A DNA stretch of 64,000 nucleotides from an uncultured Gammaproteobacteria bacterium (GTDB lineage: Bacteria; Patescibacteriota; Patescibacteriia; UBA1558; UBA10009): contig CAZPMS010000006.1 of NCBI GenBank assembly GCA_964588165.1, positions 3,425 to 67,424 of the forward strand. Direction: 5' to 3'. The position numbers were made by a program, and so were the translations under genes. Below, one piece after another: positions 1 to 64,000 of the stretch. Numbering within the stretch: position 1 is the stretch's first letter; the number at the start of each line of letters is the position of its first letter. The notes beneath the pieces were generated by a model. It did no database searches. It was not told the origin of the DNA and saw nothing but the letters and a program-made list of their open reading frames with translations.

Positions 1-643
1 CCCTTAAATAACCTTCCGAAAGCCTGGCGATATTTTCTAAAACTTTGCTTTCTACTTTAATTTTTTCCTTCTTGGCAATATATTCCAAGTGGGTGGCGAT
101 ATCGCCTATTGGCACCTTTCTGAAATCAAACCGCTGGCACCTGGAAATAATGGTTTCGGGAATTTTATGAATTTCGGTGGTGGCTAAAATAAATAAAGCA
201 TGAGCCGGTGGCTCTTCTAAAGTTTTTAACAAGGCATTAAAGGCCTCGGTAGTTAGCATGTGGACTTCATCTATAATAAAAACTTTATATTTGCCTTTTA
301 CTGGAGTATATTTTGTCTGCTCCCTTAGTTCTCTAATTTCGTTAATGCCTCTATTGGAAGCAGCATCAATTTCCACTAAATCTAAAAAGTTGCCCTCTCT
401 TACTTCCTTGCAACTATCACACTCACAGCAAGGTTCATTGCCTTTCCTGTTAGTACAGTTTAAAGTCTTAGCCAAAATTCTGGCAATAGTTGTTTTACCA
501 ATGCCCCTAGGGCCGGAAAATAAAAAAGCATGAGCCAGCTTGCCAGACTCAATTTCGTTTTGCAGGGTAACCTTAATGTGGTTTTGGGCGATAACTTCAG
601 CAAACTTACCCGGCCTGTATTTTCTATATAAAGTGGTAGACAT
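1..643 (-). CDS. dnaX: DNA polymerase III subunit gamma/tau, N-terminal ~214 codons (rest lies beyond window start)
   Basis: Absent from the ORF track because it is open at the window edge. Minus strand from ATG at 643 reads MSTTLYRKYRPGKFAEVIAQNH..FSGPRGIGKTT..IIDEVHMLT..LKTLEEPP..SRCQRFDF (clamp-loader AAA+ boxes). Track ORFs 258-533 and 540-749 are its antisense shadows. Confidence 0.9.
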   Translation of the reverse strand, partial: MSTTLYRKYRPGKFAEVIAQNHIKVTLQNEIESGKLAHAFLFSGPRGIGKTTIARILAKTLNCTNRKGNEPCCECDSCKEVREGNFLDLVEIDAASNRGINEIRELREQTKYTPVKGKYKVFIIDEVHMLTTEAFNALLKTLEEPPAHALFILATTEIHKIPETIISRCQRFDFRKVPIGDIATHLEYIAKKEKIKVESKVLENIARLSEGYLR

Positions 644-720
644 AAGCTATAAAATTTTAACAGAACGGATGATAAAAATCAACCTACAAAATTTACCTAT
701 TTCCATATTAAATTTAGCAG

Positions 721-761
721 AAAATAAAAAACCCCGCACGTTTTGTTAATATTACGTGCGG
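721..761 (-). terminator. Rho-independent terminator after islet ORF 1
   Basis: Stem CCGCACGT (734-741) / ACGTGCGG (754-761). The A-run 721-731 on plus gives a U-run after the hairpin on minus. Confidence 0.6.
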
Positions 762-785
762 AGTCAAAGCTCTAGAAGCTGGACG

Positions 786-1316
786 TTACACTACAAAAGC
801 CGCGGGGTCGCCGTGGCTGAAGTCATAACCAAGCCAGTGTCCAAGCCAGCCCCACCTGTCGTCGTCCCAGTAGAGGAAACGAACGCTTAGGTCGCCATTT
901 GGGTAGCGATATATGGTACCCCAGAAGAAGATACGTTTACTTTTCCATTCCTCAGGAATAAGGTACGGATAAGCAAGTAGGTAGTCAAGGACATTGGCGT
1001 TGAAAACGGGCTTACCTTTCAGCTCCTTGTAAAGCTCATTGCCTTCAATTGCACTATCACCTTCTTGCTTCTTGGAAAGATAGAAAGAAACCCCGTTGGG
1101 ATCCCATTCCAGCTGTCCGCCATTGGTATGCTCTTCGACTTTCCAGTCTTTGGGCGCGAAAGGTTTGGCATCGCAATCAATAATACTGGTACCTCTTAGT
1201 AAAATCTGCAAGCCGGCCTTGGTAATTCTTCCGCTCTCAATTTGAGCGAAAAACTCTTTTAGCTGAGCGGGCGTTGGAGCTTTTGGACCCCAGTCAGCAG
1301 CATGTGATCTATGCAT
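786..1316 (-). CDS. hypothetical protein, Trp-rich (GC-rich islet ORF 1)
   Basis: 176-177 aa ORF. ATG at 1316 lies 6 nt after AGGAGG (the track start is GTG at 1319). G+C is clearly higher than the flanks. Own promoter and terminator. No family recognised. Confidence 0.6.
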   Translation of the reverse strand: MHRSHAADWGPKAPTPAQLKEFFAQIESGRITKAGLQILLRGTSIIDCDAKPFAPKDWKVEEHTNGGQLEWDPNGVSFYLSKKQEGDSAIEGNELYKELKGKPVFNANVLDYLLAYPYLIPEEWKSKRIFFWGTIYRYPNGDLSVRFLYWDDDRWGWLGHWLGYDFSHGDPAAFVV

Positions 1317-1458
1317 CACACACCTCCTATTTTAAACACTTTGCTAGAGGACTACCCCTTGTAGTCATAGCCAGAAATTACCATCCTTCGACAAAATATA
1401 GGATAACAAGTAACTTTTGGCTATAACTACTAGATTAAATGAACTTAAAGAATATATT

Positions 1459-1487
1459 ATACTAGCATATTTTACTTATTTTGTCAA
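1459..1487 (-). promoter_or_regulatory. sigma70-type promoter of islet ORF 1
   Basis: Minus strand TTGACA (1487-1482), N17, TAGTAT (1464-1459). This leaves a ~140-nt leader with a long-range stem GTTATAGCCA/TGGCTATGAC before AGGAGG. Confidence 0.6.
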
Positions 1488-1610
1488 GTTTTTATACCGT
1501 CTCTATTAATCATACTTATTATGGTCATGCTATGACTTTAGCTTTCACCTAACCAAACCCAAAGCCAATAAAAATCAACTAGTGGAATTAAAAAAAGCTT
1601 TTCCTCAATT

Positions 1611-1693
1611 GTCATTTCGAGCTCCGTCGAGAAATCCCGTTATAAACAGTACGTTTTAATAACACGGGATCCCTCCGCTCCGGTCGGGATGAT
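1611..1693. mobile_element. 83-bp MITE, GTCAT-TIR family, copy 1
   Basis: Left arm GTCATTTCGAGCTCCGTCGAGAAATCCCGTTA. Right arm reverse-complements to ATCATCCCGACCGGAGCGGAGGGATCCCGTGTTA. Centre contains AGTACGT. Same length and layout as 57437-57519. Confidence 0.75.
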
Positions 1694-1705
1694 AAAAATC
1701 AAATC

Positions 1706-1736
1706 AAAAAACGGGGAATAAAATCCCCGCTTTTTT
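1706..1736. terminator. bidirectional hairpin terminator
   Basis: CGGGGA-ATAAAA-TCCCCG (1712-1729) flanked by an A-run and a T-run. Sits just downstream of the stop of 1750-2283 (minus). Confidence 0.7.
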
Positions 1737-1749
1737 AAATATCTTATAT

Positions 1750-2283
1750 CTATTTTTTATTGATAACGTTCTCTATGGCTGCCCATTGGCTATCGGCTCC
1801 TTTGGGCACCAAAATTACCACTTCATCGCCCTCGCCACCTTTAAAATAAGTAACCGAGGCCAAAATAACTTTAAAGGCTTTCTTTTCTGCTAAGGCACTA
1901 TATTCACCGGTGGCTTCATCCCTAATAAGCTTGCCTACTAAACGTTCTCTTTCTACCGGGCCGATTTGCTTGTAAATAAAATTACCGGCTTCATCTATAG
2001 TTAATTTTAAAATATCTCCCTCAACCAATTTTGATTTAGAAATATAGTTGGCAGGAACTGAATATTGCTTGCCATCCGGGCCGATCATTTTTTCACCATC
2101 AAACACGCCTTCTATTATTCTTTCATCGCCCTTTTTAGTTTCCTCGCCTACTACAGAAGCTTTTTTGGTAAAGTCAGTTTTATCTGTCGGGCCAATGCTG
2201 CCCCCTTCTAAAATAACTTTACATTTTTGCACTTGGATTTCAATATTATCCAAAATTTGTTTTAGTTCATTTACGTTTTTCAT
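1750..2283 (-). CDS. conserved hypothetical protein
   Basis: 177 aa AT-rich native-style ORF. No motif I can name. Confidence 0.55.
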   Translation of the reverse strand: MKNVNELKQILDNIEIQVQKCKVILEGGSIGPTDKTDFTKKASVVGEETKKGDERIIEGVFDGEKMIGPDGKQYSVPANYISKSKLVEGDILKLTIDEAGNFIYKQIGPVERERLVGKLIRDEATGEYSALAEKKAFKVILASVTYFKGGEGDEVVILVPKGADSQWAAIENVINKK

Positions 2284-2403
2284 ATTTATTTTTATTTAAT
2301 TTTATTTTGTTTTATATCTATTTTTGATAGTATTTTAAATATATCAGTAACAATAAAGCTGTCAATTAATATCTTGTTAATAAATTGTGAAAAAATAACA
2401 CCA

Positions 2404-2497
2404 ATAACACACGATGCTCACGAATGGCTCACAGATAGCGCGAGGATATATGTGCGCTATTAGTGTAATATCAGTGAGCAACAGTATTATTAGTGAT
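2404..2497 (+). repeat. noncoding element F, copy 1 (homologous to 47986-48077)
   Basis: Shares the exact 15-mer GTGCGCTATTAGTGT (2452-2466 vs 48031-48045), AGCAACAGTrTTATTAGT (2477-2494 vs 48057-48074) and ATAACAC..GATGCTC in the same order and orientation. Confidence 0.6.
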
Positions 2498-2504
2498 TAT
2501 TCTG

Positions 2505-5075
2505 TTACTTATTAGCAGTGTCCTGCGAAAGCTTCATCCTTTCCAAAATCTCCTGTTCTACAATATTCCTGTCTCGGCCGTACTTTAAGCGCGAAGCTTC
2601 TTTAACTTTAAAAACGATTGATTTATCACCAGGCTTTGGCGGATAAGTTTTAATGTTAAAAGCCGGCACGTTCTGGTTATCTATTAATAATTTTAGATAG
2701 GCGTTAAACTTAGGAATATTTATTAAATCATATTCATTAAAAACAGGGTTAAACTGTTTAGCCACTAGTTCGGCATCATCCGGGCCTATCCTAAAGGAAG
2801 CCATTGTACCTACATTGCCAAAAACAGAATCCCTGATAGAAGTATCGTTGCCTTTTACCAGCTGGCCCACATATTGGTGCGCCACAGTTAAACTTAATTT
2901 ATATTTTCTGGCTTCTGATAAAATTATAGAAATGCTTTCGGTAATGAAATTTTGGAACTCATCTATATATAAATAATAATCGTGCCGCTTTTCTTCTGGC
3001 AATTCTACTCTGGAGAGGGCGGATATTAGAATCTTGCCAACAACTACCATGCCCAATAAATTTGCGGACATATCACCAATGGTCCCTTTGGCCAGTTTAA
3101 TTAGCAAAATCTTTTTCTTGTCCATTACTTCTCTAAAATTAAAAGAACTTTTTTGCTGGGCAATAATCGGCCTTAATAAATCGCTGGAGACAAATGGAGT
3201 TAATTTACTGGTGATATAAGGAACCATATTAGCCAATGATGCTTCGCCGCCGGCTTTTTCTGCCTCTTTCTCCCAAAAATCCCTTACCACCGGATTTACA
3301 CATTTAGAAAGCTTGTATCTCCTAAAATTAGGGTCGGCTAAAACCTTGGGTACTTCCAATAAAGTTGAGCCGGACACAGGATCTTCCATCATTAGCAGCA
3401 TGGCATTACGCATATACTGTTCAAACATTGGGCCACCGGTGGCTTTAAGGTCGTAGAGCTTATCAAAAATATTTATCATTTCGTTTATCACGAAAGTTTT
3501 TTGTTCCGGCGTGCTAAACTCCAGCATATTAAGCCCGATAGGCCTCTTGGTATCAGCTGGATCAAACAAAATTACATCGTCTACTCTGCCTTCGGGGATA
3601 TGCTCCATTACTGTTTCTATTAAATCTCCGTGGGGATCTATAACGCAAACGCCTTGGTTATTTTTAATGTCTTGGATTATCATGTTGGACATAAAAACAG
3701 ATTTACCGGTACCGGACTTGCCAATTATATACATATGCCTTAAGCGGTCCGAACTTTTAATTCTTATTGGCGCTTTTATTCCCCGATATAAATTCTCTCC
3801 CAAAATAAGGCCCTCTTTGGGTAAATTAAGAGGCGGCGTGGCCTTCCTGGCTTCTAACCAATTTATATTAGGTGTTTCTGAAGAAGGCAAAGGCAAGTGC
3901 CATAGGCTGGCCATTTCTTCAGCATTTAAAATTAAACTTTTTTTTGGAATAAAACTTCTATGGATAAAATTGGAGATCAATTTGGGAACTTTAATAAATT
4001 TTGCTTTTTTAAATCCATTGCCATATTCATAAATATTAAACTGAGAAAAAGCATTAATAATATTTTCTAAATAAGCCTCGGCCTTTTGCCTGTTTGGAGC
4101 AGAAACCACTACCCTTATGTTTGCTTCCATGCCTGCCTTGCTGGTTTTTTCTTCAATACCTTTTACCACCTCTGCTTCCATGGGAGAAAGCATTCTTCTT
4201 TCATCTGCTTCTTCTATATTTTTAGAAGCATCCTTTTTAGTTTTAAAAAAGCTTAAAGTGCCAACCACAGCGTTGGTTAGCTTATCAAAAATATTGCCTA
4301 AGCCTGCTTTCCTTAAAGCTACACTTAATTTTTTACCCTGTTGCATTTCTCTTGCTACAATTACTCCTTTGCGATGCCAGCTTTTATAAGCAGACCTAGC
4401 CACCAGCTGAATGGCTGCTCCTGATTCTTCACCTATTTTTGAAAAAGCATTGGTTAAAGCATTTAACGGATCGCTATCAGACTTTTTGTAAGTTTTAATT
4501 GGAAAAATAAAATCTCTGCCAAACTTTAAATAACTGCCAACCACCACGCCCTGGGCAGAAAAAATATTATAGTCTTCTAACTCCTCTATCTGTGCAAAAG
4601 GGTAAGAAGCATGGATTTGCTGTTCTAGGGTATCTTTTAAATAATCAGGAATGGCTACATAAAAATTAATCTTGCCATTTTGGGTTACGATTTCTACAGA
4701 AAAATGGTCTGATCTGCCAAAGATCCAGCTCTTTGTCCCTCTCTGGGCTTTAAGGCCGCCTAAAACAGAAAAAATGTTTTCCGCTACACCTATTTGTTCT
4801 TGGATTGTTTGGGGGGAATCATCGGCACCTTCTTTTTTTAAATTTTCTTTAGGCACGGTAATGAGCAAAATTTTCATTTTTAAAGCAGAAGGAACCTTAT
4901 TGCTTTTGGCTAAAAAACTTCTAACAATTAAAAAGGCGGTTATTAAAACCACCAACAAGATAAATATTAAAATAAAAGCTAAAAACCAAGTATTTTCCAA
5001 AAGGGCATTAGCCTGGGCAGTAAAAGGCGAATTTGACTCTATAACTATTTGCAAGGCAAACAAAGTTAAATACAT
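2505..5075 (-). CDS. VirD4/TraG-family (type IV coupling protein-like) P-loop NTPase with N-terminal membrane anchor
   Basis: 856 aa. N-terminal TM segments, Walker A IGKSGTGKS, Walker B-like YYLYIDEFQNF, then AHQYVGQL. Assignment by motif only. Confidence 0.65.
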   Translation of the reverse strand: MYLTLFALQIVIESNSPFTAQANALLENTWFLAFILIFILLVVLITAFLIVRSFLAKSNKVPSALKMKILLITVPKENLKKEGADDSPQTIQEQIGVAENIFSVLGGLKAQRGTKSWIFGRSDHFSVEIVTQNGKINFYVAIPDYLKDTLEQQIHASYPFAQIEELEDYNIFSAQGVVVGSYLKFGRDFIFPIKTYKKSDSDPLNALTNAFSKIGEESGAAIQLVARSAYKSWHRKGVIVAREMQQGKKLSVALRKAGLGNIFDKLTNAVVGTLSFFKTKKDASKNIEEADERRMLSPMEAEVVKGIEEKTSKAGMEANIRVVVSAPNRQKAEAYLENIINAFSQFNIYEYGNGFKKAKFIKVPKLISNFIHRSFIPKKSLILNAEEMASLWHLPLPSSETPNINWLEARKATPPLNLPKEGLILGENLYRGIKAPIRIKSSDRLRHMYIIGKSGTGKSVFMSNMIIQDIKNNQGVCVIDPHGDLIETVMEHIPEGRVDDVILFDPADTKRPIGLNMLEFSTPEQKTFVINEMINIFDKLYDLKATGGPMFEQYMRNAMLLMMEDPVSGSTLLEVPKVLADPNFRRYKLSKCVNPVVRDFWEKEAEKAGGEASLANMVPYITSKLTPFVSSDLLRPIIAQQKSSFNFREVMDKKKILLIKLAKGTIGDMSANLLGMVVVGKILISALSRVELPEEKRHDYYLYIDEFQNFITESISIILSEARKYKLSLTVAHQYVGQLVKGNDTSIRDSVFGNVGTMASFRIGPDDAELVAKQFNPVFNEYDLINIPKFNAYLKLLIDNQNVPAFNIKTYPPKPGDKSIVFKVKEASRLKYGRDRNIVEQEILERMKLSQDTANK

Positions 5076-5083
5076 ATATAATT

Positions 5084-5611
5084 TTACTTTCTATTTTTTA
5101 AACCTAATATCCTATCAGCTTTTATTTTAGCTTCTTGTTCTAAAAAAAACCTGTTTACTCCAGGAATAATTTTAAGCCAGTTTATAATTAGTTCAAATAT
5201 TTTTTGTGTTTTAATTTTGGCAGCGCCTAAGAGTTGTGAAATTTTTGTAGCTGTTTCTTCGCCGGCCTTTCTAAATTCCTTCTGTTTTTCGGGCGGCATT
5301 TTGCTATAAACTTCAGCAAGGCCAGTTTCTAAAACACTCTCTATTTGCTTAAAATAGACTCCTTTAGCAACTACTGGCTGTGTTTTTATTGGTTTTGCCG
5401 GAACTGAGATTGGCGGTTCCTCTTTTTTGCCTTTTTTAAATTCCTGGTCAGCCGGCAAAGCCTCTGTTTTAACCTCCTGTTTTTGTTCAGGAACTAAATC
5501 TGGAATTTCTAAAATCTCGGGCTGTTTTTTTATAGCCTCTTTTTTAGGCAACTCTGAAGCAACTTCCAGCCCTGCCAGCGGATCTTCTATTTTATCTTGA
5601 TTTTTATCCAT
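5084..5611 (-). CDS. hypothetical protein (Lys/Glu/Pro-rich N-terminus)
   Basis: 175 aa ORF, 8 nt upstream of the ATPase gene on the same strand. No recognisable domain. Confidence 0.5.
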   Translation of the reverse strand: MDKNQDKIEDPLAGLEVASELPKKEAIKKQPEILEIPDLVPEQKQEVKTEALPADQEFKKGKKEEPPISVPAKPIKTQPVVAKGVYFKQIESVLETGLAEVYSKMPPEKQKEFRKAGEETATKISQLLGAAKIKTQKIFELIINWLKIIPGVNRFFLEQEAKIKADRILGLKNRK

Positions 5612-5655
5612 CTTAGCTTTTATTATACAATATTATTGGTTAATCTTCAATAAAA

Positions 5656-5664
5656 TGATATAAT
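5656..5664 (+). promoter_or_regulatory. extended -10 (TGaTATAAT) candidate for corA
   Basis: TGATATAAT lies 44 nt upstream of the corA ATG. No clear -35. Confidence 0.45.
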
Positions 5665-5707
5665 TTAAATGTAAAATACTACACACTACCAACTACAAAC
5701 TAATACC

Positions 5708-6640
5708 ATGCCAAAATCAAAAAACATCAAAGAGATTAAAACCAATAAAATGAAATGGATTTACTTAACCAATAACTCAAAAAGGGAAATTGATTATTTA
5801 AGGAACCATTTTTCTTTCCACCCATTAGATCTAGAAGATTGCCTTTCTCCGGCTCAACGGCCAAAGCTGGATGAATACCAAAACTATATTTTTATGATAA
5901 TGTCTTTCCCCTATTTTAACCGTTCTACCAGAGAAATACTGGCATCGGAAGTGGATTTTTTTATTGGCCCAAATTATTTAGTAACCGTTTCTGACGGCAA
6001 GCTGGCACCTTTAGCCAATTTTTTTGAACAATGCCAAATTAATGATTCTTACCGAGAAAAGTTTTTAGTTGATAGCCCGGCTTTTTTACTTTCAGAAATC
6101 TTAAATAAGCTTCAGCTTTACCTCCACCCAATGCTGGACCATATTCATGTTGATATCGAAAATGTCCAAAAAGTTATATTTGCCGGCTATGAAAAAAAGA
6201 TGGTTAAAGAAATTTTAATGGTTAAACGAAATATTATCAGCTTTAGAAAAATTATGCAGGCCCATAAAAACGTTATCCGCAAGCTCATTTCTAAAAAAGA
6301 AAAATTCTTTATTCCCAACACGGCTAATGTTTATCTTTCCAATAATCTGGAACAATCTAAAGATGTTTGGGATAATCTAGAAAGCCTTAAAGAAAATGTA
6401 GAAGCTTTGCATACAACCAACGAATCTTTAATTTCATTCAGGTTAAACGACATCATGAAAATTTTAACCATGATTTCTGTGATACTCCTGCCGATTAACT
6501 TAATTGCTTCCATTTTTGGCATGAACACGCCAATTATGCCTTTTATAAATAATCCAAACGGCTTTTATATTATTTTAGGCCTAATGTGCTGTTTGATAGT
6601 GTCTTTCTTCTTTTTCTTTAAAAAGAAAACTTGGCTATAA
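5708..6640 (+). CDS. corA: magnesium/cobalt transporter CorA
   Basis: 310 aa with two C-terminal TM helices and the signature FGMN (ASIFGMNTPIMPF). Confidence 0.85.
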   Translation: MPKSKNIKEIKTNKMKWIYLTNNSKREIDYLRNHFSFHPLDLEDCLSPAQRPKLDEYQNYIFMIMSFPYFNRSTREILASEVDFFIGPNYLVTVSDGKLAPLANFFEQCQINDSYREKFLVDSPAFLLSEILNKLQLYLHPMLDHIHVDIENVQKVIFAGYEKKMVKEILMVKRNIISFRKIMQAHKNVIRKLISKKEKFFIPNTANVYLSNNLEQSKDVWDNLESLKENVEALHTTNESLISFRLNDIMKILTMISVILLPINLIASIFGMNTPIMPFINNPNGFYIILGLMCCLIVSFFFFFKKKTWL

Positions 6641-6695
6641 ACTAGGTGGTAGTTAGTAGTTAGTAGATTCTTGATTAATTAAATATTGTTATATT

Positions 6696-6733
6696 AAAAA
6701 AGCCGTCCCGGATAAAACCGAAGGGCGGTTTTT
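6696..6733. terminator. bidirectional terminator between convergent corA and 6757-7173
   Basis: GCCGTCCC...GGGCGG stem (6702-6728) with an A-run before and a T-run after. Confidence 0.6.
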
Positions 6734-6756
6734 AATTTTAATCTACTCACTACAAC

Positions 6757-7173
6757 CTACTCACTAAATACAACTATCTCCTCATTAGTTTCTTCCAACA
6801 TATACCTTAAAGTATATACTTGGCCGTCGGACCAATAATAATAAGAAATATTTTCTGAAGCTGATGGATCTTGAGGAACTTCACCTAAAGCATTAACTAA
6901 AGCTTCATAACCATTGCTGGCTTCATCATTTTGGAAAGGAAAATTGTTATTTTGGCTATTATACTCTGTTAACTTGTTTTGAACAGCTTGAATATCTTCT
7001 TTTCTCTTAATATCTCTTTGTTTTACCAATTCTTTTTCATGATCTATGCCAGCCATAACTCCAGTACTAACCAAACCGATAATAGCTAAAGCTAACGGAA
7101 TAACTAAGATAACAGCACCTTTTTTATCTCGCCATGAGTAAATTTGAGAAGCGGATTTATTAGTTAAATTCAT
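6757..7173 (-). CDS. hypothetical membrane-anchored protein, pilin/pseudopilin-like C-terminal region
   Basis: 138 aa with an N-terminal hydrophobic helix. The RDIKRKEDIQAVQNKLTEYNSQNNNFP stretch resembles type IV pilin-like globular-domain openings. No G/FTLIE cleavage motif. Confidence 0.4.
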   Translation of the reverse strand: MNLTNKSASQIYSWRDKKGAVILVIPLALAIIGLVSTGVMAGIDHEKELVKQRDIKRKEDIQAVQNKLTEYNSQNNNFPFQNDEASNGYEALVNALGEVPQDPSASENISYYYWSDGQVYTLRYMLEETNEEIVVFSE

Positions 7174-7273
7174 ATTTTATTAGCTATATTTATATAGGTA
7201 ACTGAGGCATTATACTCTTTCTAAGAAAATCGTCAAGTTATCCTTGAAGTTAATTAAAATACATCCACGAGCT

Positions 7274-7312
7274 ATCTGCGGGTAATCTGGCGGGTAATCT
7301 GTGTTATCTGCG
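7274..7312 (+). repeat. phased heptamer array A (ATCTGCG, ATCTGGC, ATCTGTG, ATCTGCG)
   Basis: Heptamers start at 7274, 7285, 7297 and 7306 (spacing 11, 12, 9). The array ends 7 nt before TTGACA at 7319. Confidence 0.75.
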
Positions 7313-7318
7313 ACAGCA

Positions 7319-7347
7319 TTGACAAACCTGCTATTTTATGATAAGCT
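7319..7347 (+). promoter_or_regulatory. sigma70-type promoter of islet ORF 2
   Basis: TTGACA (7319-7324), N17, TAAGCT preceded by TG (extended -10-like). The leader contains CAACAAAAC-ATAGAGAGG before the ATG at 7397. Confidence 0.55.
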
Positions 7348-7396
7348 GATTTATTAAATTCTTTAACAACACCAACAAAACATAGAGAGGTCTACC

Positions 7397-8260
7397 ATGA
7401 GAAGAAGGTGGATAAAAATTGACGGTACTGATACCGTTATCCGCGGTAAAACGGTAACTTTGAATTTAGAGTTACCGAGTGAATTCCAAAACGTTCACAG
7501 TCGTGATTTGGTGATAAACTGTGATGAAGGAAATGTACTGATTTGTGAAAGGGATGGTATTCACATCGCACCGACCATTGAAGTTTTTCCTGATACTCCT
7601 GATGTTCTTACTTTGGAAGTTAAGGGTAAGCTCATTCATCAACCAACAACAAGGACTGATTCTGCAAAGGAAACCGGCAGAGGAGATCCTTACAAAGTTG
7701 GCGAGCCACAGGTGGAACCGATTTTCGCCGATCCTGATCCGGAAGCTGAAGAAGAAGCAGAACTGGAACAGATTGGTGAAAGAATTACTATCACCCAAGA
7801 AATGCCGGTATACGAAACCACTGAAATCCATCACTTTGAGGCTGAAGAAAATTATTCTGCACGCTTTACTTTCAGGGTGATTGATTCTCGGCCGCTGATC
7901 AAACGTAACGAACTCACTGAGCTTCGGTTTGAGCTACCTGATGGTTTCGGCAAAATCAATGAACATCATCTACCAAAGATTTTGGGAAAGGGCGCCTACG
8001 TTACCGAGTGGCAACAGATAGGCCAAGCCTTAACTGTTTCGGTGAAGACCAAAAAGTCTTCACCCGAGGAAATTACTCTGCGGGTTCGCGGCATGTGTGA
8101 AGGCGAACATACTGAGGAATTCTTCAAAATTGATGTAGAGCCGGAAACTGAAAAGGTTAAGAGAAAAACTCTTATAGCCTTGGCAATACTTCTGCTGATA
8201 GCTGCCAGCTTTGTTTCGGGCATATACATTTCTACTCTTTTCCCTCTGTTATTTCAGTAG
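7397..8260 (+). CDS. hypothetical tail-anchored protein with two beta-rich repeats and an acidic linker (GC-rich islet ORF 2)
   Basis: 287 aa. Internal repeat (..LTLEVKGK.. / ..ITLRVRGM..), DPDPEAEEEAELEQ linker and a single C-terminal TM helix. High G+C. SD GAGAGG. Confidence 0.6.
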   Translation: MRRRWIKIDGTDTVIRGKTVTLNLELPSEFQNVHSRDLVINCDEGNVLICERDGIHIAPTIEVFPDTPDVLTLEVKGKLIHQPTTRTDSAKETGRGDPYKVGEPQVEPIFADPDPEAEEEAELEQIGERITITQEMPVYETTEIHHFEAEENYSARFTFRVIDSRPLIKRNELTELRFELPDGFGKINEHHLPKILGKGAYVTEWQQIGQALTVSVKTKKSSPEEITLRVRGMCEGEHTEEFFKIDVEPETEKVKRKTLIALAILLLIAASFVSGIYISTLFPLLFQ

Positions 8261-8277
8261 ACCAAGTTAATTTCATT

Positions 8278-8311
8278 CCGTCGGTTAACACTAATAACCG
8301 GCGGTTTTTTA
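8278..8311 (+). terminator. Rho-independent terminator of islet ORF 2
   Basis: CCGTCGGTTA / TAACCGGCGG stem followed by TTTTTT. Confidence 0.7.
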
Positions 8312-8359
8312 TTTAAAAAAACTTAAAAATAAAAAATAGTAGATAGATATCCGCGGACT

Positions 8360-8409
8360 ATCAGTGATTAATCAGTGATCGTTCCGCGAATATCAGTGAA
8401 TTATCTATG
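8360..8409 (+). repeat. phased heptamer array B (ATCAGTG x3, ATCTATG)
   Basis: Heptamers start at 8360, 8371, 8392 and 8403 (spacing 11, 21, 11). The array ends 7 nt before TTGACA at 8416. Confidence 0.7.
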
Positions 8410-8415
8410 AAAAAC

Positions 8416-8444
8416 TTGACAAAATCAATAAATTATGCTAAATT
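8416..8444 (+). promoter_or_regulatory. sigma70-type promoter of islet ORF 3
   Basis: TTGACA (8416-8421), N17, TAAATT (8439-8444). The leader has the palindrome AATGTTgttgAACATT (8456-8471), ACATAGACAAAAC, and SD AAAGGAG. Confidence 0.65.
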
Positions 8445-8515
8445 ACAATGTTAAAAATGTTGTTGAACATTGACAAAAAAACGCTAAACATAGACAAAAC
8501 AAAGGAGTACTGAAA

Positions 8516-10882
8516 ATGGCTACCACCGCAAAAGAAGTAGCTGGCGCAGCCACTGCTACCTCAGCTGCCGCAGCCAGAGAACAATTCCGTTTGGAACTGT
8601 GGCAAGTTTTCCGCGACATTCTTATCGGCAAAGACAAGTGGGTTGATGAAGTTGCCAGAACCCATTACGAAAACCAATTCAAGGAACAGTTTTCGGAGAA
8701 ATACGACCTACTTCTGAAAATGCTTCATCCCGACAACCTAAGTACTACCGACCAGCATTGCCTGGATATGGTGGCCTTGGAACATGCCAAGTTGGCCGAT
8801 AAATCTTTGCACGAAAAGGATACGGCTAAGCTCATACCAGGGATGTTTAAAATCTTCTGCGACAAGTTGGAAGAAGTTATTGACTTGGCTACCGAAGGTG
8901 ATGAGTTTGACGTCATCAAAGCGCACACACTGCTCCGGGACAAACGCTGGATCGGTCAGGGCTTCTGGGCTCAAAGGCTAAAGGAAAACATGGGTGAAAT
9001 TCTCAAGCTGGGTTGGATTTCTGAAGGCCTGAGAAGATTTATCCAATCTCCTATCGTTCATGACTTCATGGAAGGAGCTGAACAGCCTTCCATCGATTTC
9101 TTTGAATGGGCCCAGCAGCATTACAACCTCGCAGCCAAAATACGCAGCGGAGCACCCAGTAATCGCCGTTACAGCAACAACCCCTTCAAAAACTTTTTTG
9201 TAGGGCTGCAGTTGATGATTGGTGTTGCTTGGAACTATCTGATGGTAGGCTTGGGCAAGGTGAACAAGTTAAGGCAACAGAATTGGCACAGGATTGGCAA
9301 AAGGACCTTCTGGACAACCATAATTGTTCTGGGTGTGGTCATTGCTTTCCTGATACTGCTGGGATTAGGAATCCACAACAGCTACTTCAAAAGTACCAAC
9401 TACCTTTGGCTTATTGCGACTGCTGGAATTCTACTGTTCATCATCTTTGCTACACTCAAGATTATTGAGGCTGCACTGGGATTGGCCATCTTCACGGTAC
9501 GCTTGGCTTTTGCTGTTATAGCTAGGCCGTCCCTCTGGACCGTTGAACAAGGCGGTAAGTTTATCTGGCAAGTTGGTACTTGGCCAATTGAATTTGGCTT
9601 TGACGCTATAACCGACACCTTTAAGGGGCTATTAATGTTCTTAGGGGTTGATATTGAGGACATTGAACGGTTAAGCGACAGAAAATTCGAACTGACTGAA
9701 GCTCAGAAATCTGCTTGGGGAGATTTAAGTAAACGAACAGAAGACTTGATGAAAGGCGCCCGCCAAACCAGTATTTTCATCACTGTCGGCTTCAAGTATT
9801 TTGCGGCGCTGATAACTTCCACTTCTTTCCTGATCTTGGCCAAATGGCAGTTTTCTGGCGTAGACTCCAGTGCGGTTTTGAACAATCCGGTTTTTGCTCT
9901 GCTGATTCTTTTCCTGCTGGGCTCGCTTTTCACCCATTTTGGAATCCGTGAATATCAGGCAAGAATTGCTAAAGCTACCGGCTTAGATGACAAAAAGCGC
10001 TCCTGGCGAACAGTTAACCGGATTGCTTTTGCTTGCCTTGTTCTGCTGATTCTGGCTGAATGGCGATTTGAAACCGTCACTAACGTCTGGTACTACAATG
10101 CCAGGCAATCAGCAGCCATAACCGAACACGCAAACCAAGAAAGGAGGCTTAAAACTGCGATTTGGGAAAAAAATCGCAGTGCAACAATTCATCGTGGAGC
10201 AACTGTATTTTTGGCAGAAACCGATACAGAAAACGATGATGAGTCTTACATCGTCATAACCGACTCAACTTTCAGCCGGCCAAATCCGAATGTGGTTTAT
10301 GTGGTAAAACCTGCCCTTGAGCAAAACGGCCAGGTATTTACTATCTACAACCCCATTGACCAAAATGGCATCAGGCAAGCAAGCCTGCAATACGCTGTTT
10401 TGGCTCAATATCTGGATCAGGTTACTCCAAACGAGGCAGCCCGCTTGCTGGCTACCAAAACTGAGGCAAAGCCATCATTAATGCCTAGCTCCATTACTTA
10501 CAATCCGAGCAAAGGCATGGCAGTGCTTGGGTATGTTAACACCGATGATGTTCTTTATCTGGATCCTGTCCAACTGTCACTACTTAGCTGTCCTGAAGAA
10601 AGCGATATTGGACTGAAAGGTACCCATGGTACACCGCGTAGCCGCCATGAAGATTGGCCTGAAGAATTCGTTGATCAGCGCATGCGGCTTGGCGCCCTGT
10701 TGGTGAAATTACCAGCTTATGGTTGGCAACCTTTGTACCAAGCCGAGTCATTCAACATCCGTGGCAGCGGAACAGCCATGGTCTGCGTTAATACGCGGCG
10801 TGGGCTTTTTGGCCTTAACGAAGGAGGAATGGTAGATATTGCTATCAGGCTGGAAACCTATGCCGAAATGGCACAACGTTAA
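8516..10882 (+). CDS. hypothetical polytopic membrane protein, 788 aa (GC-rich islet ORF 3)
   Basis: Long uninterrupted ORF at roughly 45-60% G+C in sampled stretches. Soluble N-terminal ~270 aa, ~8 hydrophobic helices, soluble C-terminal ~250 aa. No family recognised. Confidence 0.65.
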   Translation: MATTAKEVAGAATATSAAAAREQFRLELWQVFRDILIGKDKWVDEVARTHYENQFKEQFSEKYDLLLKMLHPDNLSTTDQHCLDMVALEHAKLADKSLHEKDTAKLIPGMFKIFCDKLEEVIDLATEGDEFDVIKAHTLLRDKRWIGQGFWAQRLKENMGEILKLGWISEGLRRFIQSPIVHDFMEGAEQPSIDFFEWAQQHYNLAAKIRSGAPSNRRYSNNPFKNFFVGLQLMIGVAWNYLMVGLGKVNKLRQQNWHRIGKRTFWTTIIVLGVVIAFLILLGLGIHNSYFKSTNYLWLIATAGILLFIIFATLKIIEAALGLAIFTVRLAFAVIARPSLWTVEQGGKFIWQVGTWPIEFGFDAITDTFKGLLMFLGVDIEDIERLSDRKFELTEAQKSAWGDLSKRTEDLMKGARQTSIFITVGFKYFAALITSTSFLILAKWQFSGVDSSAVLNNPVFALLILFLLGSLFTHFGIREYQARIAKATGLDDKKRSWRTVNRIAFACLVLLILAEWRFETVTNVWYYNARQSAAITEHANQERRLKTAIWEKNRSATIHRGATVFLAETDTENDDESYIVITDSTFSRPNPNVVYVVKPALEQNGQVFTIYNPIDQNGIRQASLQYAVLAQYLDQVTPNEAARLLATKTEAKPSLMPSSITYNPSKGMAVLGYVNTDDVLYLDPVQLSLLSCPEESDIGLKGTHGTPRSRHEDWPEEFVDQRMRLGALLVKLPAYGWQPLYQAESFNIRGSGTAMVCVNTRRGLFGLNEGGMVDIAIRLETYAEMAQR

Positions 10883-10892
10883 CAACAAACAA

Positions 10893-10932
10893 CCCCTTAT
10901 CATTTTTTCAAAATGATAAGGGGTTTTCTTTT
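10893..10932 (+). terminator. strong Rho-independent terminator of islet ORF 3
   Basis: 14-bp perfect stem CCCCTTATCATTTT / AAAATGATAAGGGG followed by TTTTCTTTT. Confidence 0.85.
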
Positions 10933-10978
10933 AAATAAATTTATTCTACAAACTACCAACTACAACCTACTCACTATA

Positions 10979-12097
10979 TTATAATCCTTCTTTTTCTAAA
11001 TCTTCCAATAACTTCTTTTGCTTCCGGCTTAAATTATCAGGCACTTCTACCTTTACTTCTACAATTAAGTCTCCCCTGCCTCGGCCTCTTAATTTATGGG
11101 AGCCTTTATTTTTAATATTAAATTGGCGTCCAGTTGGCGTACCAGCCGGAATTTTTAAACTTACTTTGCCGTCTAAGGTTTCTATCTGGACTTTATCGCC
11201 CAAACTGGCTTGAGAAAATTTAATGGTTTTAGTTGTATGCAAATTATCGCCTTCTCTGTTAAATATTTTATGGGGCAAAACCCTAACTGTTATATATAAA
11301 TCTCCGGCTGTGGAACCTTTTAAGCCAGCTTCGCCTTTACTGGTTAGCCTTACAGTTTCCCCGGTAGAAATTCCGGCCGGAATACCAACTTTAACCCTTT
11401 CTTTGCCTCTTACTATACCATTACCGTGGCACTTAGCACATTCTTTTTCCGGTTTTTTACCTTCACCCATGCAGGCTTCGCAAACAGCTGCTGTCCTAAA
11501 AGTGCCAAAAAAAGTATTTTGAGTTTTATTTACCTGCCCGGAACCGCCACAGGTTTTGCATCCGCTGATTTTAGTGCCTGGCTCTGCCCCATTTCCCTTG
11601 CATTTTTCACACAAAATATTTTTAGAAATATCCAAAGTTTTTTCTATACCAAAAATTGCTTCCTCTAAAGTAATATTTATGCCAGCTTCAATGTCTCTGC
11701 CTTTATAATTCCTTCTGGTTGCTTGTTGGCGTTGGCCACCGCCAAAAAAATCGCCAAAGATATCGCCCAAATCATCAATATTAATATTATAACTACCTTG
11801 TCTAAAACCACCTCCACCTGCTCCACCTTGCCTAAAGGCATCAGACCAGTTAAAACCGGCATCATAAGCTGCCTGGCCGCCCATGCCCTCAAAACTGGTT
11901 CCAAACTGATCATACTGCTTTCTTTTTTTATCATTGCCAAGAACCTGATAAGCTTCGTTTACTTCTTTAAACTTATCAGCATTGCCGTTGCCTTTATCCG
12001 GATGATGCTCATGTGCCTTTTTCCTAAAGGCTTTTTTTACTTCATCGGCAGTGGCGCTTTTCTCTACGCCCAATGTTTTATAGTAATCTTTTCCCAT
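10979..12097 (-). CDS. dnaJ: molecular chaperone DnaJ
   Basis: J-domain with HPD (HEHHPDKG), a G/F-rich region and four CxxCxGxG zinc-finger repeats. Confidence 0.95.
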   Translation of the reverse strand: MGKDYYKTLGVEKSATADEVKKAFRKKAHEHHPDKGNGNADKFKEVNEAYQVLGNDKKRKQYDQFGTSFEGMGGQAAYDAGFNWSDAFRQGGAGGGGFRQGSYNINIDDLGDIFGDFFGGGQRQQATRRNYKGRDIEAGINITLEEAIFGIEKTLDISKNILCEKCKGNGAEPGTKISGCKTCGGSGQVNKTQNTFFGTFRTAAVCEACMGEGKKPEKECAKCHGNGIVRGKERVKVGIPAGISTGETVRLTSKGEAGLKGSTAGDLYITVRVLPHKIFNREGDNLHTTKTIKFSQASLGDKVQIETLDGKVSLKIPAGTPTGRQFNIKNKGSHKLRGRGRGDLIVEVKVEVPDNLSRKQKKLLEDLEKEGL

Positions 12098-12110
12098 TAT
12101 AATATGTTAA

Positions 12111-12134
12111 GCCGACGGTTTTTAAACCGCCGGC
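12111..12134 (-). other. intergenic GC stem-loop between dnaK and dnaJ
   Basis: GCCGGCGGTTT / AAACCGTCGGC on the minus strand. No U-run, so more likely a processing or attenuating hairpin than a terminator. Confidence 0.45.
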
Positions 12135-12149
12135 CTGAACGTTTATTTA

Positions 12150-14084
12150 TTATTTATCTTCCTTGTCATCCGAAGAGGATGATTCCTTTACTTCTTCAAC
12201 TTCTGCTTCCACAGGTTCGTCTTTCTTTTCTTCTGATTGGTTTTCTTGACCTTCCTGACCTTCAGTTGGCTGTGCCTGCTCTTGCTGTTGTTTATACATG
12301 CTTTCACCAATTTTCTGGACAGTCTGGTTCATATCTTCCAAAGCCTTGTTAATAACTTCAGCATCTTCGCCATCTTTAACCTTTTTTAAGGCATCCATTT
12401 TTTCGGTTACTTCGGTTTTTACATCTTCCGGAACCTTATCAGCTGATTCCTTAAGTAGTTTTTCTGTTTGGAAGATTACTGAATCGGCATTGTTTTTAGC
12501 ATCAATTAAATCCTTTTTCTTTTTATCATCATCAGCATGAAGTTCAGCATCCTTTTTCATCTTTTCTACTTCATCTTTAGAAAGTCCGGATGAAGCGGTA
12601 ATGGTAATTGACTGTTCTTTACCTGTGGCTTTATCTTGCGCCTTAACGCTTAAAATGCCGTTGGCATCTATATCAAAGGTAACTTCCACTTGAGGAACGC
12701 CCCTTGGTGCCGGCGGAATTCCGGAAAGGATAAATCTGCCTAAAGTTTTATTATCTTGGGCCATTTCTCTTTCGCCCTGTAAAACATTAATTTCTACTGA
12801 TGACTGGTTATCGGCCGCAGTAGAAAAAATTTGTGTTTTAGAAGTTGGGATGGTGGTATTCTTTTCTATTAACGGAGTCCTTACGCCACCTAAGGTTTCT
12901 AAGCCTAGAGTTAAAGGAGTTACATCCAATAACAGCACATCTTTAACATCGCCTTGCAAAACACCAGCCTGGACTGCAGCTCCAAGTGCTACTACCTCGT
13001 CTGGATTAACTGAAATATTTGGCTTTTTGCCAAAATATTCCTCTACCTTCTTTAATACTAAAGGCATTCTGGTCATGCCGCCAACTAAAATTATTTCGTC
13101 TATATCTTCTTTTTTAAAGCCGGAATCTTTTATTGCTAATTCAACCGCTTTAAACGATTGTTCAACTAACTCTGTAGTTAACTCATCAAGTTTAGCTCTG
13201 GTTAATTTCATTACCAAATGTTTTGGCCCTGCCTGATCGGTTGTTATAAACGGCTGATTAATTTCAGTTTCAGTGGAAGTAGAAAGTTCTACCTTGGCTT
13301 TTTCTGCGGCTTCTTTAACTCTTTGCATGGCCATGGCGTCACCGGTTAAATCTATACCCTGGTCTTTTTTGAATTCAGCAATAATCCAGTTAATAACCTT
13401 CTGGTCAAAGTCATCACCACCTAAATGAGTATCGCCATTGGTGGATTTAACTTCTACAGTATCTTCAGAAACATCTAAAATAGAAATATCAAAAGTTCCG
13501 CCGCCAAGGTCATAAACTGCCAGCTGCTGATTTTTCTTTTTATCAAAACCATAAGCCAAAGCAGCGGCTGTTGGTTCATTAACAATACGCTTTACTTTAA
13601 AACCGGCAATTTCTCCTGCATCCTTTGTGGCTTGACGCTGTGAATCGCTAAAATAAGCCGGTACGGTAATAATGGCTTCTTCAATTTTTTCACCCAGTTT
13701 CTCTTCAGCATCAGCTTTTAGCTTCTGCAAAATCATGGCCGAAATTTCTTGGGGCGTATATTCCTTATCTCCCATTTTAACTTTAACGCCAGCACCTGAT
13801 TTGACGATTTTATAAGGCATGGTTTTAATGTCGTCTTGGACTTCTTTATCTTCAAACTTTCGTCCAATTAAACGTTTTATGGAAAACAAAGTACTTTCCG
13901 GATTGGTGACGGCTTGCCTTTTAGCCAGTTGGCCGGCTAACCTTTCGTTGGTTTTGGAAACAGCCACCATAGATGGGGTGGTTCTGTTGCCTTCTTTGTT
14001 TTCTAATATTTTTGGCTGTCCGCCTTCCATAACAGCCATGGCTGAATTTGTTGTTCCTAGATCAATACCTAATATTTTTGGCAT
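12150..14084 (-). CDS. dnaK: molecular chaperone DnaK (Hsp70)
   Basis: 644 aa. [17 protein letters not shown] and the full Hsp70 architecture, with an acidic C-terminal tail. Confidence 0.97.
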
Positions 14085-14181
14085 ATTTTTATTATTAATT
14101 ATTAATAATTGATGATTAATGACTTATGATCATACTTATAATTAATTGATCATAAATCATAGTCCATAAATTAATTTCAAT

Positions 14182-14229
14182 ATCTGCGAATAATCTGCGC
14201 GTCATCTGTGACCAATCTGCGTATCTCTT
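14182..14229 (+). repeat. phased heptamer array C (ATCTGCG, ATCTGCG, ATCTGTG, ATCTGCG, degenerate ATCTCTT)
   Basis: Heptamers start at 14182, 14193, 14204 and 14215 (exact 11-bp spacing), then 14223. Lies between the divergent dnaK start (14084) and TTGACA at 14238. Confidence 0.8.
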
Positions 14230-14237
14230 ATTAACTA

Positions 14238-14266
14238 TTGACAAATCCTGTAACTGTTGTTAAATT
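14238..14266 (+). promoter_or_regulatory. sigma70-type promoter of islet ORF 4
   Basis: TTGACA (14238-14243), N17, TAAATT (14261-14266). The leader has the palindrome TTGAAatgTTCAA (14270-14282), CAACAAAAC, and SD AAGGAG. Confidence 0.7.
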
Positions 14267-14306
14267 AACTTGAAATGTTCAACAAAACTTAACAAGGAGA
14301 TATCTG

Positions 14307-14762
14307 ATGGACCAGCATGTATTTACTTTGAAAGGACGCTTCTGGTGCCTTGGAGGCCTTAGCGTTCATAGGGCTTTATTAAGGCCAGCTGACTACCTGC
14401 AAGATCCTAGGCCGACTCTGGGCGAAATGACCAAGGCATTCTTTAACCTGATGCATCTGAAACTTGGCAGGCTCGAACTTCCTATCCAAAAGGGTGGCCA
14501 TGGAGAAATCTGGATTTTTTATCCTAATGGATCTGGATTTAAAATTGAATTCAGGGAAGGGAAATTATGCCTCATCCGTTTTGGCAAATTCAGTGATGAT
14601 AGTCTGGATGTAAAATATCATGAAAATATTCTCGCCAAAATACCAATAGGCTCCCTGCCTCCAGAAGCAATAAAACAAGATTTTGTGCTTGACAATGGAA
14701 TGATACTGAATCACGATTCAATATCTCAACTAGGAACTGTCTTTACTGGCCTAGCCGCCTAA
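14307..14762 (+). CDS. hypothetical protein (GC-rich islet ORF 4)
   Basis: 151 aa. Higher G+C than the flanks, with SD AAGGAG 7 nt upstream. No family recognised. Confidence 0.55.
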   Translation: MDQHVFTLKGRFWCLGGLSVHRALLRPADYLQDPRPTLGEMTKAFFNLMHLKLGRLELPIQKGGHGEIWIFYPNGSGFKIEFREGKLCLIRFGKFSDDSLDVKYHENILAKIPIGSLPPEAIKQDFVLDNGMILNHDSISQLGTVFTGLAA

Positions 14763-14778
14763 AGTACATTTTCATCCC

Positions 14779-14810
14779 AATGAAGAGTTTAACCGCTCTT
14801 CATTTTTTTT
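14779..14810 (+). terminator. Rho-independent terminator of islet ORF 4
   Basis: AATGAAGAG / CTCTTCATT stem followed by TTTTTTT. Confidence 0.75.
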
Positions 14811-14812
14811 CC

Positions 14813-15148
14813 TTAAAATCCTTTCAATTTTTCTATAAAAGAACTATCTTTATTAATTAACTGATGAATCTCTAAAACATTATCAGAAATAATTTCTGGC
14901 TCCAATGTATAATCCATAACTTCTATTGCTGAAAGATCTGTTAAAATTGCATTGCCGATTAAACCGTGCGGCATGGTCATAACCCTTACAATAATACTGG
15001 AAGAACAGTGGCCACAGGTTAAATATGCCAAAAAGCCTTGTTCGTTTTCATCCAATATTTCAATCTTGCCTTCGGTATAATCATGGTTGCAAACCGGGCA
15101 TTTTTGAACCAATTTCAAACTAAATTGTCCTTTTTGACTGTTATTCAT
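14813..15148 (-). CDS. hypothetical zinc-ribbon protein
   Basis: 111 aa with CPVCNH...CGHC cysteine pairs. Native AT-rich style. Sits in the heat-shock cluster. Confidence 0.5.
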   Translation of the reverse strand: MNNSQKGQFSLKLVQKCPVCNHDYTEGKIEILDENEQGFLAYLTCGHCSSSIIVRVMTMPHGLIGNAILTDLSAIEVMDYTLEPEIISDNVLEIHQLINKDSSFIEKLKGF

Positions 15149-15152
15149 TTAT

Positions 15153-15584
15153 TTATTTCTTATTTTTCTTTTTAATTTCCACTTTAACGCTTTTTGGTTT
15201 TAATTTCTCTTGTTTTGGAATACTTATCTTTAAAATACCGTCTTCATATTCTGCCTTGGCCTTATCACCGCTAACTGAAACAGGCAAAGCCACGCTCCTA
15301 TGGAATGAACCGGTTCTGACTTCTTTTCTATAATAACTTTTATCATCAATTTCAGTCTTTTTTTCAATTTTACCATCCATGGTCAAAATATCATTTTCTA
15401 CCGTGATATTTACATCCTCTGGCTTAACTCCTACAAGTGGCGCTTCTACTATTAAATTTTTTTCATCTTGATAAATATCCAAAGATGGTGCAAAACCACT
15501 CTGTCTGTTACCAGGAAAATTGGTTATAAATTTGTCCATTTCATCAAATGGTTCAAAGAATGGACTCCATCTTATTAATGTCAT
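15153..15584 (-). CDS. small heat-shock protein, Hsp20/alpha-crystallin family
   Basis: 143 aa. Alpha-crystallin domain pattern (DIYQDEKNLIVEAPLVGVKPEDVNITVEND..LPV..A.YEDGILKISIPK). Confidence 0.9.
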   Translation of the reverse strand: MTLIRWSPFFEPFDEMDKFITNFPGNRQSGFAPSLDIYQDEKNLIVEAPLVGVKPEDVNITVENDILTMDGKIEKKTEIDDKSYYRKEVRTGSFHRSVALPVSVSGDKAKAEYEDGILKISIPKQEKLKPKSVKVEIKKKNKK

Positions 15585-15602
15585 AGGATTATTAACTATT
15601 AA

Positions 15603-16106
15603 TTATTTTTTTGAAACGATAACTTGGGCTGGCTGTAAAACACTATCCTTTATTTTGTAGCCAGACTTTATCTCTTTAATTATGATATTATCAGTTTGAT
15701 CTGACTCTTCCTGGCCAACTGCCTCATGAAATTCGGGATTAAATTCTTCTCCCACTGTTTTTATCTCTTCAATAGCAAACCTTTTTAAAAATTGATCAAA
15801 TTCAGCTCTAATATGTCCAAGACCCTCTAACCATTCTTGGTCTGACTTTTCTTTAGGTTGATGGTTTAAGGCTAATTTAAAATGGTCATAAATTGTTAAA
15901 ACTTCCAATATAATTCCGGCGGTAGAATATTCAACCAGATCTTTTACTTTTTTATCTGATTCTTTTTTTAGATTTTCATAATCTGCCTGAGCTCTTTTCC
16001 AGCCATTTAAATATTCTTCACATTTAGACTGAAGCTCCTCAACTTTATCCTGATCCTTGTTTATGGATCCTTGTTTATGAATTTTATTTTTTTTTGTCTT
16101 TTCCAT
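15603..16106 (-). CDS. grpE: nucleotide exchange factor GrpE
   Basis: 167 aa. Coiled-coil N-terminus, RAQADYENLKK and a C-terminal beta domain typical of GrpE. Confidence 0.9.
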   Translation of the reverse strand: MEKTKKNKIHKQGSINKDQDKVEELQSKCEEYLNGWKRAQADYENLKKESDKKVKDLVEYSTAGIILEVLTIYDHFKLALNHQPKEKSDQEWLEGLGHIRAEFDQFLKRFAIEEIKTVGEEFNPEFHEAVGQEESDQTDNIIIKEIKSGYKIKDSVLQPAQVIVSKK

Positions 16107-16114
16107 TTTACCAA

Positions 16115-16804
16115 TTACTTATTACTAGTCACTAAATTAATTAAACCTAAATTTTTCTCATAATCCATTCTTATGGGCCCCAGGATTCCTAAAAGGCCAG
16201 TTTGCTTATTTAATTGCCATCTGCCTATAACACTGCTGCAATCTTGCCCAAAAGGATTTTCGGAACCTATCAATACTTGGGTTTGGCTAATGTCTTCAAA
16301 AATATCGGAAACTACTTGTTCTAAATGGTCAATTATTAAACTAATATTATAAACCATCTCTGTTTGTTTAAATTCCGGCTGCGAAAATAAGTTAGAAATG
16401 CCGGTATAATATATATTACTGTCTGAGAAAGCCACAATCACGGCATTATTGGAAAACTCAGCCATTTTTTTAGCAATTGACTTTATTGACTGTTCAACTG
16501 ACTCTTTTTTAAAAATATTAATTATTTTTTGAATTTCTTTTTGCTCGGTTGAATTTATTTTGCCATCCTTAATATGATTTTCTAAAAAATACTTGTAGCC
16601 TTTTTCGGTAGGAATTCTGCCGGCCGAAGTATGTGGCTGGATAATATAACCCTCTTTTTCTAAATCAGCCATTTCGTTCCTAATGGTAGCTGAAGAAACT
16701 CCCAGTTTGGATTTATCTTCCAATAATTTTGAACCTACCGGGCTGGCTTGTTTAATATACTGTTTAATTATTTGGCTAAGTAAAGCCTTTTTTCTCTCTT
16801 CCAT
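16115..16804 (-). CDS. hrcA: heat-inducible transcription repressor HrcA (short form)
   Basis: N-terminal wHTH PVGSKLL...SSATIRNEMADLEKEGYIIQPHTSAGRIPT. A CIRCE operator lies immediately upstream. Confidence 0.8.
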   Translation of the reverse strand: MEERKKALLSQIIKQYIKQASPVGSKLLEDKSKLGVSSATIRNEMADLEKEGYIIQPHTSAGRIPTEKGYKYFLENHIKDGKINSTEQKEIQKIINIFKKESVEQSIKSIAKKMAEFSNNAVIVAFSDSNIYYTGISNLFSQPEFKQTEMVYNISLIIDHLEQVVSDIFEDISQTQVLIGSENPFGQDCSSVIGRWQLNKQTGLLGILGPIRMDYEKNLGLINLVTSNK

Positions 16805-16819
16805 AGACTTGAGAATTAA

Positions 16820-16846
16820 CTAGCACTCAAGCCATATGAGTGCTAA
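16820..16846 (-). promoter_or_regulatory. CIRCE operator (HrcA binding site)
   Basis: Minus strand TTAGCACTC-N9-GAGTGCTAG. Matches the consensus TTAGCACTC-N9-GAGTGCTAA at 17/18 positions. Confidence 0.9.
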
Positions 16847-16849
16847 ATT

Positions 16850-16877
16850 AGTATAACATTTTAAAAAAGAGTGTCAA
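16850..16877 (-). promoter_or_regulatory. sigma70-type promoter of hrcA-grpE
   Basis: Minus strand TTGACA (16877-16872), N16, TATACT (16855-16850), directly abutting CIRCE. The -35 is embedded in the palindrome AGAGTGTTGACACTCT. Confidence 0.7.
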
Positions 16878-16903
16878 CACTCTGTTCAAATAATCATAAA
16901 AGA

Positions 16904-18151
16904 TTACTCGTTCCTTAAAGCAGTAATAGGATCCATTTTAGCCGCCTTTCTGGCTGGCACAAGGCCGAAAATTAAACCAATGGCGATAGAAACACTGGCC
17001 GCTATTAAAAGTGATTCCGGTTTAATTATAAACTCCCAATCCATACCCTGGCTTTTGGCACCGATTGATGTTATAAAAGATATTAAAATTCCTAAAATAA
17101 TTCCCAAGACTCCCCCGCTAAAGGTTAACACTACCGACTCCCATAAAAATTGCGATAGGATGCTTTTATAACTCGCGCCAACGGCTTTTCTTAGGCCTAT
17201 TTCATAAGTTCTTTCCGAAACAGAAACAAACATAATATTCATAATGCCCACTCCGCCAACAATTAAGCTGATGGCTACAATAGACATTAATAATAAAGTT
17301 ATACCGGCAAAAATAGCATCCCAAATTTCCATCATTTCTTCCATGGTAATTACGCCAAAATCATCTTTATTAGGATCGGTTATGCCATGCCTATCTCGCA
17401 TTAATAAAGTTATCTCCTCTGAAGTGGCTTTGCTTAATTCTTGATCTATCAAATTTCCCATAATAAACATAACGTGGTCTATGCCCATTACCAATTTTTG
17501 CAAAGTCCTCAATGGAATCAAAATCATATCATCCATATCCATATACATTATGGCGCCCCTTTCTTCCATTACTCCGATAACTTTGTAATTATTCTTGCCT
17601 ATTTTAATAGTTTCACCAACTGCATCACTTTCACCAAAATAGTCCTCTTTTATTTTTTTACCGATCACAGCCACCTTAGCTAAACTTTTATCCTCTTGGT
17701 CTGTAAAAAATCTACCTTCAGCTATTTCTGAAGTGTCTATATCTAAATATGAAGACGTAACTCCCCAAATCTGCTTCATATCCGATTCATCGTATTTTGT
17801 TACCATAGCCTGCCCGATTATGGCCGAATAGACATCAGAAATATTTGGGTGCTTTTTTACTGCATCAGCATCAGACTCTTTTAAAGTGGTTATACTTACG
17901 CCCATAACCATACTGGTGGCGTTTTCTGATGAAGCATGCGAGGTGCTGGGAGTTTTAACTTCTATTTCAATAAAATCAGATCCCCAGGCTTCTATTTGTG
18001 AAAGCATTAATCCCTTTAGGCTTTCACCAGCCGAAAATACAAGTATCACAGAAGTTATACCTATAACGATTCCTAATATAGTTAAAAAACTTCTTAACTT
18101 ATTTACGGTTAAGGCATTATAGGCGATCTTGATTGAACTTAAAAATCTCAT
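16904..18151 (-). CDS. ABC transporter permease, MacB/FtsX family
   Basis: 415 aa. N-terminal TM, large periplasmic domain, and three C-terminal TM helices with the FtsX-type motif ERTYEIGLRKAVGA. Confidence 0.85.
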   Translation of the reverse strand: MRFLSSIKIAYNALTVNKLRSFLTILGIVIGITSVILVFSAGESLKGLMLSQIEAWGSDFIEIEVKTPSTSHASSENATSMVMGVSITTLKESDADAVKKHPNISDVYSAIIGQAMVTKYDESDMKQIWGVTSSYLDIDTSEIAEGRFFTDQEDKSLAKVAVIGKKIKEDYFGESDAVGETIKIGKNNYKVIGVMEERGAIMYMDMDDMILIPLRTLQKLVMGIDHVMFIMGNLIDQELSKATSEEITLLMRDRHGITDPNKDDFGVITMEEMMEIWDAIFAGITLLLMSIVAISLIVGGVGIMNIMFVSVSERTYEIGLRKAVGASYKSILSQFLWESVVLTFSGGVLGIILGILISFITSIGAKSQGMDWEFIIKPESLLIAASVSIAIGLIFGLVPARKAAKMDPITALRNE

Positions 18152-18261
18152 TTTTCAAAAATTCTAAGCGCTAAATCTTAAATACTAAACATTTAATTAA
18201 TTAGAATTTTGAACATTTGAATTTGTTTAGAATTTAGAATTTAGAAATTATGATTTAACAA

Positions 18262-19497
18262 TTATTCATGTCTCAAGGCTTCTATAGGATCTAATTTTGC
18301 CGCCTTTTTAGCAGGGAAATAACCGAATATTAAACCAATAGCGCAAGAAACAACAAAACCTACAATAACTGACGAAGGAGTTACAACATAATTCCAACTA
18401 TATCCTAAATAATTAGCCACCATGGCTACAGCTCCAGAAAATATAGAGCCAAATAAAATTCCTGTTATTCCGCCAAGGATTGTAATAATAATAGCCTCTA
18501 TTAAAAACTGGCTTAATAAATTTTGTTTTGTGGCTCCAACAGCTTTTCTTAAGCCTATTTCTTTGGTTCTTTCTGTGACTGAAACATACATTATATTCAT
18601 AATGCCTATCCCGCCAACTAATAACGATATGGCAGCAATAGCTGCTAAGAAAAATTTAAGCGCATCGGTTATCATAGTTAACATTTCCAAAGCTTCTGCC
18701 TGATTCCTGACTTCAAAATCATCCTCTTTAGGATTTTTAATGCTATGCCTGTCTCTTATTACCTGATTAATTGCTTCGGTGGCAATTTCCATATTTTGGC
18801 TGTTATCTATTTTAGCCCTGATTAAACTAACATGGTTTATGCCCAATAAAAGCTTTTGGGCCGTTTTAAGCGGAATAAAAACATGTTCGTCTACACTTTC
18901 AAAAGCTACAGTTCCTCTTTCCTTCATTACTCCAATTACTTCAAAACTTTCCCGCTTAATTTTTATTTTATGCCCTATGGGGTCTTCGTCCTCAAATAAT
19001 TCTTTAGCTGCTTGGAAACCCAAAACCGCCACCCTAGAAATTCCCTTTTCTTCTTGCTCAGAAAAAAAATGGCCGTTTATAACAGCCGTATCTTCTATAT
19101 CTAAATAGCTTGCAGTGGTGCCTACAAAAGTTGTATCTAATTTCTGATTCTGCCAAGAAAGAGTTTCTATTCCCCTAACAAATGAGGTGGCCGCTAAAAC
19201 TTCCGGTACTTGCCTGGCTATAGCCAAGCCATCTTCATATTTTAAAGTTGTAACTGTTATGCCAAAAGCAGCAGCCGGCGGCCCATCATCAGAGGCATTG
19301 CCCGGCATAACGCTTAATAAATTAGAGCCTACTTTTTCTATTTGAGATAATATTAAACTCTGGGCTCCGGCCCCAACAGACATAATAATAATTACCGCCG
19401 AAATGCCAATAATAATCCCTAACATAGTTAGGGCACTTCTGGTTTTATTCGTTTTTAAACCAATAAAAGAAATATTGATTATGCCTCTTAAATTCAT
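18262..19497 (-). CDS. ABC transporter permease, MacB/FtsX family (paralog)
   Basis: 411 aa with the same architecture; ERTKEIGLRKAVGA. Confidence 0.85.
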   Translation of the reverse strand: MNLRGIINISFIGLKTNKTRSALTMLGIIIGISAVIIIMSVGAGAQSLILSQIEKVGSNLLSVMPGNASDDGPPAAAFGITVTTLKYEDGLAIARQVPEVLAATSFVRGIETLSWQNQKLDTTFVGTTASYLDIEDTAVINGHFFSEQEEKGISRVAVLGFQAAKELFEDEDPIGHKIKIKRESFEVIGVMKERGTVAFESVDEHVFIPLKTAQKLLLGINHVSLIRAKIDNSQNMEIATEAINQVIRDRHSIKNPKEDDFEVRNQAEALEMLTMITDALKFFLAAIAAISLLVGGIGIMNIMYVSVTERTKEIGLRKAVGATKQNLLSQFLIEAIIITILGGITGILFGSIFSGAVAMVANYLGYSWNYVVTPSSVIVGFVVSCAIGLIFGYFPAKKAAKLDPIEALRHE

Positions 19498-19501
19498 AAT
19501 T

Positions 19502-20221
19502 CTATTTAACTAATTTTCCGTTGGAAGTTGACCTCCTACTGGTAACTTTAGAATCGCTGACAGCTCTGCCGTCTCTTAGTTTAATAATTCTTTCGGCATG
19601 GTTAGCTGTATCTTGCTCATGAGTAACCAAAATAATAGTTTTGCCGCTGGCATTTAACTTTTCTAAAATTTCCATTACCTGGTCACCTGATTTTGAATCT
19701 AAATTACCGGTAGGTTCATCCGCAAAAATAATATCCGGATCATTAACTAAAGCTCTGGCAATGGCCACTCTTTGTTTTTCTCCACCCGAAAGTTGGTTAG
19801 AAAAATGTTCTAACCTATGTTCCAAGCTAACAGCCTTTAAAGCTTTTTTGGCCTTTTCATCACTTACACCTTGGCTACTATAAACTAAAGGCAGTTTTAC
19901 ATTTTCTAAAACCGTAGTTTTAGGCAGTAAAAAAAATGACTGAAATACAAAGCCAACTTCTTTATTTCTAATTTCAGCCAATTTATCTTCATCAAAATCT
20001 TTTGTTTCTTTATCTTTATATAAAAAATTGCCCGAAGAAAGCCGGTCTAAAAAACCAAAAATATGCATTAAAGTGGATTTGCCAGAACCAGAAGGCCCCA
20101 TTATAGCCACAAACTCTCCCATACTAATTTCCAAATCTATGCCATGCAAAACTTTGGTGACCACTTCATCAGTTATAAATTCTTTCTTTAAATCTGTAAC
20201 TTTTATCAATGACTTGCCCAT
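19502..20221 (-). CDS. ABC transporter ATP-binding protein (MacB/LolD-like)
   Basis: Walker A GPSGSGKST, signature LSGGEKQRVAIARAL, Walker B IIFADEPT. Confidence 0.92.
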   Translation of the reverse strand: MGKSLIKVTDLKKEFITDEVVTKVLHGIDLEISMGEFVAIMGPSGSGKSTLMHIFGFLDRLSSGNFLYKDKETKDFDEDKLAEIRNKEVGFVFQSFFLLPKTTVLENVKLPLVYSSQGVSDEKAKKALKAVSLEHRLEHFSNQLSGGEKQRVAIARALVNDPDIIFADEPTGNLDSKSGDQVMEILEKLNASGKTIILVTHEQDTANHAERIIKLRDGRAVSDSKVTSRRSTSNGKLVK

Positions 20222-20227
20222 AAAATT

Positions 20228-21889
20228 CTATTTACTGCTCTTTATATAGGTAACAACTTCATCTCCCTTATTAAGTCCATTAATTATTTCAATTAAACCG
20301 TCGTCTCCTCTTAAGCCTGTGGCAACATCTTTCTCTATCATCTGGCCGTTTTCCATTGTTCTAACAAAACGCCTGCCATAAGCTTCTATTACTGCTCTGG
20401 CCGGAATATAAATAGCATCTTCACGCTCAGCTGTAGTAACTGATAAATTAGCTGTCATACCCGACTTAACCTCGTCACTAATCTCGTCAAAAATTACTTT
20501 TACCTTATAATATACAACATCGTTAATAATGGTTTCGGCCGGATCAACTAAAGTTATATGTCCAACGAATATTTTTTCTTCGCCAAAAGCATCCAAGGTT
20601 ATTTCTGCCGCGTCGCCTGCCTTTACCTTAGCAATATCTGATTCCGGCACATCAACTTCAATTTCAAAATTACTTTCACCGATTATGGTTAAAACAGGCT
20701 CATTAGAACTTATATATTCACCTATTTCATAATTTATCTTGGTTACAATGCCTTCTAAGGGGCTTTTAATAGTATAATCGACTAAATCAGCAACTGCCTT
20801 TTGCAAACTTGCCTGAGCTTGCCTTAATTTAGCTTCATACAAATCCACATTATAATCTGTTGGGCCGGCCTGTTTTAATTCCAGTTCCGCCTGGGCAACA
20901 GCTAAAGCAGCTTCGGCTTTTTGAATTTCCGCCTGGGCAATTTCTACATTATTATCATATTCCAAAACTCCTGTTTGTAGATCGGATTTAATGCTTTGAA
21001 CGGAAGAGATGTTAGCTGAAACACTGGTTTGGTCAGCTGCTATATTAGTTTTAAATGTATCAATATTTGCCTGGGTTAAACTGCCACTTGGTAAAATATT
21101 AGAAAGTAAATCAAAAGTATCAAAAAGAGCTATACTTGCTTTGGTTAATACTTCATCAGTTTCTGTTAACAAAAATACCAGTTCATCAACTGTGCTATCC
21201 ATTGAATAATTATCAATTATATCTTCTAAAATATTCAGTTCGGCTATTCCGCTGTTATAACTGGCTTTGGCTTTTGTATGAGTTACTGGATGATTGCTAA
21301 ATTGGATAGTATAGGAATTATCATTAATAAAATCATCTATATCTTCTAAAGATTCCTTTGCCACAAAGATTGACTCATTAGCCTCATTAACAGCCTGCTC
21401 TTTTAAGGAAATTATATTCTGGTCTCTTTCACTTATGGCATGGCTTAAGGTGTCCTGTTTAGCGGCTAAATCTGCTTGAGCCTGGCTTACTTTAGCACTA
21501 GCTACAGCTATCTCTTCTGCTGTAGAACCGGCTATAATAGTTGCTAAATCAGCTTCGGCTTGGCTAACCCCGGCCTGGGCATTAGCTACCTGGCTGGCAG
21601 CCTGGCCAGATTGCAGTTCGGCCAGTATTTGACCTTTTTTAACCTTATCTCCTACTTTTAAATAAAGCTTGGCTAAATTACCGCTATTGGTAAAATTAAG
21701 GTTTGTTTCGGTAGCAGATTCAACTTTGCCAGTGGCTGAAACAGTTTGCACTAATAAGCCTTTTTCAGCAAAAGAAGTAACTATTTCTTCTGTATCTGTT
21801 TTGTTTAAATTACTATATATAATGCCTCCTGCAACTATCACAATTATAAAAATTATCCAAAAAACCTTGCTCTTAAATATTTTTTTCAT
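20228..21889 (-). CDS. periplasmic adaptor (HlyD/MacA-type membrane fusion protein)
   Basis: 553 aa. N-terminal TM, biotinyl-lipoyl-like segments flanking long Ala/Gln-rich coiled coils. Adjacent to the ABC genes. Confidence 0.75.
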   Translation of the reverse strand: MKKIFKSKVFWIIFIIVIVAGGIIYSNLNKTDTEEIVTSFAEKGLLVQTVSATGKVESATETNLNFTNSGNLAKLYLKVGDKVKKGQILAELQSGQAASQVANAQAGVSQAEADLATIIAGSTAEEIAVASAKVSQAQADLAAKQDTLSHAISERDQNIISLKEQAVNEANESIFVAKESLEDIDDFINDNSYTIQFSNHPVTHTKAKASYNSGIAELNILEDIIDNYSMDSTVDELVFLLTETDEVLTKASIALFDTFDLLSNILPSGSLTQANIDTFKTNIAADQTSVSANISSVQSIKSDLQTGVLEYDNNVEIAQAEIQKAEAALAVAQAELELKQAGPTDYNVDLYEAKLRQAQASLQKAVADLVDYTIKSPLEGIVTKINYEIGEYISSNEPVLTIIGESNFEIEVDVPESDIAKVKAGDAAEITLDAFGEEKIFVGHITLVDPAETIINDVVYYKVKVIFDEISDEVKSGMTANLSVTTAEREDAIYIPARAVIEAYGRRFVRTMENGQMIEKDVATGLRGDDGLIEIINGLNKGDEVVTYIKSSK

Positions 21890-21924
21890 ATGTTTATTAT
21901 TTTATTATTTACGTTTTAAAAATC

Positions 21925-23049
21925 CTATAGAGTCCAAATGGTATAAATAATGCCTCCAACAAAAATAAGGGAAAGTAAAAAAACTATAAGAGGACTTTTA
22001 GAAAGTTGATACTCTGGTTGGCGCTCTTTTTTATCAGCAACTTTTAAATACATTAAACCAATTAAAATACCTTCTATGCCGCCTCCAATGGCTCCAACAG
22101 TTCCCATCACCTTAACAAAATTATTTAACCCTAGTAAAAAAACAATGAGCGGTATACTAATTGTTAAAAACCAAGCAAGATTCCTATTAAAGTTAAAATC
22201 AAACCGATAGGTATTTTTTAGAGCAAGGCCCAGAGTTAAAAAACTGGTAGCCATAGTAAAAAAAGCAAACAGATTGGCAAAAATTAACATAGGCCTGCCC
22301 ATAACATCGCCCAAACCAATGGTGGCCACTTCTGTTATCCTACTGCCAGCCACGCCCACCACAATAATTGTAAAAACCAAATAAACAATAAAGGGAATAC
22401 TGGTACCTATGATTATGCTTTTTTTCACCAAATTCTCACGACCTTTTAAAACCCGCCTTAGTTGTGGTACAGCTGAAGCACCGCCAATAGAAAAAAAGAT
22501 GACTCCGTAAGGTATTAATAGTTTAGACGCATCAAAAACTGCTAAGTTAGCCCAATTTAAATCTTTAATTCCCCAAAAGGAAATAACCACAACAATAAAA
22601 AGAATGGCTATAGTTAATAAAAATTCAGTTTCCTTAATTATAACTAATCCTAAATAAACCAATAGCGAAGCAAAAGCGAAAAAAATTAAACTGTAAATAA
22701 AAGGATTGCCGCCCGTTAAAGCTGCCAAAACTTTTCCTTCGCCAATTAGATAAGCAAGCATTGCTCCGTAAAAACCAAAAACCACAGAGCCAAACATTAA
22801 ATATTTCCCTATCTTGCCTAAATATTTTTCAGCGTAACCTGTAAGTTGGTGGTGCCTCTCGGTGCTTAAAACAATCTCGCCAAGATGTAAGTTAATCAAA
22901 AGTACAGCTAAAAATATTACCAACATTAAAATTCCCCCGGTAATAAAGCCAGACTGGTAAATTACATAAGGAATTCCTAAAACGCCGGCGCCGATAATAG
23001 TGCCGACCAGAATTGAAATAGCTTCAAAAAATGGTAGTTTCTTTTTCAT
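21925..23049 (-). CDS. amino acid permease (aromatic/hydroxy amino acid permease-like)
   Basis: 374 aa, ~11 TM helices, N-terminal FEAISILVGTIIGAGVLGIPY motif. Confidence 0.65.
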   Translation of the reverse strand: MKKKLPFFEAISILVGTIIGAGVLGIPYVIYQSGFITGGILMLVIFLAVLLINLHLGEIVLSTERHHQLTGYAEKYLGKIGKYLMFGSVVFGFYGAMLAYLIGEGKVLAALTGGNPFIYSLIFFAFASLLVYLGLVIIKETEFLLTIAILFIVVVISFWGIKDLNWANLAVFDASKLLIPYGVIFFSIGGASAVPQLRRVLKGRENLVKKSIIIGTSIPFIVYLVFTIIVVGVAGSRITEVATIGLGDVMGRPMLIFANLFAFFTMATSFLTLGLALKNTYRFDFNFNRNLAWFLTISIPLIVFLLGLNNFVKVMGTVGAIGGGIEGILIGLMYLKVADKKERQPEYQLSKSPLIVFLLSLIFVGGIIYTIWTL

Positions 23050-24156
23050 TTACTGTTGCTCCTTTGGTAAATTACCATTTATCTTAGGAAAGATGTCTCC
23101 ATTTATATCACCTTGTTTTTCTTCTGTGGTGATAACTTCTTTTTGATAAATCTGGCCTGCTTCTAATATTGGTATGATTGTCATTTTTAGATTAACGGAA
23201 CTACCCAGTTCCTCCGAAAGCTGGTTGGTTAAACTATCCATCTGTTTGGGGGTTAAATTATTTTTTGCCCTAACCACAATTTCAATAAATAAAACATCAT
23301 CTCTACCGGATAACTTAATATCAGAAATTTCACTTTGGCTGACTCTTAAGTTTATTACCCCTCTGACTATTTTAATTTGTTGGTTGTTTTTTAAAGTATC
23401 GCTGGTGATTATAATAAGCGGAATAATTATTATTATTAAAAATACTACGGACCAAACTACATTATTGCGCCTTCTTTCTAAACTTTCCTCTCCTGAAAGC
23501 GGCTTAAATTTAGCCAATACAAAAAACAAGGCTGCCGAAAGGATCATGGCGATCAAATTAGAAACAAAAAGTAGAAGCGAACCGGCCGCCTGGCCAAGAT
23601 TTTTTTCTGCTAAAGAGAGGCCTACAACGCATAGGGGCGGCACAACGGCAGAAGCAATAACCACACCGGCGATAAAACTGCCCAAACCGGGATAAGAAAT
23701 AACAAAAGCGGCTACAAAACCGGCAGCCAAAGCAATAAACAATTCTAAAATAGTAGGTTGGGTCCTAGAAATAACTTCCATGCCAAATTCATTAAAAGGC
23801 AAAATTAATCCCATTAAATAGGCTACTAAAAGTATGGAAGCTGTAGCCTTAAATAAAGTGAATAGCGACTGCTCGAATAATCTTAAGCTGCCTCTTATCA
23901 TACTAAGGGCCATAGCCAAAATTGGCCAAACCAAAGGTGCCATTAACATGCCGCCGATAATCACAGCGCTGCTATTTAAAATCAGCCCCAAGGTGATTAT
24001 TATTCCGGCAAAAATAGTTAAAGTAAAAAAATCCAAATCTCCTTTGGCACTTTCTTTTATCTGTTCTAATACTTTCACGTGCCTTTCATCAGAAAGCCGG
24101 AAAACATTAAAAATTTTTCTAAAATTTAATTGCATCTTACTTATATAATAACACAA
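23050..24156 (-). CDS. hydrophobic membrane protein, DUF389-like
   Basis: 368 aa, multi-TM core with a soluble C-terminal domain. Family call is from overall pattern only. An internal Met (MQLNF) is an alternative start. Confidence 0.45.
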   Translation of the reverse strand: MCYYISKMQLNFRKIFNVFRLSDERHVKVLEQIKESAKGDLDFFTLTIFAGIIITLGLILNSSAVIIGGMLMAPLVWPILAMALSMIRGSLRLFEQSLFTLFKATASILLVAYLMGLILPFNEFGMEVISRTQPTILELFIALAAGFVAAFVISYPGLGSFIAGVVIASAVVPPLCVVGLSLAEKNLGQAAGSLLLFVSNLIAMILSAALFFVLAKFKPLSGEESLERRRNNVVWSVVFLIIIIIPLIIITSDTLKNNQQIKIVRGVINLRVSQSEISDIKLSGRDDVLFIEIVVRAKNNLTPKQMDSLTNQLSEELGSSVNLKMTIIPILEAGQIYQKEVITTEEKQGDINGDIFPKINGNLPKEQQ

Positions 24157-24169
24157 TTTATAAGATTAT

Positions 24170-25168
24170 CTAATCTAACCAAATATTGGCCGCAGCCTGC
24201 CAAATATCCACATCTCCTTGCTGTTTAAGCCAATACCACCACTCAACTCCCCATAAATAGATAGGGCTTAAGCCTGTCCTTTTGGAGTAACTTAAATTCT
24301 TACTAAAAATAATAGGATCCATAGAATGTTTTTGTTCTTCCAAGGAAGTTAAAAGTATCTGCCTAGAAACCCAGGGTTCCATTTGCATCTCTGAAATGAA
24401 TATTGAATCTACATCAGTTACAGCCCTTGCTAGTAAGCTTTTTAAATAATAATGAGCAGGAGGCAAGGGATAATAAAAATAACCAAACCATTTATTCCAA
24501 GTTATTCTATAAATACTGGAGCCTACCATATCACCCAAAGAGGAGCCCCTAAGCCAAGTGGAAAGTTCTCCGCTCTCGGTAATTACCACCGGGCGATCAT
24601 CAAGTGATTTAACTAAAGCCACCTCATTTTTATAAAAATCCTTATCCAGCCTAGGACATTCACCAAAAACAGCCAAGTAAGGTTCGTTCTCTACCTGCCA
24701 GGCAATAATAGATTTATAATCTTTAAAATGATTAACTGTTTTTTTAAGCAAGTTTAAAATATGTTCTTGGCGTTCTTCTTCATTGGAGCCAAAAATCCAG
24801 GTTGGCCAATGGCATTCCGGCCACCTGGGAACCCTATTGCCGATAGTTAACAATATTTCGCCTCCCCTTTTTTCCACCTCTTTGATTTGCCATTCCAAAT
24901 TAGAAAAATCATACTTCCCTTTAGCTGATTCAATTTTATCCCAATAAGCAATTAACCTAAATTTTTTAACGCCTAGATCATCCAAGATACTGGTAAATGT
25001 TTTTTGCCAATCAAGCTCTAATTCTTCAGCATACTTTTGGCTAAAAGTAACACCATATTCTATTACCTTGCCTTTACTAAAATCAGCTAAGTAAAGCCAG
25101 ACTATTGAAAATATAATTGCCAAAATAATAAATAAGGAAAAAACTTTTTTATAATAATTTTTAATCAT
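24170..25168 (-). CDS. putative glycoside hydrolase, TIM-barrel clan GH-A-like
   Basis: 332 aa, N-terminal anchor, WQVENEP (NEP acid/base motif) and the FRLIAYWDKIE pattern. Confidence 0.5.
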   Translation of the reverse strand: MIKNYYKKVFSLFIILAIIFSIVWLYLADFSKGKVIEYGVTFSQKYAEELELDWQKTFTSILDDLGVKKFRLIAYWDKIESAKGKYDFSNLEWQIKEVEKRGGEILLTIGNRVPRWPECHWPTWIFGSNEEERQEHILNLLKKTVNHFKDYKSIIAWQVENEPYLAVFGECPRLDKDFYKNEVALVKSLDDRPVVITESGELSTWLRGSSLGDMVGSSIYRITWNKWFGYFYYPLPPAHYYLKSLLARAVTDVDSIFISEMQMEPWVSRQILLTSLEEQKHSMDPIIFSKNLSYSKRTGLSPIYLWGVEWWYWLKQQGDVDIWQAAANIWLD

Positions 25169-25192
25169 AAATTTTAGCTACTAGATACAACC

Positions 25193-25222
25193 CCAGCCAA
25201 AGGCTGGTGAGCCTACGGCTCA
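25193..25222 (-). repeat. GC-rich twin-hairpin element, copy outside a tRNA
   Basis: Plus strand CCAGCCAAAGGCTGG + TGAGCCTACGGCTCA. The first hairpin is identical to that at 34325-34339. ATCTAG occurs on both sides. Confidence 0.7.
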
Positions 25223-25228
25223 TACTCG

Positions 25229-26137
25229 CTAGATTAGAATTAATACGATTCCTACAAACAAAACAGAGCTCCAAAGCAATTTTTGGAAAATAAATTTCTT
25301 TTTAATACTTTCTTTTAATACTTTGGGATAAAATTTTGACATCAAGTAAACCAAAAAGATTATAAAGAAAAACTGTATTCCATTTAAAGCCGATACTAAA
25401 ATTACATTGCCTAATTTAATAGCAACCTGCTGCAGAATTACTCCCAAGCTTCCAGCCAACTGGCCCAATAAAAAAGGCGCCCAAGGCTGCTTCTTTTTTT
25501 TAAACAGCTTTTTTTTCTTTCTTATTAAAACTTTAGACCATTTATTAAATAATGCCACAAACAAAACAGCGGCCATCACTGTAAACCATCTCATCCAAAC
25601 AAAAGCAGTAATAAAGGAGAGGTTATCATAGGCGATTTTACCAAAAACGTTAGAAGCACCCAACATTAAACTGGATACTATTACAAAAAGCCAGGTTTTT
25701 TTGTCCAGGTGGGTTTTTTTAAGCCCTACCTGTGAAAGCAAATAACTTCCGGCTACAATTAGCAGGGCACCAGCAACTCTTTTAACAGAAACAAGCTCTA
25801 TTTCTAAAAACCAAGAAAGAGCAAAAACTACAATTGGTATGAAACTTACTACAATAGGGTTGGATTTAGAAACTTCTGACCTGGCTATTGCTAAAAACAG
25901 ATAATAAAGTCCAAAAAATAATGAGCAGCCACCCGCCAATAGCACAGCTAACCAGCCGACGGGAAGATAAAAACCTTTTTCAAAAAAAATAAAAAAACTG
26001 CTGAGAACTCCTCCCAGCAATGATATGTAAAAAGCGAAAGAAACCGGCACTATCTTAGTTTTAGAAAGTAAATATTTATCAACCACAGCAGCTACCGCCA
26101 GAAGAAAAAAAGCAATTATGGATAAAATAAACCACAT
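25229..26137 (-). CDS. EamA/DMT-family transporter
   Basis: 302 aa, ~10 TM helices in two similar halves. Confidence 0.65.
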   Translation of the reverse strand: MWFILSIIAFFLLAVAAVVDKYLLSKTKIVPVSFAFYISLLGGVLSSFFIFFEKGFYLPVGWLAVLLAGGCSLFFGLYYLFLAIARSEVSKSNPIVVSFIPIVVFALSWFLEIELVSVKRVAGALLIVAGSYLLSQVGLKKTHLDKKTWLFVIVSSLMLGASNVFGKIAYDNLSFITAFVWMRWFTVMAAVLFVALFNKWSKVLIRKKKKLFKKKKQPWAPFLLGQLAGSLGVILQQVAIKLGNVILVSALNGIQFFFIIFLVYLMSKFYPKVLKESIKKKFIFQKLLWSSVLFVGIVLILI

Positions 26138-26139
26138 AT

Positions 26140-27492
26140 TTAATACTGTGAAATAGTTTCTAGTTTTTTAGCTTTGCCAATTTGCTTAGCCAATATTTTT
26201 TCTATATTATAGGTTCCCATTTTAGGGGCTTCTAAAAATCCTTGCGCGGCAGCCTCAGCCAGCCAGCCACTCCTAATGGCATCATCCAGCCATTCACTTG
26301 CATACCTTGGATCTTCTTGTTTTATGCCGGCGCCCAAATTAATCAGCCATCTTTGGTTAAATTCCTCTTGGGAGCCGATCGGCGGGGCAATTATAATTGG
26401 CAAACCAAGAGCGCAGTAAAAAGAAAGTTCCGAAGGCTTTGTCCATAAAATATCGGTTTTGGAAAGCAGGCTATTAAACTTTTTAAAATATTCTTCTTTT
26501 TCTCTTTCATAAAGGATGTTCACCCATTTGCCTAATTCATTAGATAATCCATTTTTTTTGATTGCCTGTTTAAAAAATTTATTTACCAAAGGGTGGATAC
26601 CGGCTATAAGATTCATTTTTAACTCATGATTTTTAATTTTACCAGCCAGCCGTTTAATTATTTCGGCTCCCAGTTCCCTTTGTGCCCCAGCTCCGCCAAC
26701 TGCAAAAGTTATAGTTAAAGGATGATTGCATTTTTTAGGAAAATTCTTTACCTTAAGTGTTTTTAATAAAGTATCTCGGTATTTATTGAGATAGTTTTTA
26801 TTGGGATCCAAATTTAATAATCGATGTTTTAGATCATCTCTAACCTTTTTAAAACTTGGCGCGCCAAGGTTAGCATCCGGCAAAGGAAAGCCGGTTAAAA
26901 AAATCCTTGATTTATCTACGCCATAAAGCTGCAGCCTATCGTAAACCCTAACATTTGGCACAAAATATTTTATCTTGCTCTTACTGGGCTCTGCCGAAAC
27001 CCAGGCCCGGCTGATATCTGCATCGCAGATTATGCAAAAAATGTCTCCAGGGTATTTGTGGACCTCCGCCATAATAGCTGTAGCAAAAAAAGAAGTTACA
27101 TATGGCAAATCAGATCTTTGGGAAACTTTTTCAATTAAATGCTTGCCCCATTTCTTATCTTTAATTACTCGAGTAGCCGAAAGTGTCTGGATTGAAGGCT
27201 TGGAAAGATCTCGCCTAGGATAAAAATTAGGAATTTCCTGAATTTTATTCATAATGCTAAAAAGTAGGTCCCCAAAAAAAGGTACTTTTTTAAAACGCGA
27301 GACAAATTCATAAAACTTTCTCTGGTTTAGCCAGATTTTCCTATCATATCTGGGAATGCCATTATAACTATTGGCATTAATAGTCCCCTGGTAAGCTTTT
27401 TTTCTTAACGGATGAGTAGCCCTTTGATGGCCATAGCCCATATCCACTGTAACCAGCCAATATTTTAATTTTTTTTTCTTTTTTAGAGGCAT
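26140..27492 (-). CDS. putative glycosyltransferase (MGDG-synthase/GT28-like), uncertain
   Basis: 450 aa. N-terminal DMGYGHQRA and later VGGAGAQ glycine motif resemble GT-B lipid glycosyltransferases. Weak call. Confidence 0.35.
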   Translation of the reverse strand: MPLKKKKKLKYWLVTVDMGYGHQRATHPLRKKAYQGTINANSYNGIPRYDRKIWLNQRKFYEFVSRFKKVPFFGDLLFSIMNKIQEIPNFYPRRDLSKPSIQTLSATRVIKDKKWGKHLIEKVSQRSDLPYVTSFFATAIMAEVHKYPGDIFCIICDADISRAWVSAEPSKSKIKYFVPNVRVYDRLQLYGVDKSRIFLTGFPLPDANLGAPSFKKVRDDLKHRLLNLDPNKNYLNKYRDTLLKTLKVKNFPKKCNHPLTITFAVGGAGAQRELGAEIIKRLAGKIKNHELKMNLIAGIHPLVNKFFKQAIKKNGLSNELGKWVNILYEREKEEYFKKFNSLLSKTDILWTKPSELSFYCALGLPIIIAPPIGSQEEFNQRWLINLGAGIKQEDPRYASEWLDDAIRSGWLAEAAAQGFLEAPKMGTYNIEKILAKQIGKAKKLETISQY

Positions 27493-27563
27493 TTTTTAAA
27501 CAAAAATTATGAGAATATTTCTTCCCTTTGTTATCTTTAATTATAACATTTTTTTGCTATTCT

Positions 27564-28952
27564 TTAAAATAATTTATCCCACAAAGTTATGAAGGAAAAT
27601 AAGCCAAAAAATAGAAAGGCTATTAGAAGTATTATCTTACGATATAATTTTGGATGAAAAACTTTAGGCAGAGTTTTAAAATTCATGATATTTACTAAAG
27701 CAATGTGGATAAACATGGCGAAGGCATTAATAACTGCTCCCAAAACAATTAGCATTTTGGGTTCATAAATATTAAAAAGAAAAAGAATAATGCCAAAAGC
27801 AATTTGTGACCATAAAAAAAGATAATAGATCTTGGAAAGATTTATTTTTACCTGTTGAGTATGGTCTGATCTTTCTAAAGCGAAATTTTCAGCCATTACT
27901 CTAGAGGTTGAATCCATTATTCCTAATTGTGTTTGAAAAAGCATAACCGAAACCATTAGCAAAAATAAAACACCAACTATTGGAACTAAACTTTTACCGA
28001 TAGCTAAACCTTCATTTATAACAAAGTTAATTCCAGTAGCATTAGATTCCAGGCCAAAAGTGGTGGTATATGAGAGAATCATTAATAAACACATGGCCAC
28101 AAAACCAACTAGCCAAAATACTAACAGATGTTCGGTATTAATCCTTTTCCACCAAATTTTAAACCGGCTGATGTTTTCTTCATTCAATTCAAATTTTTCT
28201 CCGGTAAGTTTTATCTGATTTTCTTTCTTGCTCTTAAACAGGCCTGATATTTTTTGTGAATACTTGCCCATGCCATAGCCTTTTTCCTTAATATAAATTG
28301 ACTGGGTAAGGTTTAAATTGCCTCCGGCTCCAGAATAAGCAAAGGCGCCAAAAAATGTGCCGATAGCTATGCCCAAGGGCAAAAATTGATAACCCTGCCC
28401 TATGCCTATAATCCCCCGCCCCAGTTCTACCCAATCAGCATTTTTGCTAAGCATTACCGCTAAGACTAAAATAAAAGGCACGCCAATAAAGATTATAGTT
28501 TTGGTAACCCTTTCCATAACTCCATAAACTGTTTTTCCCAAACTTAGAATTAAGCCTACTACTATTAAAAGTAAGATGGCAATCCATTTAAAATTTTCTA
28601 TGCCAATAACAAAAGCAAAAACCTTGGCCGATGCCGCTACAATTCCTGGCAGGCCAAAACCAACAAAGGTTGAAAAAATAAACCAATAAGGCGCCAGTTT
28701 AAATATTTTATTTAATCCAACAAAAACGCTTTCTCCTTTTATTAAGGCGTAGCGCTCAATTTCCATATTAATAAAAAACTGGAAAGTAATTCCCAACAGC
28801 GCTCCCCAAACAAGCCCTAAGCCGTAATTTGAAGCCAAGTAAGGCCATAATATAACCTCTCCCGAGCCCAAACCAAGGGCTAAAATAATAAAGCTCGGTC
28901 CTATGAGCTTTCTTAATCTGACTGGTTTAGGAAATTCTTTTGTTTGCTTCAT
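27564..28952 (-). CDS. Nramp-like membrane transporter (distant)
   Basis: Multi-TM protein. I moved the start to MKQTKEF (28952), 14 nt after the upstream stop; the track start 29045 would overlap the AMMECR1 gene by 80 nt. Confidence 0.45.
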   Translation of the reverse strand: MKQTKEFPKPVRLRKLIGPSFIILALGLGSGEVILWPYLASNYGLGLVWGALLGITFQFFINMEIERYALIKGESVFVGLNKIFKLAPYWFIFSTFVGFGLPGIVAASAKVFAFVIGIENFKWIAILLLIVVGLILSLGKTVYGVMERVTKTIIFIGVPFILVLAVMLSKNADWVELGRGIIGIGQGYQFLPLGIAIGTFFGAFAYSGAGGNLNLTQSIYIKEKGYGMGKYSQKISGLFKSKKENQIKLTGEKFELNEENISRFKIWWKRINTEHLLVFWLVGFVAMCLLMILSYTTTFGLESNATGINFVINEGLAIGKSLVPIVGVLFLLMVSVMLFQTQLGIMDSTSRVMAENFALERSDHTQQVKINLSKIYYLFLWSQIAFGIILFLFNIYEPKMLIVLGAVINAFAMFIHIALVNIMNFKTLPKVFHPKLYRKIILLIAFLFFGLFSFITLWDKLF

Positions 28953-28965
28953 CGCTATTATTATA

Positions 28966-29526
28966 TCACTTTTTATGACTTTCCCTAAAGACTTCCGCTT
29001 GATAAGTATAAATTTTAATTTTATCCGACTGCCAGCAATCAGCATACCAGCCTCCTTTTAAACACAGGCTGGACAAAAATTCATCTGTTGAGGAAAATCC
29101 ATGCCAAACCTGGGGTAAATAGGTTGACCCCTTGTTTCCTTGTTTTAATATTACTCCATCAATACCCGGCCTAAGCTTACTGACATCTTTAAGCCCTTGC
29201 GGAGCAGATAAAATTGATATTTCAACAATAATATTACCAAGCTCATTTAAAGACAATGGCAAAAACCTATCATCATAAAATCCGGCAGCCACGGCATTTT
29301 CTATAACACCCTGATAAAGTGGCTTAATAGGTTCGATATAACCAACACAGCCCCTTAGCTTGCCTTCTTTTTCTAAAGTGACAAAAACGCCCCTTTTTTC
29401 TTTAAGAGGCTCTGTAACTTCTGATTCATTAACTGACAGTTGTTGGCCGGTTTTAAAATAATACTCAATGGACTTACGGGCCAGTTTAAAAAGTAAAGTT
29501 ATGTTATTTTTATCAATCAATTCCAT
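28966..29526 (-). CDS. AMMECR1 domain protein
   Basis: 186 aa. GVFVTLEKEGKLRGCVGYIEP core motif. Confidence 0.8.
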   Translation of the reverse strand: MELIDKNNITLLFKLARKSIEYYFKTGQQLSVNESEVTEPLKEKRGVFVTLEKEGKLRGCVGYIEPIKPLYQGVIENAVAAGFYDDRFLPLSLNELGNIIVEISILSAPQGLKDVSKLRPGIDGVILKQGNKGSTYLPQVWHGFSSTDEFLSSLCLKGGWYADCWQSDKIKIYTYQAEVFRESHKK

Positions 29527-29581
29527 AATTTAATTATATCAAAAAAAGACGCAAAGTCCTTAATTTGAAATTTATTTATAA

Positions 29582-30061
29582 TTATACTTTTAATTTTTCT
29601 TTCACTTTATTTACAACATCTTCTAATTTCCAGTCGCTTTTAATTAAATAATCATAGGCGCCACTTTCTAACATTTCAGCAATCTTTTCCCTATCATTTA
29701 AAACTGTTAATACTATTACCTGGACTTTACTACCCCATGTATCTTTTCTTAATTCCTTTAACATCTTTACTCCGTTCATCTTCGGCATAATAATATCTAA
29801 CAAGATAATATCAGGATGCTCTTTAAATGCAATTTCTAACCCTTCCTGGCCGTTTTTTGCCTGAAAAACCCCGAAGCCGTCAATCTTTGGCATAACCAGA
29901 TCTAAAAAAAGCAAATCAAACTTTTCACTTTTTAACAAATTTAATATTTCTTCACCATTATAAGCAACTTTTACATCAAAACCGGCACTTTTTAGTTTTA
30001 ATTCCAAAGCTTTAGCCATGGGCTTTTCATCTTCTCCTATTAAAATTTTCTTATTTGGCAT
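29582..30061 (-). CDS. response-regulator receiver (REC) protein with an internal ~33-aa duplication
   Basis: ILIGEDE..., then two successive phosphoacceptor blocks: AYNGEEILNLLKSEKFDLLFLDLVMPKIDG and AKNGQEGLEIAFKEHPDIILLDIIMPKMNG. No output domain. Confidence 0.8.
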   Translation of the reverse strand: MPNKKILIGEDEKPMAKALELKLKSAGFDVKVAYNGEEILNLLKSEKFDLLFLDLVMPKIDGFGVFQAKNGQEGLEIAFKEHPDIILLDIIMPKMNGVKMLKELRKDTWGSKVQVIVLTVLNDREKIAEMLESGAYDYLIKSDWKLEDVVNKVKEKLKV

Positions 30062-30129
30062 AAAAAATAAAATTATTGTTGATATTATACCATTTTATAT
30101 AATTTTTGTAACTAAAATAACTATTTCAG

Positions 30130-31371
30130 CTATTCTTCAAAAATAAAATCCGGATAATAATTTCTGGCGTTCCACAATAGCCAGCCAGCCGTACTAGTGG
30201 CTGCTTCTGTTACATTAATCTGACTTTTGATTTTCTGATAGTCATATGTTGCACCTAAACTGAAAGCTTGGAGCCAAGGCCTTAATTTGCCTCTTTTTTC
30301 TTCTAAGGCAGGTGAACTTATATTTAAGCCATAGCTGACTACTTGGCCTGGATAAGCAGCCGGATTATCAAAACCCAAATAATTTGGCGGATAATGCGAA
30401 GGATAAACCATTGGGCAAATAAAATCAAAACTTTCTGCTGCATCAACTAGAACCTGTCCTATGCCTAAATCATAGCCCGTTTCCACGTTGTCCAAAACTA
30501 GACCGAACAAATCAACGGATATTTTAGTTTTATCCGAAAGTTGGCTGGAGGCATAAATAAAAAAATCTTTTAAGGCATCTGATCTGGTTTTGCCTTCTGG
30601 TAAATTATAGCTTAAGTTCCCAATAGGGCCATCGCTGGGATAGCGGATATAATCAAAATTAATTTCATCAAAGCCTAATTCAATTGCCTCCTTACTGATA
30701 GATAAGTTATAATCCCAAACTTCTTGCTTTTGCGGGTCGGACCAAGGCCTGCCTGCATAATTATGCCAAGTGTTGCCATTATAAGTTTTTAAAGCTAAAT
30801 CAGGATTGCTACCAACCAGCTTAGGATCCTGGAAAATAACCTGCCGGGCAATAACGTAAATTCCTGCTTGATGAAAATCATCTAAAACTTTTTCTACATC
30901 AGGCATATGTAAAGTAACTGCTCCAAACTGTTTAACTTCTTCTATATCTGTATTATATAAAACCCGTCCATAAGCATCTTTAATATCAATAACTACTGAA
31001 TTAATATAGCCAGCTGACATTTTTTCAATCAACTGGCTGCGAAAGTCGTCACGGCTGGCTGAATATGCTGTTAAATATATTCCTCTAACATATTCGGGAA
31101 GCTCAACATGATTTTGTTCTTCTTCTATTGGTTTAATAGTTTCTAAAATATTCTGTATTGGAAACTGGCTGAAATTAATAATTTGTTCAAATTTTAACAA
31201 TTGACTTTGTTGTAAAATAAAAAAGCCACTGGCAATTACTGCCACAGCAAAAATTGAATAATAAATTATGGTTTTATGTTTGTTTTCCACCTCTTTATCA
31301 TATCTTATTTTTGCTGGTTTGAAAACTAAAAAACCAGCCGACAAGGCGGGTGAACTTTTTAAAAAATACAA
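30130..31371 (-). CDS. putative glycoside hydrolase-like TIM barrel (DUF4015-like)
   Basis: 413 aa, N-terminal anchor, VRGIYLTAYSA...VVIDIKD pattern. Confidence 0.45.
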   Translation of the reverse strand: MYFLKSSPALSAGFLVFKPAKIRYDKEVENKHKTIIYYSIFAVAVIASGFFILQQSQLLKFEQIINFSQFPIQNILETIKPIEEEQNHVELPEYVRGIYLTAYSASRDDFRSQLIEKMSAGYINSVVIDIKDAYGRVLYNTDIEEVKQFGAVTLHMPDVEKVLDDFHQAGIYVIARQVIFQDPKLVGSNPDLALKTYNGNTWHNYAGRPWSDPQKQEVWDYNLSISKEAIELGFDEINFDYIRYPSDGPIGNLSYNLPEGKTRSDALKDFFIYASSQLSDKTKISVDLFGLVLDNVETGYDLGIGQVLVDAAESFDFICPMVYPSHYPPNYLGFDNPAAYPGQVVSYGLNISSPALEEKRGKLRPWLQAFSLGATYDYQKIKSQINVTEAATSTAGWLLWNARNYYPDFIFEE

Positions 31372-31374
31372 ACC

Positions 31375-31995
31375 TTATCCTTTAAAATCGTTTTTATATA
31401 TAAAATCTACAATATTTCGTATTTGACTCATGTACGGTAGATACATATCATGTAAAATGACTTTCTTTAATTGCCATTTTTCTATGTTTATATCCCGTTC
31501 AGATTTGTCACGATATTTAGCTTTCAACAATGCAATATTTTCAGGTGTATCAACCAAAATATTAAGATTGGATTGATTCTTAAAAATTATAGATGATAAT
31601 AACCCCTCAAAAAGAACTAATTTACATTTAGAAGCATCAATGTAAATTTCTTTATCTAACTCTCCGTTACTAATATTGTAACAATTTTTTTCTACAAATT
31701 TCTGTTTTTGTTTAATTTTTTCTAACACCTCCTGTGCCTTTTCTTTATTATACCAATCCATCAAAACACCTTTATCTTGCTCAAATTTATCTTTCCACTG
31801 TGTTCGAGGGATCTTGAAAAATAAATCCATCGTAAGTAAAATGGATTCTTTAAGGGAATATTTAATAATCTGATCTGCAAGATAACTTTTACCACTTCCT
31901 ACAATACCCTCAATAACTATAATAACTGGAAAATTTGTTTGCTCCTGTAAACTAATTATTTTTTGCTTAATTTTTTTAAATGTTACTGAGTCCAT
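31375..31995 (-). CDS. P-loop nucleoside/nucleotide kinase-like protein
   Basis: 206 aa. Walker A GIVGSGKS. Confidence 0.5.
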   Translation of the reverse strand: MDSVTFKKIKQKIISLQEQTNFPVIIVIEGIVGSGKSYLADQIIKYSLKESILLTMDLFFKIPRTQWKDKFEQDKGVLMDWYNKEKAQEVLEKIKQKQKFVEKNCYNISNGELDKEIYIDASKCKLVLFEGLLSSIIFKNQSNLNILVDTPENIALLKAKYRDKSERDINIEKWQLKKVILHDMYLPYMSQIRNIVDFIYKNDFKG

Positions 31996-32034
31996 AAAAT
32001 TCCCTTTTCAGTAATTAATATCTTATCATGCAAA

Positions 32035-32132
32035 TGGCAGGGATTTGCCCCGCTTTTCGTGAAAGGCGGGATAAAAACCCAGACCAACGGTTTTGGACCC
32101 AGCCCTTCGCGAAGGGCTGGGTGGAGACCCTC
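32035..32132 (-). pseudogene. ghost of tRNA-Trp 3' half carrying two GC hairpin insertions
   Basis: Minus strand GAGGGTCTCCA[CCCAGCCCTTCGCGAAGGGCTGGG]TCCAAAACCGTTGGTCTGGGTT[..CCCGCCTTTCACGAAAAGCGGGG]CAAATCCCTGCCA aligns to the tRNA-Trp anticodon stem through CCA. The 3' acceptor strand is mostly deleted. Confidence 0.75.
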
Positions 32133-32148
32133 AAAAATCATATTATTT

Positions 32149-32223
32149 TGGCAGGAGCGCTAGGATTTGAACCCAGACCAACGGTTTTGGAGACCGTCAT
32201 GCTACCATTGACACCACGCTCCC
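32149..32223 (-). tRNA. tRNA-Trp (anticodon CCA)
   Basis: 75 nt cloverleaf GGGAGCG..ACGGT-CTCCAAA-ACCGT..CTGGG-TTCAAAT-CCTAG-CGCTCCT-G-CCA. CCA is encoded. Confidence 0.9.
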
Positions 32224-32258
32224 ATCAAAAAAATATGATTATCTTAAATTTAATCTCT

Positions 32259-32483
32259 TTAAAAGACCATGATAAGCGATCCATATTGTTTTAGTTTTCT
32301 TTCCCTCACTTTGGCATCTATTTCTTTCTGATACGCTTCATAATAAAACAATTTGGGATTTTTCATCCGTTTAGTAGTATACACTTTTCCACTTTTATGT
32401 TCAGACAATCGTCTATTTAGGTTATTAGTATACCCTATGTATATTTTCCCATGATCATCAAGTTGTAAATAAACATAATACAT
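32259..32483 (-). CDS. small GIY-YIG nuclease-family protein (COG2827-like)
   Basis: 74 aa. YVYLQ..GKIYIGYTNNLNRRLSEH..YYE. Ends 36 nt upstream of tRNA-Trp on the same strand. Confidence 0.8.
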   Translation of the reverse strand: MYYVYLQLDDHGKIYIGYTNNLNRRLSEHKSGKVYTTKRMKNPKLFYYEAYQKEIDAKVRERKLKQYGSLIMVF

Positions 32484-32552
32484 AATCGCTTTTCTTAATT
32501 CTTAAAAATAGATATCAAAAAACACTACTTACCGATTACTGTTTACTAATAA

Positions 32553-32963
32553 CTAATTTCTCAGATACTGTTCAAGATTTAAATCATCAATAAGTTCTGG
32601 AAATTTCTTTAGCAAATAAACATGGCGATCTGTTCTTTCACCGGTAGCCTCATTAAACAGTGGGTTGCTGCCGGTATATACTGTATCTTTACTGTTACCG
32701 TATTTATTCAGGTTTTTTTCTTCCAGCCATTGGTCTATTTTTTCTTTGCCTTGTGAAGTGAGTTGAGCCACGAAATCATCAGCCCATCCTTCACCCTGTT
32801 CTTCCCACCAGTTTTGAGCTTCATCCAAACCTTGGTTGATTAGTAAAGGAGTTTTTTCTTCAACTTTAGTTTGCCAAGAAGCCAGCCAGGCAGAAATATC
32901 TTCATGCCAGATAAGGCCGACTAAAGCACCCATTATTATTATGAATAAAAGCGTCTTTATCAT
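32553..32963 (-). CDS. hypothetical secreted/anchored protein
   Basis: 136 aa, N-terminal hydrophobic helix, Trp/Glu-rich. Confidence 0.5.
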   Translation of the reverse strand: MIKTLLFIIIMGALVGLIWHEDISAWLASWQTKVEEKTPLLINQGLDEAQNWWEEQGEGWADDFVAQLTSQGKEKIDQWLEEKNLNKYGNSKDTVYTGSNPLFNEATGERTDRHVYLLKKFPELIDDLNLEQYLRN

Positions 32964-32981
32964 ACTTTTGATAAATTTAGC

Positions 32982-33137
32982 TTATTTAGTTTCTTTGTGG
33001 AGGGTATGTTTTTTACAATGTTTACAGAATTTCTTAAGTTCCAATCTTTCCTTTAAAGTTTTTTTGTTCTTTCTGGAATATTGGTTGACTCTTTTGCACT
33101 CTGTACATTCTAACTTTATCAAGTTATCTTGCGACAT
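32982..33137 (-). CDS. rpmG: 50S ribosomal protein L33
   Basis: Not in the ORF track (51 aa): [51 protein letters not shown]. Has the CxxC...CxxC zinc ribbon and the LHKETK end typical of L33. Confidence 0.9.
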
Positions 33138-33211
33138 AGTATTTTTAGTTAAATTACAAATTATTTAATGGCCGCGCCATGAAGTTTATGAGCGCAGCGA
33201 ATAATACTTCA

Positions 33212-33286
33212 TGGAGCCGAGAAGAGGAATCGAACCCCCAACCTACAGTTTACAAAACTGTTGCTCTACCATTGAGCTATCTCGGC
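33212..33286 (-). tRNA. tRNA-Thr (anticodon UGU)
   Basis: 75 nt GCCGAGA-TA-GCTC-AATGGTA-GAGC-A-ACAGT-TTTGTAA-ACTGT-AGGTT-GGGGG-TTCGATT-CCTCT-TCTCGGC-T-CCA. Confidence 0.9.
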
Positions 33287-33308
33287 GTGTATCTATTTTT
33301 AAAATGTT

Positions 33309-33415
33309 CCTACAGTTTATGCCGCCTTTAGGAGGTGGCAAAACTGTTGCTCCCTGCCCCGTTTACTCCAAACAAATGTGAGGAGTTATGCGGGGTACCA
33401 TTGAGCTACAACGGC
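33309..33415 (-). pseudogene. ghost tRNA-Thr(UGU), 5' two-thirds, different acceptor (GCCGTTG), two hairpin insertions
   Basis: GCCGTTGTAGCTCAATGGT[43-44 nt hairpin 33353-33396]GAGCAACAGTTTT[GCCACCTCCTAAAGGCGGC 33321-33339]ATAAACTGTAGG. T-arm and 3' acceptor are missing. Confidence 0.8.
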
Positions 33416-33553
33416 TCGTTAGACTCACGATGCCTCTCAACTTCGTTCGAGACACTCGACTTCTTCTTAATATATCTCATTATATATCTCATTAATAAAT
33501 TATGGTCGTAGGCCACGAGCGTAGTATCGAACAAAGTGAGATACGAAGTCGAG

Positions 33554-33638
33554 TGGTGGGCCGGGCAGGATTCGAACCTGCGAAGGCAGAGCCAACAGAT
33601 TTACAGTCTGTCCCGTTTGACCGCTTCGGTACCGACCC
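33554..33638 (-). tRNA. tRNA-Tyr (anticodon GUA), class II with long variable arm
   Basis: 85 nt GGGTCGG..ACAGA-CTGTAAA-TCTGT-TGGCTCTGCCTTC-GCAGG-TTCGAAT-CCTGC-CCGGCCC-A-CCA. Confidence 0.9.
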
Positions 33639-33882
33639 ACAAATTTTTAACTAGCTCCTTAAAGGCTCTTCCTCCTTTATAAGATTTTATCAGAAGCTCT
33701 CTTTTATATGCATCTTGTTTAGAAAAATATCTTTCCGAATAAACCAACTTCCAAGGGACACCTGATTTTGTTGATTTTACAAAACCTTTATTATGTCTAG
33801 CTAAACGATTAAATAAATTCTTACAATGACCTGTATAGTATCTATCTAAAGATTTACTATGCAATATATAAACTATAAACAT
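33601..33882 (-). CDS. small GIY-YIG nuclease-family protein whose 3' end is encoded by tRNA-Tyr
   Basis: IVYILHS..RYYTGHCKNLFNRLARH. ATG at 33882 (the track uses GTG at 33885). The last 38 nt are tRNA-Tyr positions 1-38, and the stop TAA is the GUAAA of the anticodon loop. Confidence 0.8.
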   Translation of the reverse strand: MFIVYILHSKSLDRYYTGHCKNLFNRLARHNKGFVKSTKSGVPWKLVYSERYFSKQDAYKRELLIKSYKGGRAFKELVKNLWVGTEAVKRDRL

Positions 33883-33896
33883 CACTTTTCATTTAA

Positions 33897-33995
33897 GATT
33901 TATGCCCGCCTATGGCGGCACCCCGCCGTAGGCGGTGGCAGTCTGTCCCGTTTATCCCGCCAAAGGCGGCGATTTGACCGCTTCGGTACCGACCC
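33897..33995 (-). pseudogene. ghost tRNA-Tyr 5' half (positions 1-41) with hairpin insertions in the D-loop and anticodon loop
   Basis: GGGTCGGTACCGAAGCGGTCAAA[TCGCCGCCTTTGGCGGGAT, TTT duplicated]AAACGGGACAGACTG[36-nt double hairpin 33903-33938]TAAATCT, then diverges into the GIY-YIG gene. Confidence 0.8.
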
Positions 33996-34086
33996 GATGG
34001 AGCCGTTGTGCGGACTCGAACCACAAACCCCTTCCTTACCCCCGCAAGATTTCGTTTCACTCAATCTGCGGGGCAAGCATGGAAGT

Positions 34087-34202
<116 letters not shown>

Positions 34203-34318
34203 AAGTGCTCCCTGCCCCGCTTACTCCGAACAAAAGTAGGAGTTATGCGGGGTACCAACTGAGCTACAACGGCAATAATGTTTTTTTAAAAAAACATATT
34301 CTTATGGCATAACTTCTT

Positions 34319-34371
34319 TCTACCCCAGCCAAAGGCTGGTCCGCCTCTGACGGAAACTGAGCTATGTCGGC
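34319..34371 (-). pseudogene. third tRNA-Thr-like 5' fragment (acceptor GCCGACA) with a twin hairpin in the D-loop
   Basis: GCCGACATAGCTCAGTT[TCCGTCAGAGGCGGA][CCAGCCTTTGGCTGG]GGTAGA, then decays. The perfect palindrome ATGTTTTTTTAAAAAAACAT (34279-34298) lies downstream. Confidence 0.65.
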
Positions 34372-34394
34372 ACGTTAGGCATTACTTTATTTAA

Positions 34395-35279
34395 CTATAA
34401 CTTCTCAATCACTTCCTTAAATTCTGATAATTTTTGATTTTCAGGATTAACTTCCTTTAACTGGCTAAAAGCCTTTAAAGCAGCACCTTTATCTCGGACT
34501 ATTATACTGACTTCTATCAAAAAGTCAAGAACTTTGGGGTTATTAGGCTCAATACTGGCAGCACGGCTAATTATTTCAAAGGCCTGTTCCGGCTCATCTA
34601 AATTTAAATATACTTCGGAAAGGTCCAAATAGCTGGAAATATCGGTTGAATCTAATTCTAAAGATCTCTGTAACTCCTGCTGGGCCTTTTTTAAATCACC
34701 TTTATCTGAAGCAATTTCACCCAAGCTCCGATAAACAGAAGAATCCTGATCGTTTAAATTTAATAGGAATTCAAAGGTTTCTTTAGCGTGTTCGTAATCT
34801 TTCTGTTCTAAATAAAGTTTGCCTAAGCCTTTATAGGCAATAGTGTTTTTATTATCAACCTGCAGGATTTCAATATACTTTTTTTCCGCTTCAGCATATT
34901 TGCCAAGTTTAGCTAAAGTTTCTGCTTCAGTTAAAAGCTGGTTAGTAAACTGCTGTTTATCAACTTTATCTTTAAAGCTTGATTTGAGCGTCTTGTGCCT
35001 GTATTTTTCCTCCAACTCTATCAAGCGCTGATACCAATTTTTAGATTTACTTATAATTAGTCTGCCCAAGGGTTTTAAAAATAATAATGATTTATCCAGA
35101 GTTCCTTTAAATCTTCTATCTAACCTTTCTTCTAAAATTTTTCTTTTTACCTGAAGCTGCTTTACCATGGGGGTTGCCTTAGAATTTACAGCTACTGCCT
35201 TGGGTACCTTCTTTAAAAAAATGTAAGCAATAACTCCCAAGCTAACTATAATGATTACTATTAAAACGTAAAAAAACAT
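34395..35279 (-). CDS. TPR-repeat protein with N-terminal membrane anchor
   Basis: 294 aa. Repeated AxxxYxxAL/GxYxxA TPR-like units (e.g. LGKYAEAEKKYIEILQVDNKN). Confidence 0.7.
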   Translation of the reverse strand: MFFYVLIVIIIVSLGVIAYIFLKKVPKAVAVNSKATPMVKQLQVKRKILEERLDRRFKGTLDKSLLFLKPLGRLIISKSKNWYQRLIELEEKYRHKTLKSSFKDKVDKQQFTNQLLTEAETLAKLGKYAEAEKKYIEILQVDNKNTIAYKGLGKLYLEQKDYEHAKETFEFLLNLNDQDSSVYRSLGEIASDKGDLKKAQQELQRSLELDSTDISSYLDLSEVYLNLDEPEQAFEIISRAASIEPNNPKVLDFLIEVSIIVRDKGAALKAFSQLKEVNPENQKLSEFKEVIEKL

Positions 35280-35284
35280 ATTTC

Positions 35285-36139
35285 TTAAATATTAAATAAA
35301 TTGGCTTTTTTTTCAACTACTTGGCTTACTGCTTCTATAGAAGGTTTTATAACTTCACGGGGGTCAACTAAATTCCCTTCCATTTTTATAGTTTGTTTTA
35401 AACTATTGGTAAAGGCAATTCTTAAATCGGTATCCACATTAATTACCCTAACGCCGCCGCCGATTGCCTTTTTAACTTGTTTATCTTCTACGCCAGAACC
35501 GCCATGCAGAACAATGGGAATATCAATTTCCTTAGTTATTTTTTTTAATCTGGCAAAATCAATATTTTCTTCTCCTACAAAATTACCATGCATGCTGCCA
35601 ATAGAAACAGCTACAGTATTAACCCCTGTTCTTTCTATAAATTCCTTAATCTGTTCTGGATTTGTCATTAACTTTTTTAAATCTTCTCCTTGCTGCATCT
35701 TTATAAGCCCTTCTTTGCCGTAAATGTTGCCCAATTCTCCTTGAACCCAAACTCCTTTTTCTTTAGCTATTTCCACTGCTTCTTTGGTTAGCTTTATATT
35801 TTCTTCAAAAGAATACTCTGAAGCGTCCATGTGGACAGAAGAAAAACCCAGTTCAACACAAGCCCTTAGAACTTCCAAATTTTTACCGTGATCTAAATGA
35901 ATGGCTATAGGCACATCTCCACTTTCTTTTTCTATGGTCTTCTTAATTAAACAGTACAAAGCCTCTAAACCGGCATACTTTATGGATTTTTCAGTAACTT
36001 GAATAATAGCGGGTAAATTTGACTTCTTTATTCCACTGACAATACCTTGGGTAACTTCTAAATTAAAAGTATTAAAAGCGCCTGCTGCTGTTTGGTTTTT
36101 TACTTTTTCTTCAACTATTTCTTTAATATGAGTTAACAT
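35285..36139 (-). CDS. fba: class II fructose-bisphosphate aldolase
   Basis: 284 aa with the HLDHG, SVHMDAS and VLHGGSG motifs. Confidence 0.9.
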   Translation of the reverse strand: MLTHIKEIVEEKVKNQTAAGAFNTFNLEVTQGIVSGIKKSNLPAIIQVTEKSIKYAGLEALYCLIKKTIEKESGDVPIAIHLDHGKNLEVLRACVELGFSSVHMDASEYSFEENIKLTKEAVEIAKEKGVWVQGELGNIYGKEGLIKMQQGEDLKKLMTNPEQIKEFIERTGVNTVAVSIGSMHGNFVGEENIDFARLKKITKEIDIPIVLHGGSGVEDKQVKKAIGGGVRVINVDTDLRIAFTNSLKQTIKMEGNLVDPREVIKPSIEAVSQVVEKKANLFNI

Positions 36140-36170
36140 AATATGATGATTGAAAACTGTTGATTGATGA

Positions 36171-36186
36171 TTGATGAATAATGATT
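36171..36186 (-). repeat. 16-nt upstream motif AATCATTATTCATCAA (copy 1, before fba)
   Basis: Exact 16-mer (plus strand ttgatgaataatgatt), also at 42099-42114 and 47831-47846. Each lies 10-32 nt upstream of a minus-strand start codon. Confidence 0.6.
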
Positions 36187-36223
36187 AAAAACTAATCAAT
36201 CATTAATTTTTAATTATTAGTTA

Positions 36224-36988
36224 TTAGCTCTGTTTAACTAATTCAATAAATGTATCCGGCTTTAATGAAGCTCCACCAACTAAAATACCGTCCACCGTTG
36301 GCTGAGAAGTAAAACTGTTAACATTTTCCGGGTTAACACTGCCGCCATAAGTGATGCTGGTTTTCTTATCGGCAATCTCTAAAGATAATTTATCCAATAA
36401 AACCTGCCGTATTACCCTGTTAGTATGTTCTGCTTCTTCTGCCTGAACAGCCTGGCCAGAACCAATTACCCAAACAGGTTCGTAAGCAATTACCAAATAA
36501 TCATCCGATAAAATTTTAACATCTGCCAATGCCTTATTAATCTGCTCCATAATCACAAAATCTTTTCTGCCTTCTTTCCTTTGTTCAAAAGTTTCACCCA
36601 CGCAGATAATGGGAATTAAATTATTTTTAAGGGCAGACAAAACCTTTTTATTAACCATTTCATCTGTTTCTTTTAAATACTGCCTCCTTTCGGAATGGCC
36701 AACAATAACATATTTACAACCCAGCTCCTTTAAAACTTTAGGTGAAACTTCGCCGGTAAAAGCGCCTTCATCGTCCCAAAAGCAATTTTGGGCGCCTAAA
36801 GATACTTTATTTGAATTTTTTACAACCTCGCCAATGGAAGCGATTGAATCAAAAGTTGGACACAGTATAACTTCCACTTTTCCTTCTGACCATTCATTTT
36901 CTTTTTCTACAATTTCTTCTGCCAGCTTAAGGCTTTCGGAAGGTTTAAGATTCATTTTCCAATTAGCAATTATAATTGTTTTTTTCAT
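36224..36988 (-). CDS. tpiA: triosephosphate isomerase
   Basis: 254 aa. IIANWKMN, VGHSERR, AYEPVWVIGSG. Confidence 0.95.
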   Translation of the reverse strand: MKKTIIIANWKMNLKPSESLKLAEEIVEKENEWSEGKVEVILCPTFDSIASIGEVVKNSNKVSLGAQNCFWDDEGAFTGEVSPKVLKELGCKYVIVGHSERRQYLKETDEMVNKKVLSALKNNLIPIICVGETFEQRKEGRKDFVIMEQINKALADVKILSDDYLVIAYEPVWVIGSGQAVQAEEAEHTNRVIRQVLLDKLSLEIADKKTSITYGGSVNPENVNSFTSQPTVDGILVGGASLKPDTFIELVKQS

Positions 36989-37007
36989 AATATTAAAATT
37001 TAAATTT

Positions 37008-37472
37008 TTAGAAAAAACTAAATATTCCCAAAGTTGCCAAAACCACCAAAACTGCGGAAAGGATAAGGCCGGTTATAATCAATAATAAAGCTCTATTTTT
37101 TGGAATGTCAAACAAATATGCGATTATAGCACCGGTCCAAAAGCCGGATCCTGGCAAAGGCACGGCCACAAATAAAATTAACGCCCACTGGCCATACTTC
37201 GTATATTTCTTTACCGCCCTATCTCTGGTTTTTTCAAAAATCCAGTTAAAAAATCTTTCTAAAAAACCAATATGCTTAGATAATAACTTAACCGCCGGAT
37301 CAATAAACTTAAGCAACAAATAACTGCCGATAAAACTGCCCAAAAGCGACCAAAGAACAGCTTGAAAAACAGACATTTTATAAACAACTATAGCCACAGG
37401 AATAGAAGCCCTAATTTCCCCTATAGGCAAAGCTGAAAGTAAAATTGTTAGTATTTCTGGTGGTAAATTCAT
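37008..37472 (-). CDS. small multidrug-export-like membrane protein (COG2426-like)
   Basis: 154 aa, 4 TM helices, N-terminal LPIGEIRASIPVA motif. Confidence 0.55.
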   Translation of the reverse strand: MNLPPEILTILLSALPIGEIRASIPVAIVVYKMSVFQAVLWSLLGSFIGSYLLLKFIDPAVKLLSKHIGFLERFFNWIFEKTRDRAVKKYTKYGQWALILFVAVPLPGSGFWTGAIIAYLFDIPKNRALLLIITGLILSAVLVVLATLGIFSFF

Positions 37473-37558
37473 CTTTAAAATAGCTTAAATTGCTAAATAT
37501 GTAAACATTTTAGGAGGTAAGGATGTTAGAAGGTTAGTTAAACCGACATCTTAGCATT

Positions 37559-38485
37559 CTAACTTTCTGACATACTAGTTTCTGGCCAATAATAGTTATC
37601 AAACGACCATTGTGATAAGGCTTTCACCTCTTGGAAACGGCTATCTTCTGTTTCGCTGCCTAAAACAACCACTAAAACCTCATGGCCATTATTATCAATA
37701 TTGCTTACTAAGCAGTAACCGGCTTCATCCAAAAAACCTGTTTTTCCGGAAACCACATTAAGGTAACTATTTAATAACCGGTCGGTATTTTTTAAGGTGT
37801 AGTTTCTGGGGGCATTTATGATGCTAAACTTATATTCTTTCTGTTTAGTGGCTGCCGCAATATCCGGTTGGCTTAAAGCCGTTTGGGCAAGTTTGATTAT
37901 ATCAAAGGCAGTAGAAACATTAGCGGGATCCAACCCAGTTGGTTCAAAAAAAATTGAATCAGACATGCCCAATTCTTGAGCCTTCTGGTTCATGGCTTCT
38001 ACAAACCCTTCTTCTGTAAGGCCAGTGGACCTTGCCAAAGCCATAGTTGAATTATTGGATGAAGCAACCAGCGAAGCATTAAACAAATCCTTTACATACA
38101 TTTTTTCTCCATTATAAACTCTTACTCGGCCACCTTCTCTGGAATCTGATTCTTGAATTGTAACTTCCGTTTGCCAGCCGGGATTATTATCCAAAAAAAC
38201 CAAAGCTGTCATTAATTTAGTAATACTGGCAATTGGACGGGCTTCTTCCGGGTTCTTCTGCCACAAAATAGAGTTGGTTCTTTTATCCACTACCATAGCC
38301 GAGGCAGCAGATATTTTTATACCCAAGGAACTACTATTTAATCTGTAAGGAGCATCTTTTTTATAAACAGCGCTGATTAAATTAATATTGCCTTCAACAT
38401 TGCTATCAATCGTTTGGGTAACAATGGCCGGTAAGGTAACCAGGCTATATAAACCTATTAAATTAGCTAAGATAGATAGTAACAT
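37559..38485 (-). CDS. D-alanyl-D-alanine carboxypeptidase (S11, PBP5/6-like)
   Basis: SITKLMT (SxxK), SSNN (SxN) and KTGF (KTG) motifs in the right order. Confidence 0.8.
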   Translation of the reverse strand: MLLSILANLIGLYSLVTLPAIVTQTIDSNVEGNINLISAVYKKDAPYRLNSSSLGIKISAASAMVVDKRTNSILWQKNPEEARPIASITKLMTALVFLDNNPGWQTEVTIQESDSREGGRVRVYNGEKMYVKDLFNASLVASSNNSTMALARSTGLTEEGFVEAMNQKAQELGMSDSIFFEPTGLDPANVSTAFDIIKLAQTALSQPDIAAATKQKEYKFSIINAPRNYTLKNTDRLLNSYLNVVSGKTGFLDEAGYCLVSNIDNNGHEVLVVVLGSETEDSRFQEVKALSQWSFDNYYWPETSMSES

Positions 38486-38855
38486 TAAAAGGTCCTTTAA
38501 TTAAATAAAAAATACTTTTAAAATCAGTAAAGATTAAAGAGAGCCATAACAGAATAATTCCAATTATTGATAAGTTTATAATCATAAAAATAAACATCCA
38601 AACAGCTGCCACATAATTGGTTTTTAACAAAGTCTTGGCAATTGGACGTGCCGTTAATATAATCAACACAACAACTAAAATTATATAAAAAAACTTTAAA
38701 GCAATCTGCAAATTATTCATCCCTATATTGTTAAGCAGACGTGATAGGACAAATAAAACAATCCAGCCAATAATAGCTACTACATAAACTTTAACGCTTT
38801 CAGCTAAAGAAATCTGCCATAGTCTTTTTAATTTATTTTGATACTTTTTACTCAT
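38463..38855 (-). CDS. hypothetical membrane protein
   Basis: 130 aa, 3-4 hydrophobic helices. Overlaps the next gene by 23 nt. Confidence 0.45.
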   Translation of the reverse strand: MSKKYQNKLKRLWQISLAESVKVYVVAIIGWIVLFVLSRLLNNIGMNNLQIALKFFYIILVVVLIILTARPIAKTLLKTNYVAAVWMFIFMIINLSIIGIILLWLSLIFTDFKSIFYLIKGPFNVTIYLS

Positions 38856-38976
38856 ATGATTTTTCGTCAGCGGTTAGCGAAAAGTCTGCGAAAGTTCGTG
38901 CGATATGTGATGTTAGCGAATTACGCATACCGCGCTGACACAACTGACCAATCGCAAACCGCGAACAATAATTTAT

Positions 38977-39579
38977 TTATTGATCACTACTTACCTCCAC
39001 CTTAACAACCTTATCTTCTTTTGCTTCTTGCTGGCTGACTTTACTATCCAGCAATTTATGTAAATTCTCATCACTATTTAGTTTTTCAAAATCGGGCAAA
39101 TCTACCACTGAATTTATGCCTAAGTGTTTAAGGAAGTCCATAGTGACTGAATAAACGGTTACGCCTTTTTGCTTGCTGTATTCCGCTTCTACCAAACCTC
39201 TAATCATTAAGTTCCTTAAGATTAGGCTGCAGTTAACGCCCCTTATCTGTTCCATTTCGGCTTTGGATACCGGCTGACGGTAAGCAACTATAGTCAAAGT
39301 TTCCAATGAAGGTTCTGTTAGTTCACCGGTTATATCATCTTTTAAATAAGTTTTAACCAAATCGGCATTGGCTGGATTAGAAGCCAGCTGGACTGAATTA
39401 TTATTTTTAATCAGCCTGATTCCCCCGCCATTTTGGTTGTATTCCTGATTTAACTGGACTAAAACTTCTTCTATCTTTTTTGGTTTAACTTTTAATATTT
39501 CTGCCAGTTTTTTTACGGAAATTGGTTTTGAAGTTACCAGTAATATACTTTCCAGTTGTGACTTTAATTGGTCTGACAT
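38977..39579 (-). CDS. scpB: segregation and condensation protein B
   Basis: LESILLVTSKPISVKKLAEIL..., two wHTH-like halves. Downstream of scpA. Confidence 0.85.
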   Translation of the reverse strand: MSDQLKSQLESILLVTSKPISVKKLAEILKVKPKKIEEVLVQLNQEYNQNGGGIRLIKNNNSVQLASNPANADLVKTYLKDDITGELTEPSLETLTIVAYRQPVSKAEMEQIRGVNCSLILRNLMIRGLVEAEYSKQKGVTVYSVTMDFLKHLGINSVVDLPDFEKLNSDENLHKLLDSKVSQQEAKEDKVVKVEVSSDQ

Positions 39580-39600
39580 TTTAATTATTGATTATTTATT

Positions 39601-40314
39601 TTAATTATCATCTTGATGGCCATTTTTTTGAACAGTAATATCAGTAAATAAACCGCTCTGATCTACACTGATGGTTCGCTGTTTAACCAACTCCAGCATA
39701 GCTAAAAATGAAACTATCACTTCTGTTTTATCACCATTATTTAAAATATTCTTAAAGTTAAAAGAAAACTTTTCCATAATCATATTTTTTATATGTTTGA
39801 TCTTCTCGCCGATGGAAATAGTTTTTTTAATAACATCTTTAGGCAAATTTACAATTGGCTCTAATCTTTTTACAATTCTTTCAAATATTAATCCTAAATC
39901 CTTGGACCTTAGCTTTTCCGGTGGACTAAACCTAGGTGTAAATACCCTAATTGGCTTAGCTCTAGTAAACATAAAGCTCTCTTGCTTAAGCATCTGTTTT
40001 ATTTTTTTTGAAGCATCAAAATATTCTTTATAAATTTTTAGCTGGCGTTCCAAGGAACCCTCGTCTTCATCTTCAAAATCCAAACTTGGCATTAAAACTT
40101 TTGACTTTAATAGTAGAAGTTTTGAGGCAACAACTAAAAAGTCTGCCACCTCGCCCGGATTCATTTCTTCTGCTTCATTTACATAAGTAATAAACTGGTC
40201 AGCTACTTTAGCCAAAGAAACTTCCGTAATATCCATTTCCTGGTCTTCTATCAATTTCAATAAAAGGTCCAGAGGACCCTCAAATTGTTCCAGTTGTATT
40301 TTATATGTTGACAT
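39601..40314 (-). CDS. scpA: segregation and condensation protein A
   Basis: MSTYKIQLEQFEGPLDLLLKLIEDQEMDITEVSLAKVADQF. I prefer the ATG at 40314 over the track's TTG at 40329. Confidence 0.85.
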   Translation of the reverse strand: MSTYKIQLEQFEGPLDLLLKLIEDQEMDITEVSLAKVADQFITYVNEAEEMNPGEVADFLVVASKLLLLKSKVLMPSLDFEDEDEGSLERQLKIYKEYFDASKKIKQMLKQESFMFTRAKPIRVFTPRFSPPEKLRSKDLGLIFERIVKRLEPIVNLPKDVIKKTISIGEKIKHIKNMIMEKFSFNFKNILNNGDKTEVIVSFLAMLELVKQRTISVDQSGLFTDITVQKNGHQDDN

Positions 40315-40484
40315 ATCGCAAAAACGCAAAAAATTGAAAACGCAAAATTTTTCTACTATATTTTTGCGTCAAAAGTTGTTTACAACTCTTTTAATCTCCA
40401 ATGTTGGTTTGGAAAAATTTAATAATAATCCTAATTTCAATCCAGTTGTTTTTAAATATGATAATAACTGCGCTTTATGTACAG

Positions 40485-41048
40485 TTATCTTTTCTTTTTC
40501 ACTTTAGTATTTTTTCTCTTTGGCTTTTTTGTGGTTCTGCGTTTTTGCGCTTTTGCGGTCTTCGCGCCTTTGCGTTTAATCTTCTTTATTTCTGAAAATA
40601 GATGGACTATTGGCTCTTCCAACTTTTTATAATCATTAACTGTCATTTTGATGCTTTCCACCAATGAACCTCCGGAAAAAATTACTTTCTTTACTTTGTC
40701 AAAACCCTTATCTAGAATAACTTCAACTTTATGGATAGAACCAAATCCGGTTAATGAACCGGGCTTAATTTTAAAAGCTTTAATAAGTTCCGCTTCTTTT
40801 GGAATAACCACTTTTTTGGCCTTAAGGGCTTTTTTTAATTTAGATAAATTTACGTTCTTGTCTGAAGCCAAAATTAACAAATAATAGTTCTTATCAGCTT
40901 TAACAACTAATGACTTGGCGATTTCATCTAATTTGACTTTAAGAGTTGCCGCAGCATCAAAGGCAGTATAAACTTTTTTATGCGGTACAATTTCGTATTT
41001 TACTTTTTTATCATCTAAATGTTTTAGCACTTTCTTTGAAGTTGACAT
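40485..41048 (-). CDS. YbaK/aminoacyl-tRNA deacylase-domain protein with a Lys/Arg-rich C-terminal tail
   Basis: The YbaK-like core covers ~150 aa. The last ~35 aa (KKIKRKGAKTAKAQKRRTTKKPKRKNTKVKKKR) are encoded by a reiterated CGCAAAA-type word tract. Confidence 0.7.
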   Translation of the reverse strand: MSTSKKVLKHLDDKKVKYEIVPHKKVYTAFDAAATLKVKLDEIAKSLVVKADKNYYLLILASDKNVNLSKLKKALKAKKVVIPKEAELIKAFKIKPGSLTGFGSIHKVEVILDKGFDKVKKVIFSGGSLVESIKMTVNDYKKLEEPIVHLFSEIKKIKRKGAKTAKAQKRRTTKKPKRKNTKVKKKR

Positions 41049-41064
41049 ATATTTTAATTTAATT

Positions 41065-41123
41065 ATCTGCGGAATATCTGCGTGTCATCTGCGCCTGCCC
41101 GCCTATTGCGGGGTCAATCTGCG
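41065..41123 (+). repeat. phased heptamer array D (ATCTGCG x4) interrupted by a GC hairpin
   Basis: ATCTGCG at 41065, 41076, 41087 and 41117 (spacing 11, 11, 30). The CCCGC-CTATT-GCGGG hairpin lies between them. The array is 17-75 nt upstream of the minus-strand start at 41048. Confidence 0.75.
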
Positions 41124-41429
41124 TTATCTTTTTCCCTTTTTAAATTGAAAACTTTTTTGTTCGCCTAATAACTTTTTAGCAATTAAACGACCTTTAGGTG
41201 TTAGGCTTACTTCTTTAATAAACCACTTATGCTGAGTTCTTTGGCCATAACCGACCATTAAACCCTTATCAATTAATCTATCTATGCTTTTTGAAATTAT
41301 TTTAACCTGTTCTAATTTTGATGGAGTTTTTTTGCCGTTGTAATATTTATGGTAACGGCTGCGTAAAATCTTATTCCTTTGCCCAAAACTTTCTTTAAGT
41401 ATAAATTTTTGTAGGGCTGAAAGCTTCAT
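41124..41429 (-). CDS. hypothetical small basic protein (possible wHTH)
   Basis: 101 aa, Lys/Arg-rich. ATGA overlap with the upstream HD gene. Confidence 0.45.
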   Translation of the reverse strand: MKLSALQKFILKESFGQRNKILRSRYHKYYNGKKTPSKLEQVKIISKSIDRLIDKGLMVGYGQRTQHKWFIKEVSLTPKGRLIAKKLLGEQKSFQFKKGKR

Positions 41430-42088
41430 GCTAATTTAAATTTATTTATTTCTAAGCTGAATTTATAACCTAAATATTCTGCCGAATGCCGACAATAAAC
41501 CATCCTGGCGGTAAATATTTCAAAATAATTCATTGGCTGGGTAAACTTGGTATCAATTGTTAAATCAAGAGTGATGGTTTTTTTGCCATTATTTATTTTA
41601 AGTTGGTTGTCCTTAACAGCATAATTAACTCGGTCATGGATATCCGCTTTTATTTTATCCATCTTTTTAGTTAAAACCCGGCTACGATGAACATCGGACT
41701 TATCGGCAATTATGGCAGCTGCAGAAACTTTACTCATTATATTTATATCTTCTTTATCATGGGCCACAATGGCTTCCATAATGTCAGAAACCTGTTTAAC
41801 ATCTTTGTTATTGCCAAAAACCTGATGGAATAAAAGCCCAGCCCAATAATGATGGTAAGTCCTGCCTAAAAAATTACCCATATCATGGCAATAGCCGGCT
41901 ATCTTGGAATTTTCCGTATCAACTTTGCTAAACTTTAAATTCCTGGCAATTTTTCCTGCCCTATCGGCCACAATGCCCACGTGCCTAAAACCATGGTCAG
42001 TATAACCAATATCTTTTAAATATCCAGCTGACTGTTTTATAAACTGCTGGATTTGCGGATTAGCTTTTACTTGTTCAAAGGTTATCAT
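41426..42088 (-). CDS. HD-domain phosphohydrolase
   Basis: 220 aa. H..HD pattern (FRHVGIV...GYCHDMGN). Confidence 0.75.
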   Translation of the reverse strand: MITFEQVKANPQIQQFIKQSAGYLKDIGYTDHGFRHVGIVADRAGKIARNLKFSKVDTENSKIAGYCHDMGNFLGRTYHHYWAGLLFHQVFGNNKDVKQVSDIMEAIVAHDKEDINIMSKVSAAAIIADKSDVHRSRVLTKKMDKIKADIHDRVNYAVKDNQLKINNGKKTITLDLTIDTKFTQPMNYFEIFTARMVYCRHSAEYLGYKFSLEINKFKLA

Positions 42089-42098
42089 GATTTAATAA

Positions 42099-42114
42099 TT
42101 GATGAATAATGATT
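42099..42114 (-). repeat. 16-nt upstream motif AATCATTATTCATCAA (copy 2, before the HD gene)
   Basis: Exact copy, 11 nt upstream of the ATG at 42088. Confidence 0.6.
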
Positions 42115-42123
42115 CATGACTGA

Positions 42124-43506
42124 TTATTTAATCTTTATCCCTAATTCTTTAAGTTGGTCTTTATCCACTTCCGATGGTGAATCCATCAATGGATCTCTAT
42201 TATCAGAAGTTTTTGGAAAAGCCATTACTTCTCTTATGCTGGTTTCGCCCGCTAAAATTGCGATTAATCTATCTAGGCCAAAAGCAATACCTCCATGAGG
42301 CGGAACACCATATTTGAAAGCCTCTAAAAGATGTCCAAACTTATCTTTAATTTCCTTATCTTTATGGCCTAAAACTTCAAAAATTTTATAAAGAATTTTA
42401 GGATCAGAAGTTCTAATAGAGCCGCCGGCAATTTCTTGGCCGTTTAAGGCTAAATCATATTGTAGGGCCCTAACATCTTTTAAGTCACCTTTTTCTACTT
42501 TATCTAAATCTTCGGAATTAATAGCGGTAAAAGGATGATGAGCTGCACCCCAACGCTTATCGCCTTCTTTATATTCAAACATCGGAAAATCAGTTACCCA
42601 AACAAAGGCTAATTCATTATCATCTTCTTTGTTTTTTCTAACATCTGGCTTGTCAGACTTATACTTTTCTATAGCTTCTTTATGTGTCATTCTAGAAATA
42701 CTCATTTTGGCTTCTGGCTTAACTTTGGCAACAACTGACTTTATCAATTTTTCTATCAAAGAAATAATTTCTTTTTGATTTACAAAGCTCATTTCCATAT
42801 CCAGTTGAGTAAATTCCGCTTGCCTATCGCCTCTTTGGTCTTCATCTCTAAAACATCTAACTATTTGAAAATATTTTTCCATCCCGGCAATCATTAACAT
42901 CTGTTTGTACTGTTGTGGGCTTTGAGGCAAAGCATAAAAATTTCCTTTAAAATTTCTTGAAGGAACTAAAAAATCTCTTGCGCCTTCGGGTGTAGACTTA
43001 GAAAGAAATGGGGTTTCTATTTCTAAAAAATCTTCTTTATAAAAGAATTCTCTAATAGTTTTAATAACTTCGTGCCTTAATTTAATATTTTTCTGCATTC
43101 TTTCATGCTTTAAGTCTAAATATCTGTATTTAAGCCTAAGTTCTTCGTTAGCTTGCCTATCTTCATTATCAATCTCAAATGGCGGAGTTACTGCTTCTGA
43201 TAAGATTTTGACTTGCTTAGCCAATACCTCAACTGTACCGGTTGGTATATCTTTATTAACCTGCTTATCACCTCTTTTATTGACGGTGCCGTTTATTTCT
43301 AAAACATATTCAGGTTTTATGTTCTTGATAATTTCGGCTGAATCTTTATCCAGTTCTGATGGCACCAGGACAACCTGAACAATGGCAGATTTATCTCTAA
43401 GGTCTACAAACATTATCTTGCCCATTTTCCGGACGCTATGCGCCCAGCCGGCCAGCAAAACTTCTTTATTAATTTGTTTAGTTGTTTCTATATTATTTAT
43501 TTTCAT
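42124..43506 (-). CDS. aspS: aspartate--tRNA ligase (compact form without the large insertion domain)
   Basis: 460 aa. OB-fold N-terminus, class II motif 2 FRDEDQRGDRQAEFTQLDMEMSF, motif 3 GGIAFGLDRL. Confidence 0.92.
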   Translation of the reverse strand: MKINNIETTKQINKEVLLAGWAHSVRKMGKIMFVDLRDKSAIVQVVLVPSELDKDSAEIIKNIKPEYVLEINGTVNKRGDKQVNKDIPTGTVEVLAKQVKILSEAVTPPFEIDNEDRQANEELRLKYRYLDLKHERMQKNIKLRHEVIKTIREFFYKEDFLEIETPFLSKSTPEGARDFLVPSRNFKGNFYALPQSPQQYKQMLMIAGMEKYFQIVRCFRDEDQRGDRQAEFTQLDMEMSFVNQKEIISLIEKLIKSVVAKVKPEAKMSISRMTHKEAIEKYKSDKPDVRKNKEDDNELAFVWVTDFPMFEYKEGDKRWGAAHHPFTAINSEDLDKVEKGDLKDVRALQYDLALNGQEIAGGSIRTSDPKILYKIFEVLGHKDKEIKDKFGHLLEAFKYGVPPHGGIAFGLDRLIAILAGETSIREVMAFPKTSDNRDPLMDSPSEVDKDQLKELGIKIK

Positions 43507-43519
43507 ATTTTACCTCTAC

Positions 43520-43600
43520 GTCATTCCGAGCGAGGCTAAACCCTCGCCTTAACGTTTAAATTATTAAAAAATTGTTTAACGAAGAATTCAGCTTATCATT
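43520..43600. mobile_element. degenerate GTCAT-TIR MITE (copy 3)
   Basis: The left arm GTCATTCCGAGCGAGGCTAAACCCTCGCCTTAACG is clear. The right arm TAACGAAGAATTCAGCTTATCATT is only weakly related. Total length is ~81 bp, like the 83-bp copies. Confidence 0.4.
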
Positions 43601-43632
43601 CTAGTTTTTATATTTTTAGTTTTCATAAATTA

Positions 43633-43875
43633 TTACTCAACTGATTGACGTTCAATATCTTCCTCATGACTGGTAACAGTATCGCCCCAATCTCCATCTG
43701 TTTGATCAAGAGTTGGCTTGGTTCCGGTAGCCCTGTCTTTTTTAGGGGGTTGTTGAGTATCTTCCAAAAAAGCAGCGGCAACCTCCGGATCATTTGGTAC
43801 ACCAGATTGATCTAATAAATCTTTAGCCTCTGGTGGTATCTCCCCTCCGTTTTCAAATGATTTTCCGTCAAACAT
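43633..43875 (-). CDS. hypothetical acidic Pro/Asp/Glu-rich protein
   Basis: 80 aa. Intermediate G+C and no SD. Bracketed by GTCAT-type arms at 43520 and 43924 in the same orientation. Confidence 0.4.
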   Translation of the reverse strand: MFDGKSFENGGEIPPEAKDLLDQSGVPNDPEVAAAFLEDTQQPPKKDRATGTKPTLDQTDGDWGDTVTSHEEDIERQSVE

Positions 43876-43923
43876 ATTTTTATTGGTTAATTAATTATTA
43901 TTTTTTTTGTATTCTACTACTAC

Positions 43924-44299
43924 GCCATTCCGAGCTTGTCGAGGAATCCCGTTATTCCGGAAAGACGATTTTTAAATTCTTATTAACTCGCTTTATTAAA
44001 TCCAATTTTTTAAAACGACTCCATTTTTTTAACTGTTTTTCTCTATCAATCGCTTCAATAATACTTTCATAACTTTCAAAATAAACTAATTCATCAACAT
44101 TATATTTTTTAGTAAATCCTTTTAATTTTAATTGATGTTCATCTAATCTTCTAGCTAAATCATTGGTAACTCCTATATAAATCACTGTTCTCCTATGATT
44201 CATTAAAAAATAGACGTAAAATTCTTTTTGTAACACATTTTAAACTTTCCTACCCTGATACATTTATTAACGGGATCTCTCCACCTTGGTCGAGATGAC
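43924..44299 (-). mobile_element. GTCAT-TIR element carrying a GIY-YIG gene (putative autonomous partner of the 83-bp MITEs)
   Basis: Plus-strand left arm GCCATTCCGAGCTTGTCGAGGAATCCCGTTA (43924-43954). The right arm 44268-44299 reverse-complements to GTCATCTCGACCAAGGTGGAGAGATCCCGTTA. The ORF stop TAA lies inside the left arm. Confidence 0.7.
43952..44236 (-). CDS. small GIY-YIG nuclease-family protein (COG2827-like)
   Basis: 94 aa. FYVYFLMN..VIYIGVTNDLARRLDEH..FTKKYNV..LVYFE. Confidence 0.85.
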   Translation of the reverse strand: MLQKEFYVYFLMNHRRTVIYIGVTNDLARRLDEHQLKLKGFTKKYNVDELVYFESYESIIEAIDREKQLKKWSRFKKLDLIKRVNKNLKIVFPE

Positions 44300-44309
44300 G
44301 TCTGAGAAA

Positions 44310-45599
44310 CTACGGTTTTAATCTGGTAATCATTCTAGGAAATGGAATTGTTTCCCTAACATGTTTAGTACCGCAGATCCAGCCAACCAGCCTTTCTAAG
44401 CCAACGCCGAATCCGGAATGAGGCACACTACCGTATTTTCTTAAATCCAAATACCATTGGAAATCTTTTATAGGCAATTTGTGTTCTTTAACTCTTTTGA
44501 GTAAAGTGTCATAATCATCCTCACGTTGACTGCCGCCGATAATTTCACCAAAACCTTCTGGGGCTATCATATCATCACAAAGTGCCAACTTGCCGGACTT
44601 ATCGCGCTTCATATAAAAAGCTTTAATGGCTGCCGGCCACTTATCTACAAACACCGGCACATCTGAATCTTTGGTTAATAAAGTCTCATCATCGCCGCCT
44701 AAATCCTCGTTATCTTTAATATCTGATCCAAGTTTTTGAAGTTTTTTTACAGCCTCTTTGTGTGTCATTCTTACAAATGGAGCTTTGATTTTTTTAAGCT
44801 TAGCAGTATCCCGTTCTAAAATCTCTAATTCCTTTTTATTTTCTGAAAGTACCTTTTTAACAATATATGAGACTAACTCTTCCTGGATCTTCATATTTTC
44901 TTCATGTTCAACAAAGGCTGCTTCTGCGTCCATCATCCAAAATTCTGTAAGATGCCTGCGGGTTTTGGATTTCTCGGCTCTAAACACTGGGCCAAAGTCA
45001 AAAACCTTGCCTAACGAAAATATGGCCGCTTCTATATATAACTGTCCTGATTGCGAAAGGTAAGCTTTGCCTAGGTCAAAATAATCCAGTTCAAATAAAG
45101 TTGTGGTGCCCTCACAGGCGTTGGGAGTTAAAATCGGCGAATCAATCTTAATATAGCCCTGGTTATTTAAAAATTCGTAAATTGAGTTTATGATGGTGTT
45201 CCTAACTTTTTGGATGGCCCACTGTTTGTTTGAACGTAGCCATAAATGACGATTATCCAATAAAAAATCCGGTCCATGCTCTTTTTTGGAAATCGGATAT
45301 TCTTCAGCCACCTGGACTAATTCAATATCGCTGACTTGGAGTTCATATTCTTCCTTTTTTGGATGTTTACTTATTTTTCCAGATAATATAGCTGACGATT
45401 CTTGAGTGATTTTCTCAACTTCCTTCCATACCTTGCCAGATACTTCCTTTTTATTAACAATGGCCTGAATAAAACCAGAACCGTCTCTAACCTGTAAAAA
45501 ATAAAGGCTTCCGGAAGATCGGAAGTTATAAATCCAGCCCTGAATTTTTGCTTCTTTACCCTCAAATTCAGAAGCTTTCGTAATTGTAATTTTTTCCAT
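44310..45599 (-). CDS. asnS: asparagine--tRNA ligase
   Basis: 429 aa. OB-fold N-terminus, FRAEKSKTRRHLTEFWMMDAE (motif 2), GFGVGLERL (motif 3). Confidence 0.92.
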   Translation of the reverse strand: MEKITITKASEFEGKEAKIQGWIYNFRSSGSLYFLQVRDGSGFIQAIVNKKEVSGKVWKEVEKITQESSAILSGKISKHPKKEEYELQVSDIELVQVAEEYPISKKEHGPDFLLDNRHLWLRSNKQWAIQKVRNTIINSIYEFLNNQGYIKIDSPILTPNACEGTTTLFELDYFDLGKAYLSQSGQLYIEAAIFSLGKVFDFGPVFRAEKSKTRRHLTEFWMMDAEAAFVEHEENMKIQEELVSYIVKKVLSENKKELEILERDTAKLKKIKAPFVRMTHKEAVKKLQKLGSDIKDNEDLGGDDETLLTKDSDVPVFVDKWPAAIKAFYMKRDKSGKLALCDDMIAPEGFGEIIGGSQREDDYDTLLKRVKEHKLPIKDFQWYLDLRKYGSVPHSGFGVGLERLVGWICGTKHVRETIPFPRMITRLKP

Positions 45600-45652
45600 A
45601 AGTTGTAGATATTATACTATTTTTTGACTATTTTGTGAAGTTAATGATTGTA

Positions 45653-45681
45653 TTGACTAAACTAAGTTAACGTGTAAAAAT
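45653..45681 (+). promoter_or_regulatory. candidate promoter of islet ORF 5
   Basis: TTGACT (45653-45658) with TGtAAAAAT about 15-17 nt downstream. A second TTGACT lies at 45624. Weaker than the other islet promoters. Confidence 0.4.
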
Positions 45682-45736
45682 ATCCCTATTGTACATTACA
45701 AAACATACATCGTTTAACTAGCTGGAGATTAGAACC

Positions 45737-46354
45737 ATGAAGAAAGTTTTTGGAGTCTTAGCCGTTCTTTTATGCTTTCTGCTGTTGGTAGCTACCTTTG
45801 CCTTCCCATTCTGGAACGATAATCGGTTGGCCGTCAAAGAGCGCAGCGAAGCCATTGTAGCTGCTCAGGAATTCACCGTTGAAGGCCAATTGCTGGCTAC
45901 CGTTCACTATTCACTGGAAGGTATTGAAACCAAGGGAGAATTTAACCAGACTTTCATTGAACTGGTAAACCAACAAATTCCCTCCTACAACGACGCCGGC
46001 CAACGGCTGATAACCTATTGCTATATAGCCGGCCAAGAATCGTCTTCACAGCAAGAAATCTTATTGGCCAAACAGAACCTTAAGCCTTGCCAGAATTCGA
46101 TTATGATATTTTTGGCAAATTCCGAAGGGAAAACAAATTGCTACTTGATTATTGATAATTATTGGTCGAGCAACATGCCTGCAATTATGGGAATGTTTAT
46201 GAAGCCGAATACTGGACCGCTAACAGAGACTTTTACAGCTTTGATGATTGGCGCAACAATAAAAATTCCTTCAACTGTTTTATTGACCGGTGGCTGGATT
46301 CCCAATAACCTGGTGTATTTCTCCGATGAACAAATCCCTTATTTAACCAGTTAA
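45737..46354 (+). CDS. hypothetical secreted/anchored protein (GC-rich islet ORF 5)
   Basis: 205 aa. N-terminal signal/anchor MKKVFGVLAVLLCFLLLVATFAF. SD GGAG. Higher G+C than the flanks. Confidence 0.55.
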   Translation: MKKVFGVLAVLLCFLLLVATFAFPFWNDNRLAVKERSEAIVAAQEFTVEGQLLATVHYSLEGIETKGEFNQTFIELVNQQIPSYNDAGQRLITYCYIAGQESSSQQEILLAKQNLKPCQNSIMIFLANSEGKTNCYLIIDNYWSSNMPAIMGMFMKPNTGPLTETFTALMIGATIKIPSTVLLTGGWIPNNLVYFSDEQIPYLTS

Positions 46355-46372
46355 TTATTTGACCACCTCTAT

Positions 46373-46410
46373 CCGCCAAGCTACTTATGCCTGGCGGTTT
46401 TTATTTTTTT
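46373..46410 (+). terminator. Rho-independent terminator of islet ORF 5
   Basis: CCGCCAAG...CCTGGCGG stem followed by TTTTTATTTTTTT. Confidence 0.7.
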
Positions 46411-46558
46411 ATAAAACTTTTAATTTCTTCTGAAGTTAATTCCCGCCAATTTCCAGGCGGTAAATCTTCCATTTTAATGCTACCAACTCTGATTCTTTTC
46501 AAACTGACCACTTCATAGCCTATATTTTCTACCATCCGCCTTATTTGCCTATTCCAGC
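46401..46558 (-). pseudogene. orphan 3'-terminal fragment of the rluB-type pseudouridine synthase gene
   Basis: An open frame without a start: GWNRQIRRMVENIGYEVVSLKRIRVGSIKMEDLPPGNWRELTSEEIKSFIKK*. A ~103-bp block (46456-46558) is near-identical to 47193-47295 inside the live gene. Confidence 0.85.
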
Positions 46559-46562
46559 CCTA

Positions 46563-46591
46563 TTGACAATATTTTTAATATATGATATTAT
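46563..46591 (+). promoter_or_regulatory. sigma70-type promoter of islet ORF 6
   Basis: TTGACA (46563-46568), N17, TATTAT (46586-46591). Starts 5 nt after the end of the duplicated rluB block. Confidence 0.65.
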
Positions 46592-46619
46592 TTATTATTC
46601 GATCTTTCTTTATTGACCA

Positions 46620-46640
46620 TTTAGTACTAATAGTACTAAA
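46620..46640. promoter_or_regulatory. 21-bp near-perfect palindrome in the islet-6 leader (operator-like)
   Basis: TTTAGTACTAATAGTACTAAA (two TAGTACTA palindromes) between the -10 and the SD. Confidence 0.45.
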
Positions 46641-46682
46641 CTTCAAAAGAGTGAAAAGTGCCAAACCACAGTGAGGGAAATT

Positions 46683-47096
46683 ATGAGGTATCCGAACTCT
46701 TTTCTGAAGAATGGTCCGCTTTATGTGGTCATTCTAGCTGCTCTCGTTTTCGTAACGGGGTTTGTTCAGTACAACAGCGACAGCCATCACTTCAGCATTC
46801 AGCACGAAACTTTCGTCGCAGGCGACAACCAGGCCTCATTGATCGGCTACACAGTTGCTGATCTGGAAAATTATGGGCAACGTTACCTTGAAGCCAAGTA
46901 TCCTGGGACATCCCAACTGCCACGCTTCGTAAACGTGGCATTAGGAATGATACCTGTACTACTTCTTCCACCAAACATTTTTTGGTCGCCAGCAATCATT
47001 CTTACATTTATGCTATGCGGAATCTGCGGAATATTGCTTACCGGAATAATTTCTAACCGCAATATGAATTGCCTCAAACCAACTTTATCACAATAA
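46683..47096 (+). CDS. hypothetical membrane protein (GC-rich islet ORF 6)
   Basis: 137 aa from the ATG at 46683, with SD GAGGGA (the track starts at GTG 46671). About 3 TM helices. Higher G+C. Confidence 0.5.
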   Translation: MRYPNSFLKNGPLYVVILAALVFVTGFVQYNSDSHHFSIQHETFVAGDNQASLIGYTVADLENYGQRYLEAKYPGTSQLPRFVNVALGMIPVLLLPPNIFWSPAIILTFMLCGICGILLTGIISNRNMNCLKPTLSQ

Positions 47097-47125
47097 ACAA
47101 TGAGAGGTACAAATTTTCTAAACGA

Positions 47126-47821
47126 TCATCCTCTGAAAGCCTCGGCAAATGCTGAGGCTTTTTCTTTTTCTGTAAGATTACGCCACTTACCGGGCGGTAA
47201 ATCTTCCATTTTAATGCTACCAACTCTGATTCTTTTCAAACTAAGCACCTCATAGCCTATATTTTCTACCATCCGCCTTATTTGCCTATTCCAGCCTTGG
47301 TGGACTACAATTCGTAATTTATTATCCGAAACTCTTAAAATCTTATCGGCCTTGGCAATTCCCTCCCTCAACTTGATGCCCTGTCTCAATTTTTTAATTG
47401 ACTGTTCATTAATTACTTGTTCAGTTTCTACTAAATATTCTTTTTCATGTTTGAACTTGGGATGCATTATTTTATTGGCAAAGTCGCCGTCATTAGTAAG
47501 GATAATCAAACCGGATGATTCTACATCTAACCTGCCAACCGGATAAATTCTTTCTTTAATATCAATCTTTTCTATAATATTATCTCTTTTTGTCTCATCA
47601 GTTGTGCAAATAACACCAACCGGTTTATGGTAAGCAATGTAAATTGATGACTGATGATTAATGATTAATTTTTTTCCGACCTTAACTTCATCAGTCTCAT
47701 CAACCTGGCTACCAAGTTCGGCTATCTCATCATTAATAAAAACCTTGTTTTGTTTTATTAGTTCATCAGCTTGCCTGCGTGAACAGTGTCCGCTTTCGGC
47801 TAAATATTTGTTTATTCTCAT
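47126..47821 (-). CDS. rluB: 23S/16S rRNA pseudouridine synthase, RsuA/RluB family
   Basis: S4 domain MRINKYLAESGHCSRRQADELI, catalytic VGRLDVESSGLIILTNDG. The C-terminal ~10 aa derive from islet sequence. Confidence 0.88.
   Translation of the reverse strand: MRINKYLAESGHCSRRQADELIKQNKVFINDEIAELGSQVDETDEVKVGKKLIINHQSSIYIAYHKPVGVICTTDETKRDNIIEKIDIKERIYPVGRLDVESSGLIILTNDGDFANKIMHPKFKHEKEYLVETEQVINEQSIKKLRQGIKLREGIAKADKILRVSDNKLRIVVHQGWNRQIRRMVENIGYEVLSLKRIRVGSIKMEDLPPGKWRNLTEKEKASAFAEAFRG
47139..47170 (+). terminator. terminator of islet ORF 6, embedded in the rluB 3' coding end
   Basis: GCCTCGGCA-AAT-GCTGAGGC followed by TTTTTCTTTTTC. Its reverse complement encodes the last residues (ASAFAEAFRG) of the live rluB gene. 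Confidence 0.7.
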
Positions 47822-47830
47822 ATTTAATGA

Positions 47831-47846
47831 TTGATGAATAATGATT
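47831..47846 (-). repeat. 16-nt upstream motif AATCATTATTCATCAA (copy 3, before rluB)
   Basis: Exact copy, 10 nt upstream of the ATG at 47821. Confidence 0.6.
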
Positions 47847-47854
47847 AATGAATT

Positions 47855-47936
47855 ATCTGTGAGTAATCCCTACCTTCCGGCAGGCAGGCGTGGGTCATCT
47901 GGTGGGTAATCAGTAAATATCTGTGACTTATCCGTG
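47855..47936 (+). repeat. phased heptamer array E (ATCTGTG, ATCTGGT, ATCAGTA, ATCTGTG, ATCCGTG) with a GC hairpin insert
   Basis: Heptamers start at 47855, 47897, 47909, 47919 and 47930. The hairpin CCTACCTTCCGGCAGGCAGG lies at ~47868-47887. The array abuts TTGACC at 47937. Confidence 0.65.
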
Positions 47937-47965
47937 TTGACCCTATTTTAACAGATTTAACTATA
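47937..47965 (+). promoter_or_regulatory. candidate promoter facing element F copy 2
   Basis: TTGACC (47937-47942), N17-19, ACTATA/TATATA. No plus-strand ORF follows. Confidence 0.4.
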
Positions 47966-47985
47966 TAAAACTAATTTTTTCACAT

Positions 47986-48077
47986 ATAACACGAATGCTC
48001 GCTATTCTTTTACAGATTACACACTAATCCGTGCGCTATTAGTGTTTTATCCGTAAGCAACAGTGTTATTAGTTATT
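47986..48077 (+). repeat. noncoding element F, copy 2 (possible sRNA or cis element)
   Basis: Homologous to 2404-2497 (see that feature). Lies between candidate promoter E and the islet-7 terminator. Confidence 0.55.
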
Positions 48078-48087
48078 TACGCATAAA

Positions 48088-48122
48088 TGAAAAAGCCACC
48101 CATTATAGAGATATGAGCGGCT
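48088..48122 (-). terminator. Rho-independent terminator of islet ORF 7
   Basis: Minus strand AGCCGC...GUGGCU stem followed by UUUUUC. Confidence 0.6.
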
Positions 48123-48150
48123 TATTATGTTCTTCTTTTGAGTTGACGTT

Positions 48151-48645
48151 TTACTTTTTCAGCTTCTTGCCGAAGCCTTCATTGTCAAGAAATGTGAGCG
48201 CTTCAATCCAGAGAATGGCCTTAGCCATTTCTTGTGCGACACACTTCACGTTTCGACCACCAGGACCGTAAGTGAATTTACTGACACCCAGCGGGTATTG
48301 AGTACTGAAAGAGGCAATAATACCCTCAGTCATTTTCTGTTTTCCGCTGGTCTCGATAATTTGAGTTACGATTGGCCACTTAAAGTCATCACGGGTATGG
48401 TTGGATACCACTGCCCCGACTACCATCCCAAGGTTCCAGTTGACATCGCGTAGATGATCAAGCCCTTTGCCCTCAGCAAGCCACTCGTTGACCACCGTTT
48501 TTACTATTGGCCAGCTCCATTGCCAGCAACCAACTCCCACCAGAAGCAAATCACGATTGTCATGTACTCGAATGCCAGCCTTAGAAAACTTTATAAAGTT
48601 TTCTTTTAAAGCCCTTTCCTCTCGATTCTTCTCTTTGAAAGTCAT
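48151..48645 (-). CDS. hypothetical protein (GC-rich islet ORF 7)
   Basis: 164 aa, preceded by AGGAGGAG 3 nt upstream... of the ATG. Higher G+C. No family recognised. Confidence 0.55.
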   Translation of the reverse strand: MTFKEKNREERALKENFIKFSKAGIRVHDNRDLLLVGVGCWQWSWPIVKTVVNEWLAEGKGLDHLRDVNWNLGMVVGAVVSNHTRDDFKWPIVTQIIETSGKQKMTEGIIASFSTQYPLGVSKFTYGPGGRNVKCVAQEMAKAILWIEALTFLDNEGFGKKLKK

Positions 48646-48703
48646 CTTCTCCTCCTAACAATAAGGGGATTATGCTGCGCCACCATTAGCACAGTCTGTT
48701 TAT

Positions 48704-48732
48704 AATGTAACATATTTTTATATTTATGTCAA
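48704..48732 (-). promoter_or_regulatory. sigma70-type promoter of islet ORF 7
   Basis: Minus strand TTGACA (48732-48727), N17, TACATT (48709-48704). Confidence 0.65.
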
Positions 48733-48747
48733 GTTTTACTGGATATC

Positions 48748-48776
48748 AAAAAACTCAATAAAATTGAGCCTTTTTT
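48748..48776. terminator. bidirectional hairpin terminator downstream of tRNA-Asn
   Basis: CTCAAT-AAA-ATTGAG flanked by A6 and T6 runs. Confidence 0.6.
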
Positions 48777-48777
48777 A

Positions 48778-48954
48778 TGGCTGCCGGGGCTGGATTTTCA
48801 CCCCGCCGTATTGGCTGTGGAGACAGGACTCGAACCTGTAACATTCGCATTAACAGTGCGACGTTCTACCATTGAACTACTCCACAACTAATGTAGATAG
48901 ACGAAAATACTGCCCGCCAAAGGCGGGTCCGCCCTTGGCGGAAACTACCCGGCA
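48778..48954 (-). pseudogene. outer (disrupted) tRNA-Asn-like gene enclosing the intact tRNA-Asn
   Basis: The 5' piece is TGCCGGG-TA-GTT[twin hairpin 48913-48942]CAGTA (48954->48908). The 3' piece is ...CCCGGCA-G-CCA (48809->48778). The acceptor halves TGCCGGG/CCCGGCA are perfectly complementary. The anticodon arm is missing. Confidence 0.7.
48812..48886 (-). tRNA. tRNA-Asn (anticodon GUU)
   Basis: 75 nt TGTGGAG-TA-GTTC-AATGGTA-GAAC-G-TCGCA-CTGTTAA-TGCGA-ATGTT-ACAGG-TTCGAGT-CCTGT-CTCCACA-G-CCA. A U1-A72 pair also occurs in E. coli tRNA-Asn. Confidence 0.9.
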
Positions 48955-48977
48955 AACTTGTTCGCCGAAGAGGCGAA

Positions 48978-49003
48978 ATAAAAAACCCGCCGAACTTGGC
49001 GGG
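48978..49003 (-). terminator. Rho-independent terminator downstream of the GerMN lipoprotein gene
   Basis: Minus strand CCCGCCAAGTTCGGCGGG followed by TTTTTTAT. Confidence 0.7.
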
Positions 49004-49156
49004 ATTATTACTTTTTACTAAATAACAACTCACCAAGTTCTAAACCGGTTATTATTGTTTAAATTGTTGTCTTTTCTTAACATATTAATAATTTATCAGA
49101 TTTAATCTATTTGTCAACTCTTCCTAGTTACTAATTACCAGTTACTAATTACCAAC

Positions 49157-50077
49157 TTATGGCTGCAAAGCAGACTGGCTATCCCCTTCTACCTGGATTT
49201 CCACCTCTTTAATTTCTAAATCAGTAACTTCATTTAAAGACATTAAAGTTTTGGCTATCTGGCTCCTGCGCATTTCCATTAAACAACTGCCTCCGCCTTC
49301 ATTTAAATCAGCATTAAAATTAACAATGGCCTTATTATCTTCATAACCAAATGACCTGATCCTGGTATTAATTGGGATAGCAGTTAATAAATTTTCCTGT
49401 TCCAGATCTTCCGGAACCGAAAGCTGAATTAACAACTTTATAATTTCCGGGATTAAACCTAAATCTTCACTAGGCCTTCTAATTGTGGCCGTTTTTACGG
49501 CTGTAGCCTCACAGTTAAAATTTTCTAAACTGGCACTATCAAAATAAAGTTTAACTGTAATATTTTGGCCTTTTTTAGTTGAATCAAACTTAGCAAACGA
49601 GAAGTCGCTTATAAACTTGGCAAATTCAGCTGAGCCCGGTTTGCTATTAGTAACTAAAATTATAAATTCTCCGGTTTCAATTATTGCACCTTCAAACCTG
49701 TTATTATCATTTGTAGTACCAAATAAACTTGTGGCCAAACTGGCAAAAACTTCTGTTTGGCTTTGGCTTTCTATATTATAATCTTTTAAGACTTCGTCTG
49801 CCGTTGTTTGATAAAAAATCTCTACCTTGGTAGTTTCTTCTAGATTTGAAAAACTGACTTTATCGTTAAAACCCTCTAAATTTCCAGTGGAAGTTTCTTC
49901 AACTAAATTATTATTCAAATACCTGGCAGTAAAAGAAAACTTTTCAAAAAGCTCACTTCGATAAATCTCGTAGCTAATTTCAGTCTCTTTTAACTGATCA
50001 TCTTCTTGTTTATTTAAAAAACAACCACTTATTATCAGTGGCACTATTAATAATAGCAATAAATAATATTTCTTCAT
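49157..50077 (-). CDS. lipoprotein with C-terminal GerMN-like domain
   Basis: Signal plus lipobox (LIISGC). The C-terminus GGGSCLMEMRRSQIAKTLMSLNEV..VEIQVEGDSQSALQP resembles GerMN domains. Confidence 0.6.
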   Translation of the reverse strand: MKKYYLLLLLIVPLIISGCFLNKQEDDQLKETEISYEIYRSELFEKFSFTARYLNNNLVEETSTGNLEGFNDKVSFSNLEETTKVEIFYQTTADEVLKDYNIESQSQTEVFASLATSLFGTTNDNNRFEGAIIETGEFIILVTNSKPGSAEFAKFISDFSFAKFDSTKKGQNITVKLYFDSASLENFNCEATAVKTATIRRPSEDLGLIPEIIKLLIQLSVPEDLEQENLLTAIPINTRIRSFGYEDNKAIVNFNADLNEGGGSCLMEMRRSQIAKTLMSLNEVTDLEIKEVEIQVEGDSQSALQP

Positions 50078-50079
50078 AT

Positions 50080-51591
50080 TTAGTGTTTAAAAGCTCTAAT
50101 TTTTGTAAAGACCATAGCCATTTTAAGTTCATCTGCTGCGGCAATTACTTCTTCATCTTTTATTGATCCTCCAGGCTGTACAATAGATTTTATCTCATTT
50201 TGGGCTAACTTGTCAATACTATCTCTAAATGGAAAAAATGCATCAGAAGCTACTGCACAGCCCTTAATATTTTCAGCTGCTTTTTTAATAGCCATATCCA
50301 CAGCGTCTACCCTGGACATTTGTCCGGCACCTATTCCTACTGTGGCTCCTCCTTTTACCAAAACAATAGCGTTGGACTTTACATGCTTAACAACTTTCCA
50401 GGCAAATAATAAATCTTTTAATTGATTTTCTGACGGTTTTTCTTTAGTAACGATTTTTAAATCTTTTTGACTAAGTTGATGGTTGTTATAATCCTGCTCT
50501 AAAATCCCACCAACCACTTTTTTATAATCTTTTTGATTCTTGATTATGGATAATGGGTTATTGATTTTCAAAATCCTAATATTCTTCTTTTGCTTTAAAA
50601 TATTGAGTGCCTCAGCTTCATAATCCGATGCTATAACAATTTCTGCAAAAACTTTGTTGATTTCTTCAGCAATCTCTTTGGTGCATTCTCTATTTAAAAT
50701 TATAATTCCGCCAAAAGCTGAAAGAGAATCAGCAGCATAAGCTTTTTTAAAAGCTTGGGTGATGTTATCAGCTACCGCACAACCGCAAGGGTTAGTATGT
50801 TTAATTACTGCGGCTGCCGGTTCATCAAACTCTCTGATTAGATTTAAAGCACCATCAGCATCTAAAATATTGTTATACGAAAGTTCTTTTCCATGAAGTA
50901 CCTCCGCATTAATAATGCCTTGCCCCTTGTTACCTGCCCCTTGTTCCTCAAAAAGAGCAGCTTTTTGATGTGGATTTTCACCATACCTTAAATTATATAG
51001 TTTTTTAAAGTTAAGTGACAAATTCTTTCCTCCTGAAAAATAATCGGCAATCATAGCATCATAATCAGCCGTATGACAAAATGCTTTATAAGCCAATTCC
51101 TTTCTTAAATCTTTCAGTCTTTCAATCTTTTTATCTTCAACTTCAGACAAAGCTTCCAAAATCATATTATAGTCCTCAACATCACTGACAACTGTAACGT
51201 CTTGATAATTTTTAGCTGCCGCTCTTAATAAAGTAACACCGCCAATATCAATATTTTCTATGCCTGGCTCTTTGTCAAATTGATATAAATTACAGACTAC
51301 TAAATCAATAATAGGTATCTTATTGTCTTCGGCCTGATTAAGATGATCTTCTTTTGATCTATCAGCCAGAATCCCGCCAAATATCTTGGGATGTAAAGTT
51401 TTAACCCGGCCATCCATAATTTCCGGAAAGCCGGTAATTTCTTCCACCTTTTTTAGATTTTTGATGCCTTCCCCCTTTAATAATTTATACGTACCGCCGG
51501 TAGAAATTATTTCATAATCCAAAGAAACCAAACTCTTGGCAAATTCAGCTAAACCTTCTTTATTGCAAACGCTGATTAAAGCTTTTTTCAT
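50080..51591 (-). CDS. purH: bifunctional AICAR transformylase / IMP cyclohydrolase
   Basis: 503 aa. MGS-like N-terminus (ALISVCNKEGL..), GRVKTLHP, and a C-terminal AICARFT domain ending FKH. Confidence 0.95.
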   Translation of the reverse strand: MKKALISVCNKEGLAEFAKSLVSLDYEIISTGGTYKLLKGEGIKNLKKVEEITGFPEIMDGRVKTLHPKIFGGILADRSKEDHLNQAEDNKIPIIDLVVCNLYQFDKEPGIENIDIGGVTLLRAAAKNYQDVTVVSDVEDYNMILEALSEVEDKKIERLKDLRKELAYKAFCHTADYDAMIADYFSGGKNLSLNFKKLYNLRYGENPHQKAALFEEQGAGNKGQGIINAEVLHGKELSYNNILDADGALNLIREFDEPAAAVIKHTNPCGCAVADNITQAFKKAYAADSLSAFGGIIILNRECTKEIAEEINKVFAEIVIASDYEAEALNILKQKKNIRILKINNPLSIIKNQKDYKKVVGGILEQDYNNHQLSQKDLKIVTKEKPSENQLKDLLFAWKVVKHVKSNAIVLVKGGATVGIGAGQMSRVDAVDMAIKKAAENIKGCAVASDAFFPFRDSIDKLAQNEIKSIVQPGGSIKDEEVIAAADELKMAMVFTKIRAFKH

Positions 51592-51593
51592 AT

Positions 51594-51622
51594 TTGACTG
51601 ATTTACTTATTTTTGATAATTT
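51594..51622 (+). promoter_or_regulatory. candidate promoter of the 30-codon mini-ORF
   Basis: TTGACT (51594-51599, overlapping the purH start region), N17, TAATTT. Confidence 0.45.
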
Positions 51623-51654
51623 TTAATTATACTGTTCTTTACTAGGAGTTTAAG

Positions 51655-51747
51655 ATGAGCGATGAAAAACCAGATACCGAACAAGATGAGCCCACCCCAG
51701 CAGAATTAAGTGGAATGGGACTAGCACATGATTTGTGCGGCAAATAA
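51655..51747 (+). CDS. 30-aa acidic peptide ORF (GC-rich mini-islet 8), coding status uncertain
   Basis: MSDEKPDTEQDEPTPAELSGMGLAHDLCGK. AGGAG lies 6 nt upstream and a hairpin terminator follows. The G+C is far above the surrounding spacer. Not in the ORF track. Confidence 0.3.
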   Translation: MSDEKPDTEQDEPTPAELSGMGLAHDLCGK

Positions 51748-51759
51748 CATCTACCCAGG

Positions 51760-51788
51760 ACCGCCTCTTTACTAAGTTGCGGTTTTTA
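51760..51788 (+). terminator. terminator after the mini-ORF
   Basis: ACCGC...GCGGT stem followed by TTTTTAT. Overlaps the purN stop codon. Confidence 0.5.
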
Positions 51789-52370
51789 TTTCGCCTCTTC
51801 AGCGAACATTTTAATGCCTTCTAAAATAACTTGCTGTTCTAATTTTTGAACCTTATTTCTTAATGACTCTACGGTTTCATTTTCAACAATTTTAACTTTT
51901 TTTTGAATAATGGTTGGGCCCCCGTCCAAATCTTCATTTACAAAATGCAAAGTGCAACCGCTTTCTTTTTCTTTATTAAATAAAACTTCTTTATGAACAT
52001 CCAAATCCATACCCGGATATTTAGGCAACAGCGAAGGATGAATGTTCATTATTCTATTTTTATACGGATTGATAATAACTGATGTCATTATCCGCATATA
52101 ACCAATTAGTACTATCAAATCAATTTTATGCTCCTGGCAAACCTTTAAGCATTCTGCATCAAATTTTTCTCTGTTTTTATTTTTTTGATTAATGTAGATG
52201 GTATTAATACCGGCTTTACGGGCACGTTCCAAAGCATAACAATCTTTTTTATTGGATAAAACAAACTTTAAATCAGCAAACTCAAGATTACCAGATTCCT
52301 TAGCGTCAATTATAGCTTGTAAATCTGTTCCTTTGGTTGAAGCAAATACTGCTAAATTGATTTTATTCAT
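51786..52370 (-). CDS. purN: phosphoribosylglycinamide formyltransferase
   Basis: 194 aa. LAVFASTKGTDLQAII, MNIHPSLLPKYPG, and the ESGCTLHFVNEDLDGGP pattern. Confidence 0.92.
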   Translation of the reverse strand: MNKINLAVFASTKGTDLQAIIDAKESGNLEFADLKFVLSNKKDCYALERARKAGINTIYINQKNKNREKFDAECLKVCQEHKIDLIVLIGYMRIMTSVIINPYKNRIMNIHPSLLPKYPGMDLDVHKEVLFNKEKESGCTLHFVNEDLDGGPTIIQKKVKIVENETVESLRNKVQKLEQQVILEGIKMFAEEAK

Positions 52371-52381
52371 AATTTTATCGA

Positions 52382-52557
52382 CGAGGATAAATTCCTCGCC
52401 TGCGGAATATTATATTTATTAGCGAGGCTAAACCCTCGCCTGAACGATCTACTATCCCCAAAGTTGAGCAGAGGGTTTAGCCTCTGCATAAAATCCGTAG
52501 ACTATAAATGTAATAAATTACTTAACAAAATACCGTAACAGAGGAATTTATCCTCTG
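52382..52557. repeat. four-hairpin composite repeat filling the purD-purN spacer
   Basis: H1 CGAGGATAAATTCCTCG (52382), H2 GCGAGGCTAAACCCTCGC (52422), H3 GCAGAGGGTTTAGCCTCTGC (52468), H4 CAGAGGAATTTATCCTCTG (52539). H3 resembles rc(H2) and H4 resembles rc(H1). H2 plus its flank equals the arm at 43527-43554. Confidence 0.65.
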
Positions 52558-52562
52558 CAAAT

Positions 52563-53933
52563 TTAAGACTTTAATTCTTCCATCATCTTAATTCTTTTTT
52601 CTATCAATTCCTTAGTTCCAATATCCGGCCTATAGAAAACCGGACCGGTTATCTTTTTTATTTCTGCTTCTACCATTTTTTCTGCTTCATATAAATCTTC
52701 ATGAATACCCACTAATGCCACGGCCCTGGAACCGGCTAGATACAGGCCGTCTTCTCTTTGATCGACTGAGGCATAAAAAACTTTAACTTTAGACTGGTCT
52801 ACTTTAGAAACATCAATCTTTTTATCTTTGGTAGGATTTTCCGGATAACCTTCTGGCACTACATATTTACAGACTGTAGATTTTTTTTGAAGCTCTGGCT
52901 TTAATTGATCTAAATTACCGTTAATAATGGCTGAACATATTTCTAAAAAATCTGCTGATTTGTTGGCGGGAAAAGTTTTAGGCGGGAAAAGTGGCAACAC
53001 ATTCATGGCCTCTGGATCGCCTAACCTGGCATTATACTCAATCAGTTTGACTCCATTCTTAGTTAGCATAAAACCGCCATACAAAAATCCCTTATAGCTT
53101 TTACCAAACTTCTTTTTTAAAGCAACAGCCGTAGCTTCATTTACCCGACGGGCTTCTTTAATATCTTCTTCATCTAAAAATGGTAAAGAAAAATCTGCCA
53201 TAGAATAAGAACCCATGCCACCGGTATTAGGTCCTTTATCATCTACTAGAGCTCTTTTATTATCTTGAACCGCTGGCAGATGTAATAAATGTTCGCCATC
53301 ACAAAAACTCATCAAACTAAATTCCTGGCCAACCAATTTTTCTTCTATAACAACCTTATGACCTGATTCAAAATGTTTTTTTATAATCTCCAGGCCTTCG
53401 TTCATATTTTTAAAATGGTCGCCAGCCACAGTTACTCCTTTACCGCCAGCTAAACCGTCTTGTTTAATTACAAAATTTTCTTCCAAATGTTGAATCCAGT
53501 CTTCTACCCCTTCCATATCTTCACCCAGTCCTTCGCGAAGAGCTGGGTCAAAAACCATAAACTCGGGACTGCCATTTATTTTATAATCCTTAAATAATTC
53601 ACGAGTGAAGGCTTTACTGGTTTCTATCTGGGCTAAATCCTTGTCCGGGCCTACTGATGGAATGCCAACTTGGGATAAAACATCTACTACTCCTTGGCCT
53701 AAAGGAGCTTCTGGACCGATAAGGCAAAAATCAATAGATTTTTCGGTGGCATAACTAACTATAGAAGTATTATTTTTAAGCTCGCCAACTTTATAATCAG
53801 TTGCCAGCTCTTTAGTGCCTGGATTTGTGGATGAGGCAAATACATAAAGCTCTATTTCTTCTTTAGAAGATTTTAAAACAGAAGCCATGGCATGCTCTCT
53901 GGCACCAGAGCCAACTAACAAAACTTTTTTCAT
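52563..53933 (-). CDS. purD: phosphoribosylamine--glycine ligase
   Basis: 456 aa, ATP-grasp. VLLVGSGAREHA, GLAGGKGV, NARLGDPE. Confidence 0.93.
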   Translation of the reverse strand: MKKVLLVGSGAREHAMASVLKSSKEEIELYVFASSTNPGTKELATDYKVGELKNNTSIVSYATEKSIDFCLIGPEAPLGQGVVDVLSQVGIPSVGPDKDLAQIETSKAFTRELFKDYKINGSPEFMVFDPALREGLGEDMEGVEDWIQHLEENFVIKQDGLAGGKGVTVAGDHFKNMNEGLEIIKKHFESGHKVVIEEKLVGQEFSLMSFCDGEHLLHLPAVQDNKRALVDDKGPNTGGMGSYSMADFSLPFLDEEDIKEARRVNEATAVALKKKFGKSYKGFLYGGFMLTKNGVKLIEYNARLGDPEAMNVLPLFPPKTFPANKSADFLEICSAIINGNLDQLKPELQKKSTVCKYVVPEGYPENPTKDKKIDVSKVDQSKVKVFYASVDQREDGLYLAGSRAVALVGIHEDLYEAEKMVEAEIKKITGPVFYRPDIGTKELIEKRIKMMEELKS

Positions 53934-55420
53934 AATAATGAAGATTTACCGTGGTTATTATTAATATTTGATCTTTCTTGCTTTCTTCGTTTTTCTATTT
54001 CAACTAAAACTTCTTCGTTTATCTCTTCGGTTGGATATTTGCCATCAAAATAAGCGCAGTGCGGCCGGCTGAATTTTAGTTTTCCTTTCCTGGTTACTGC
54101 CTCTATTAAATCATCTAAATCTTGATAAATTAAAACATCTGCTCCAATACTTTGCTGTATTTCTTCTACACTGCGGTCGTAGGCAATATATTCTTCTCTG
54201 GTAGGCAAATCTATGCCATAAATATCCGGCCATCTAAGAGGCGGGCTGGCTGAGCCAAAATAAACTTTTTTAGCTCCATTCTCCCTCATTAACTTAACTA
54301 TATGCCTGGATACATTACCTCTAACAATACTATCATCTACTACCAATACGTTTTTATTTTTGATTTCTTGCTTAATGGCTGATAATTTATATTTGTTGGC
54401 TTTTTGCCTGGCTTCTTGGCCCGGCATTATAAATGTCCTGCCAATAAAAGGATTTTTGTAAATACCCTCTGTATATCTAACTCCTAATTCATTAGCGCAA
54501 GATAGGGCTGCTGTAGTAGCACTTTGCGGTGCCGGAATTACCACATCAATATCTAAACCGGGATGTTCTCTTTTAATTTTTTTAGCTAAGTTTTGGCCCA
54601 TTCTTAATCTGGATCTATATATGCTAACTCCGTTTAAGAATGAATCTACTCTGGCAAAATAAACATATTCAAAAATACAAGGCTTAAATTCTTTCTCTGT
54701 AACTCTTTTAGTTTTAACTTCTCCGTTTAAATCAATAAAAACAACCTCTCCTGGTTCTATGTCCCTATAAAAATCGTAGCCTAAAATTTGCAACATGGTA
54801 TTTTCGGAAGCAAAAATATGTTCAGTTTTAAAACTGGTTTTCCTCTGGCCCCAAATTAGCGGCCTGATTCCATGAGGATCTCTAAAAACAACCATTCCCT
54901 TATCGGCAATCATAGAAACTACAGAGTAAGCCCCTTTTACTCTTTTATGAACACTGCTCACTGCCTGGCAAACTGAATCAAAAAAATCACGATGGCAAAA
55001 CCGCGAAAGTTCATAAGCAAAAACATTTAAAATTACCTCCATATCACTGCTGGAATTTGTATGCCTTAGATCATTTTTAAACAACTCTTCCTTAAGCTGC
55101 CAATAGTTATAAACATTGCCATTATAGGCCATAGAAATTCCATAGGGAGAATTAACGTAAAATGGCTGGACTTCTTCTTTAGTAATAGCACCTACTGTAG
55201 GATACCTAACCTGTCCAATACCCATATTGCCTTTGAGATCAAAAATATCTTCTTGAGAGAAAACCTCTCTTACCAAGCCTAGCCCCCTTTTTTGATGAAA
55301 ACACTTATTATAGGTGGAAATGCCAGCACAATCCTGGCCCCGATGCTGCAAGGCCAATAAACTTTCATATAATTCTGTAGAAACTTGACCATTGCCAATT
55401 ATTCCGGCTATTCCGCACAT
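53930..55420 (-). CDS. purF: amidophosphoribosyltransferase
   Basis: The start is moved to MCGIAGIIG (55420), the Ntn-hydrolase Cys1 signature. The PRTase motif VLVVDDSIVRGN is present. Confidence 0.93.
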   Translation of the reverse strand: MCGIAGIIGNGQVSTELYESLLALQHRGQDCAGISTYNKCFHQKRGLGLVREVFSQEDIFDLKGNMGIGQVRYPTVGAITKEEVQPFYVNSPYGISMAYNGNVYNYWQLKEELFKNDLRHTNSSSDMEVILNVFAYELSRFCHRDFFDSVCQAVSSVHKRVKGAYSVVSMIADKGMVVFRDPHGIRPLIWGQRKTSFKTEHIFASENTMLQILGYDFYRDIEPGEVVFIDLNGEVKTKRVTEKEFKPCIFEYVYFARVDSFLNGVSIYRSRLRMGQNLAKKIKREHPGLDIDVVIPAPQSATTAALSCANELGVRYTEGIYKNPFIGRTFIMPGQEARQKANKYKLSAIKQEIKNKNVLVVDDSIVRGNVSRHIVKLMRENGAKKVYFGSASPPLRWPDIYGIDLPTREEYIAYDRSVEEIQQSIGADVLIYQDLDDLIEAVTRKGKLKFSRPHCAYFDGKYPTEEINEEVLVEIEKRRKQERSNINNNHGKSSLL

Positions 55421-55483
55421 AAATTTTATAATTAATGAACCATGATCAATAATCAATTATTATCATGGTTTATGGTTTATAGA

Positions 55484-56839
55484 TTATTTAATATACTTAT
55501 CTACCAGCTTACTGGCTAAACCGATATAATTTTCCGGGGTAAGCTTTAGCAGCTGATCCTTTGCCTGTTTGCTTATCTTTAAACTTCTAATGAATTTATG
55601 AAGCTCAATTTTATTTATAGTTTTTCCTCTGGTTAATTTTTTTAAAGCCTCATACGGTTTAGGATAGCCTTCTTTTCTTAAAACCACCTGGATTGGTTCG
55701 GCTAAAAGCTGCCATTGGTCTGATAATTCCTCTGCTACTTTTTGTTTATTTACTTCTAAACGTGATAAGCCTTTTAAAGTTGATTTTAAGGCCAATAAAC
55801 TATAGCCAATGGCCACGCCTTGGTTTCTCAATACTGTACTATCAGAAAGATCACGTTGCATCCTGGAAACTGCTAATTTTTCTGCTAAATGATTTAGAAT
55901 TGAGTTGGACAGCCCAAGATTACCTTCACTATTTTCAAAGTAAATTGGATTTACCTTATGGGGCATGGTTGATGAACCGACTTCTCCCTTAACTTTTTTC
56001 TGTTTGAATATGCCACGACTGATATAAAGCCAGATATCTTGATCTAAATCTTTGATAATATTATTAACTCTTATTAAATGATGGTAAGCTTCAGCTGATC
56101 CGTCATGAGGCTCTATTTGAGTTGTTAAAGGATTAAATTCAAGGCCGAATGATTCAATAAAATTTTTGCTAAAGCCAAGCCAGTCTACTTTTGGATAAGC
56201 AACCAAATGGGCACTCCAATTACCAACTGCTCCGGAAAATTTTCCTTTTAACGGCAACTGATTAATTTGATCATTGATTCTCTTATAAAAAACTGCTAAC
56301 TCCTTGCCAATGGTAGTTGGGCTGGCTGGCTGGCCATGGGTTAAAGCCAGTAGTGGAGTCCTGCGATGCTTGACTGCTGTTGACCTTAGTTCTTTCAATA
56401 ATTTATTTAAAGATTTTTTATAAGTAGCTAAGCCATCTTTTAACATTAAGGTGTAAGCCAGATTATTTATATCTTCTGAAGTTAAGCCGAAATGAATAAA
56501 TTCCTGATAGTCTTCCAATCTTTTAATCTTCTTAATCTTCTCCTTCAAATAATATTCAACCGACTTAACATCATGATTAGTTGTTTTTTCTATCTTCTTA
56601 ACTTTCTCAGCCTCCTTTATATCAAACTTTTCATAAATAGTTCTAAGTAGCACTCTTTCTTCGTCTGTGAATTCCCGCACTTCCGGAATTTTTGATTCGT
56701 TGGATAAGGCGATTAAATATTCCACTTCAACCTTAAGCCTGTACTTCATTAAAGCACTTTCAGAAAAAATTGAGTTTAGTTCTTTAACCTCATTATAATA
56801 ACGACCATCCAATGGAGAGATTGATGTTAAATTTGACAT
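55484..56839 (-). CDS. purB: adenylosuccinate lyase
   Basis: 451 aa. ISPLDGRY, the fumarate-lyase signature GSSTMPHKVNP. Confidence 0.93.
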   Translation of the reverse strand: MSNLTSISPLDGRYYNEVKELNSIFSESALMKYRLKVEVEYLIALSNESKIPEVREFTDEERVLLRTIYEKFDIKEAEKVKKIEKTTNHDVKSVEYYLKEKIKKIKRLEDYQEFIHFGLTSEDINNLAYTLMLKDGLATYKKSLNKLLKELRSTAVKHRRTPLLALTHGQPASPTTIGKELAVFYKRINDQINQLPLKGKFSGAVGNWSAHLVAYPKVDWLGFSKNFIESFGLEFNPLTTQIEPHDGSAEAYHHLIRVNNIIKDLDQDIWLYISRGIFKQKKVKGEVGSSTMPHKVNPIYFENSEGNLGLSNSILNHLAEKLAVSRMQRDLSDSTVLRNQGVAIGYSLLALKSTLKGLSRLEVNKQKVAEELSDQWQLLAEPIQVVLRKEGYPKPYEALKKLTRGKTINKIELHKFIRSLKISKQAKDQLLKLTPENYIGLASKLVDKYIK

Positions 56840-56946
56840 AAATGATTAAATTACCAATTAACAATTTCCAATAACCAATAAAATTCCAATTCTAAATTTA
56901 ATAATTTTTAATTTATTGGATATTGGTTATTGTAAATTAGATATTA

Positions 56947-57393
56947 TTAAAAGCTTTCTTTTATTTCCTTGATCTTATTTTTAACTTTATTTTGGATTGA
57001 CTCATCGGCCAAACCAAATATCCTAGCACAGGCAGCAGCCACATTTTTAGGATCCAAAACTGTAAGTACCGGCGTATCAGAAGGCATTTGCAAAGTTGAA
57101 TTAATGTTTACCATCATGTCTGATTTATCTTTAAAAGGCGGACAGGCAATAACCGGATGGACGGAATTGGCAGCCACTACTCCGGAAAGGCCGTTTGACC
57201 TACCGGCAATAGTTACGTAGACCAAATCTTTTTCCTTATTATTATTTTTTACAATTTCAAAAACCTTTTCCGGCACTTTATGGGCCGAAGCTATAATGGT
57301 TTCTGATTCTAAATCCCATTTCTTTAATTCCGATGATATTTTGTCAGCCCAATCTTTATCGGACGGACTGCCCATTATTAGAATGACTTTCAT
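56947..57393 (-). CDS. purE: AIR carboxylase/N5-CAIR mutase catalytic subunit
   Basis: 148 aa. IMGSPSD...ASAHK..P...AGRSNGL pattern. Confidence 0.85.
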   Translation of the reverse strand: MKVILIMGSPSDKDWADKISSELKKWDLESETIIASAHKVPEKVFEIVKNNNKEKDLVYVTIAGRSNGLSGVVAANSVHPVIACPPFKDKSDMMVNINSTLQMPSDTPVLTVLDPKNVAAACARIFGLADESIQNKVKNKIKEIKESF

Positions 57394-57436
57394 AAATTTA
57401 TGAATAAAAAATGTTATGGAAAACTTTACTTCTATC

Positions 57437-57519
57437 TGTCATCCTGAGCTTGCCGAAGGATCCCGTTACTTTTAGTACGTGCTATATAATACGGGATTCC
57501 TCAATGTAACTCAGAATGA
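57437..57519. mobile_element. 83-bp MITE, GTCAT-TIR family, copy 2
   Basis: Left arm GTCATCCTGAGCTTGCCGAAGGATCCCGTTA. The right arm reverse-complements to GTCATTCTGAGTTACATTGAGGAATCCCGTA. Centre contains AGTACGT. The outer flanks AAACTTTACTT / AAGTAAAGTTT are also inverted. Confidence 0.8.
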
Positions 57520-57544
57520 CAAAAAGTAAAGTTTTACCTGATTA

Positions 57545-58546
57545 TTATACAAGATAACCGCTTTTTTTCAAATTTTCTTCTATTCTATCCTTAATACTAC
57601 CCTCTTTGGCCTTAAACTGTTGGCCAGTTATCATTTCATACAGTTTTATATATCTGGATGAAAGTTCCACGACAAGCTCTTTAGGGGCTTCTGGCAGTTT
57701 TTCGTCATTATACGGATCACAGTGATCTTTAAACCACAATCTTAAAAATTCCTTATCAATATTATCAGGTTCTTTGCCATCTGATATTCTTTGTTGATAA
57801 GACTCTGCCAGCCAATACCTGGATGAATCCGGCGTATGGATTTCATCTATAAGCATAATATTACCTTCTTCATCCTTTCCGAATTCATATTTGGTATCAA
57901 CTAAAATTAAGCTGTTTTTGCTGGCTACTTCTTGGCCGAATTTAAAAAGTTCCATAGCTTTTTGGGAAATATAATCCCACTCTTGGGCAGTAGCAAAATG
58001 TTCCAACAAAATATCATTTTTGGAAATATTCCTGTCATGTTTTTCAAATTTAGTGCTGGGCGTAATTATTGGTTCCGTAAACTTTTGATTCTTCATCATA
58101 CCTTCTGGAAGTTTATTGCCGCAGAATTCCCTAACGCCTTTTTGATAATTAGTCCAAACTGCTGTATCAGTAGAACCAGTCATGTATCCCCTAACAATTA
58201 CTTCAAACGGAAACACTTTACATTTTTTACCAACTACTACGTTAGGATCAGGAATATCTAAAACAAAGTTGGGAATAATATTTTTAGTTTGCTTAAACCA
58301 CCAGGCGCTTGTTTGGTTTAGAACTTGGCCTTTAAACGGAATTGAGGCTAGCACTCTATCAAAAGCTGACTGCCTATCAGTTGTAATTAAAATTATTTTA
58401 TCTTCTGCTTGTCCTGAACCAGCTTTAGCTTGGTGCTGGATAAAATAGGTATCCCTTACTTTACCTGTCTTTTTTTCACCAAGGCCTTTAAAGTCAATCT
58501 CGGTTAAAACGTTATGAATGTTTTTTTCAATAATTTTTTTATCCAT
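57545..58546 (-). CDS. purC: SAICAR synthetase (long form)
   Basis: 333 aa. GKVRDTY..., ILITTDRQSAFD, LILVDTKYEFG. Confidence 0.9.
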   Translation of the reverse strand: MDKKIIEKNIHNVLTEIDFKGLGEKKTGKVRDTYFIQHQAKAGSGQAEDKIILITTDRQSAFDRVLASIPFKGQVLNQTSAWWFKQTKNIIPNFVLDIPDPNVVVGKKCKVFPFEVIVRGYMTGSTDTAVWTNYQKGVREFCGNKLPEGMMKNQKFTEPIITPSTKFEKHDRNISKNDILLEHFATAQEWDYISQKAMELFKFGQEVASKNSLILVDTKYEFGKDEEGNIMLIDEIHTPDSSRYWLAESYQQRISDGKEPDNIDKEFLRLWFKDHCDPYNDEKLPEAPKELVVELSSRYIKLYEMITGQQFKAKEGSIKDRIEENLKKSGYLV

Positions 58547-58559
58547 ATTATTATTTTAA

Positions 58560-59123
58560 TTATTTTCTAGCTTGTTTAAGGGCTCCTGCATACCATTCCA
58601 GTTCATCTAAAAAATTAACTACCCGCTTATTATATTTTTCATCCAAGGCTTTGCCATTTTCATCAAAAGCATCATTAATCCCGGAAACCATAAAGGAAGT
58701 TGGAATACTAGATGCGCCAAGTTCACCCATTACCGCCCTCAAAGGATTTAAAACTCTAACCCCAGCAAACGGACCTGCAGAATAAGTTACAATTCCACTG
58801 GGCTTGTAATGATATTCAGCTTGAAAATGGTCTAAAATATTTTTTAAAACCGGCGGCACACCATGATTGTATTCACCGGAAACCAATACAAAACCATCGG
58901 CCTGCTCTAAAACCTGATGGACTTTTTCTATGGGCTCTGGAGCTTTGCCAGCATCATATTCCTTATACATTTTATCTAGCATAGGCAAATTAAATTCCAG
59001 TTGATCAACTAGTGTAACTTCGTGTCCGCGCTCTTTTAACTGGTTGGTAATAAATTTTGCCAGTTTAGTGCCCTGGCGTTCGGTCCTTACGGAACCGTAA
59101 ATTACTGCAATATTTAAAGACAT
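58560..59123 (-). CDS. NADPH-dependent FMN reductase family protein
   Basis: 187 aa. IAVIYGSVRTERQGTKLAKF and SGEYNHGVPPVLKN patterns. Confidence 0.7.
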   Translation of the reverse strand: MSLNIAVIYGSVRTERQGTKLAKFITNQLKERGHEVTLVDQLEFNLPMLDKMYKEYDAGKAPEPIEKVHQVLEQADGFVLVSGEYNHGVPPVLKNILDHFQAEYHYKPSGIVTYSAGPFAGVRVLNPLRAVMGELGASSIPTSFMVSGINDAFDENGKALDEKYNKRVVNFLDELEWYAGALKQARK

Positions 59124-59134
59124 AATTTTATTGG

Positions 59135-59533
59135 TTAATTTTTTTTTTCACTGAGAACTTCTTCTATAGTTCTCTTTTTTATAATTAAAGGATGATAATA
59201 AAAAACTGATTGATTATTAAATTCACCTACAAGATATATTTTCAACTTCTTATCTTTAGCCTGAAGCGCTAAAGCCATTCCCAGTTCCACATACTTTCCC
59301 CTGCCTTCAGCAGGATCGGTAAATAAAATAAATACATCTGCTTCCAATAATCCATCTAAATCCCTCACTGCTCTAAAGCTGGCTTCTTCTGATTTGGCTT
59401 CCCTTTCTTTAGTAGAAATCGGCACGTCATTGAACCACTCAACAACGATTTCATGTCCTGATTTTTTAACCAGATCTGCTGCCTTAACAACTTCTTCTTT
59501 GCTTTCTAAAGTTCCGGCCAAATAAACTTTCAT
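59135..59533 (-). CDS. nucleoside 2-deoxyribosyltransferase-like protein
   Basis: 132 aa. MKVYLAG... Rossmann-like start and an acidic motif after beta-4. Weak call. Confidence 0.45.
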   Translation of the reverse strand: MKVYLAGTLESKEEVVKAADLVKKSGHEIVVEWFNDVPISTKEREAKSEEASFRAVRDLDGLLEADVFILFTDPAEGRGKYVELGMALALQAKDKKLKIYLVGEFNNQSVFYYHPLIIKKRTIEEVLSEKKN

Positions 59534-59535
59534 AA

Positions 59536-60771
59536 TTAATAATTTTCAATTGATTGAGAAAAAGGATTTGCTAAAATATTTGATTCTAAAATTTTCTGCC
59601 AGTCATCTGCTGAACATTCAACTTCCCACAAAACTCCATTTTTTATTGAACTGATCTCGGACATATTTAATCTATTATTTAATGTATCAAGTTTTGCCTG
59701 CCCCGTAAAATCGTCTTTGTATCTAGTGAGTAGTTTGTAGGTGGTAGTGAGTAGTTTTGATTTGTCATTAATATAAGGAATCTCCTTATTGGTATTTAAC
59801 AGTTCGTTTGATTTTATTAATTGGTCCACAAACTGTTCTGACTGATCAATAGATTGAATTTCCCAATGAGTATAACGTTTAACTTTGACGCCACTAAAAC
59901 CAAGGTTATTTAAAGCAGTTTGAAGGGTTTCTGCTTCATTGTCGGTAATTATAAGTTCAACCAACATTTCCATAGCCTCTTCCGGTTTTTTATATTCCCC
60001 ATTTTGAATTTGATTATTAAAATTTTGTATCTTGTCTGTTTCTTGCTTCTTGTTTCTTGCTTCTTGTTTATCTAAATAAGCTTTCATTGATTCAAATATA
60101 ATCTGTCCATCATCCGTTCTTTCCGGATGAGGCATTAAAGCTAAAACATTACCAGCCGGATTGCTAACTCCGGCTAAATTATAAACAGCACCATTGGGAT
60201 TAATAGGAAATTGATCTTTTACTTCCCCATTTTTGTCACAATACCTAAAAACTGTCTGGCCATTTTCTTTTAATTGATTTAAGACATCCTCATTAATAAC
60301 AAACCTGCCTTCACCATGGGCAATGGGTAATCCAAAATGATGGCCTTGTTTATAATTATTAAAAGCTGATCTTCCTGACTGAACATCATTTTTAATTCTA
60401 ACCCAAATATTTAAATAACCATGGTTATTCCAAGCCAAGGATGATCCTAAATGGTGGTTTTCTAATCCAGGAATCAATCCAGATTCAACCAAAATCTGAG
60501 CGCCATTACATATACCAATAACCGGCTTGCCTTTGGCTGACTCTTGTTTAACAATATCCATCAAAGGATCCCGGCCGGCAATAGCGCCTGACCTTACTCT
60601 ATCTTCGTAACTAAAACCACCGGCAATAAAATAACCGTCAAATTCCTTTAATTTATTATAATCATCGTTCCATCTAAAAAATTCCGCGTCCATACCGGCT
60701 TTTTTTATAGCCCGAGCTGACTCGTACTCACAATTAGTGCCGGGAAATTGAATAATAGCTATTTTATGCAT
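59536..60771 (-). CDS. purQ: FGAM synthase glutaminase subunit PurQ fused to two PurS-like repeats
   Basis: The N-terminal ~230 aa are a class I GATase (IAIIQFPGTNCE, GICNGAQIL, MPHPER). The C-terminal ~150 aa contain two PurS-like units ending LLNTNKEIPY and ILANPFSQSIENY. The linkers are encoded by reiterated word tracts. Confidence 0.85.
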   Translation of the reverse strand: MHKIAIIQFPGTNCEYESARAIKKAGMDAEFFRWNDDYNKLKEFDGYFIAGGFSYEDRVRSGAIAGRDPLMDIVKQESAKGKPVIGICNGAQILVESGLIPGLENHHLGSSLAWNNHGYLNIWVRIKNDVQSGRSAFNNYKQGHHFGLPIAHGEGRFVINEDVLNQLKENGQTVFRYCDKNGEVKDQFPINPNGAVYNLAGVSNPAGNVLALMPHPERTDDGQIIFESMKAYLDKQEARNKKQETDKIQNFNNQIQNGEYKKPEEAMEMLVELIITDNEAETLQTALNNLGFSGVKVKRYTHWEIQSIDQSEQFVDQLIKSNELLNTNKEIPYINDKSKLLTTTYKLLTRYKDDFTGQAKLDTLNNRLNMSEISSIKNGVLWEVECSADDWQKILESNILANPFSQSIENY

Positions 60772-60773
60772 AA

Positions 60774-61607
60774 TTAATTTGTATCAATATTATTTTGTAG
60801 TTCTTCATTGGAAATAAATTTTGGCCAATTCGGAAGTTGTTGATTACTGTATCTGATAACCTCTGCTTGTGGGGTTTTCTTTTTCCTAATTTCTTCTCTA
60901 TCTTTTATTTCATCTAAAATACCGAATAACATTCTAAAGCTTCCATTATGCCCGGAAACTAAAATTTTTATTGGTCGGTTATTTTGTTCTTGAAACTTTT
61001 GGGCTAATTTATATACATCATTTAAAAACCAAATAAGTTTCCCCAGCACCATTGAATAATTTTCACCGCCTGGAAAAAATCTGCCATAAGAGAATCCCTT
61101 AGCTTTTTCTTCGGCTGCCAATGAATCTTTTTTCTGGCCACCATATTCACCGTAACACCTCTCATTTATTCTTTGATCGATAACAAACCTTTCTTCAGGA
61201 ATTTCTATACCAGCTGACTTTAAAGTTTCTCTGACAGTAACATCAGTTCTGCTCAAACCAGATCTAACTACCAAATCAAATTCTTCTCCTTCTAAATTTT
61301 TACCCATAGCCTGAGCCTGTTCATAACCTTTCTCGGTTAATTCAGCATCAACTGTTCCGGTAAATTTTTTTGCCTCATTATGGGTTGTTTGGGTATGCCT
61401 GATAAATGAAAAATCTATTGCTGTTTTACCAATCTCTTCTTTTAACTTTAAATATTGCTGATATAAATATTCTATTTTGGGTAAAATTTCTCTTAAAATA
61501 TCCGGAGTGGGAATATCTTCTAAATTTTTAGACAAGGTTGAAGCACTTTCCCATAGTTCTCTAATAGAAATTCTCTCTTGCTCAAATTGTGGACCCTCTT
61601 CGTTCAT
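60774..61607 (-). CDS. histidine phosphatase (phosphoglycerate mutase-like) family protein
   Basis: 277 aa. FIRHTQTTHN (RHG-type motif) and a later SGHNGSF (H of the catalytic pair). Confidence 0.65.
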   Translation of the reverse strand: MNEEGPQFEQERISIRELWESASTLSKNLEDIPTPDILREILPKIEYLYQQYLKLKEEIGKTAIDFSFIRHTQTTHNEAKKFTGTVDAELTEKGYEQAQAMGKNLEGEEFDLVVRSGLSRTDVTVRETLKSAGIEIPEERFVIDQRINERCYGEYGGQKKDSLAAEEKAKGFSYGRFFPGGENYSMVLGKLIWFLNDVYKLAQKFQEQNNRPIKILVSGHNGSFRMLFGILDEIKDREEIRKKKTPQAEVIRYSNQQLPNWPKFISNEELQNNIDTN

Positions 61608-61629
61608 GTTTAAATTAATTTATTGCTGA

Positions 61630-61766
61630 CAGATTTTAAATCTTTTTTATATGATGCGGACAGATTTTAAATCTGCCCCTTTCTTACCGCTAACCACTTT
61701 ACCTATTTCGAAAACTTTCTCACCTGATTTTTCCAATTCTGAACGAACAGATTTTAAATCTGCCCC
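61630..61766. repeat. three copies of the 15-bp palindrome CAGATTT-T-AAATCTG at the purM 3' end
   Basis: Copies at 61630-61643 (14/15), 61661-61675 and 61748-61762. The last two are embedded in the 20-mer ACAGATTTTAAATCTGCCCC, 87 bp apart. Confidence 0.75.
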
Positions 61767-62684
61767 GACGATTAATACCATGCCAATGCCCATATTAAAA
61801 ACTCTATACATTTCTTCTTCTGCCACTTCTCCAACTTTTTGGATTAATTTAAAAATTGGCAGTATGTCCCAGGAATGTTTTTTTATCTCAACAGATAAAC
61901 GTTTTGGCAAAACTCTGGGAATATTATCTATAAATCCACCGCCAGTTATATGAGCAATACCGTTTATTTTTTCAACTAAAGGCAAAACTGACTTTACATA
62001 AGATTTATGTGGCATAGCCAACTCTTTGCCTAAACTAAAATTCAGTTCATCAAAATGGCTATCGGCCGTGTAATTATTTGCTTCAAAAAATATCTTTCTA
62101 ATTAAAGATGCGCCGTTAGTATGCATGCCGGATGATGCTAATCCCAGTAAAACATCACCTTCTTTAATTTTTTCACCGGTGATTATTTTATCTTTTTCTA
62201 CAATACCCGTAATACAGCCGGCTACATCATGTTCGCCTTTAACGTAGACTCCCGGCATTTCTGCAGTTTCTCCGCCAATTAAACTGACTCCGTTTTCCAT
62301 GCAGGCTTTGGCCATGCCTGTAACTATTTCTTCTATTTCTTTAGGATCAAGCTTATCGGCAGCTATGTAGTCTAAAAATGTTAAAGGTTTAGCTCCTTGG
62401 CACAAAATGTCATCACAGCAATGGTTAACAATATCCTCACCAACAGTTTCTAGGTTACCAACCATTTTGGCAACTTTAAGCTTAGTGCCTACGCCGTCTA
62501 TGCTTTGGACTAAAATTGGTTGGTTATAATCTTTTAATTGGCTGGCATCATACATGGCTCCAAAGGAACCTAAACCGGTAACCACATTGGCATCAAAAGT
62601 GGCCTTTACTTTATCTTTTATTTTATTTACTGCTTCATTACCGGCATCTATGTTAACACCAGAAGATTTATAACTAATTGACAT
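61647..62684 (-). CDS. purM: AIR synthetase (phosphoribosylformylglycinamidine cyclo-ligase)
   Basis: 345 aa. YKSSGVNIDAGN, DGVGTKL, GGETAEMPG. The C-terminal GADLKSVRII repeats an internal GADLKSVR. Confidence 0.93.
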   Translation of the reverse strand: MSISYKSSGVNIDAGNEAVNKIKDKVKATFDANVVTGLGSFGAMYDASQLKDYNQPILVQSIDGVGTKLKVAKMVGNLETVGEDIVNHCCDDILCQGAKPLTFLDYIAADKLDPKEIEEIVTGMAKACMENGVSLIGGETAEMPGVYVKGEHDVAGCITGIVEKDKIITGEKIKEGDVLLGLASSGMHTNGASLIRKIFFEANNYTADSHFDELNFSLGKELAMPHKSYVKSVLPLVEKINGIAHITGGGFIDNIPRVLPKRLSVEIKKHSWDILPIFKLIQKVGEVAEEEMYRVFNMGIGMVLIVGADLKSVRSELEKSGEKVFEIGKVVSGKKGADLKSVRII

Positions 62685-62746
62685 ATTTTTTACTTATTAA
62701 AAATATTTTAACACCGGCTTGTCCGCCGAAGCCTTGGCGTAGGTGG

Positions 62747-62787
62747 GCATCAATATTAACGCCTGATGATTTATAATCTATTGACAT
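62747..62787 (-). pseudogene. duplicated purM 5' end (first ~14 codons)
   Basis: Minus strand ATGTCAATAGATTATAAATCATCAGGCGTTAATATTGATGC (MSIDYKSSGVNIDA) versus the real MSISYKSSGVNIDA at 62684-62644. A GC hairpin (~62714-62735) lies between the copies. Confidence 0.75.
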
Positions 62788-62808
62788 ATTTTATTTATTA
62801 TATAATAT
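62781..62808 (+). promoter_or_regulatory. sigma70-type promoter of islet ORF 9
   Basis: TTGACA (62781-62786, the reverse complement of the duplicated purM ATGTCAA), N16, TAATAT. Confidence 0.55.
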
Positions 62809-62847
62809 ATATTAATTCGTACCTTTAAACCAACGAGGATTAAAAAA

Positions 62848-63345
62848 ATGCGTTTACGCAGCAGTGTTTTTCTAGCTTTATTACTGTTTTTGCTGTTTGG
62901 TTGTGGATTTATGTTTGAAGAACCGGAACAACCGACCTTTGAAGAAACCCTGAATCTAGTCCAACAATATACCTTTGAAGGGACGGTAGAAAAAACAGAA
63001 ATGCCCATATTTGATACCATTATCATATCTGCAAAGTCTGGAGGAAGAATATACACAATAGGGGTAATGAATCCCAACTGGATCTACTATAACCAAATGG
63101 ATCCTATTGCCCAGTTTGAAAACCCCTTTGATTATGAAAATGTTCATAATCTAAAAAATCAGTTAACAACTGGCTCCCGAATCCGTATTGCTATTAATCA
63201 AGCTCTACCAATTGAATGCAGTGTCCCTTTCAGACTAGTTTACGCAAATAATGATAGTATTCCTTATATCGACTATTTCCTCGAAGGTTTTACTATTCCA
63301 GCATATTTTTCTCCAACTGGTATTACTGAAATACCAATTCCTTGA
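62848..63345 (+). CDS. hypothetical lipoprotein (islet ORF 9)
   Basis: 165 aa. Signal peptide with lipobox LLFGC. SD GAGG. Sits between purM and purL on the opposite strand. Confidence 0.55.
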   Translation: MRLRSSVFLALLLFLLFGCGFMFEEPEQPTFEETLNLVQQYTFEGTVEKTEMPIFDTIIISAKSGGRIYTIGVMNPNWIYYNQMDPIAQFENPFDYENVHNLKNQLTTGSRIRIAINQALPIECSVPFRLVYANNDSIPYIDYFLEGFTIPAYFSPTGITEIPIP

Positions 63346-63361
63346 ATAACTCATTTTCCAA

Positions 63362-63389
63362 ACAGATAGCTTAGGCTGTCTGTTTTTCT
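63362..63389 (+). terminator. terminator of islet ORF 9
   Basis: ACAGATAGC / GCTGTCTGT stem followed by TTTTTC. Confidence 0.6.
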
Positions 63390-63400
63390 TATTTAAAAAA

Positions 63401-64000
63401 CTAATTATTCATTTTATCCCTTAAACCGTTCAACCATTTATCTGCCATTTCTTGAACTGATAAATTGATAATTTCTTGTACCGACGCAATGTCATCCTGA
63501 GCGGAGCCAAAGGATTGCGTCGCTACCTTTAGCGACTGACCACCAGTCTTACCTATTTCAATAGCTTCAATATTATATTTCTCACAAATCTTCTGTACCG
63601 ACGCAACATCCTTAGTTTCTAAAACAAAGCCGCCTGTTTCGGAAAATAATTTCCCTGACGGATAAATTCCGTCAGCTGCGGTTTGGGTGAATTCTATTTC
63701 GCAGCCAATTTTATTTTTCCCATTCCCGCCAAAACACATTTCAGCAAGAGCAACTGCCAATCCACCGTCTGATATATCATGGCAAGCCAACAGTAATTCA
63801 TTATCAATCATATCTGTTACTGCATATATTTGATTTTCTGCCTCTTTAAAATCAGGCTTTGGCACATTGGCACCTAACTCGTTATGGATTTGATAGTAGA
63901 CCGAACCGCCCAGTTCATCTTTACGTTGGCCAATTAATAAAATTGACGAACCGGTTTTTTTAAATTCCATAGTAATGGCCTTATTATAATCCTGAATTCT
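63401..64000 (-). CDS. purL: FGAM synthase II (PurL), C-terminal part; gene continues beyond window end
   Basis: ..LLACHDISDGGLAVALAEMCF.. is typical of the PurL C-terminal AIRS-C domain. The frame stays open to position 64000, and the track start at 63970 is only an internal Met. Confidence 0.88.
   Translation of the reverse strand, partial: RIQDYNKAITMEFKKTGSSILLIGQRKDELGGSVYYQIHNELGANVPKPDFKEAENQIYAVTDMIDNELLLACHDISDGGLAVALAEMCFGGNGKNKIGCEIEFTQTAADGIYPSGKLFSETGGFVLETKDVASVQKICEKYNIEAIEIGKTGGQSLKVATQSFGSAQDDIASVQEIINLSVQEMADKWLNGLRDKMNN
63482..63522 (-). repeat. GTCAT-type hairpin element inserted in frame within purL
   Basis: Plus strand CGACGCAAT-GTCATCCTGAGCGGAGCCAAAGG-ATTGCGTCG, translated as ..ATQSFGSAQDDIAS... 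The 12-mer GTACCGACGCAA is repeated at 63478 and 63595. Confidence 0.6.

Follow-up and report, generated by a model that had tools for sequence, protein, structure and literature searches.

In an uncultured groundwater Patescibacterium (a CPR bacterium), an islet of about 1 kb, consisting of one apparently foreign gene and a MITE, is a genuine insertion at the predicted promoter of dnaX, and a 16-bp direct repeat marks both of its ends. We analyzed a 64-kb stretch of DNA (64,000 nucleotides in all, hereafter the window), in which the 16-mer GGATGATAAAAATCAA is found, exact and on the + strand, at 667–682 and 1687–1702. The observation made in the sequence-only reading, that this pair brackets the islet together with the MITE, is therefore confirmed at both positions. 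The contents listed there were also recovered: between the copies lie a terminator-like hairpin (731–764), a 176-aa ORF (786–1316), its promoter (1487–1459) and leader hairpin (1358–1433), and an 83-bp MITE. The inserted block measures 1004 bp, or 1020 bp when one repeat copy is included. Seven contigs of the strain, obtained from different samples, were identical over 1200 bp. Neither these contigs nor a metagenome pattern scan for the promoter, which returned three contigs only, all of them from empty-site relatives, contained a polymorphic allele of the locus, and the locus represents one event only. Comparison with relatives and analysis of the block established that an insertion took place and where it begins and ends, that the repeat is of native origin, and what kind of cargo the block carries, as follows.

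The 5′ part of dnaX (clamp-loader tau/gamma subunit; Pfam DNA_pol3_delta2, 6.7e-51) occupies positions 1–643 on the minus strand, with its ATG at 641–643; the full-length gene, encoding 524 aa, is present on the source contigs. A native promoter is predicted on the same strand at 654–682, with a −35 box TTGATT (682–677), a 17-nt spacer and an extended −10 element TGTTAAAAT (hexamer 659–654). In the promoter scan, TTGATT-17-TAAAAT with TG began exactly at base 682, and no −10 element was detected after the right 16-mer copy. The left, dnaX-proximal copy (667–682, + strand; reverse complement, TTGATTTTTATCATCC) is thus predicted to be the −35 box plus 10 nt of the spacer of a σ70-type dnaX promoter, and TTGATT-N17-TA(A/G)AAT lies at an equal distance from the ATG in L084, L092 and L008. 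On the other side of the block, the right, p177-proximal copy (1687–1702, + strand) consists of 7 nt of the MITE terminus and 9 nt of native T-rich sequence beyond the p177 terminator. This terminator (1706–1735, minus strand) belongs to p177 (1750–2283, minus strand), a conserved 177-aa gene, assigned by ORF call and synteny, that is the usual upstream neighbour of dnaX.

The gene order VirD4-like, p177, dnaX was kept in 58 of 76 related Patescibacteria loci, where the p177–dnaX spacer is mostly 10–340 bp, as opposed to 1106 bp here. In the three closest relatives the spacer is 86–110 bp and contains a single TTGATTTTTAACAGCC, the empty-site counterpart of the reverse-complemented 16-mer. In the closest relative the two agree at 14 of 16 positions and the spacing is unchanged. 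The suggestion that relatives would carry one copy of the 16-mer upstream of dnaX was thus borne out. Empty sites were found in L084–L091 (p177 90% identical, spacer 86 bp), in L092 (84%) and in L008, L093 and L094 (p177 78% identical, spacer ~110 bp). Every empty site contains the terminator, then one TTTGATTTTTAAC... promoter, and a hairpin equivalent to the p177 terminator stands directly before the single TTTGATTTTTA. Once 1020 bp are subtracted, the window aligns end to end with the empty sites: 1106 − 1020 leaves 86 bp, against 86 bp in L084, with the terminator, −35 box, N17 and −10 element collinear. Because removal of 1020 bp restores the relatives' layout, the left copy corresponds to the native promoter, with TTGATT 17 nt from TAAAAT, and not to the MITE arm remnant for which it had been taken.

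The islet gene (786–1316, minus strand; ORF call) encodes a Trp-rich protein of 176 aa. Its GC content is 0.49 and its GC3 0.50, compared with ~0.36 and ~0.30 in the neighbouring genes, and the best non-self identity to its 1731 homologues is ≤65% among the matches listed. The composition, the presence of its own promoter and terminator and the lack of any homologue above 65% among the matches listed all point to a foreign origin of the islet DNA. No Pfam domain was found in the ORF; judging by a structure model and fold searches, its fold is probably C-type-lectin-like. Both p177 and the islet ORF are ~177 aa in length, and a paralogous relationship was considered and rejected, as the two are without similarity. 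The family to which the islet gene belongs is the target of a diversity-generating retroelement (DGR) in relative L096, where the homologue P0013 contains a 124-nt VR/TR pair beside bAvd and RT (RVT_1) genes. In this pair 12 of the 16 mismatches have A in TR, an adenine-specific pattern. The Trp/Tyr-rich C-terminus of the islet protein aligns with the P0013 VR; tblastn and blastn detected no RT, Avd or TR in the 64-kb window.

All of the predicted signals of the islet gene lie, like the gene, on the minus strand. The promoter scan placed TTGACA-N17-TAGTAT, with TG before the −10 element, at 1459–1487. A conserved, structured 5′ leader (1340–1433) contains a long hairpin at 1358–1433 (fold z-score, −2.95) followed by GGTAGTCCTCTAGCAAAG, and is common to homologous cassettes in other genomes. 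The hairpin at 731–764 is of the intrinsic-terminator type, being composed of inverted repeat I9 followed by a T-run on the minus strand. A mini-palindrome, GTCATGCTATGAC (1524–1536), may, we infer, be a collapsed copy of the leader-type hairpin seen as GTCATAGC...GCTATGAC in L101. Rfam searches in gathering and E-value modes yielded no family for the MITE, the leader or the spacer.

The MITE (1611–1693) belongs to a GTCAT...ATGAC family, with arms GTCATTTCGAG... and ...CGGGATGAT, each consisting of GTCAT, a hairpin and ATCCCGT. It has the attributes of a MITE: terminal inverted repeats, small size, no ORF and several copies. A second 83-bp copy lies at 57438–57520, arms were also found in L010, L016, L044 and L053, and GTCATYYCGAG was observed 7 times compared with 1.15 expected. 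In a full-length copy (43924–44299) the same arms surround a 94-aa GIY-YIG ORF (43952–44236; Pfam GIY-YIG, 4.8e-17), the sole gene of that copy, and the GIY-YIG protein is a candidate for the mover of these elements. Literature searches on GIY-YIG MITEs, UPF0213 and COG2827 retrieved nothing relevant and no description of such elements. Family members have T-rich sequence on their 5′ side, with T at −1 in ~10 of 15 ends; two copies lie within the loops of flanking hairpins, and direct repeats are absent around the copies at 57438, 43924, L010, L016 and L044. At the locus studied here, positions 1687–1693 are the final 7 nt of the MITE, so that the right 16-mer copy overlaps the MITE terminus by 7 nt, in agreement with the original description of this junction. 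An arm HMM run over 640–760 detected nothing at E≤1, indicating that there is no second arm at the dnaX-proximal end. The only similarity of this end to the MITE is the 7-nt ATCATCC, a sequence found just 21 times per 128 kb with both strands counted, and its orientation is direct, not inverted.

A third, partial copy of the repeat, ATAAAAATCAAC, which was absent from the sequence-only reading, was found at 1568–1579 (+ strand), 31 bp past the inner MITE end and identical to 672–683. For its 11-mer core, 0.44 occurrences are expected in the window and 4 were found, three of them at the dnaX-upstream locus and in the same orientation. The three direct copies mark off two units of 124 and 896 bp. 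Because of the partial copy, two successive insertions at one site are suggested.

On these grounds we consider it rather probable that a native promoter target was duplicated by the insertion of the ~1-kb foreign block, by the integration route set out here. The ancestral intergenic region would have been ~86 bp long and would have consisted of the p177 terminator, TTGATTTTTA..-N-TAAAAT and the dnaX ATG. The block would have entered within the 16-mer sequence, leaving the target duplicated at both ends. The downstream copy, which retains 17 nt to TAAAAT, would still drive dnaX, and the upstream copy would have stayed joined to the p177 terminator and be inert. Read from the p177 side, the block comprises the GIY-YIG-family MITE at its edge, 31 bp of unassigned sequence, the third 11–12-nt copy of the target, a predicted strong promoter, the leader hairpin, the DGR-target (probably C-type-lectin-like) family gene and its terminator. 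The duplication would have been made by the integration step itself, either through fill-in of a staggered break or through a crossover in a short stretch common to the chromosome and an incoming, possibly circular, cassette. In the latter case the cassette would derive from a related lineage, where it occupied this same promoter site, and a circular form of the block would join as ...TTTTGTAGG-TTGATTTTTATCATCC-CGACC.... On this view the three copies of the repeat would be the trace of two events, one after the other, at a single hotspot, and junction microhomology, not an arm remnant, would account for the 7 nt shared with the MITE terminus. Against this explanation, the ATCATCC of the right copy is part of the MITE, as its homology to the other arms shows, so that a pure target duplication needs a native site that was already MITE-end-like, and the ancestral AACAGCC matches ATCATCC at 5 of 7 positions. 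Neither a donor nor a circular junction nor a recombinase came to light.

Among relatives, the p177–dnaX spacer is a recurrent insertion site. It exceeds 560 bp in 13 lineages, whose cargo is unrelated, and independent MITE copies are present in the spacers of L010 and L016, the latter copy adjoining a 1.5-kb insertion. Repeat brackets in 15 other lineages with an enlarged spacer were considered and rejected: a 13-mer in L066, one copy of which falls within an ORF, is apparently a chance match, the L016 spacer repeat is a pair of related terminators, and L028 contains a tandem array.

The proposed check of whether other islets also abut GTCAT arms was made for those of the window. The islet with ORF 43633–43875 is bracketed by a 15/16 repeat, CTACG[T/C]CATTCCGAGC, that includes 12 nt of the arm terminus of the GIY-YIG-bearing element. 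Of the five high-GC or orphan islets of the window besides that at dnaX, three lie away from any GTCAT arm. Target duplications also flank islets that are free of MITE arms. At 46.4–47.3 kb, the 3′-terminal part of a pseudouridine-synthase gene is present as a 136-nt duplicate, ~96% identical over a core of 104 nt, that brackets ORF 46671–47096; the copy that was displaced has a stop codon and a terminator of its own and forms an intact alternative 3′ end. The nearest homologues of this pseudouridine synthase are 66–69% identical and lie on 1-kb contigs, and no empty site was obtained among them. A homologous cassette in L101 lies between duplicates, ~430 bp long, of the map 3′ end, and no MITE arms accompany the cassettes of L096, L099 and L101. 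Repeat lengths are thus 11–12 and 16 nt at dnaX, ~105–136 nt at 46.4 kb and ~430 nt in L101. Because they differ between islets, the fixed-length duplication typical of one transposase is not seen and a single enzyme with a fixed stagger does not fit. The repeats of different islets are also mutually unrelated, with no common att site. The earlier inference that islet acquisition is tied to the MITE family consequently stands in part: a MITE terminus lies at one junction and a second islet shows a similar arrangement, but there is no second arm and arm-free islets have target duplications as well. A mechanistic role of the MITE is possible but lacks support as a general rule.

Several other explanations of the repeat were weighed. 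Exact 16-mer direct repeats within 2 kb are, taken alone, no rarity: 11 such pairs lie in the window, ~3 of them apparently accidental, and at least one pair arose in 42 of 200 Markov shuffles of the window (21%). An accidental pairing, in which an AT-rich 16-mer recurs in two spacers, had been named as the finding that would undo the claim. We nevertheless judge the pair to be real because its copies sit, to the base, on insertion boundaries set independently by three empty sites of the relatives; deleting the interval and one copy gives back the 86-bp spacer, a third copy exists, and the 16-mer has only its two occurrences in the window, even with 2 mismatches permitted, and none in 913 kb of related loci. 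Coincidence is thus effectively refuted and highly improbable. We regard as equally improbable a site-specific integration by a trans-acting recombinase (CIME/IME-like or Xer/IMEX-like accretion), with the 16-mer as att core and the three copies as attL, attI and attR of a tandem array. The units of 124 and 896 bp bounded by direct copies would suit it, as would the replacement 3′ ends of target genes carried by other islets, which are typical of integrase insertion into gene ends. However, no integrase is present in or beside the islet (one ORF, no Pfam match), the repeats differ in length and sequence from islet to islet with no common att site, and the insertion site is a conserved promoter, not dif, with no GC-skew switch. 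A dif/Xer (IMEX) reading based on the XerD-arm-like TTCTGTTAAAAT was rejected for the same reason, the motif being the extended −10 element at a conserved distance from the dnaX ATG.

More consideration is due to acquisition driven by the MITE, which we think possible but doubtful. Here the enzyme of the GTCAT...ATGAC elements, presumably the GIY-YIG protein, would have cleaved the DNA at the end of the MITE and set the element in motion together with adjacent DNA, by one-ended or ‘pack-MITE’-like transposition or through capture of a piece that had broken off at that end. The left 16-mer would then hold MITE-derived bases. Consistent with this, the terminus lies exactly at one junction and has 7 nt in common with the other copy, at both positions where the left copy departs from the closest empty site its base is the one that gives identity with the MITE end, the islet at 43633–43875 is bracketed by a 15/16 repeat of which 12 nt are a GIY-YIG-element terminus, and MITEs arose independently in the same spacer of L010 and L016, in L016 beside the 1.5-kb insertion. 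The left copy is, however, orthologous to the native promoter with its −35/−10 spacing intact, the dnaX-proximal end has no arm-like sequence, and no target duplication was seen at any other copy of the family. Three other window islets and the cassettes of L096, L099 and L101 are likewise without arms, and a solo ‘arm’ at 43520 went undetected by the arm HMM. Two or three unrelated events appear unlikely: a cassette with an 11–12-nt duplication (1568–1579 and 672–683) followed by later entry of the MITE, with or without the 31 bp, into the upstream T-run. The three core copies, the apparent preference of the MITE family for T-runs, the independent MITEs of L010 and L016, and the fact that precise MITE removal leaves an upstream copy, TTGATTTTTAA, that is the ancestral form in all three relatives would all fit. 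Such a history nonetheless requires that the additional 5–7 nt of identity between the 16-mers be a chance match of a MITE end to the native promoter, does not explain the 31 bp that separate the MITE from the middle copy, and posits a duplication around the MITE and 31 bp that is absent at other copies.

Duplication of the native promoter target makes the dnaX-upstream case a well-documented and fairly ordinary insertion, but one that provides a base-precise view, before and after, of how a streamlined uncultured CPR bacterium gains a gene in the promoter of the essential dnaX while the promoter is kept. It also illustrates that a transposon-like repeat can prove to be native regulatory DNA. 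The recurring pattern of islets bounded by duplicated target, together with the p177–dnaX hotspot, could help explain gene flux in Patescibacteria, and three little-described features emerged: a GIY-YIG-associated MITE family, a conserved leader RNA and an orphan member of a DGR-target family. A broader idea, which we put forward as speculative and improbable as it stands, is that Patescibacteria exchange recombinase-less, promoter-bearing single-gene cassettes, many with DGR-type variable lectin-like proteins and a common, undescribed 5′ leader RNA. In related genomes these would join promoters or gene 3′ ends via short identity, duplicating 11–430 nt so that the host gene stays functional, and breakage or joining would take place preferentially where a GIY-YIG-associated cloverleaf MITE ends.

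Among integrative and conjugative elements and CIMEs, duplication of the target site or att core flanks small islets and cis-mobilisable elements, and some integrative elements insert into gene 3′ ends, for which they bring a replacement. The dnaX islet resembles these in the direct repeat of native sequence at both ends that is single in empty sites, the predicted preservation of the flanking gene or promoter function and the tandem array of three repeat copies, and a second islet in the window carries a replacement 3′ end. It differs from them in having no integrase or att consensus, in a repeat length that varies between 11 and 430 nt among islets, in a cargo of one gene with its own promoter and terminator, and in a target that is a promoter and not a tRNA or gene end. 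Elements of the ISEcp1 type mobilise neighbouring DNA in a one-ended fashion. Tn3-derived TIMEs form mosaic transposons, an example of gene mobilisation by non-autonomous inverted-repeat elements (PMC4133298). As in these systems, the MITE here lies at the edge of a mobilised block with a passenger gene; unlike in them, a single MITE is present, with neither a second inverted end nor a surrogate for one, the repeat shares bases with the MITE terminus and does not simply lie next to it, target duplications are lacking in the family, and the associated protein is a GIY-YIG nuclease and not a DDE transposase.

Foreign DNA can also enter a chromosome by homology-facilitated or microhomology-mediated illegitimate recombination or by a Campbell-type single crossover. 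The short identity between incoming and target DNA (7–16 nt here, 104–430 nt at other islets) and the duplicated segment flanking the insert agree with such routes, but a repeat of 16 nt is shorter than RecA usually requires, no donor was found, and classical homology-facilitated illegitimate recombination usually replaces or deletes sequence and does not duplicate it. With regard to the cargo, Mtd and TvpA are DGR variable proteins with a C-type-lectin fold. Likeness to these systems lies in P0013, with its VR/TR pair, bAvd and RT, and in the alignment of the islet C-terminus with the VR; the islet differs in having no Pfam domain and no RT, Avd or TR within 64 kb. DGRs are reported to be abundant in CPR bacteria (PMC8144416). 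Finally, the GIY-YIG ORF, standing alone inside the full-length repeat copy, recalls GIY-YIG homing-endonuclease genes, but it is not in an intron or intein and lies instead within structured terminal inverted repeats that have short, ORF-less derivatives, a MITE-like life style.

The 16-mer GGATGATAAAAATCAA occurs exactly at 667-682 and 1687-1702, as the sequence-only reading had reported, and the window contains no further site even when up to two mismatches are allowed. A search of related loci totalling 913 kb found it only in contigs of this strain. All genes of the region lie on the minus strand: the 5′ part of dnaX (1-643), a 176-aa ORF without a Pfam match (the islet gene, 786-1316), the conserved 177-aa gene p177 (1750-2283) and a VirD4-like gene (2505-5075). 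Hairpin, promoter, fold and repeat analyses bore out the features previously described between the two copies, namely a terminator hairpin (731-764), the ORF, a leader hairpin (1358-1433) that folds better than shuffled sequences (z = −2.95), a TTGACA-17-TAGTAT promoter (1487-1459) and an 83-bp inverted-repeat element (MITE, 1611-1693). The right copy does start with MITE terminal bases, GGATGAT being both the final 7 nt of the element and the initial 7 nt of the 16-mer. A third, partial copy, ATAAAAATCAAC, lies at 1568-1579, 31 bp past the inner MITE end, and an 11-mer core occurs four times in the window (0.44 expected), three of them at this locus in one orientation. The 16-mer pair is not improbable on its own, because 11 pairs of exact 16-mer direct repeats within 2 kb are present in the window and 21% of its Markov shuffles contain at least one; its significance must therefore rest on relatives.

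The source is a groundwater Patescibacterium, and seven contigs, each from another sample, carry the identical arrangement without a single mismatch across 1200 bp. A protein-guided scan, using one genome per species, yielded 76 loci encoding p177. In 58 of these dnaX directly follows p177, mostly with a VirD4-like gene ahead, and the spacer between p177 and dnaX mostly measures 10-340 bp, compared with 1106 bp in the window. The closest relatives are L084-L091 (90% p177 identity, spacer of 86 bp), L092 (84%) and L008, L093 and L094 (78%, spacer of ~110 bp). In all of them the p177 stop codon is followed by a terminator hairpin and then by one TTTGATTTTTAAC(N3)C-TTTTTG(T/C)TA(A/G)AAT, ~10 nt ahead of the dnaX ATG, so that each has a single 16-mer-like copy upstream of dnaX. 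Read in reverse complement (TTGATTTTTATCATCC), the 16-mer agrees with the site in L084 (TTGATTTTTAACAGCC) in 14 of its 16 bases, and removal of 1020 bp (one 16-mer plus the interval) leaves an 86-bp spacer that is collinear end to end with these uninterrupted "empty sites". L084, the closest relative, carries an additional gene for a 173-aa methyltransferase-like protein (3319-3840) between the VirD4-like gene and p177, in place of which the window has short repeats (2284-2504). Outside the window, the source contig (L001/L002, 10606-11472) has genes for an IS1595-family transposase and a P63C-domain protein close downstream of dnaX, at a distance of ~1.4 kb from its 3′ end.

On the dnaX coding strand, the left 16-mer opens with TTGATT and is followed 17 nt on by TGTTAAAAT. 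Since the promoter scan reports exactly this TTGATT-17-TGTTAAAAT site at 682-654, and since the −35/N17/−10 layout and its distance to the ATG are kept in all three empty sites, the left 16-mer is the predicted native promoter of dnaX. The suggestion that it is a decayed MITE arm was rejected, because relatives have an orthologous layout equally far from the ATG; in the nearest relative, GGATGAT of the left copy reads GGCTGTT, of equal length and with two substitutions. The right 16-mer is located where the ancestral sequence met the p177 terminator and has no −10 box after it, because the MITE follows. Comparison with the empty sites thus shows a 1004-bp insertion in the predicted −35 region of dnaX, with the target duplicated and promoter geometry preserved; the insertion would have left the predicted dnaX promoter complete and the upstream −35 copy inert.

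The islet ORF is compositionally foreign (GC 0.49 and GC3 0.50, versus ~0.36 and ~0.30 in its neighbours) and is equipped with its own strong predicted promoter and terminator. Its protein has 1731 homologues, nearly all unnamed Patescibacteria proteins and none more than ~65% identical, and three homologous genes occupy three contexts: after infB beside a retroelement, in a small-ORF array, and after map within a ribosomal-protein/secY/adk/map cluster. In L096, the final 124 nt of the homologue (3401-3524) are repeated 474 bp downstream (3875-3998), beside bAvd and reverse-transcriptase genes, and adenine is found in the RT-proximal copy at 12 of the 16 differences. Adenine-biased mismatches are a hallmark of diversity-generating retroelements (DGRs), and the L096 homologue identifies the family as a predicted DGR target. 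No RT, Avd or template repeat was found in the 64-kb window, so the islet gene (786-920 region) would be either an orphan or a remote target. Structural searches with an AlphaFold model (pLDDT 87) gave only weak matches for the window protein; C-type-lectin-like folds, among them those of the DGR targets TvpA and Mtd, predominate. The most fitting description of the gene is that of an orphan belonging to a lectin-like family of DGR targets. The leader hairpin and the subsequent GGTAGTCC-CT(A/G)GCA motif are conserved 5′ of islet-gene homologues and also 5′ of a second family of 199-205 aa, with the N-terminal 40 residues in common. This structured leader (window 1340-1433, minus strand; L096 ~2850-2925; L101 ~2880-2950 and ~4284-4350; L099 ~2860-2960) consists of a long hairpin, ...ATAGCC-AAAAG...GGCTATGRCTAC, then GGTAGYCC-CTRGCA. 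It has no match in Rfam and may therefore be an undescribed cis-regulatory RNA.

Target duplications also flank other islets. The islet ORF 46671-47096 has a promoter of its own, and a 136-nt direct repeat (46424-46559 and 47161-47296; spacing 737 bp; ~96% identity across a 104-nt core) brackets it. Of the two repeat copies, the downstream one coincides with the 3′ end of a pseudouridine-synthase gene (47126-47821), and the upstream one forms an intact alternative to that end (…GWNRQIRRMVENIGYEVVSLKRIRVGSIKMEDLPPGNWRELTSEEIKSFIKK*), complete with a stop codon and then a terminator. A replacement gene end apparently arrived with this insertion at 46.4-47.3 kb. In L101, another Patescibacterium, where an islet-gene homologue cassette follows map, duplicated map 3′ ends bracket the cassette (2415-2830 and 3737-4150; ~430 bp, 85% identity); the −35 box (TTGACA) of the promoter downstream falls within the duplication. 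The p177-dnaX spacer itself is enlarged (0.56-2.8 kb) in 13 of 58 lineages (L016 4387-5899, L066 6372-9198, L052, L056, L059, L042, L050 and others), with unrelated cargo, indicating that it is a recurrent insertion hotspot. Two cassettes in L016 finish in near-identical terminators, and in L028 (6606-7010) the spacer is filled by a tandem array of ~102-nt units (ATCACCGAATAAATTCGGTGATACCCC...). Elsewhere, several high-GC or orphan genes have clusters of short repeats of the types TTATC(C/T)GTG, AATCAGTGA and GGGTAATCTG upstream of their promoters (window 2400-2500, 7265-7320, 8345-8410 and 47840-48090); these clusters could represent operator arrays or a further repeat family.

In the MITE family, one arm runs from GTCAT through a GC-rich hairpin to ATCCCGT(T/A); beyond a central loop follows the mirror-image arm, which ends in ATGAC. 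In the full-length member (43924-44299), the loop holds a 94-aa GIY-YIG ORF (43952-44236, minus strand; domain 4.8e-17), and the 83-bp copies at 1611-1693 and 57438-57520 resemble ORF-less derivatives of it. No published description of GIY-YIG-bearing GTCAT...ATGAC elements was found in the literature searched. T-rich 5′ flanks are a feature of the family copies, no target duplication was found beside them, and independent copies are present in the p177-dnaX spacers of L010 and L016. Two copies (window 57418-57540; L044 1090-1190) are enclosed in loops formed by inverted repeats on either side (AAAACTTTACTT...AAGTAAAGTTTT and CCCTGACTTTT...AAAAGTCAG), which suggests insertion into hairpins or terminators.

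The duplication at dnaX was probably generated by the integration step itself, either through a staggered break that was filled in or through a single crossover in a short stretch shared with an incoming, possibly circular cassette, whose origin would be the corresponding site in a related lineage. The cases with a replacement 3′ end fit the single-crossover route best. The three repeat copies mark off a 124-bp unit (the MITE and a further 31 bp) and an 896-bp unit (the cassette), which points to two successive insertions at one hotspot. The 7-nt overlap would most simply be junction microhomology between a fragment ending at the MITE terminus and native sequence already alike at five of seven positions; such a fragment is what one would predict if the GIY-YIG enzyme cleaves at that point. 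This limited role for the MITE, a break at its terminus, is unproven.

The sequence-only reading had suggested that islet acquisition is mechanistically tied to the MITE family, and MITE-driven mobilisation would account for the junction that is exactly a MITE terminus and for the fact that the 7 nt common to the MITE end and the left copy include both positions differing from the nearest empty site and no others, ATCATCC being uncommon (21 per 128 kb, both strands). Among other islets, a small one between aspS and asnS (80-aa ORF, 43633-43875) does abut the family, bracketed by CTACG[T/C]CATTCCGAGC (43516-43531 and 43920-43935; 15/16), which comprises a 4-nt flank and the 12-nt terminus of the GIY-YIG element; its left copy runs on into a different hairpin and was not recognised by the arm HMM. 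By contrast, the high-GC islets at 7397-10882, 45737-47096 and 48151-48645 lack arms, flanking duplications are present at islets without any MITE (ORF 46671-47096; L101), and the MITE family makes no target duplications. At dnaX, the left 16-mer is native sequence, and neither an arm nor an inverted surrogate end was found on that side. The link is not established, and mobilisation by the MITE ranks below integration with target duplication, as do a later, independent MITE insertion with a chance sequence match and an integrase acting in trans. All of these readings draw on one event, with no polymorphism among the seven identical contigs. The common denominator is target duplication that spares the host gene or promoter, not MITE arms.

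The locus is a clear case of a known type of event, insertion of a small islet with target duplication; what is unusual here is that the target is the promoter of an essential gene and that the empty sites are very clean. The repeat itself may be less new than the by-products of the analysis: a cloverleaf MITE family associated with GIY-YIG, a conserved leader, an orphan gene of a DGR-target family and target-duplicating cassettes that recur.

Follow-up and report, generated by a model that had tools for sequence, protein, structure and literature searches.

Nine Shine-Dalgarno-led single-gene cassettes in a Parcubacteria chromosome that otherwise seems to initiate translation without Shine-Dalgarno sites

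We observed two classes of translation-initiation signal in one 64-kb stretch of DNA (the window, here meaning the whole stretch analysed). Nine ORFs, each in a unit of its own (islets 1 to 9), are led by strong Shine-Dalgarno (SD) sites, whereas the backbone of native genes around them is nearly devoid of such sites; two initiation modes thus seem to coexist in one small genome. We favour, with a probability of about 0.6, the reading that the islets are accessory cassettes resident in the flexible gene pool of the Patescibacteria, and that they would rely on SDs for initiation within a genome that otherwise does without.

Judged from its sequence, the window derives from the chromosome of an uncultured Parcubacteria (Patescibacteria/CPR) bacterium, as the best matches of DnaJ and 20 kb of synteny lead to Parcubacteria GW2011_GWF2_45_11. 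The backbone lies nearly all on the minus strand and holds a VirB4-like cluster, dnaJ, dnaK, hsp20, grpE, hrcA, MacB/ABC genes, tpiA, fba, scpAB, two class-II aaRS genes and pur genes; corA is the sole native gene on the plus strand, and it has no SD. Seven of the nine islets are on the plus strand and two (786-1316 and 48151-48645) on the minus strand, in agreement with an earlier sequence-only reading that had placed seven antisense to the backbone.

Two classes of initiation signal

All nine ORFs proposed by that reading were found intact. The duplex energy of positions -20 to -4 with the anti-SD ACCUCCUUU was -5.9 to -11.5 kcal/mol for the islets (mean -8.0), whereas the mean for 60 other genes was -0.2 (Mann-Whitney p = 4e-6). 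In every islet the SD lies 5-10 nt 5' of the ATG, and when the islets' own 60-nt upstream regions were shuffled, an equal SD arose in at most 0.1-2.9% (Fisher combined p ~1e-12). The strong SDs claimed earlier are therefore confirmed. The companion claim that native genes have none holds for the mean but has exceptions: genes 21925-23049 (AAAGGAG, -8.1) and 42124-43506 (GAGG, -7.1) carry SD-like sequences, and so does a longer alternative start of 27564-29045 (AAAAGGAGG). A search for more SD-led intergenic ORFs of at least 12 aa gave only implausible candidates (non-ATG starts in tRNA spacers and leader ORFs of 12-17 aa), so the list of nine, about 13% of the window genes, is complete.

The native starts have features of their own. 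A+T makes up 82% of positions -20 to -1, A stands at -3/-4 in 61-63% of the starts and T at -1 in 68%, and the mean MFE of the start region is -4.2 kcal/mol (weakly structured) versus -7.9 in the islets. The default initiation of this lineage would then be SD-independent, relying on 5' regions that are rich in A/U and have little structure, and on a Kozak-like context of A(-3) and U(-1). As both GC content and structure are higher in the leaders and coding starts of the islets, SD:anti-SD pairing would be required there, which in turn would imply that the ribosome retains a usable anti-SD. The islet SDs are probably functional and the cassettes presumably depend on them; the conservation of SDs suggests a functional anti-SD in the host 16S, and no rRNA gene was found within the window or any fetched locus.

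Sequence predictions gave the same layout for all nine islets (Table 1): a monocistronic unit with a TTGAC(A/T)-N16-18 promoter and a -10 box, a leader of about 30-140 nt, the SD, the ORF and a GC-stem terminator with a T-run. The units sit at operon boundaries, mostly antisense, and are flanked by housekeeping operons (dnaX, dnaK/dnaJ, pur, aaRS); five of the nine products are predicted to be membrane or secreted proteins. Some native operon heads have apparently very short leaders. The sequence-only reading had taken TTGACA promoters and terminators as marks of the islets, and this did not hold. Promoters of the form TTGACA-N16-18-TAnnnT also precede native hrcA (16877-16850, with a CIRCE element after it), 1750-2283, 6757-7173, 44310-45599 and tRNA-Asn, and intrinsic terminators follow native units as well; the islet promoters are of the type used by native units (host-type sigma-70).

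Table 1. Positions of the islets, their predicted signals and the associated repeats in the window
Feature	Position	Strand	Remark
Native backbone	1750..62684	-	~60 genes without SD
Islet 1 unit	667..1702	-	
Islet 1 promoter	1487-1456	-	TTGACA-N17-TAGTAT/TATAAT
Islet 1 SD	1329-1321	-	TAGGAGGTG; after structured ~140-nt leader
Islet 1 ORF	1316-786	-	176 aa; homologue of Patescibacteria DGR variable (target) protein
Islet 1 terminator	761-721	-	
Islet 1 direct repeat	667-682 and 1687-1702		GGATGATAAAAATCAA; perfect, 16 nt
Islet 2 unit	7319..8314	+	
Islet 2 promoter	7319-7347	+	
Islet 2 SD	7385-7391	+	GAGAGGT
Islet 2 ORF	7397-8260	+	287 aa, acidic; predicted C-terminal transmembrane anchor
Islet 2 terminator	8278-8314	+	
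Islet 3 unit	8416..10932	+	
Islet 3 promoter	8416-8444	+	TTGACA-N17-TAAATT
Islet 3 SD	8501-8508	+	AAAGGAGT
Islet 3 ORF	8516-10882	+	788 aa; predicted soluble N-terminal part, ~5 transmembrane segments, C-terminal domain
Islet 3 terminator	10891-10932		bidirectional
Islet 4 unit	14238..14810	+	between dnaK and hrcA-grpE-hsp20 operon
Islet 4 promoter	14238-14266	+	
Islet 4 SD	14293-14300	+	CAAGGAGA
Islet 4 ORF	14307-14762	+	151 aa; predicted soluble
Islet 4 terminator	14779-14810	+	
Islet 5 unit	45653..46410	+	
Islet 5 promoter	45653-45681	+	TTGACT-N17-TAAAAT
Islet 5 SD	45723-45728	+	TGGAGA, weak
Islet 5 ORF	45737-46354	+	205 aa; predicted N-terminal signal or anchor
Islet 5 terminator	46373-46410	+	
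Islet 6 unit	46424..47296	+	including repeats
Islet 6 promoters	46563-46591 and 46613-46642	+	two
Islet 6 SD	46671-46678	+	GTGAGGGA
Islet 6 ORF	46683-47096	+	137 aa; ~3 predicted transmembrane segments
Islet 6 terminator	47137-47169	+	
Islet 6 direct repeat	46424-46559 and 47161-47296		136 nt, 89% identical; 104-nt core 97%
Islet 7 unit	48085..48732	-	
Islet 7 promoter	48732-48704	-	
Islet 7 SD	48657-48649	-	TAGGAGGAG
Islet 7 ORF	48645-48151	-	164 aa; predicted all-alpha
Islet 7 terminator	48123-48085	-	
Islet 8 unit	51594..51791	+	antisense, between purN and purH
Islet 8 promoter	51594-51622	+	
Islet 8 SD	51643-51649	+	TAGGAGT
Islet 8 ORF	51655-51747	+	30-aa acidic peptide
Islet 8 terminator	51758-51791	+	
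Islet 9 unit	62746..63394	+	
Islet 9 promoter	62781-62808	+	
Islet 9 SD	62834-62839	+	CGAGGA, weak
Islet 9 ORF	62848-63345	+	165 aa; lipoprotein-type signal LLFGC
Islet 9 terminator	63360-63394	+	

Families, recurrence and insertion footprints

The family of islet 1 counts at least 2671 proteins, and every member with a source name is from Patescibacteria. Over a domain of ~130 aa islet 1 is 55-67% identical (53-57% by tblastn) to targets of diversity-generating retroelements (DGRs) in three contigs (L121, L122 and L123), whose VR/TR pairs span 71-125 nt (123-125 in L121 and L122) at 84% identity, with the mismatches at TR adenines; an RVT_1 gene adjoins the homologue in L121 and L122, two of the three examined. 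The C-terminal W/G/D/Y/H-rich stretch of islet 1 aligns to these foreign TRs and differs from them at TR AAC codons, and its structure model would allow a C-type lectin fold. DGR clade 2 is confined to Patescibacteria, and its targets have the C-type-lectin fold without other known domains (PMC8144416). No TR, no further copy of the 3' end of islet 1 and no RVT gene turned up in the window, in L001 and L008 or in 1.5 kb beyond the window start; islet 1 is either a remote DGR target or an orphaned one. The three homologues are all SD-led, with the leader retained outside the window as well, and they are GC-richer than their neighbours in L122 and L123 but not in L121 (54% GC). In L122 (35% GC) the target alone is GC-rich and SD-led while the adjoining RT gene is host-like, which argues that these features are specific to the gene and not a relic of a donor genome.

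Islet 7 is a member of a small family (16 representatives) with homologues on a CPR-like contig. Its 52-nt leader has a conserved hairpin in which a CUCCU-like stretch pairs with the SD, and promoter, leader and SD are kept in L124 and L125 (three genomes in all). The islet 3 protein matched only itself among 5.8e9 clusters. The other six islets (2, 4, 5, 6, 8 and 9) were compared with libraries of curated HMMs and with fetched loci of ~1 Mb in total. PHROG, PADLOC, NCBIfam and Pfam gave no significant match for any of the nine, the best PHROG match being a 16-residue stretch (E 4e-5) of an unannotated PHROG, and no viral-contig relatives were seen for islets 1 and 3, the two that were scanned.

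The combination of a core without SDs and an SD-led minority recurs in nine contigs (L036, L121, L122, L123, L125, L046, L032, L013 and L035), and in L029 in addition. The SD-less core there includes ribosomal proteins S6, S18, S13, S11, S4, L17 and L19, EF-P, IF1 and RpoA; several other contigs show no GC enrichment of their SD-led genes.

The nearest collinear relative, L046, was the sole close relative in the synteny comparison. Islets 1, 2 and 4 are absent from its syntenic sites (three of four testable; the difference may reflect gain or loss), and the junction that holds islet 4 in the window is a 24-nt spacer there. The fourth slot, that of islet 3, holds two SD-led, GC-rich genes, orf239 and orf489, which have promoter and leader blocks in common with islet 3; they are probably its positional counterpart, their homology being borderline (BLASTP E = 0.025). 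Direct repeats of the insertion type flank islet 1 (16 nt) and islet 6 (104-136 nt), the latter being a duplicate of the 3' end of a pseudouridine-synthase gene (47126-47821). The islet 9 promoter lies inside a 47-nt duplicate (62746-62792; other copy 62643-62689) derived from the 5' end of gene 61647-62684. Judged from these footprints and empty sites, the cassettes probably come and go by inserting at junctions between genes, and they would be old residents rather than fresh imports.

Composition and the alternative readings

In eight of the nine islets the GC content of the whole ORF is 0.42-0.48, versus 0.35 on average in native genes (p ~1e-5); GC3 averages 0.42 versus 0.29 (p ~1e-4), and codon usage deviates along with both in these eight. 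The description of all nine as GC-rich fails for islet 9 (GC 0.363, GC3 0.283), and the ranges of the two classes overlap (DnaJ 0.40, DnaK 0.39). The codon shift is centred on TTC, TAC, AAC, ATC, Leu CTN and Arg CGN, while GC at the four-fold third positions of Ala, Gly, Pro and Thr is alike in islets and native genes (0.42 versus 0.41; 0.72 versus 0.77 for cassette and native genes of L046). GCG, ACG and TCG are avoided equally by both classes. The C-ending usage of CorA is intermediate (0.31 versus 0.18 in the window, 0.50 versus ~0.35 in L046), so a strand effect accounts for part of the C-rich third positions after A/T.

Could the islets instead be a native class of highly expressed or specially regulated genes, vertically inherited and selected for very high or switchable output without mobility? 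We consider this unlikely. It would account for the consensus promoters, strong SDs, C-ending 'weak' codons and strong terminators, and a shift of the codons named above with unchanged four-fold sites is that of classical translational selection. The L046 counterpart of islet 3 with its same codon offset, the conserved leaders, the predicted SD-sequestering hairpin of islet 7 and the somewhat raised C-ending usage of the L125 ribosomal-protein genes are in line with it. However, ribosomal proteins, EF-P, IF1 and DnaK do without SDs; DnaK, TpiA and Fba of the window keep native codon usage; the islets are mostly lineage-restricted; and the collinear relative lacks three of them, with insertion footprints at islets 1 and 6.

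Empty sites and flanking repeats would equally be left by recent horizontal acquisition, the view of the sequence-only reading, in which the islets are morons from SD-using, GC-richer donors (phages, host bacteria or other phyla) whose traits have not ameliorated. The deviating GC, GC3 and codon usage, the mostly antisense orientation and the lack of relatives found for islet 3 also speak for it. We hold it to be quite unlikely, since the four-fold sites and avoided codons are native-like, the promoters are of the host's own type, and neither phage families nor, for islets 1 and 3, viral contigs gave a match. Furthermore, islets 1 and 7 are in Patescibacteria families whose signals persist at host GC contents of 35-54%, the RT gene of the L122 DGR is host-like, the islet 3 slot of L046 holds an SD-led, GC-rich counterpart, and the 788-aa islet 3 protein has no donor homologue among the clusters searched. 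Of the moron reading, the autonomous single-gene units, empty sites and direct repeats stand; the phage context and the recent foreign import do not. We rejected morons within a phage or prophage, as the flanks are housekeeping operons and no PHROG match was significant, and also an integrative genomic island, as the window holds no integrase or transposase and each unit has one gene, despite the repeats at islets 1 and 6.

An artefact of orientation, with strand-asymmetric mutation acting on plus (lagging) strand genes and the SD matches incidental, is hardly credible: the intermediate CorA usage fits it, but CorA lacks an SD, the placement of SDs is far from random, and the two minus-strand islets, with the highest GC3 (0.50 and 0.48) and the strongest SDs, largely refute it.

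Our preferred reading of resident cassettes invites an extension that we regard as rather improbable, namely that Parcubacteria run two initiation channels, an SD-independent one for the core and an SD-dependent one for mobile, fast-evolving cassettes (DGR-diversified binding, membrane and secreted proteins). A global gate on the second channel is conceivable, for example through anti-SD exposure or through heterogeneous ribosomes, as with occlusion of the bS21 type; if so, the state of its ribosomes could let the cell turn its entire host-interaction repertoire on or off.

Comparison with known systems

Phage morons are autonomous promoter-ORF-terminator units inserted between phage genes. 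Like them, each islet is a single gene with a promoter and a terminator to itself, the composition is atypical, some islets are missing from a related genome, and their sites lie between conserved operons; they differ in lying outside a prophage, in neutral sites equilibrated to the host and in that some belong to conserved families of the host phylum. A further likeness is to lineage-specific ORFan or flexible genes at operon boundaries, with which the islets share no or few homologues, indel polymorphism and flanking direct repeats. Unlike small genomic islets, the units described here have no integrase, transposase or tRNA attachment site, consist of one gene each, and are set apart by their translation-initiation signal, which is unusual for islets. 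Islet 1 shares with DGR variable proteins the homology to targets with VR/TR pairs and the adenine-site differences; a cognate TR and RT are, however, expected in the locus of such a target, whereas islet 1 has neither in the 64-kb window, and it is the only one of the nine with DGR target homology.

The closest parallel for the initiation signals comes from the Bacteroidia. In Flavobacterium johnsoniae, mRNAs have no SDs and rely on adenines upstream, bS21/bS18/bS6 sequester the anti-SD, and the few SD-bearing genes (rpsU and the prfB frameshift site) are read by bS21-lacking ribosomes (PMC6847099, PMC7797042, PMC9976891). Only 48% of Parcubacteria 16S sequences were found to carry the anti-SD motif, and bS21 is frequently missing (PMC9297842). 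The likeness to our window lies in the genome-wide absence of SDs, A/U-rich and weakly structured starts, position-specific upstream A and a small minority of strongly SD-led genes. The window belongs to a different phylum (CPR), and its strongest context signal is T at -1. Moreover, the SD-led genes here are not ribosomal autoregulatory genes but autonomous cassettes of an accessory or hypervariable kind.

Two classes of translation start

Gene calls were those stored with the public contigs, each verified by translation, and the strength of a Shine-Dalgarno (SD) site was taken as the pairing energy of positions -20 to -4 with the anti-SD ACCUCCUUU. All nine ORFs listed as islets in the table are intact. 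We observed that their pairing energies ranged from -5.9 to -11.5 kcal/mol, while the mean of the 60 other genes was -0.2 kcal/mol (p = 4e-6), and these values were matched by just 0.1-2.9% of shuffles of each islet's own 60-nt upstream region (combined p ~1e-12). The strong islet SDs proposed in the sequence-only reading are thus statistically strong. As a scan of the intergenic DNA of the window gave no credible further SD-led ORF, we regard the list of nine as complete.

The same reading held that native genes have no SD. This is correct for the class mean, but SD-like sites occur at 21925-23049, at 42124-43506 and at the longer start of 27564-29045. In the last case (- strand) the public call begins at 28952, without an SD, and the ORF reaches an ATG at 29045 that has the SD AAAAGGAGG (dG -11.8) within the 3' end of the AMMECR1 gene; it is possibly a native gene whose SD-led start overlaps this neighbour. 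The native region -20 to -1 is 82% A+T; 61-63% of the native genes have A at -3/-4, and 68% have T at -1. The mean folding energy (MFE) over -30 to +30 was -4.2 kcal/mol for natives versus -7.9 kcal/mol for islets (p = 0.001). Leaderless native transcripts were also sought from -10 boxes, which proved too noisy a guide in spacers of 80% A+T; convincing candidates are few (28966-29526, 5084-5611 and 44310-45599).

Promoters and terminators, earlier thought to be exclusive to the islets, belong to both classes. Perfect or near-perfect TTGACA-N16-18-TAnnnT is also found upstream of hrcA, 1750-2283, 6757-7173, 44310-45599 and tRNA-Asn, and terminators are also present downstream of native units. 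Upstream of hrcA (16820-16877), TTGACA-N16-TATACT is followed by a CIRCE inverted repeat, TTAGCACTC-N9-GAGTGCTAG; this region shows that the CPR genome itself has predicted sigma-70 consensus promoters and HrcA control.

Coordinates of the islets and of associated features (window positions unless a compared contig is named)
Feature	Position	Remark
Islet 1	786-1316	
Islet 2	7397-8260	
Islet 3	8516-10882	
Islet 4	14307-14762	
Islet 5	45737-46354	
Islet 6	46683-47096	
Islet 7	48151-48645	
Islet 8	51655-51747	
Islet 9	62848-63345	
Islet 7 leader	48646-48703 (- strand); L124 60-124; L125 7955-8015	conserved, three genomes
dnaK/dnaJ extras of L046	L046 8786-9947, 10001-10357	
Phased arrays, examples	2400-2504, 5680-5707, 7284-7318, 8352-8405, 14100-14228, 18220-18250, 47822-47940, 49125-49156, 56840-56946	
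REP-/MITE-like palindromes	1560-1680, 43515-43555, 52395-52480, 57430-57500; L036 8560-8600	dispersed in spacers
Small GIY-YIG endonuclease ORFs	32259-32483, 33601-33882, 43952-44236	

Related genomes and insertion sites

The window has 36% G+C and nearly all of its genes on the - strand. Identical or near-identical contigs are found in JGI 3300009375, 3300009106 and 3300009374, Logan SRR8062333 and SRR9166048, and ENA ERZ23499059, ERZ23499057 and ERZ23499079; contig L039 is 99.99% identical (3 SNPs in 20.9 kb), too close for dN/dS. Because the closest relatives of DnaJ are Parcubacteria MAGs (57% identity), and because 20 kb are collinear with a contig of Parcubacteria GW2011_GWF2_45_11 (L011 and L046; DnaK 86% identical), we assign the source organism to the uncultured Parcubacteria (Patescibacteria/CPR).

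In nine other Patescibacteria contigs, of 33% to 54% G+C, core genes have no SD (S6, S18, SSB, EF-P, TruB, SecDF, TGT, L19, IF1, S13, S11, S4, RpoA and L17), and perfect SDs, for example AAAAGGAGG, stand on one to several genes per 15-20 kb, mostly small, unannotated and often antisense. Judged from these contigs, the two-class start pattern is a property of the lineage. A constant ~50% GC of SD-led genes in any host was considered; it is true of the islet 1 family and some ORFans and fails in the compared contigs L013, L032 and L029. The hsp20 gene is SD-led in L013 (5947-6378) and L035 (7074-7508), not in the window, and an SD-led 84-aa antisense ORF lies directly upstream of dnaK in L032 (7160-7414), the slot of islet 4 in the window.

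The ribosomes of CPR/Patescibacteria are reduced, often without uL1, and to our knowledge their choice of start codons is essentially unstudied; a text search of the literature found no description of a two-class SD arrangement in CPR. In published work, an anti-SD motif could be detected in no more than 48% of the 16S sequences of Parcubacteria, and bS21 is frequently missing (PMC9297842). The 16S rRNA 3' end is absent from the compared loci. The SDs conserved in homologous cassettes across genomes imply that a usable anti-SD is probably retained, which is the key link of our main reading.

L046, the close relative, is collinear with 1750-21889 of the window, the common order being 177-aa gene, VirB4-like gene, 175-aa gene, corA, dnaJ, dnaK, 111-aa gene, hsp20, grpE, hrcA, macB, macB, ABC ATPase and yknX. 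Islet 4 is missing from L046, where 24 nt separate the 111-aa gene from dnaK, and so is islet 1 (~170 nt from the 177-aa gene to dnaX); L046 also lacks islet 2 and the 138-aa gene. The corA-dnaJ slot of L046 holds two genes oriented as islet 3, orf239 and orf489, with SDs TGGAGGTGAAAG and CAGGAGGAAAG and G+C of 0.57 and 0.62 (backbone 0.48). Jointly they have the architecture of islet 3, namely a soluble part, a multi-transmembrane region and a C-terminal domain; upstream, the blocks TTGACAAA, TTATGCTAA, GTTAAAAA and AAAAACG are collinear between the two, and the protein similarity is borderline (E = 0.025). We read orf239/orf489 as a fast-evolving positional counterpart of islet 3. If this is right, the islet 3 cassette with its SD and GC excess would be older than the split of the two lineages, whose backbones are now 12 points of G+C apart.

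Besides these, L046 carries two extra genes between dnaK and dnaJ (rpiB-like 142-aa and 189-aa) and a separate 118-aa J-domain ORF ahead of dnaJ. The VirB4/DUF87-DUF8128 ATPase gene (2505-5075) and its flanking small unannotated genes are conserved and collinear in the relative, and this cluster probably belongs to a type-IV-like apparatus of CPR. Past dnaX, just beyond the window, is a gene with a phage-type P63C domain (contig L001, 1-49).

Direct repeats around islets 6 and 1 are footprints of insertion. On either side of the islet 6 cassette (46560-47192) stands a 136-nt direct repeat (89% identity; 104-nt core 97%) that is the duplicated 3' end of a pseudouridine-synthase gene; a perfect 16-nt repeat is on both sides of the islet 1 unit, in the dnaX promoter region. 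The islet 9 promoter sits in a 47-nt duplicate of the neighbouring gene's 5' end. No integrase or transposase was found in the window.

The spacers have further repeats. Among the palindromes (GTCATTCCGAGCGAGGCTAAACCCTCGCC, GCAGAGGGTTTAGCCTCTGC and GTCATCCTGAGC..GGATCCCGTTA are examples), one lies just inside the 16-nt repeat around islet 1. Phased 7-12-nt arrays occupy nearly every spacer, the unit differing by array (ATCTGCG.., ATCAGTG.., TGATGAATAATGATTAA.., ACTACCAACTAC.., TTTAGAA..), and occur in other Patescibacteria contigs, e.g. TAATTAG and CTAGGGA in L036. We rejected ATCTGCG-like arrays upstream of islet promoters as a common regulator site, since native spacers have arrays too and the units differ. 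The tRNA cluster Trp, Thr, Tyr, Thr (32000-34400) has unusually long spacers of 43-57% GC with tRNA-like fragments uncalled by ARAGORN. Examples are 33998-34040, which is similar to the 3' half of the tRNA-Thr at 34104-34146, and 33320-33410 and 34200-34265, which carry 'GTACC..GAGCTACAACGGC'. These spacers and the small GIY-YIG ORFs of the table look like decayed or intron-bearing tRNA genes with homing-endonuclease remnants.

Products and leaders of the islets

None of the nine islets had a significant match in Pfam, PHROGs, NCBIfam or PADLOC, and islets 1 and 3, when scanned against viral contigs, had none there either. No two of the nine are paralogues; five of the nine products carry a hydrophobic anchor, a signal peptide or more than one transmembrane segment. 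Islet 3 (788 aa) matched only itself among 5.8 billion protein clusters.

The C-terminal ~130 aa of islet 1 occur in four copies in protein P0013. A profile of these repeats retrieved at least 2671 proteins of ~190 aa, 55-67% identical to islet 1 over that domain, the named sources being Moranbacteria, Paceibacterota or 'Patescibacteria group'. In three genomes, the last 71-125 nt of islet 1 homologues match a repeat 250-380 nt downstream (84% identity), the mismatches between variable and template repeats (VR/TR) fall at adenines of the downstream copy, and in two of the three an RVT_1 reverse-transcriptase (RT) gene is next. We identify this arrangement as that of a diversity-generating retroelement (DGR). 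Clade 2 of the DGRs is confined to Patescibacteria, with targets that show no other recognisable domain (PMC8144416). The AF2 model of islet 1 is confident (pLDDT 89), and its structural neighbours, with weak scores, are mostly C-type-lectin and FGE folds, the DGR proteins TvpA and Mtd among them. No TR or RT for islet 1 was found in the window. Its leader of ~140 nt (1330-1456, - strand; MFE -43 kcal/mol) folds into a long hairpin with near-perfect pairing. The DGR-target leaders of two loci with homologues, L122 and L123, are alike over ~200 nt, and the proteins are merely ~55-60% identical.

The islet 7 family is small (16 cluster representatives), and its promoter, leader hairpin and SD are conserved at the nucleotide level in the homologous loci L124 and L125, the latter CPR-like with ~48% G+C. 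The leader has a hairpin of 9 bp, two of its pairs compensatory, then a CUCCU-like stretch able to pair with the SD. It resembles an element that controls translation by sequestering the SD; no match to an Rfam family reached the gathering threshold. The all-alpha model of the product (pLDDT 94.7) gave no convincing structural neighbour.

Origin of the SD-led class

The best-supported reading is that initiation in this lineage would by default be SD-independent, and that the nine islets would be resident accessory cassettes that rely on SD pairing and are part of the flexible gene pool of Patescibacteria. They would be gained and lost by insertion at operon junctions, yet stay for the long term. 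With leaders that are longer, richer in GC and more structured, they would plausibly need the SD, which agrees with SD-less genes in other bacteria (PMC6847099).

The sequence-only reading took the islets for moron-like units dropped into a foreign chromosome; the corresponding rival to our reading is recent import from an SD-using donor. The GC-richness of the islets was borne out, less strongly than their SD signal, in eight of nine for both GC and GC3, the exception being 62848-63345 (0.363 and 0.283). In the four-fold codons of Ala, Gly, Pro and Thr, GC3 is 0.42 in islets versus 0.41 in natives, and both avoid GCG, ACG and TCG. The islet excess is in C versus T after an A/T second base (0.43 versus 0.18), in Leu CTN (0.69 versus 0.32) and Arg CGN (0.60 versus 0.24), and in amino-acid composition (higher GC1 and GC2, more Gly/Ala/Arg/Pro); the codons do not differ by an overall shift towards GC. 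The L046 cassette deviates likewise from its own backbone (four-fold 0.72 versus 0.77; C after A/T 0.72 versus 0.37). In L122 (35% G+C), the DGR target is GC-rich and SD-led, whereas the RT of the same element is AT-rich without an SD. Recent import is disfavoured because neutral sites are at host equilibrium, the promoters are of host type and the features are gene-specific, not element-specific; the putative SD-led, GC-rich counterpart of islet 3 in the same L046 slot also argues against it. Native third-position C/(C+T) depends on the second codon base (0.10-0.25 after A/T, 0.31-0.58 after G/C), a context bias (WC to WT) that is much weaker in islets.

A purely native high-expression class is also disfavoured, given the absence of islets 1, 2 and 4 from L046, the insertion footprints and the SD-less ribosomal-protein genes. 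A strand artefact is refuted: CorA, the one native gene that shares the islets' strand, takes an intermediate position in both genomes, which makes the codon effect partly strand-related, but the most extreme bias is that of the two - strand islets.

Taken together, the window and the nine related contigs show that these genomes neither lack predicted SDs nor use them generally; the SDs are confined to a discrete minority of genes, in the window self-contained accessory cassettes including the gene for a DGR variable-protein homologue. Our reading of resident, SD-reliant cassettes predicts that the anti-SD is retained and functional and that SD-led genes form a separately controllable expression class. 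The presence of an SD would be a simple marker for flexible or host-interaction genes in CPR genomes, where these are mostly unannotated. It also matters for annotation: in L125 an SD-led ATG lies 15 nt downstream of the public start of the islet 7 homologue, which appears mis-called because gene callers assume a single RBS model per genome.

Among known systems the Bacteroidia come closest: their translation is SD-blind, and a few of their genes bear an SD. The window differs from this system in phylum, in the size of the SD-led set and in the nature of that set, which consists of autonomous accessory or hypervariable cassettes.

Follow-up and report, generated by a model that had tools for sequence, protein, structure and literature searches.

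Four kinds of described systems offer points of comparison for the locus examined here. The PA-IL/LecA family (Pfam PF07828) includes LecA from Pseudomonas aeruginosa, PllA from Photorhabdus and the N-terminal domain of EclA; in LecA, residues D100, N107 and N108 are those which we take to bind calcium and galactose. Among bacterial inner-membrane proteins, some, such as ElaB, YqjD and TssL, are tail-anchored. Helically phased direct repeats activate promoters in binding arrays of the OmpR/PhoB type. Finally, episymbiotic CPR bacteria carry variable surface-protein loci, including lectin-fold targets of diversity-generating retroelements.

Organisation of the locus

Within the window, the whole 64,000-nucleotide stretch of DNA that was analysed, lie the open reading frames ORF2 and ORF3, with a small gene upstream of the pair and dnaJ downstream. 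The features are as follows.

6740..6769, + strand: CTACNNN heptamer array with the left copy of an 18-mer; overlaps the last codons and stop of the 'pilin-like' gene (minus-strand reading)
6757..7173, - strand: gene for a small, N-terminally anchored protein ('pilin-like') of 138 aa; neighbour of the module, outside the GC-rich pair
7274..7312, + strand: ORF2 array, four ATCTG(Y)G direct repeats 9-12 bp apart
7319..7347, + strand: ORF2 promoter, TTGACA-N17-TAAGCT
7386-7391, + strand: ORF2 Shine-Dalgarno sequence (SD), GAGAGG
7397-8260, + strand: ORF2, 287 aa
8278..8314, + strand: ORF2 intrinsic terminator, 10-pair stem, then TTTTTTATTT
8360..8410, + strand: ORF3 array, ATCAGTGA three times plus ATCTATGA, spacing 11, 21 and 11 bp
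8416..8444, + strand: ORF3 promoter, TTGACAAAA-N-TGcTAAATT (extended -10)
8516-10882, + strand: ORF3, 788 aa
10891..10925, unstranded: bidirectional terminator common to ORF3 and dnaJ, 16-pair hairpin with T-runs on both sides
10946..10979, + strand: CTACNNN heptamer array with the right copy of the 18-mer, in the dnaJ 3' UTR (GUAG repeats on the minus strand)

An array, a TTGACA promoter, an SD and a terminator could thus be located for each ORF, as a first-pass annotation had proposed. That annotation also described a GC-rich two-gene islet. The GC content of both ORFs is indeed raised (ORF2 0.433, ORF3 0.469, against a mean of 0.361, sd 0.041, for genes in the window), as is GC3 (0.389 and 0.490 against 0.313, sd 0.062). 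The rise is, however, limited to the coding sequences of the pair: the spacers match the remainder of the genome in AT-richness (GC 0.336 at 7174-7396, 0.29 at 8261-8515 and 0.28 at 10883-10978), so that the region is not one continuous GC-rich block.

The four ATCTG repeats of the ORF2 array start at 7274, 7285, 7297 and 7306, and the array, probably a binding site for a transcription factor, ends 7 bp before the -35 element. Upstream of ORF3, ATCAGTGA occurs at 8360, 8371 and 8392 and ATCTATGA at 8403, with TTGACA coming next, at 8416; the distance between the last repeat and the -35 element equals that for ORF2, and both arrays have a phasing of about one helical turn. Of the four exact copies of ATCAGTGA in the window, three fall within the ORF3 array. 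ATCTGYG, for which 7.1 occurrences would be expected in the window, is found 20 times. Arrays of ATCTGCG with exact 11-bp spacing are also present at 14182-14221, upstream of a GC-rich orphan ORF (14307-14762), and at 41065-41123; ORF2 probably shares its regulation with another orphan gene through this common array. We know of no described site matching either ATCTGCG or ATCAGTGA. The -35 and extended -10 elements of ORF3 align with invariant columns across six lineages, and its A-rich leader bears a second TTGACAAAA at 8471 followed by the SD AAGGAG.

Domain structure of ORF3

The ORF3 protein can be divided into four parts.

8516..9160, + strand: residues 1-215, all-helical N domain, predicted cytoplasmic; a separate gene in relatives
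9176..10078, + strand: residues 221-521, membrane core with conserved W..TWP.xF motif
10079..10465, + strand: residues 522-650, long stalk helix and beta-rich middle domain, predicted extracellular
10466..10855, + strand: residues 651-780, beta-sandwich domain of PA-IL/LecA fold, predicted extracellular

Hydropathy and loop charge, together with the helices of an AlphaFold2 (AF2) model, place an amphipathic helix at 226-247 and core helices at about 265-287, 297-338, 418-443, 456-477 and 501-521. The soluble termini described at first pass are confirmed, but the roughly eight transmembrane helices are reduced to five clear ones, seven at most. The N domain lacks a signal peptide, and the split genes for the C-terminal part in relatives begin with a K/R-rich segment and then one helix. 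Following the positive-inside rule, we infer that the N domain lies in the cytoplasm and the lectin-fold domain outside, an orientation derived from hydropathy and loop charge. Neither the N domain nor the membrane core matched anything known, and both were modelled with low confidence (block-mean pLDDT about 37-73). Confidence was also low for the middle domain, where residues 583-655 show weak similarity to the repeats of two cadherin-like/Big_9 adhesins (P0015, E 9e-7; P0019, E 3e-4).

No domains had been recognised in ORF3 at first pass. Its C-terminal domain is, however, confidently folded in the predicted structure, where it adopts a PA-IL-type beta-sandwich, and the ORF3 family profile matched LecA from the PDB over its full length with an E-value of 0.02. 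ORF3 itself found no match in Pfam at E-values up to 0.1, and one of nine C-domains from the family matched PF07828, at E 0.031 and below the Pfam threshold. On such comparisons the relationship to PA-IL/LecA is one of remote homology, short of formal family membership. In the alignment, LecA D100, N107 and N108 correspond to T, L and N in ORF3, the first two ligands thus being lost. The calcium- and galactose-binding residues are kept, as D, D/N and N, in four of eight homologues (P0009, P0014, P0016 and P0010).

A module encoded by one, two or three genes

Nineteen homologues of ORF3 were found among 1.84 billion representative proteins, the best with an E-value of 6.8e-84, the N-terminal, membrane and C-terminal parts being matched separately. 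Stand-alone homologues of the N domain include P0005 (224 aa, E 1.9e-37) and P0011, and the membrane core is matched by P0003, P0004, P0006, P0010, P0012, P0013 and P0017; the two subtypes of the N domain are related to each other (hhalign probability 92.7%, E 4.4e-7). Relatives split the module into two or three genes with translational coupling, ORF3 being the one-gene form, and the order of the parts is unchanged throughout. Gene boundaries within the module overlap or adjoin: in a Giovannonibacteria relative the stop codon of the N-domain gene overlaps the start of the next as ATGA, and in three-gene relatives a boundary falls at the K/R-rich loop 478-500 (ORF3 numbering). Judged from these sequences, ORF3 is the fused single-gene form of a rare, clade-specific membrane module of three parts.

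ORF3 is only 35% identical to P0003, whereas seven flanking proteins are 68-87% identical; change in the module is several times as fast as in the genes beside it. Its best-conserved part is the membrane core, at 45% identity to P0003 and with an invariant W..TWP motif.

Conservation of the module beside dnaJ

The first-pass annotation took the two ORFs for a foreign block. Nevertheless, each of the five related lineages of Parcubacteria that were examined (L030, L035, L040, L045 and L005) has a form of the module in convergent orientation to dnaJ, that of L005 being a divergent one, so that it is present essentially throughout the lineage as sampled, the relatives being few and from short contigs and the closest DnaJ 72% identical. 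DnaJ identities to the window are 72% for L030/31/32/44 (DnaK 87%), 65% for L035, 65% for L040, 64% for L045 and 57% for L005. In L045 the arrangement extends upstream: a 125-aa gene 44% identical (E 4e-41) to the 138-aa neighbour is found upstream in divergent orientation to the module, with only 150 nt separating it from the N gene. L005 shares with the window the flank dnaJ...corA-o175-o856, between which an N-domain gene (HMM E 1.4e-14) overlaps a 480-aa membrane/beta gene. The product of the latter resembles the family in the middle beta motif alone, reaching 2% probability in hhalign against the full family alignment; N domain, membrane part and beta part are kept in L005, and a lectin-fold domain is not detectable there.

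The name 'pilin-like' for the 138-aa neighbour is not justified. Its sole pilin-type signal is GspG (TIGR01710), at E 0.028 and 14.5 bits against a cut-off of 88.85, and inspection of the sequence reveals no prepilin cleavage motif (glycine then FTLxE). The protein is a small signal-anchored one.

An 18-mer had been suggested to mark the boundaries of the segment. The exact repeat is genuine (6749-6766 and 10959-10976; chance alone would give 0.03 matches), and it extends to 26 of 30 bases. Were the whole 4.2-kb segment from the small anchored-protein gene to ORF3 a recently acquired island bounded by it, one could also cite the GC and GC3 of ORF3, 2.6-2.9 sd above the window mean, and the failure of both proteins to match Pfam, PHROGs, NCBIfam or PADLOC. 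Yet the 18-mer is doubtful as an island boundary, being part of CTACNNN arrays occurring at five places in the window (the others at 5679, at 6649 and 59730 on the reverse strand), and the pair brackets a gene order that comparison with L045 indicates to be ancestral, with the module beside dnaJ in four further lineages. No integrase, transposase or other mobility gene is present among ORFs in 6640-10980, the ORF2/ORF3 region found no match among phage records, PHROGs or viral contigs, and the spacers within the supposed island are AT-rich like the host genome. Moreover, a GC-rich module is seen in other host genomes as well: in five of six lineages with comparable flanks its GC exceeds that of the flanks, and its GC3 is about 0.1-0.25 higher in five of six. 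A recent foreign island, already largely refuted, is thus very improbable.

The slot beside dnaJ might instead be a recombination hotspot at which related Parcubacteria swap divergent alleles of the module, a foreign homologue replacing the gene at the same site, and the window's copy would have come from a GC-richer relative. Divergence of the module far exceeds that of its flanks, its GC (0.43-0.62) tracks that of the host genome poorly, the genome of the Giovannonibacteria relative has a GC of 0.49, near the 0.47 of ORF3, and the module's N gene, or the sequence just upstream, is where four independent assemblies of that relative break. Against this, similarity among modules roughly follows that of DnaJ, with the window closest to L030 in both; 1.84 billion representatives include no near-identical donor; at 35% identity synonymous sites are saturated, and a donor's GC3 should have decayed unless transfer were recent; and the locus does not vary within the species, 20.9 kb having 3 SNPs without any cluster in the module. 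We regard such swapping as unlikely, if worth bearing in mind. The assembly breaks themselves hint at population heterogeneity at that point.

We therefore favour, with somewhat better than even confidence, the reading that ORF3 is not foreign but inherited at a fixed place between the small anchored-protein gene and dnaJ in Giovannonibacteria-like Parcubacteria. That grade is a joint one, covering the inherited fused module, its surface-binding role and the orphan nature of ORF2.

ORF2 is a lineage-specific orphan

All three parts first ascribed to ORF2, two beta-rich repeats, an acidic linker and a C-terminal transmembrane anchor, were recovered by sequence analysis. Residues 8-77 and 164-234 form a beta-rich internal repeat of about 75 aa each (23% identity, E 3e-4), and the linker is DPDPEAEEEAELEQ. 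The N-terminus, MRRRWIKIDGTD, is hydrophilic and there is no N-terminal signal peptide; the one hydrophobic helix, at 260-282, is C-terminal, with KVKRK just before it and a hydropathy peak of 2.56 at residues 260-278 of 287. A lone helix at the extreme C-terminus and the missing signal peptide are the hallmarks of a tail anchor, and we predict that ORF2 is a tail-anchored protein, most of which lies in the cytoplasm.

A search of 5.8 billion proteins found no homologue of ORF2 besides itself, and Pfam, PHROG, NCBIfam, PADLOC and the PDB yielded no match. It is absent from L045, L005 and L037, the relatives whose upstream side is readable, and lies between divergent promoters that in a relative stand back to back. 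Absence from the same site in relatives, which a foreign block would predict, therefore fits ORF2 and not the ORF3 module; the two are also separate transcription units, and the two-gene module that had been supposed is not supported. ORF2 is unrelated, an orphan cassette specific to the lineage that comprises array, promoter, coding sequence and terminator.

Given the want of ORF2 homologues, and since stop codons are fewer in GC-rich DNA, one or both ORFs might be suspected of being chance reading frames or decaying remnants rather than genes. This is extremely unlikely, considering the strength of the best ORF3 match and the confidently folded domain, the SD, consensus promoter and terminator at both ORFs, the protein-level internal repeat and clean hydrophobic tail of ORF2, and the fact that assemblies of six separate samples contain both ORFs undamaged and without differences.

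Possible function of the ORF3 module

The first suggestion of a membrane or host-interaction module is reasonable for ORF3, a membrane protein with a predicted outward domain of binding type. The module consists of a helical N domain (about 220 aa), a membrane core with 5-7 helices and a third part comprising a final signal-anchor helix, stalk, beta domain and C-terminal PA-IL/LecA-fold domain. Since the positive-inside rule places the lectin-fold domain outside, ORF3 most likely, as far as fold and topology indicate, displays an exposed ligand- or glycan-binding head at the cell surface. This head would attach to, or sense, a partner cell or substrate, and the membrane core would link it to the cytoplasmic domain. 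The fast divergence agrees with a contested protein exposed at the surface.

Conversely, the membrane core might do the work, in a complex for transport, signalling or envelope maintenance, and the lectin-fold domain serve as an accessory or structural cap. The core's superior conservation, the loss of canonical sugar and calcium ligands from ORF3, the lack of a detectable lectin-fold domain in L005, where the other parts persist, and the conserved, translationally coupled N domain would all accord with this. We nonetheless think it distinctly unlikely, since the module resembles no family of transporters, kinases or other signalling proteins and its overall divergence is unusually rapid for core machinery.

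The surface-binding reading can be taken further. The module may be an undescribed, CPR-specific surface apparatus for recognising partner cells, built from a helical subunit in the cytoplasm, a novel membrane core and a lectin-fold head that can be exchanged, with the lineage-independent GC3 excess at this fixed place in the chromosome arising from continual recombination (GC-biased gene conversion) or selection on the one locus. Taken jointly, that is as a surface apparatus of Giovannonibacteria-like episymbionts together with the explanation of GC3, this is a speculative proposal that we would not expect to hold in full. If true, GC3 excess would be a compositional marker of an arms-race gene and not of horizontal transfer.

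Comparison with known systems

As in OmpR/PhoB-type arrays, three to four direct repeats of 7-8 bp with an 11-bp period directly precede the -35 element at ORF2, ORF3 and ORF 14307; unlike such promoters, the 41065 array has no same-strand promoter downstream. ORF2 resembles ElaB, YqjD and TssL in its lack of a signal peptide and in the lone helix within the last 30 residues, after basic residues, but differs in showing no sequence similarity to them and in its two beta-rich repeats without recognised relatives.

The C-terminal domain of ORF3, in which T and L replace LecA D100 and N107, forms the tip of an integral membrane protein of 788 aa, whereas LecA and PllA are small, soluble and stand-alone. 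Retroelement targets have a C-type lectin fold rather than the PA-IL fold, and diversity-generating retroelement loci differ further in that the ORF3 region bears no template/variable repeat pair and the partly annotated neighbouring ORFs include no reverse-transcriptase gene that we could see. Unlike CPR variable surface loci, the ORF3 locus does not vary within the species; like them, it encodes a fast-evolving protein with a predicted surface-exposed domain of binding type in a CPR bacterium of reduced genome.

Host genome and layout of the GC-rich pair

Judged from its protein sequences, the window is part of a Parcubacteria (CPR) genome: among species representatives, the best matches to its DnaJ come from Parcubacteria, at up to 57% identity, and the closest relative found is Candidatus Giovannonibacteria bacterium GW2011_GWA2_53_7, with DnaK and DnaJ 87% and 72% identical, respectively. 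The GC-rich pair lies between a small gene and dnaJ.

6757-7173 (-), small 'pilin-like' gene, 138-aa anchored protein, left neighbour of the pair
7397-8260 (+), ORF2, 287 aa
8516-10882 (+), ORF3, 788 aa
10979-12097 (-), dnaJ, right neighbour of the pair

GC content is 0.433 in ORF2 and 0.469 in ORF3, compared with a mean of 0.361 (sd 0.041) over 61 window ORFs; the corresponding GC3 figures are 0.389 and 0.490 against 0.313 (sd 0.062). The elevation is confined to the two coding sequences, the three spacers having 0.28-0.34 GC. Each ORF possesses its own SD, TTGACA-N17 promoter and intrinsic terminator, that 3' of ORF3 being a 16-pair hairpin that serves dnaJ as well. The first-pass annotation of ORFs, GC, arrays, promoters and terminators was borne out on re-examination of the sequence. 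Further downstream, within dnaK, three independent contigs of the window species (L002, L003 and L004) stop at the identical base, 12205, probably an assembly break at sequence common to other community members.

Conservation of the module beside dnaJ

ORF3 consists of an N domain, a membrane core and a C part, together termed the module, which also lies next to dnaJ in relatives.

Gene order at related loci (percentages are identities)
L030, L031, L032, L044: module end convergent with dnaJ, then dnaK, 111-aa gene, hsp20, grpE, hrcA and FtsX genes, as in the window
L035, L040: module, gene for a 206-208-aa membrane protein, dnaJ (65%)
L045: 125-aa gene (-), 150 nt, N gene, membrane gene, C gene, convergent dnaJ (64%)
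L005 (DnaJ 57%): dnaJ, 217-aa gene, overlapping 480-aa and 239-aa genes convergent with dnaJ, corA (65%), o175, o856

The 125-aa protein of L045 is 44% identical to the window 'pilin-like' protein (E 4e-41), so this locus has the window arrangement minus ORF2. At L005 the window flanks are present on both sides of the module slot. Its 239-aa protein is homologous to the N domain, scoring E 1.4e-14 with a model from which it had been left out, while the 480-aa protein retains the middle beta motif alone and matches the full family alignment weakly by hhalign. Synteny across these loci argues that the module is an inherited feature of the clade at the dnaJ site.

Four independent assemblies of GW2011_GWA2_53_7 and its variants (L030, L031, L032 and L044) break inside, or no more than 400 nt upstream of, the N-domain gene, which in this relative was found solely on a 795-nt contig (L033); the breaks suggest strain heterogeneity there in its population. 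At two other loci, L035 (2679-4262) and L037 (2990-4531), the module is followed by a very AT-rich gene (GC 0.28) encoding a polytopic membrane protein of some 520 aa. The L035 copy has no Pfam match; at L034 a C-terminal remnant only is present (2620-2730), and the gene is missing from the window.

Divergence and recurrent GC excess

Between ORF3 and P0003, its positional counterpart, identity is 35%, rising to 45% in the membrane core; seven flanking proteins are 68-87% identical in the same comparison. The locus is invariant inside the species, six samples showing 0-3 SNPs over 20.9 kb, and all assemblies are nearly identical in strain comparison.

Composition of the module and its flanks
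Window: module GC 0.47, flank GC 0.36
L035: module GC 0.44-0.48, flank GC 0.28-0.40
L037: module GC 0.43-0.46, flank GC 0.28
L045: module GC 0.46-0.50, flank GC 0.41-0.45
L005: module GC3 0.69-0.76, flank GC3 0.53-0.62
L030: module GC 0.49, flank GC 0.49

The pair had been proposed as a foreign block. For ORF3 this fails: its module scores as foreign by GC, yet each of the five related lineages examined has it in synteny, and in most it is GC-enriched; the proposal could stand at most for ORF2. Since synonymous sites are saturated at the divergence of the ORF3 family, the repeated local GC3 excess needs a continuing cause; possible ones are biased gene conversion, selection and repeated exchange. 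That a syntenic, fast-evolving gene should repeatedly show such an excess of GC is, in our view, of the greatest interest. Compositional 'islets' are routinely taken as horizontal transfer, and ORF3 offers a concrete counter-example for composition-based island calling in reduced, AT-rich genomes.

The window holds four further short GC-rich ORFs (0.42-0.48).

786-1316 (-)
45737-46354 (+)
46683-47096 (+)
48151-48645 (-)

They are scattered among AT-rich housekeeping operons, and a consensus TTGACA/extended -10 promoter of its own precedes each of at least three. None has an NCBIfam match above threshold, and 786-1316 has no Pfam match either. Given the outcome for ORF3, a foreign origin is not to be assumed for these ORFs.

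ORF2

ORF2 has no homologue in Pfam, PHROGs, NCBIfam, PADLOC, viral contigs or phage records, gave zero matches to the PDB either as a single sequence or as a repeat profile, and recovers itself alone in a word-indexed search of 5.8 billion proteins; none was found at the syntenic module loci of the relatives examined. Residues 8-77 and 164-234 of the protein form an internal repeat (E 3e-4), and it also has an acidic linker and a single C-terminal helix with KVKRK just before it. As it has no signal peptide, ORF2 is most simply read as a predicted tail-anchored protein, the bulk of which would be cytoplasmic, making a direct role in host contact unlikely. In L045 about 12 nt separate the small-gene promoter from that of the module; in the window the two are about 1.2 kb apart, with the ORF2 cassette in between. 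That cassette may have arrived by transfer or been born in place.

Phased arrays and promoters

Upstream of both ORFs lie short repeats phased at approximately one helical turn, resembling putative activator-binding arrays. The window has 20 occurrences of ATCTGYG (7.1 expected), among them two further arrays.

7274, 7285, 7297, 7306 (+), ATCTG, ORF2 array; -35 at 7319
8360, 8371, 8392 (+), ATCAGTGA, and 8403, ATCTATGA, ORF3 array; -35 at 8416
14182-14221 (+), four ATCTG(Y)G at exact 11-bp spacing, then TTGACAAA promoter and orphan ORF 14307-14762
41065-41123, three ATCTGCG at 11-bp spacing, short GC hairpin, fourth repeat

ORF 14307-14762 (+) encodes a 151-aa orphan (GC 0.425) between dnaK and the 111-aa/hsp20 genes, and the promoter design of its region (14238-14762) matches that of ORF2. 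The common ATCTGCG arrays of these two genes suggest a small regulon of orphan genes, a possibility open to transcriptome testing. The array at 41065-41123 sits between a YbaK-like gene, 40485-41048 (-), and gene 41124-41429 (-), and no same-strand promoter follows it.

Consensus promoters are not peculiar to the pair, the hrcA operon and others in the window having them. Promoter conservation was rejected as proof of orthology, the same TTGACAAAA...TGcTA consensus being found upstream of unrelated window genes, and a 9-mer, TCAGTGATT, common to the upstream regions of the window and L005 was judged within chance. The A-rich 5' leader of the first module gene (window 8445-8515; L033, L005, L035, L037 and L041) has sequence blocks in common across lineages; in the window, L033 and L005 these include a second TTGACAAAA. 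No conserved structure was found in the leader by RNAalifold (consensus of 0 pairs).

Elsewhere, an ATCWGTG-type phased array within 47855-47942 ends in TTGACC at 47937. It is followed, after some 50 nt, by a roughly 95-nt element (47985-48085) with a second copy at 2400-2500, the two sharing approximately 60% identity over 130 aligned nt and a common core, GTGCGCTATTAGTGT...AGCAACAGT.TTATTAGT. Possible identities for the element are a small RNA gene and a repeated regulatory region; the only Rfam matches in the window are to tRNAs.

CTACNNN heptamers

An exact 18-mer repeat at 6749-6766 and 10959-10976 had been tentatively suggested to mark the boundaries of a segment. Both copies are embedded in tandem CTACNNN heptamers, found at five places.

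5679-5700, 5' UTR of corA
6649-6669, opposite strand, 3' UTR of corA
6740-6769, 3' end of the small gene
10946-10979, 3' UTR of dnaJ
59724-59754

The 18-mer is probably a poor island boundary marker, since it belongs to a recurring motif class and the segment it would delimit is ancestral. For corA, the small gene and dnaJ, the coding-strand reading of the arrays is a series of GUAG repeats lying between stop codon and terminator, whose period of 7 places UAG in all three reading frames. In the corA 5' UTR a CUAC array, complementary to that of the 3' UTR, stands where the SD would be expected.

The ORF3 family and its predicted architecture

ORF3 has zero matches in Pfam, PHROGs, NCBIfam and PADLOC, and retrieves itself alone from 5.8 billion proteins by word-indexed search, as the family alignment likewise retrieves only the query. 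Exhaustive phmmer against 1.84 billion representatives yielded 19 proteins at E <=0.001, covering ORF3 piecewise.

P0005, P0011: about 225 aa, ORF3 residues 5-213
P0006, P0013, P0017: about 270-290 aa, membrane part only
P0007, P0009, P0014, P0016: about 310-360 aa, ORF3 residues about 494-780
P0003, P0004, P0010, P0012: 468-604 aa, membrane and C parts

Genomic look-ups place these parts in neighbouring, often overlapping genes, in the order N then membrane-C (L030/L033, L034, L037, L041) or N, membrane, C (L035, L036, L045); the window ORF3 is the fully fused form of the three. Such natural fusions and splits reveal which parts act together. The N domain comes in two subtypes, shown by hhalign to be related (probability 92.7%, E 4.4e-7). 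When metagenomes were scanned with an alignment of two family sequences, the already known Giovannonibacteria contig was the sole match, and a literature search found nothing relevant. Among possible roles, anti-phage defence was rejected, PADLOC hits being absent, as was a diversity-generating retroelement target, the region having no template/variable repeat pair and no reverse-transcriptase gene being seen among the partly annotated neighbouring ORFs.

The layout of ORF3 was derived from hydropathy and loop charges.

Residues 226-247, amphipathic helix
Residues about 265-287, 297-338, 418-443, 456-477, 501-521, membrane helices
Residues 248-264, 376-416, 478-500, K/R-rich loops, predicted cytoplasmic side

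These features fit an N domain inside the cell and a C-terminal stalk and domains predicted to lie outside. The split C-part proteins start exactly at the basic loop and have one helix, in the manner of a signal anchor.

Single-sequence AF2 prediction was unusable (pLDDT 37), and the model employed here used a 16-sequence family alignment. Block-mean pLDDT for residues 651-780 is mostly 79-93, with one 10-residue block at 57, and confidence elsewhere is low. Residues 583-655 weakly resemble cadherin-like/Big_9 repeats. For the 651-780 domain, Foldseek agrees on a LecA-type fold (E 1.7e-4, TM-score 0.69-0.71), and the domain sequence profile matches LecA over its full length (E 0.02). LecA and the family have five invariant positions in common. 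However, D100 and N107, which bind calcium and galactose in LecA, are T and L in the window copy; four of eight homologues retain them, and the P0009 and P0016 domains keep the ND...DN motif.

In ORF3, a known lectin fold is joined to a membrane architecture that is new and restricted to the clade. We infer that the protein is exposed and serves in binding or adhesion. In Parcubacteria, very few surface molecules are understood, and work on attachment or sensing has a specific candidate in this rare, clade-restricted module with its predicted outward-facing lectin-fold domain.
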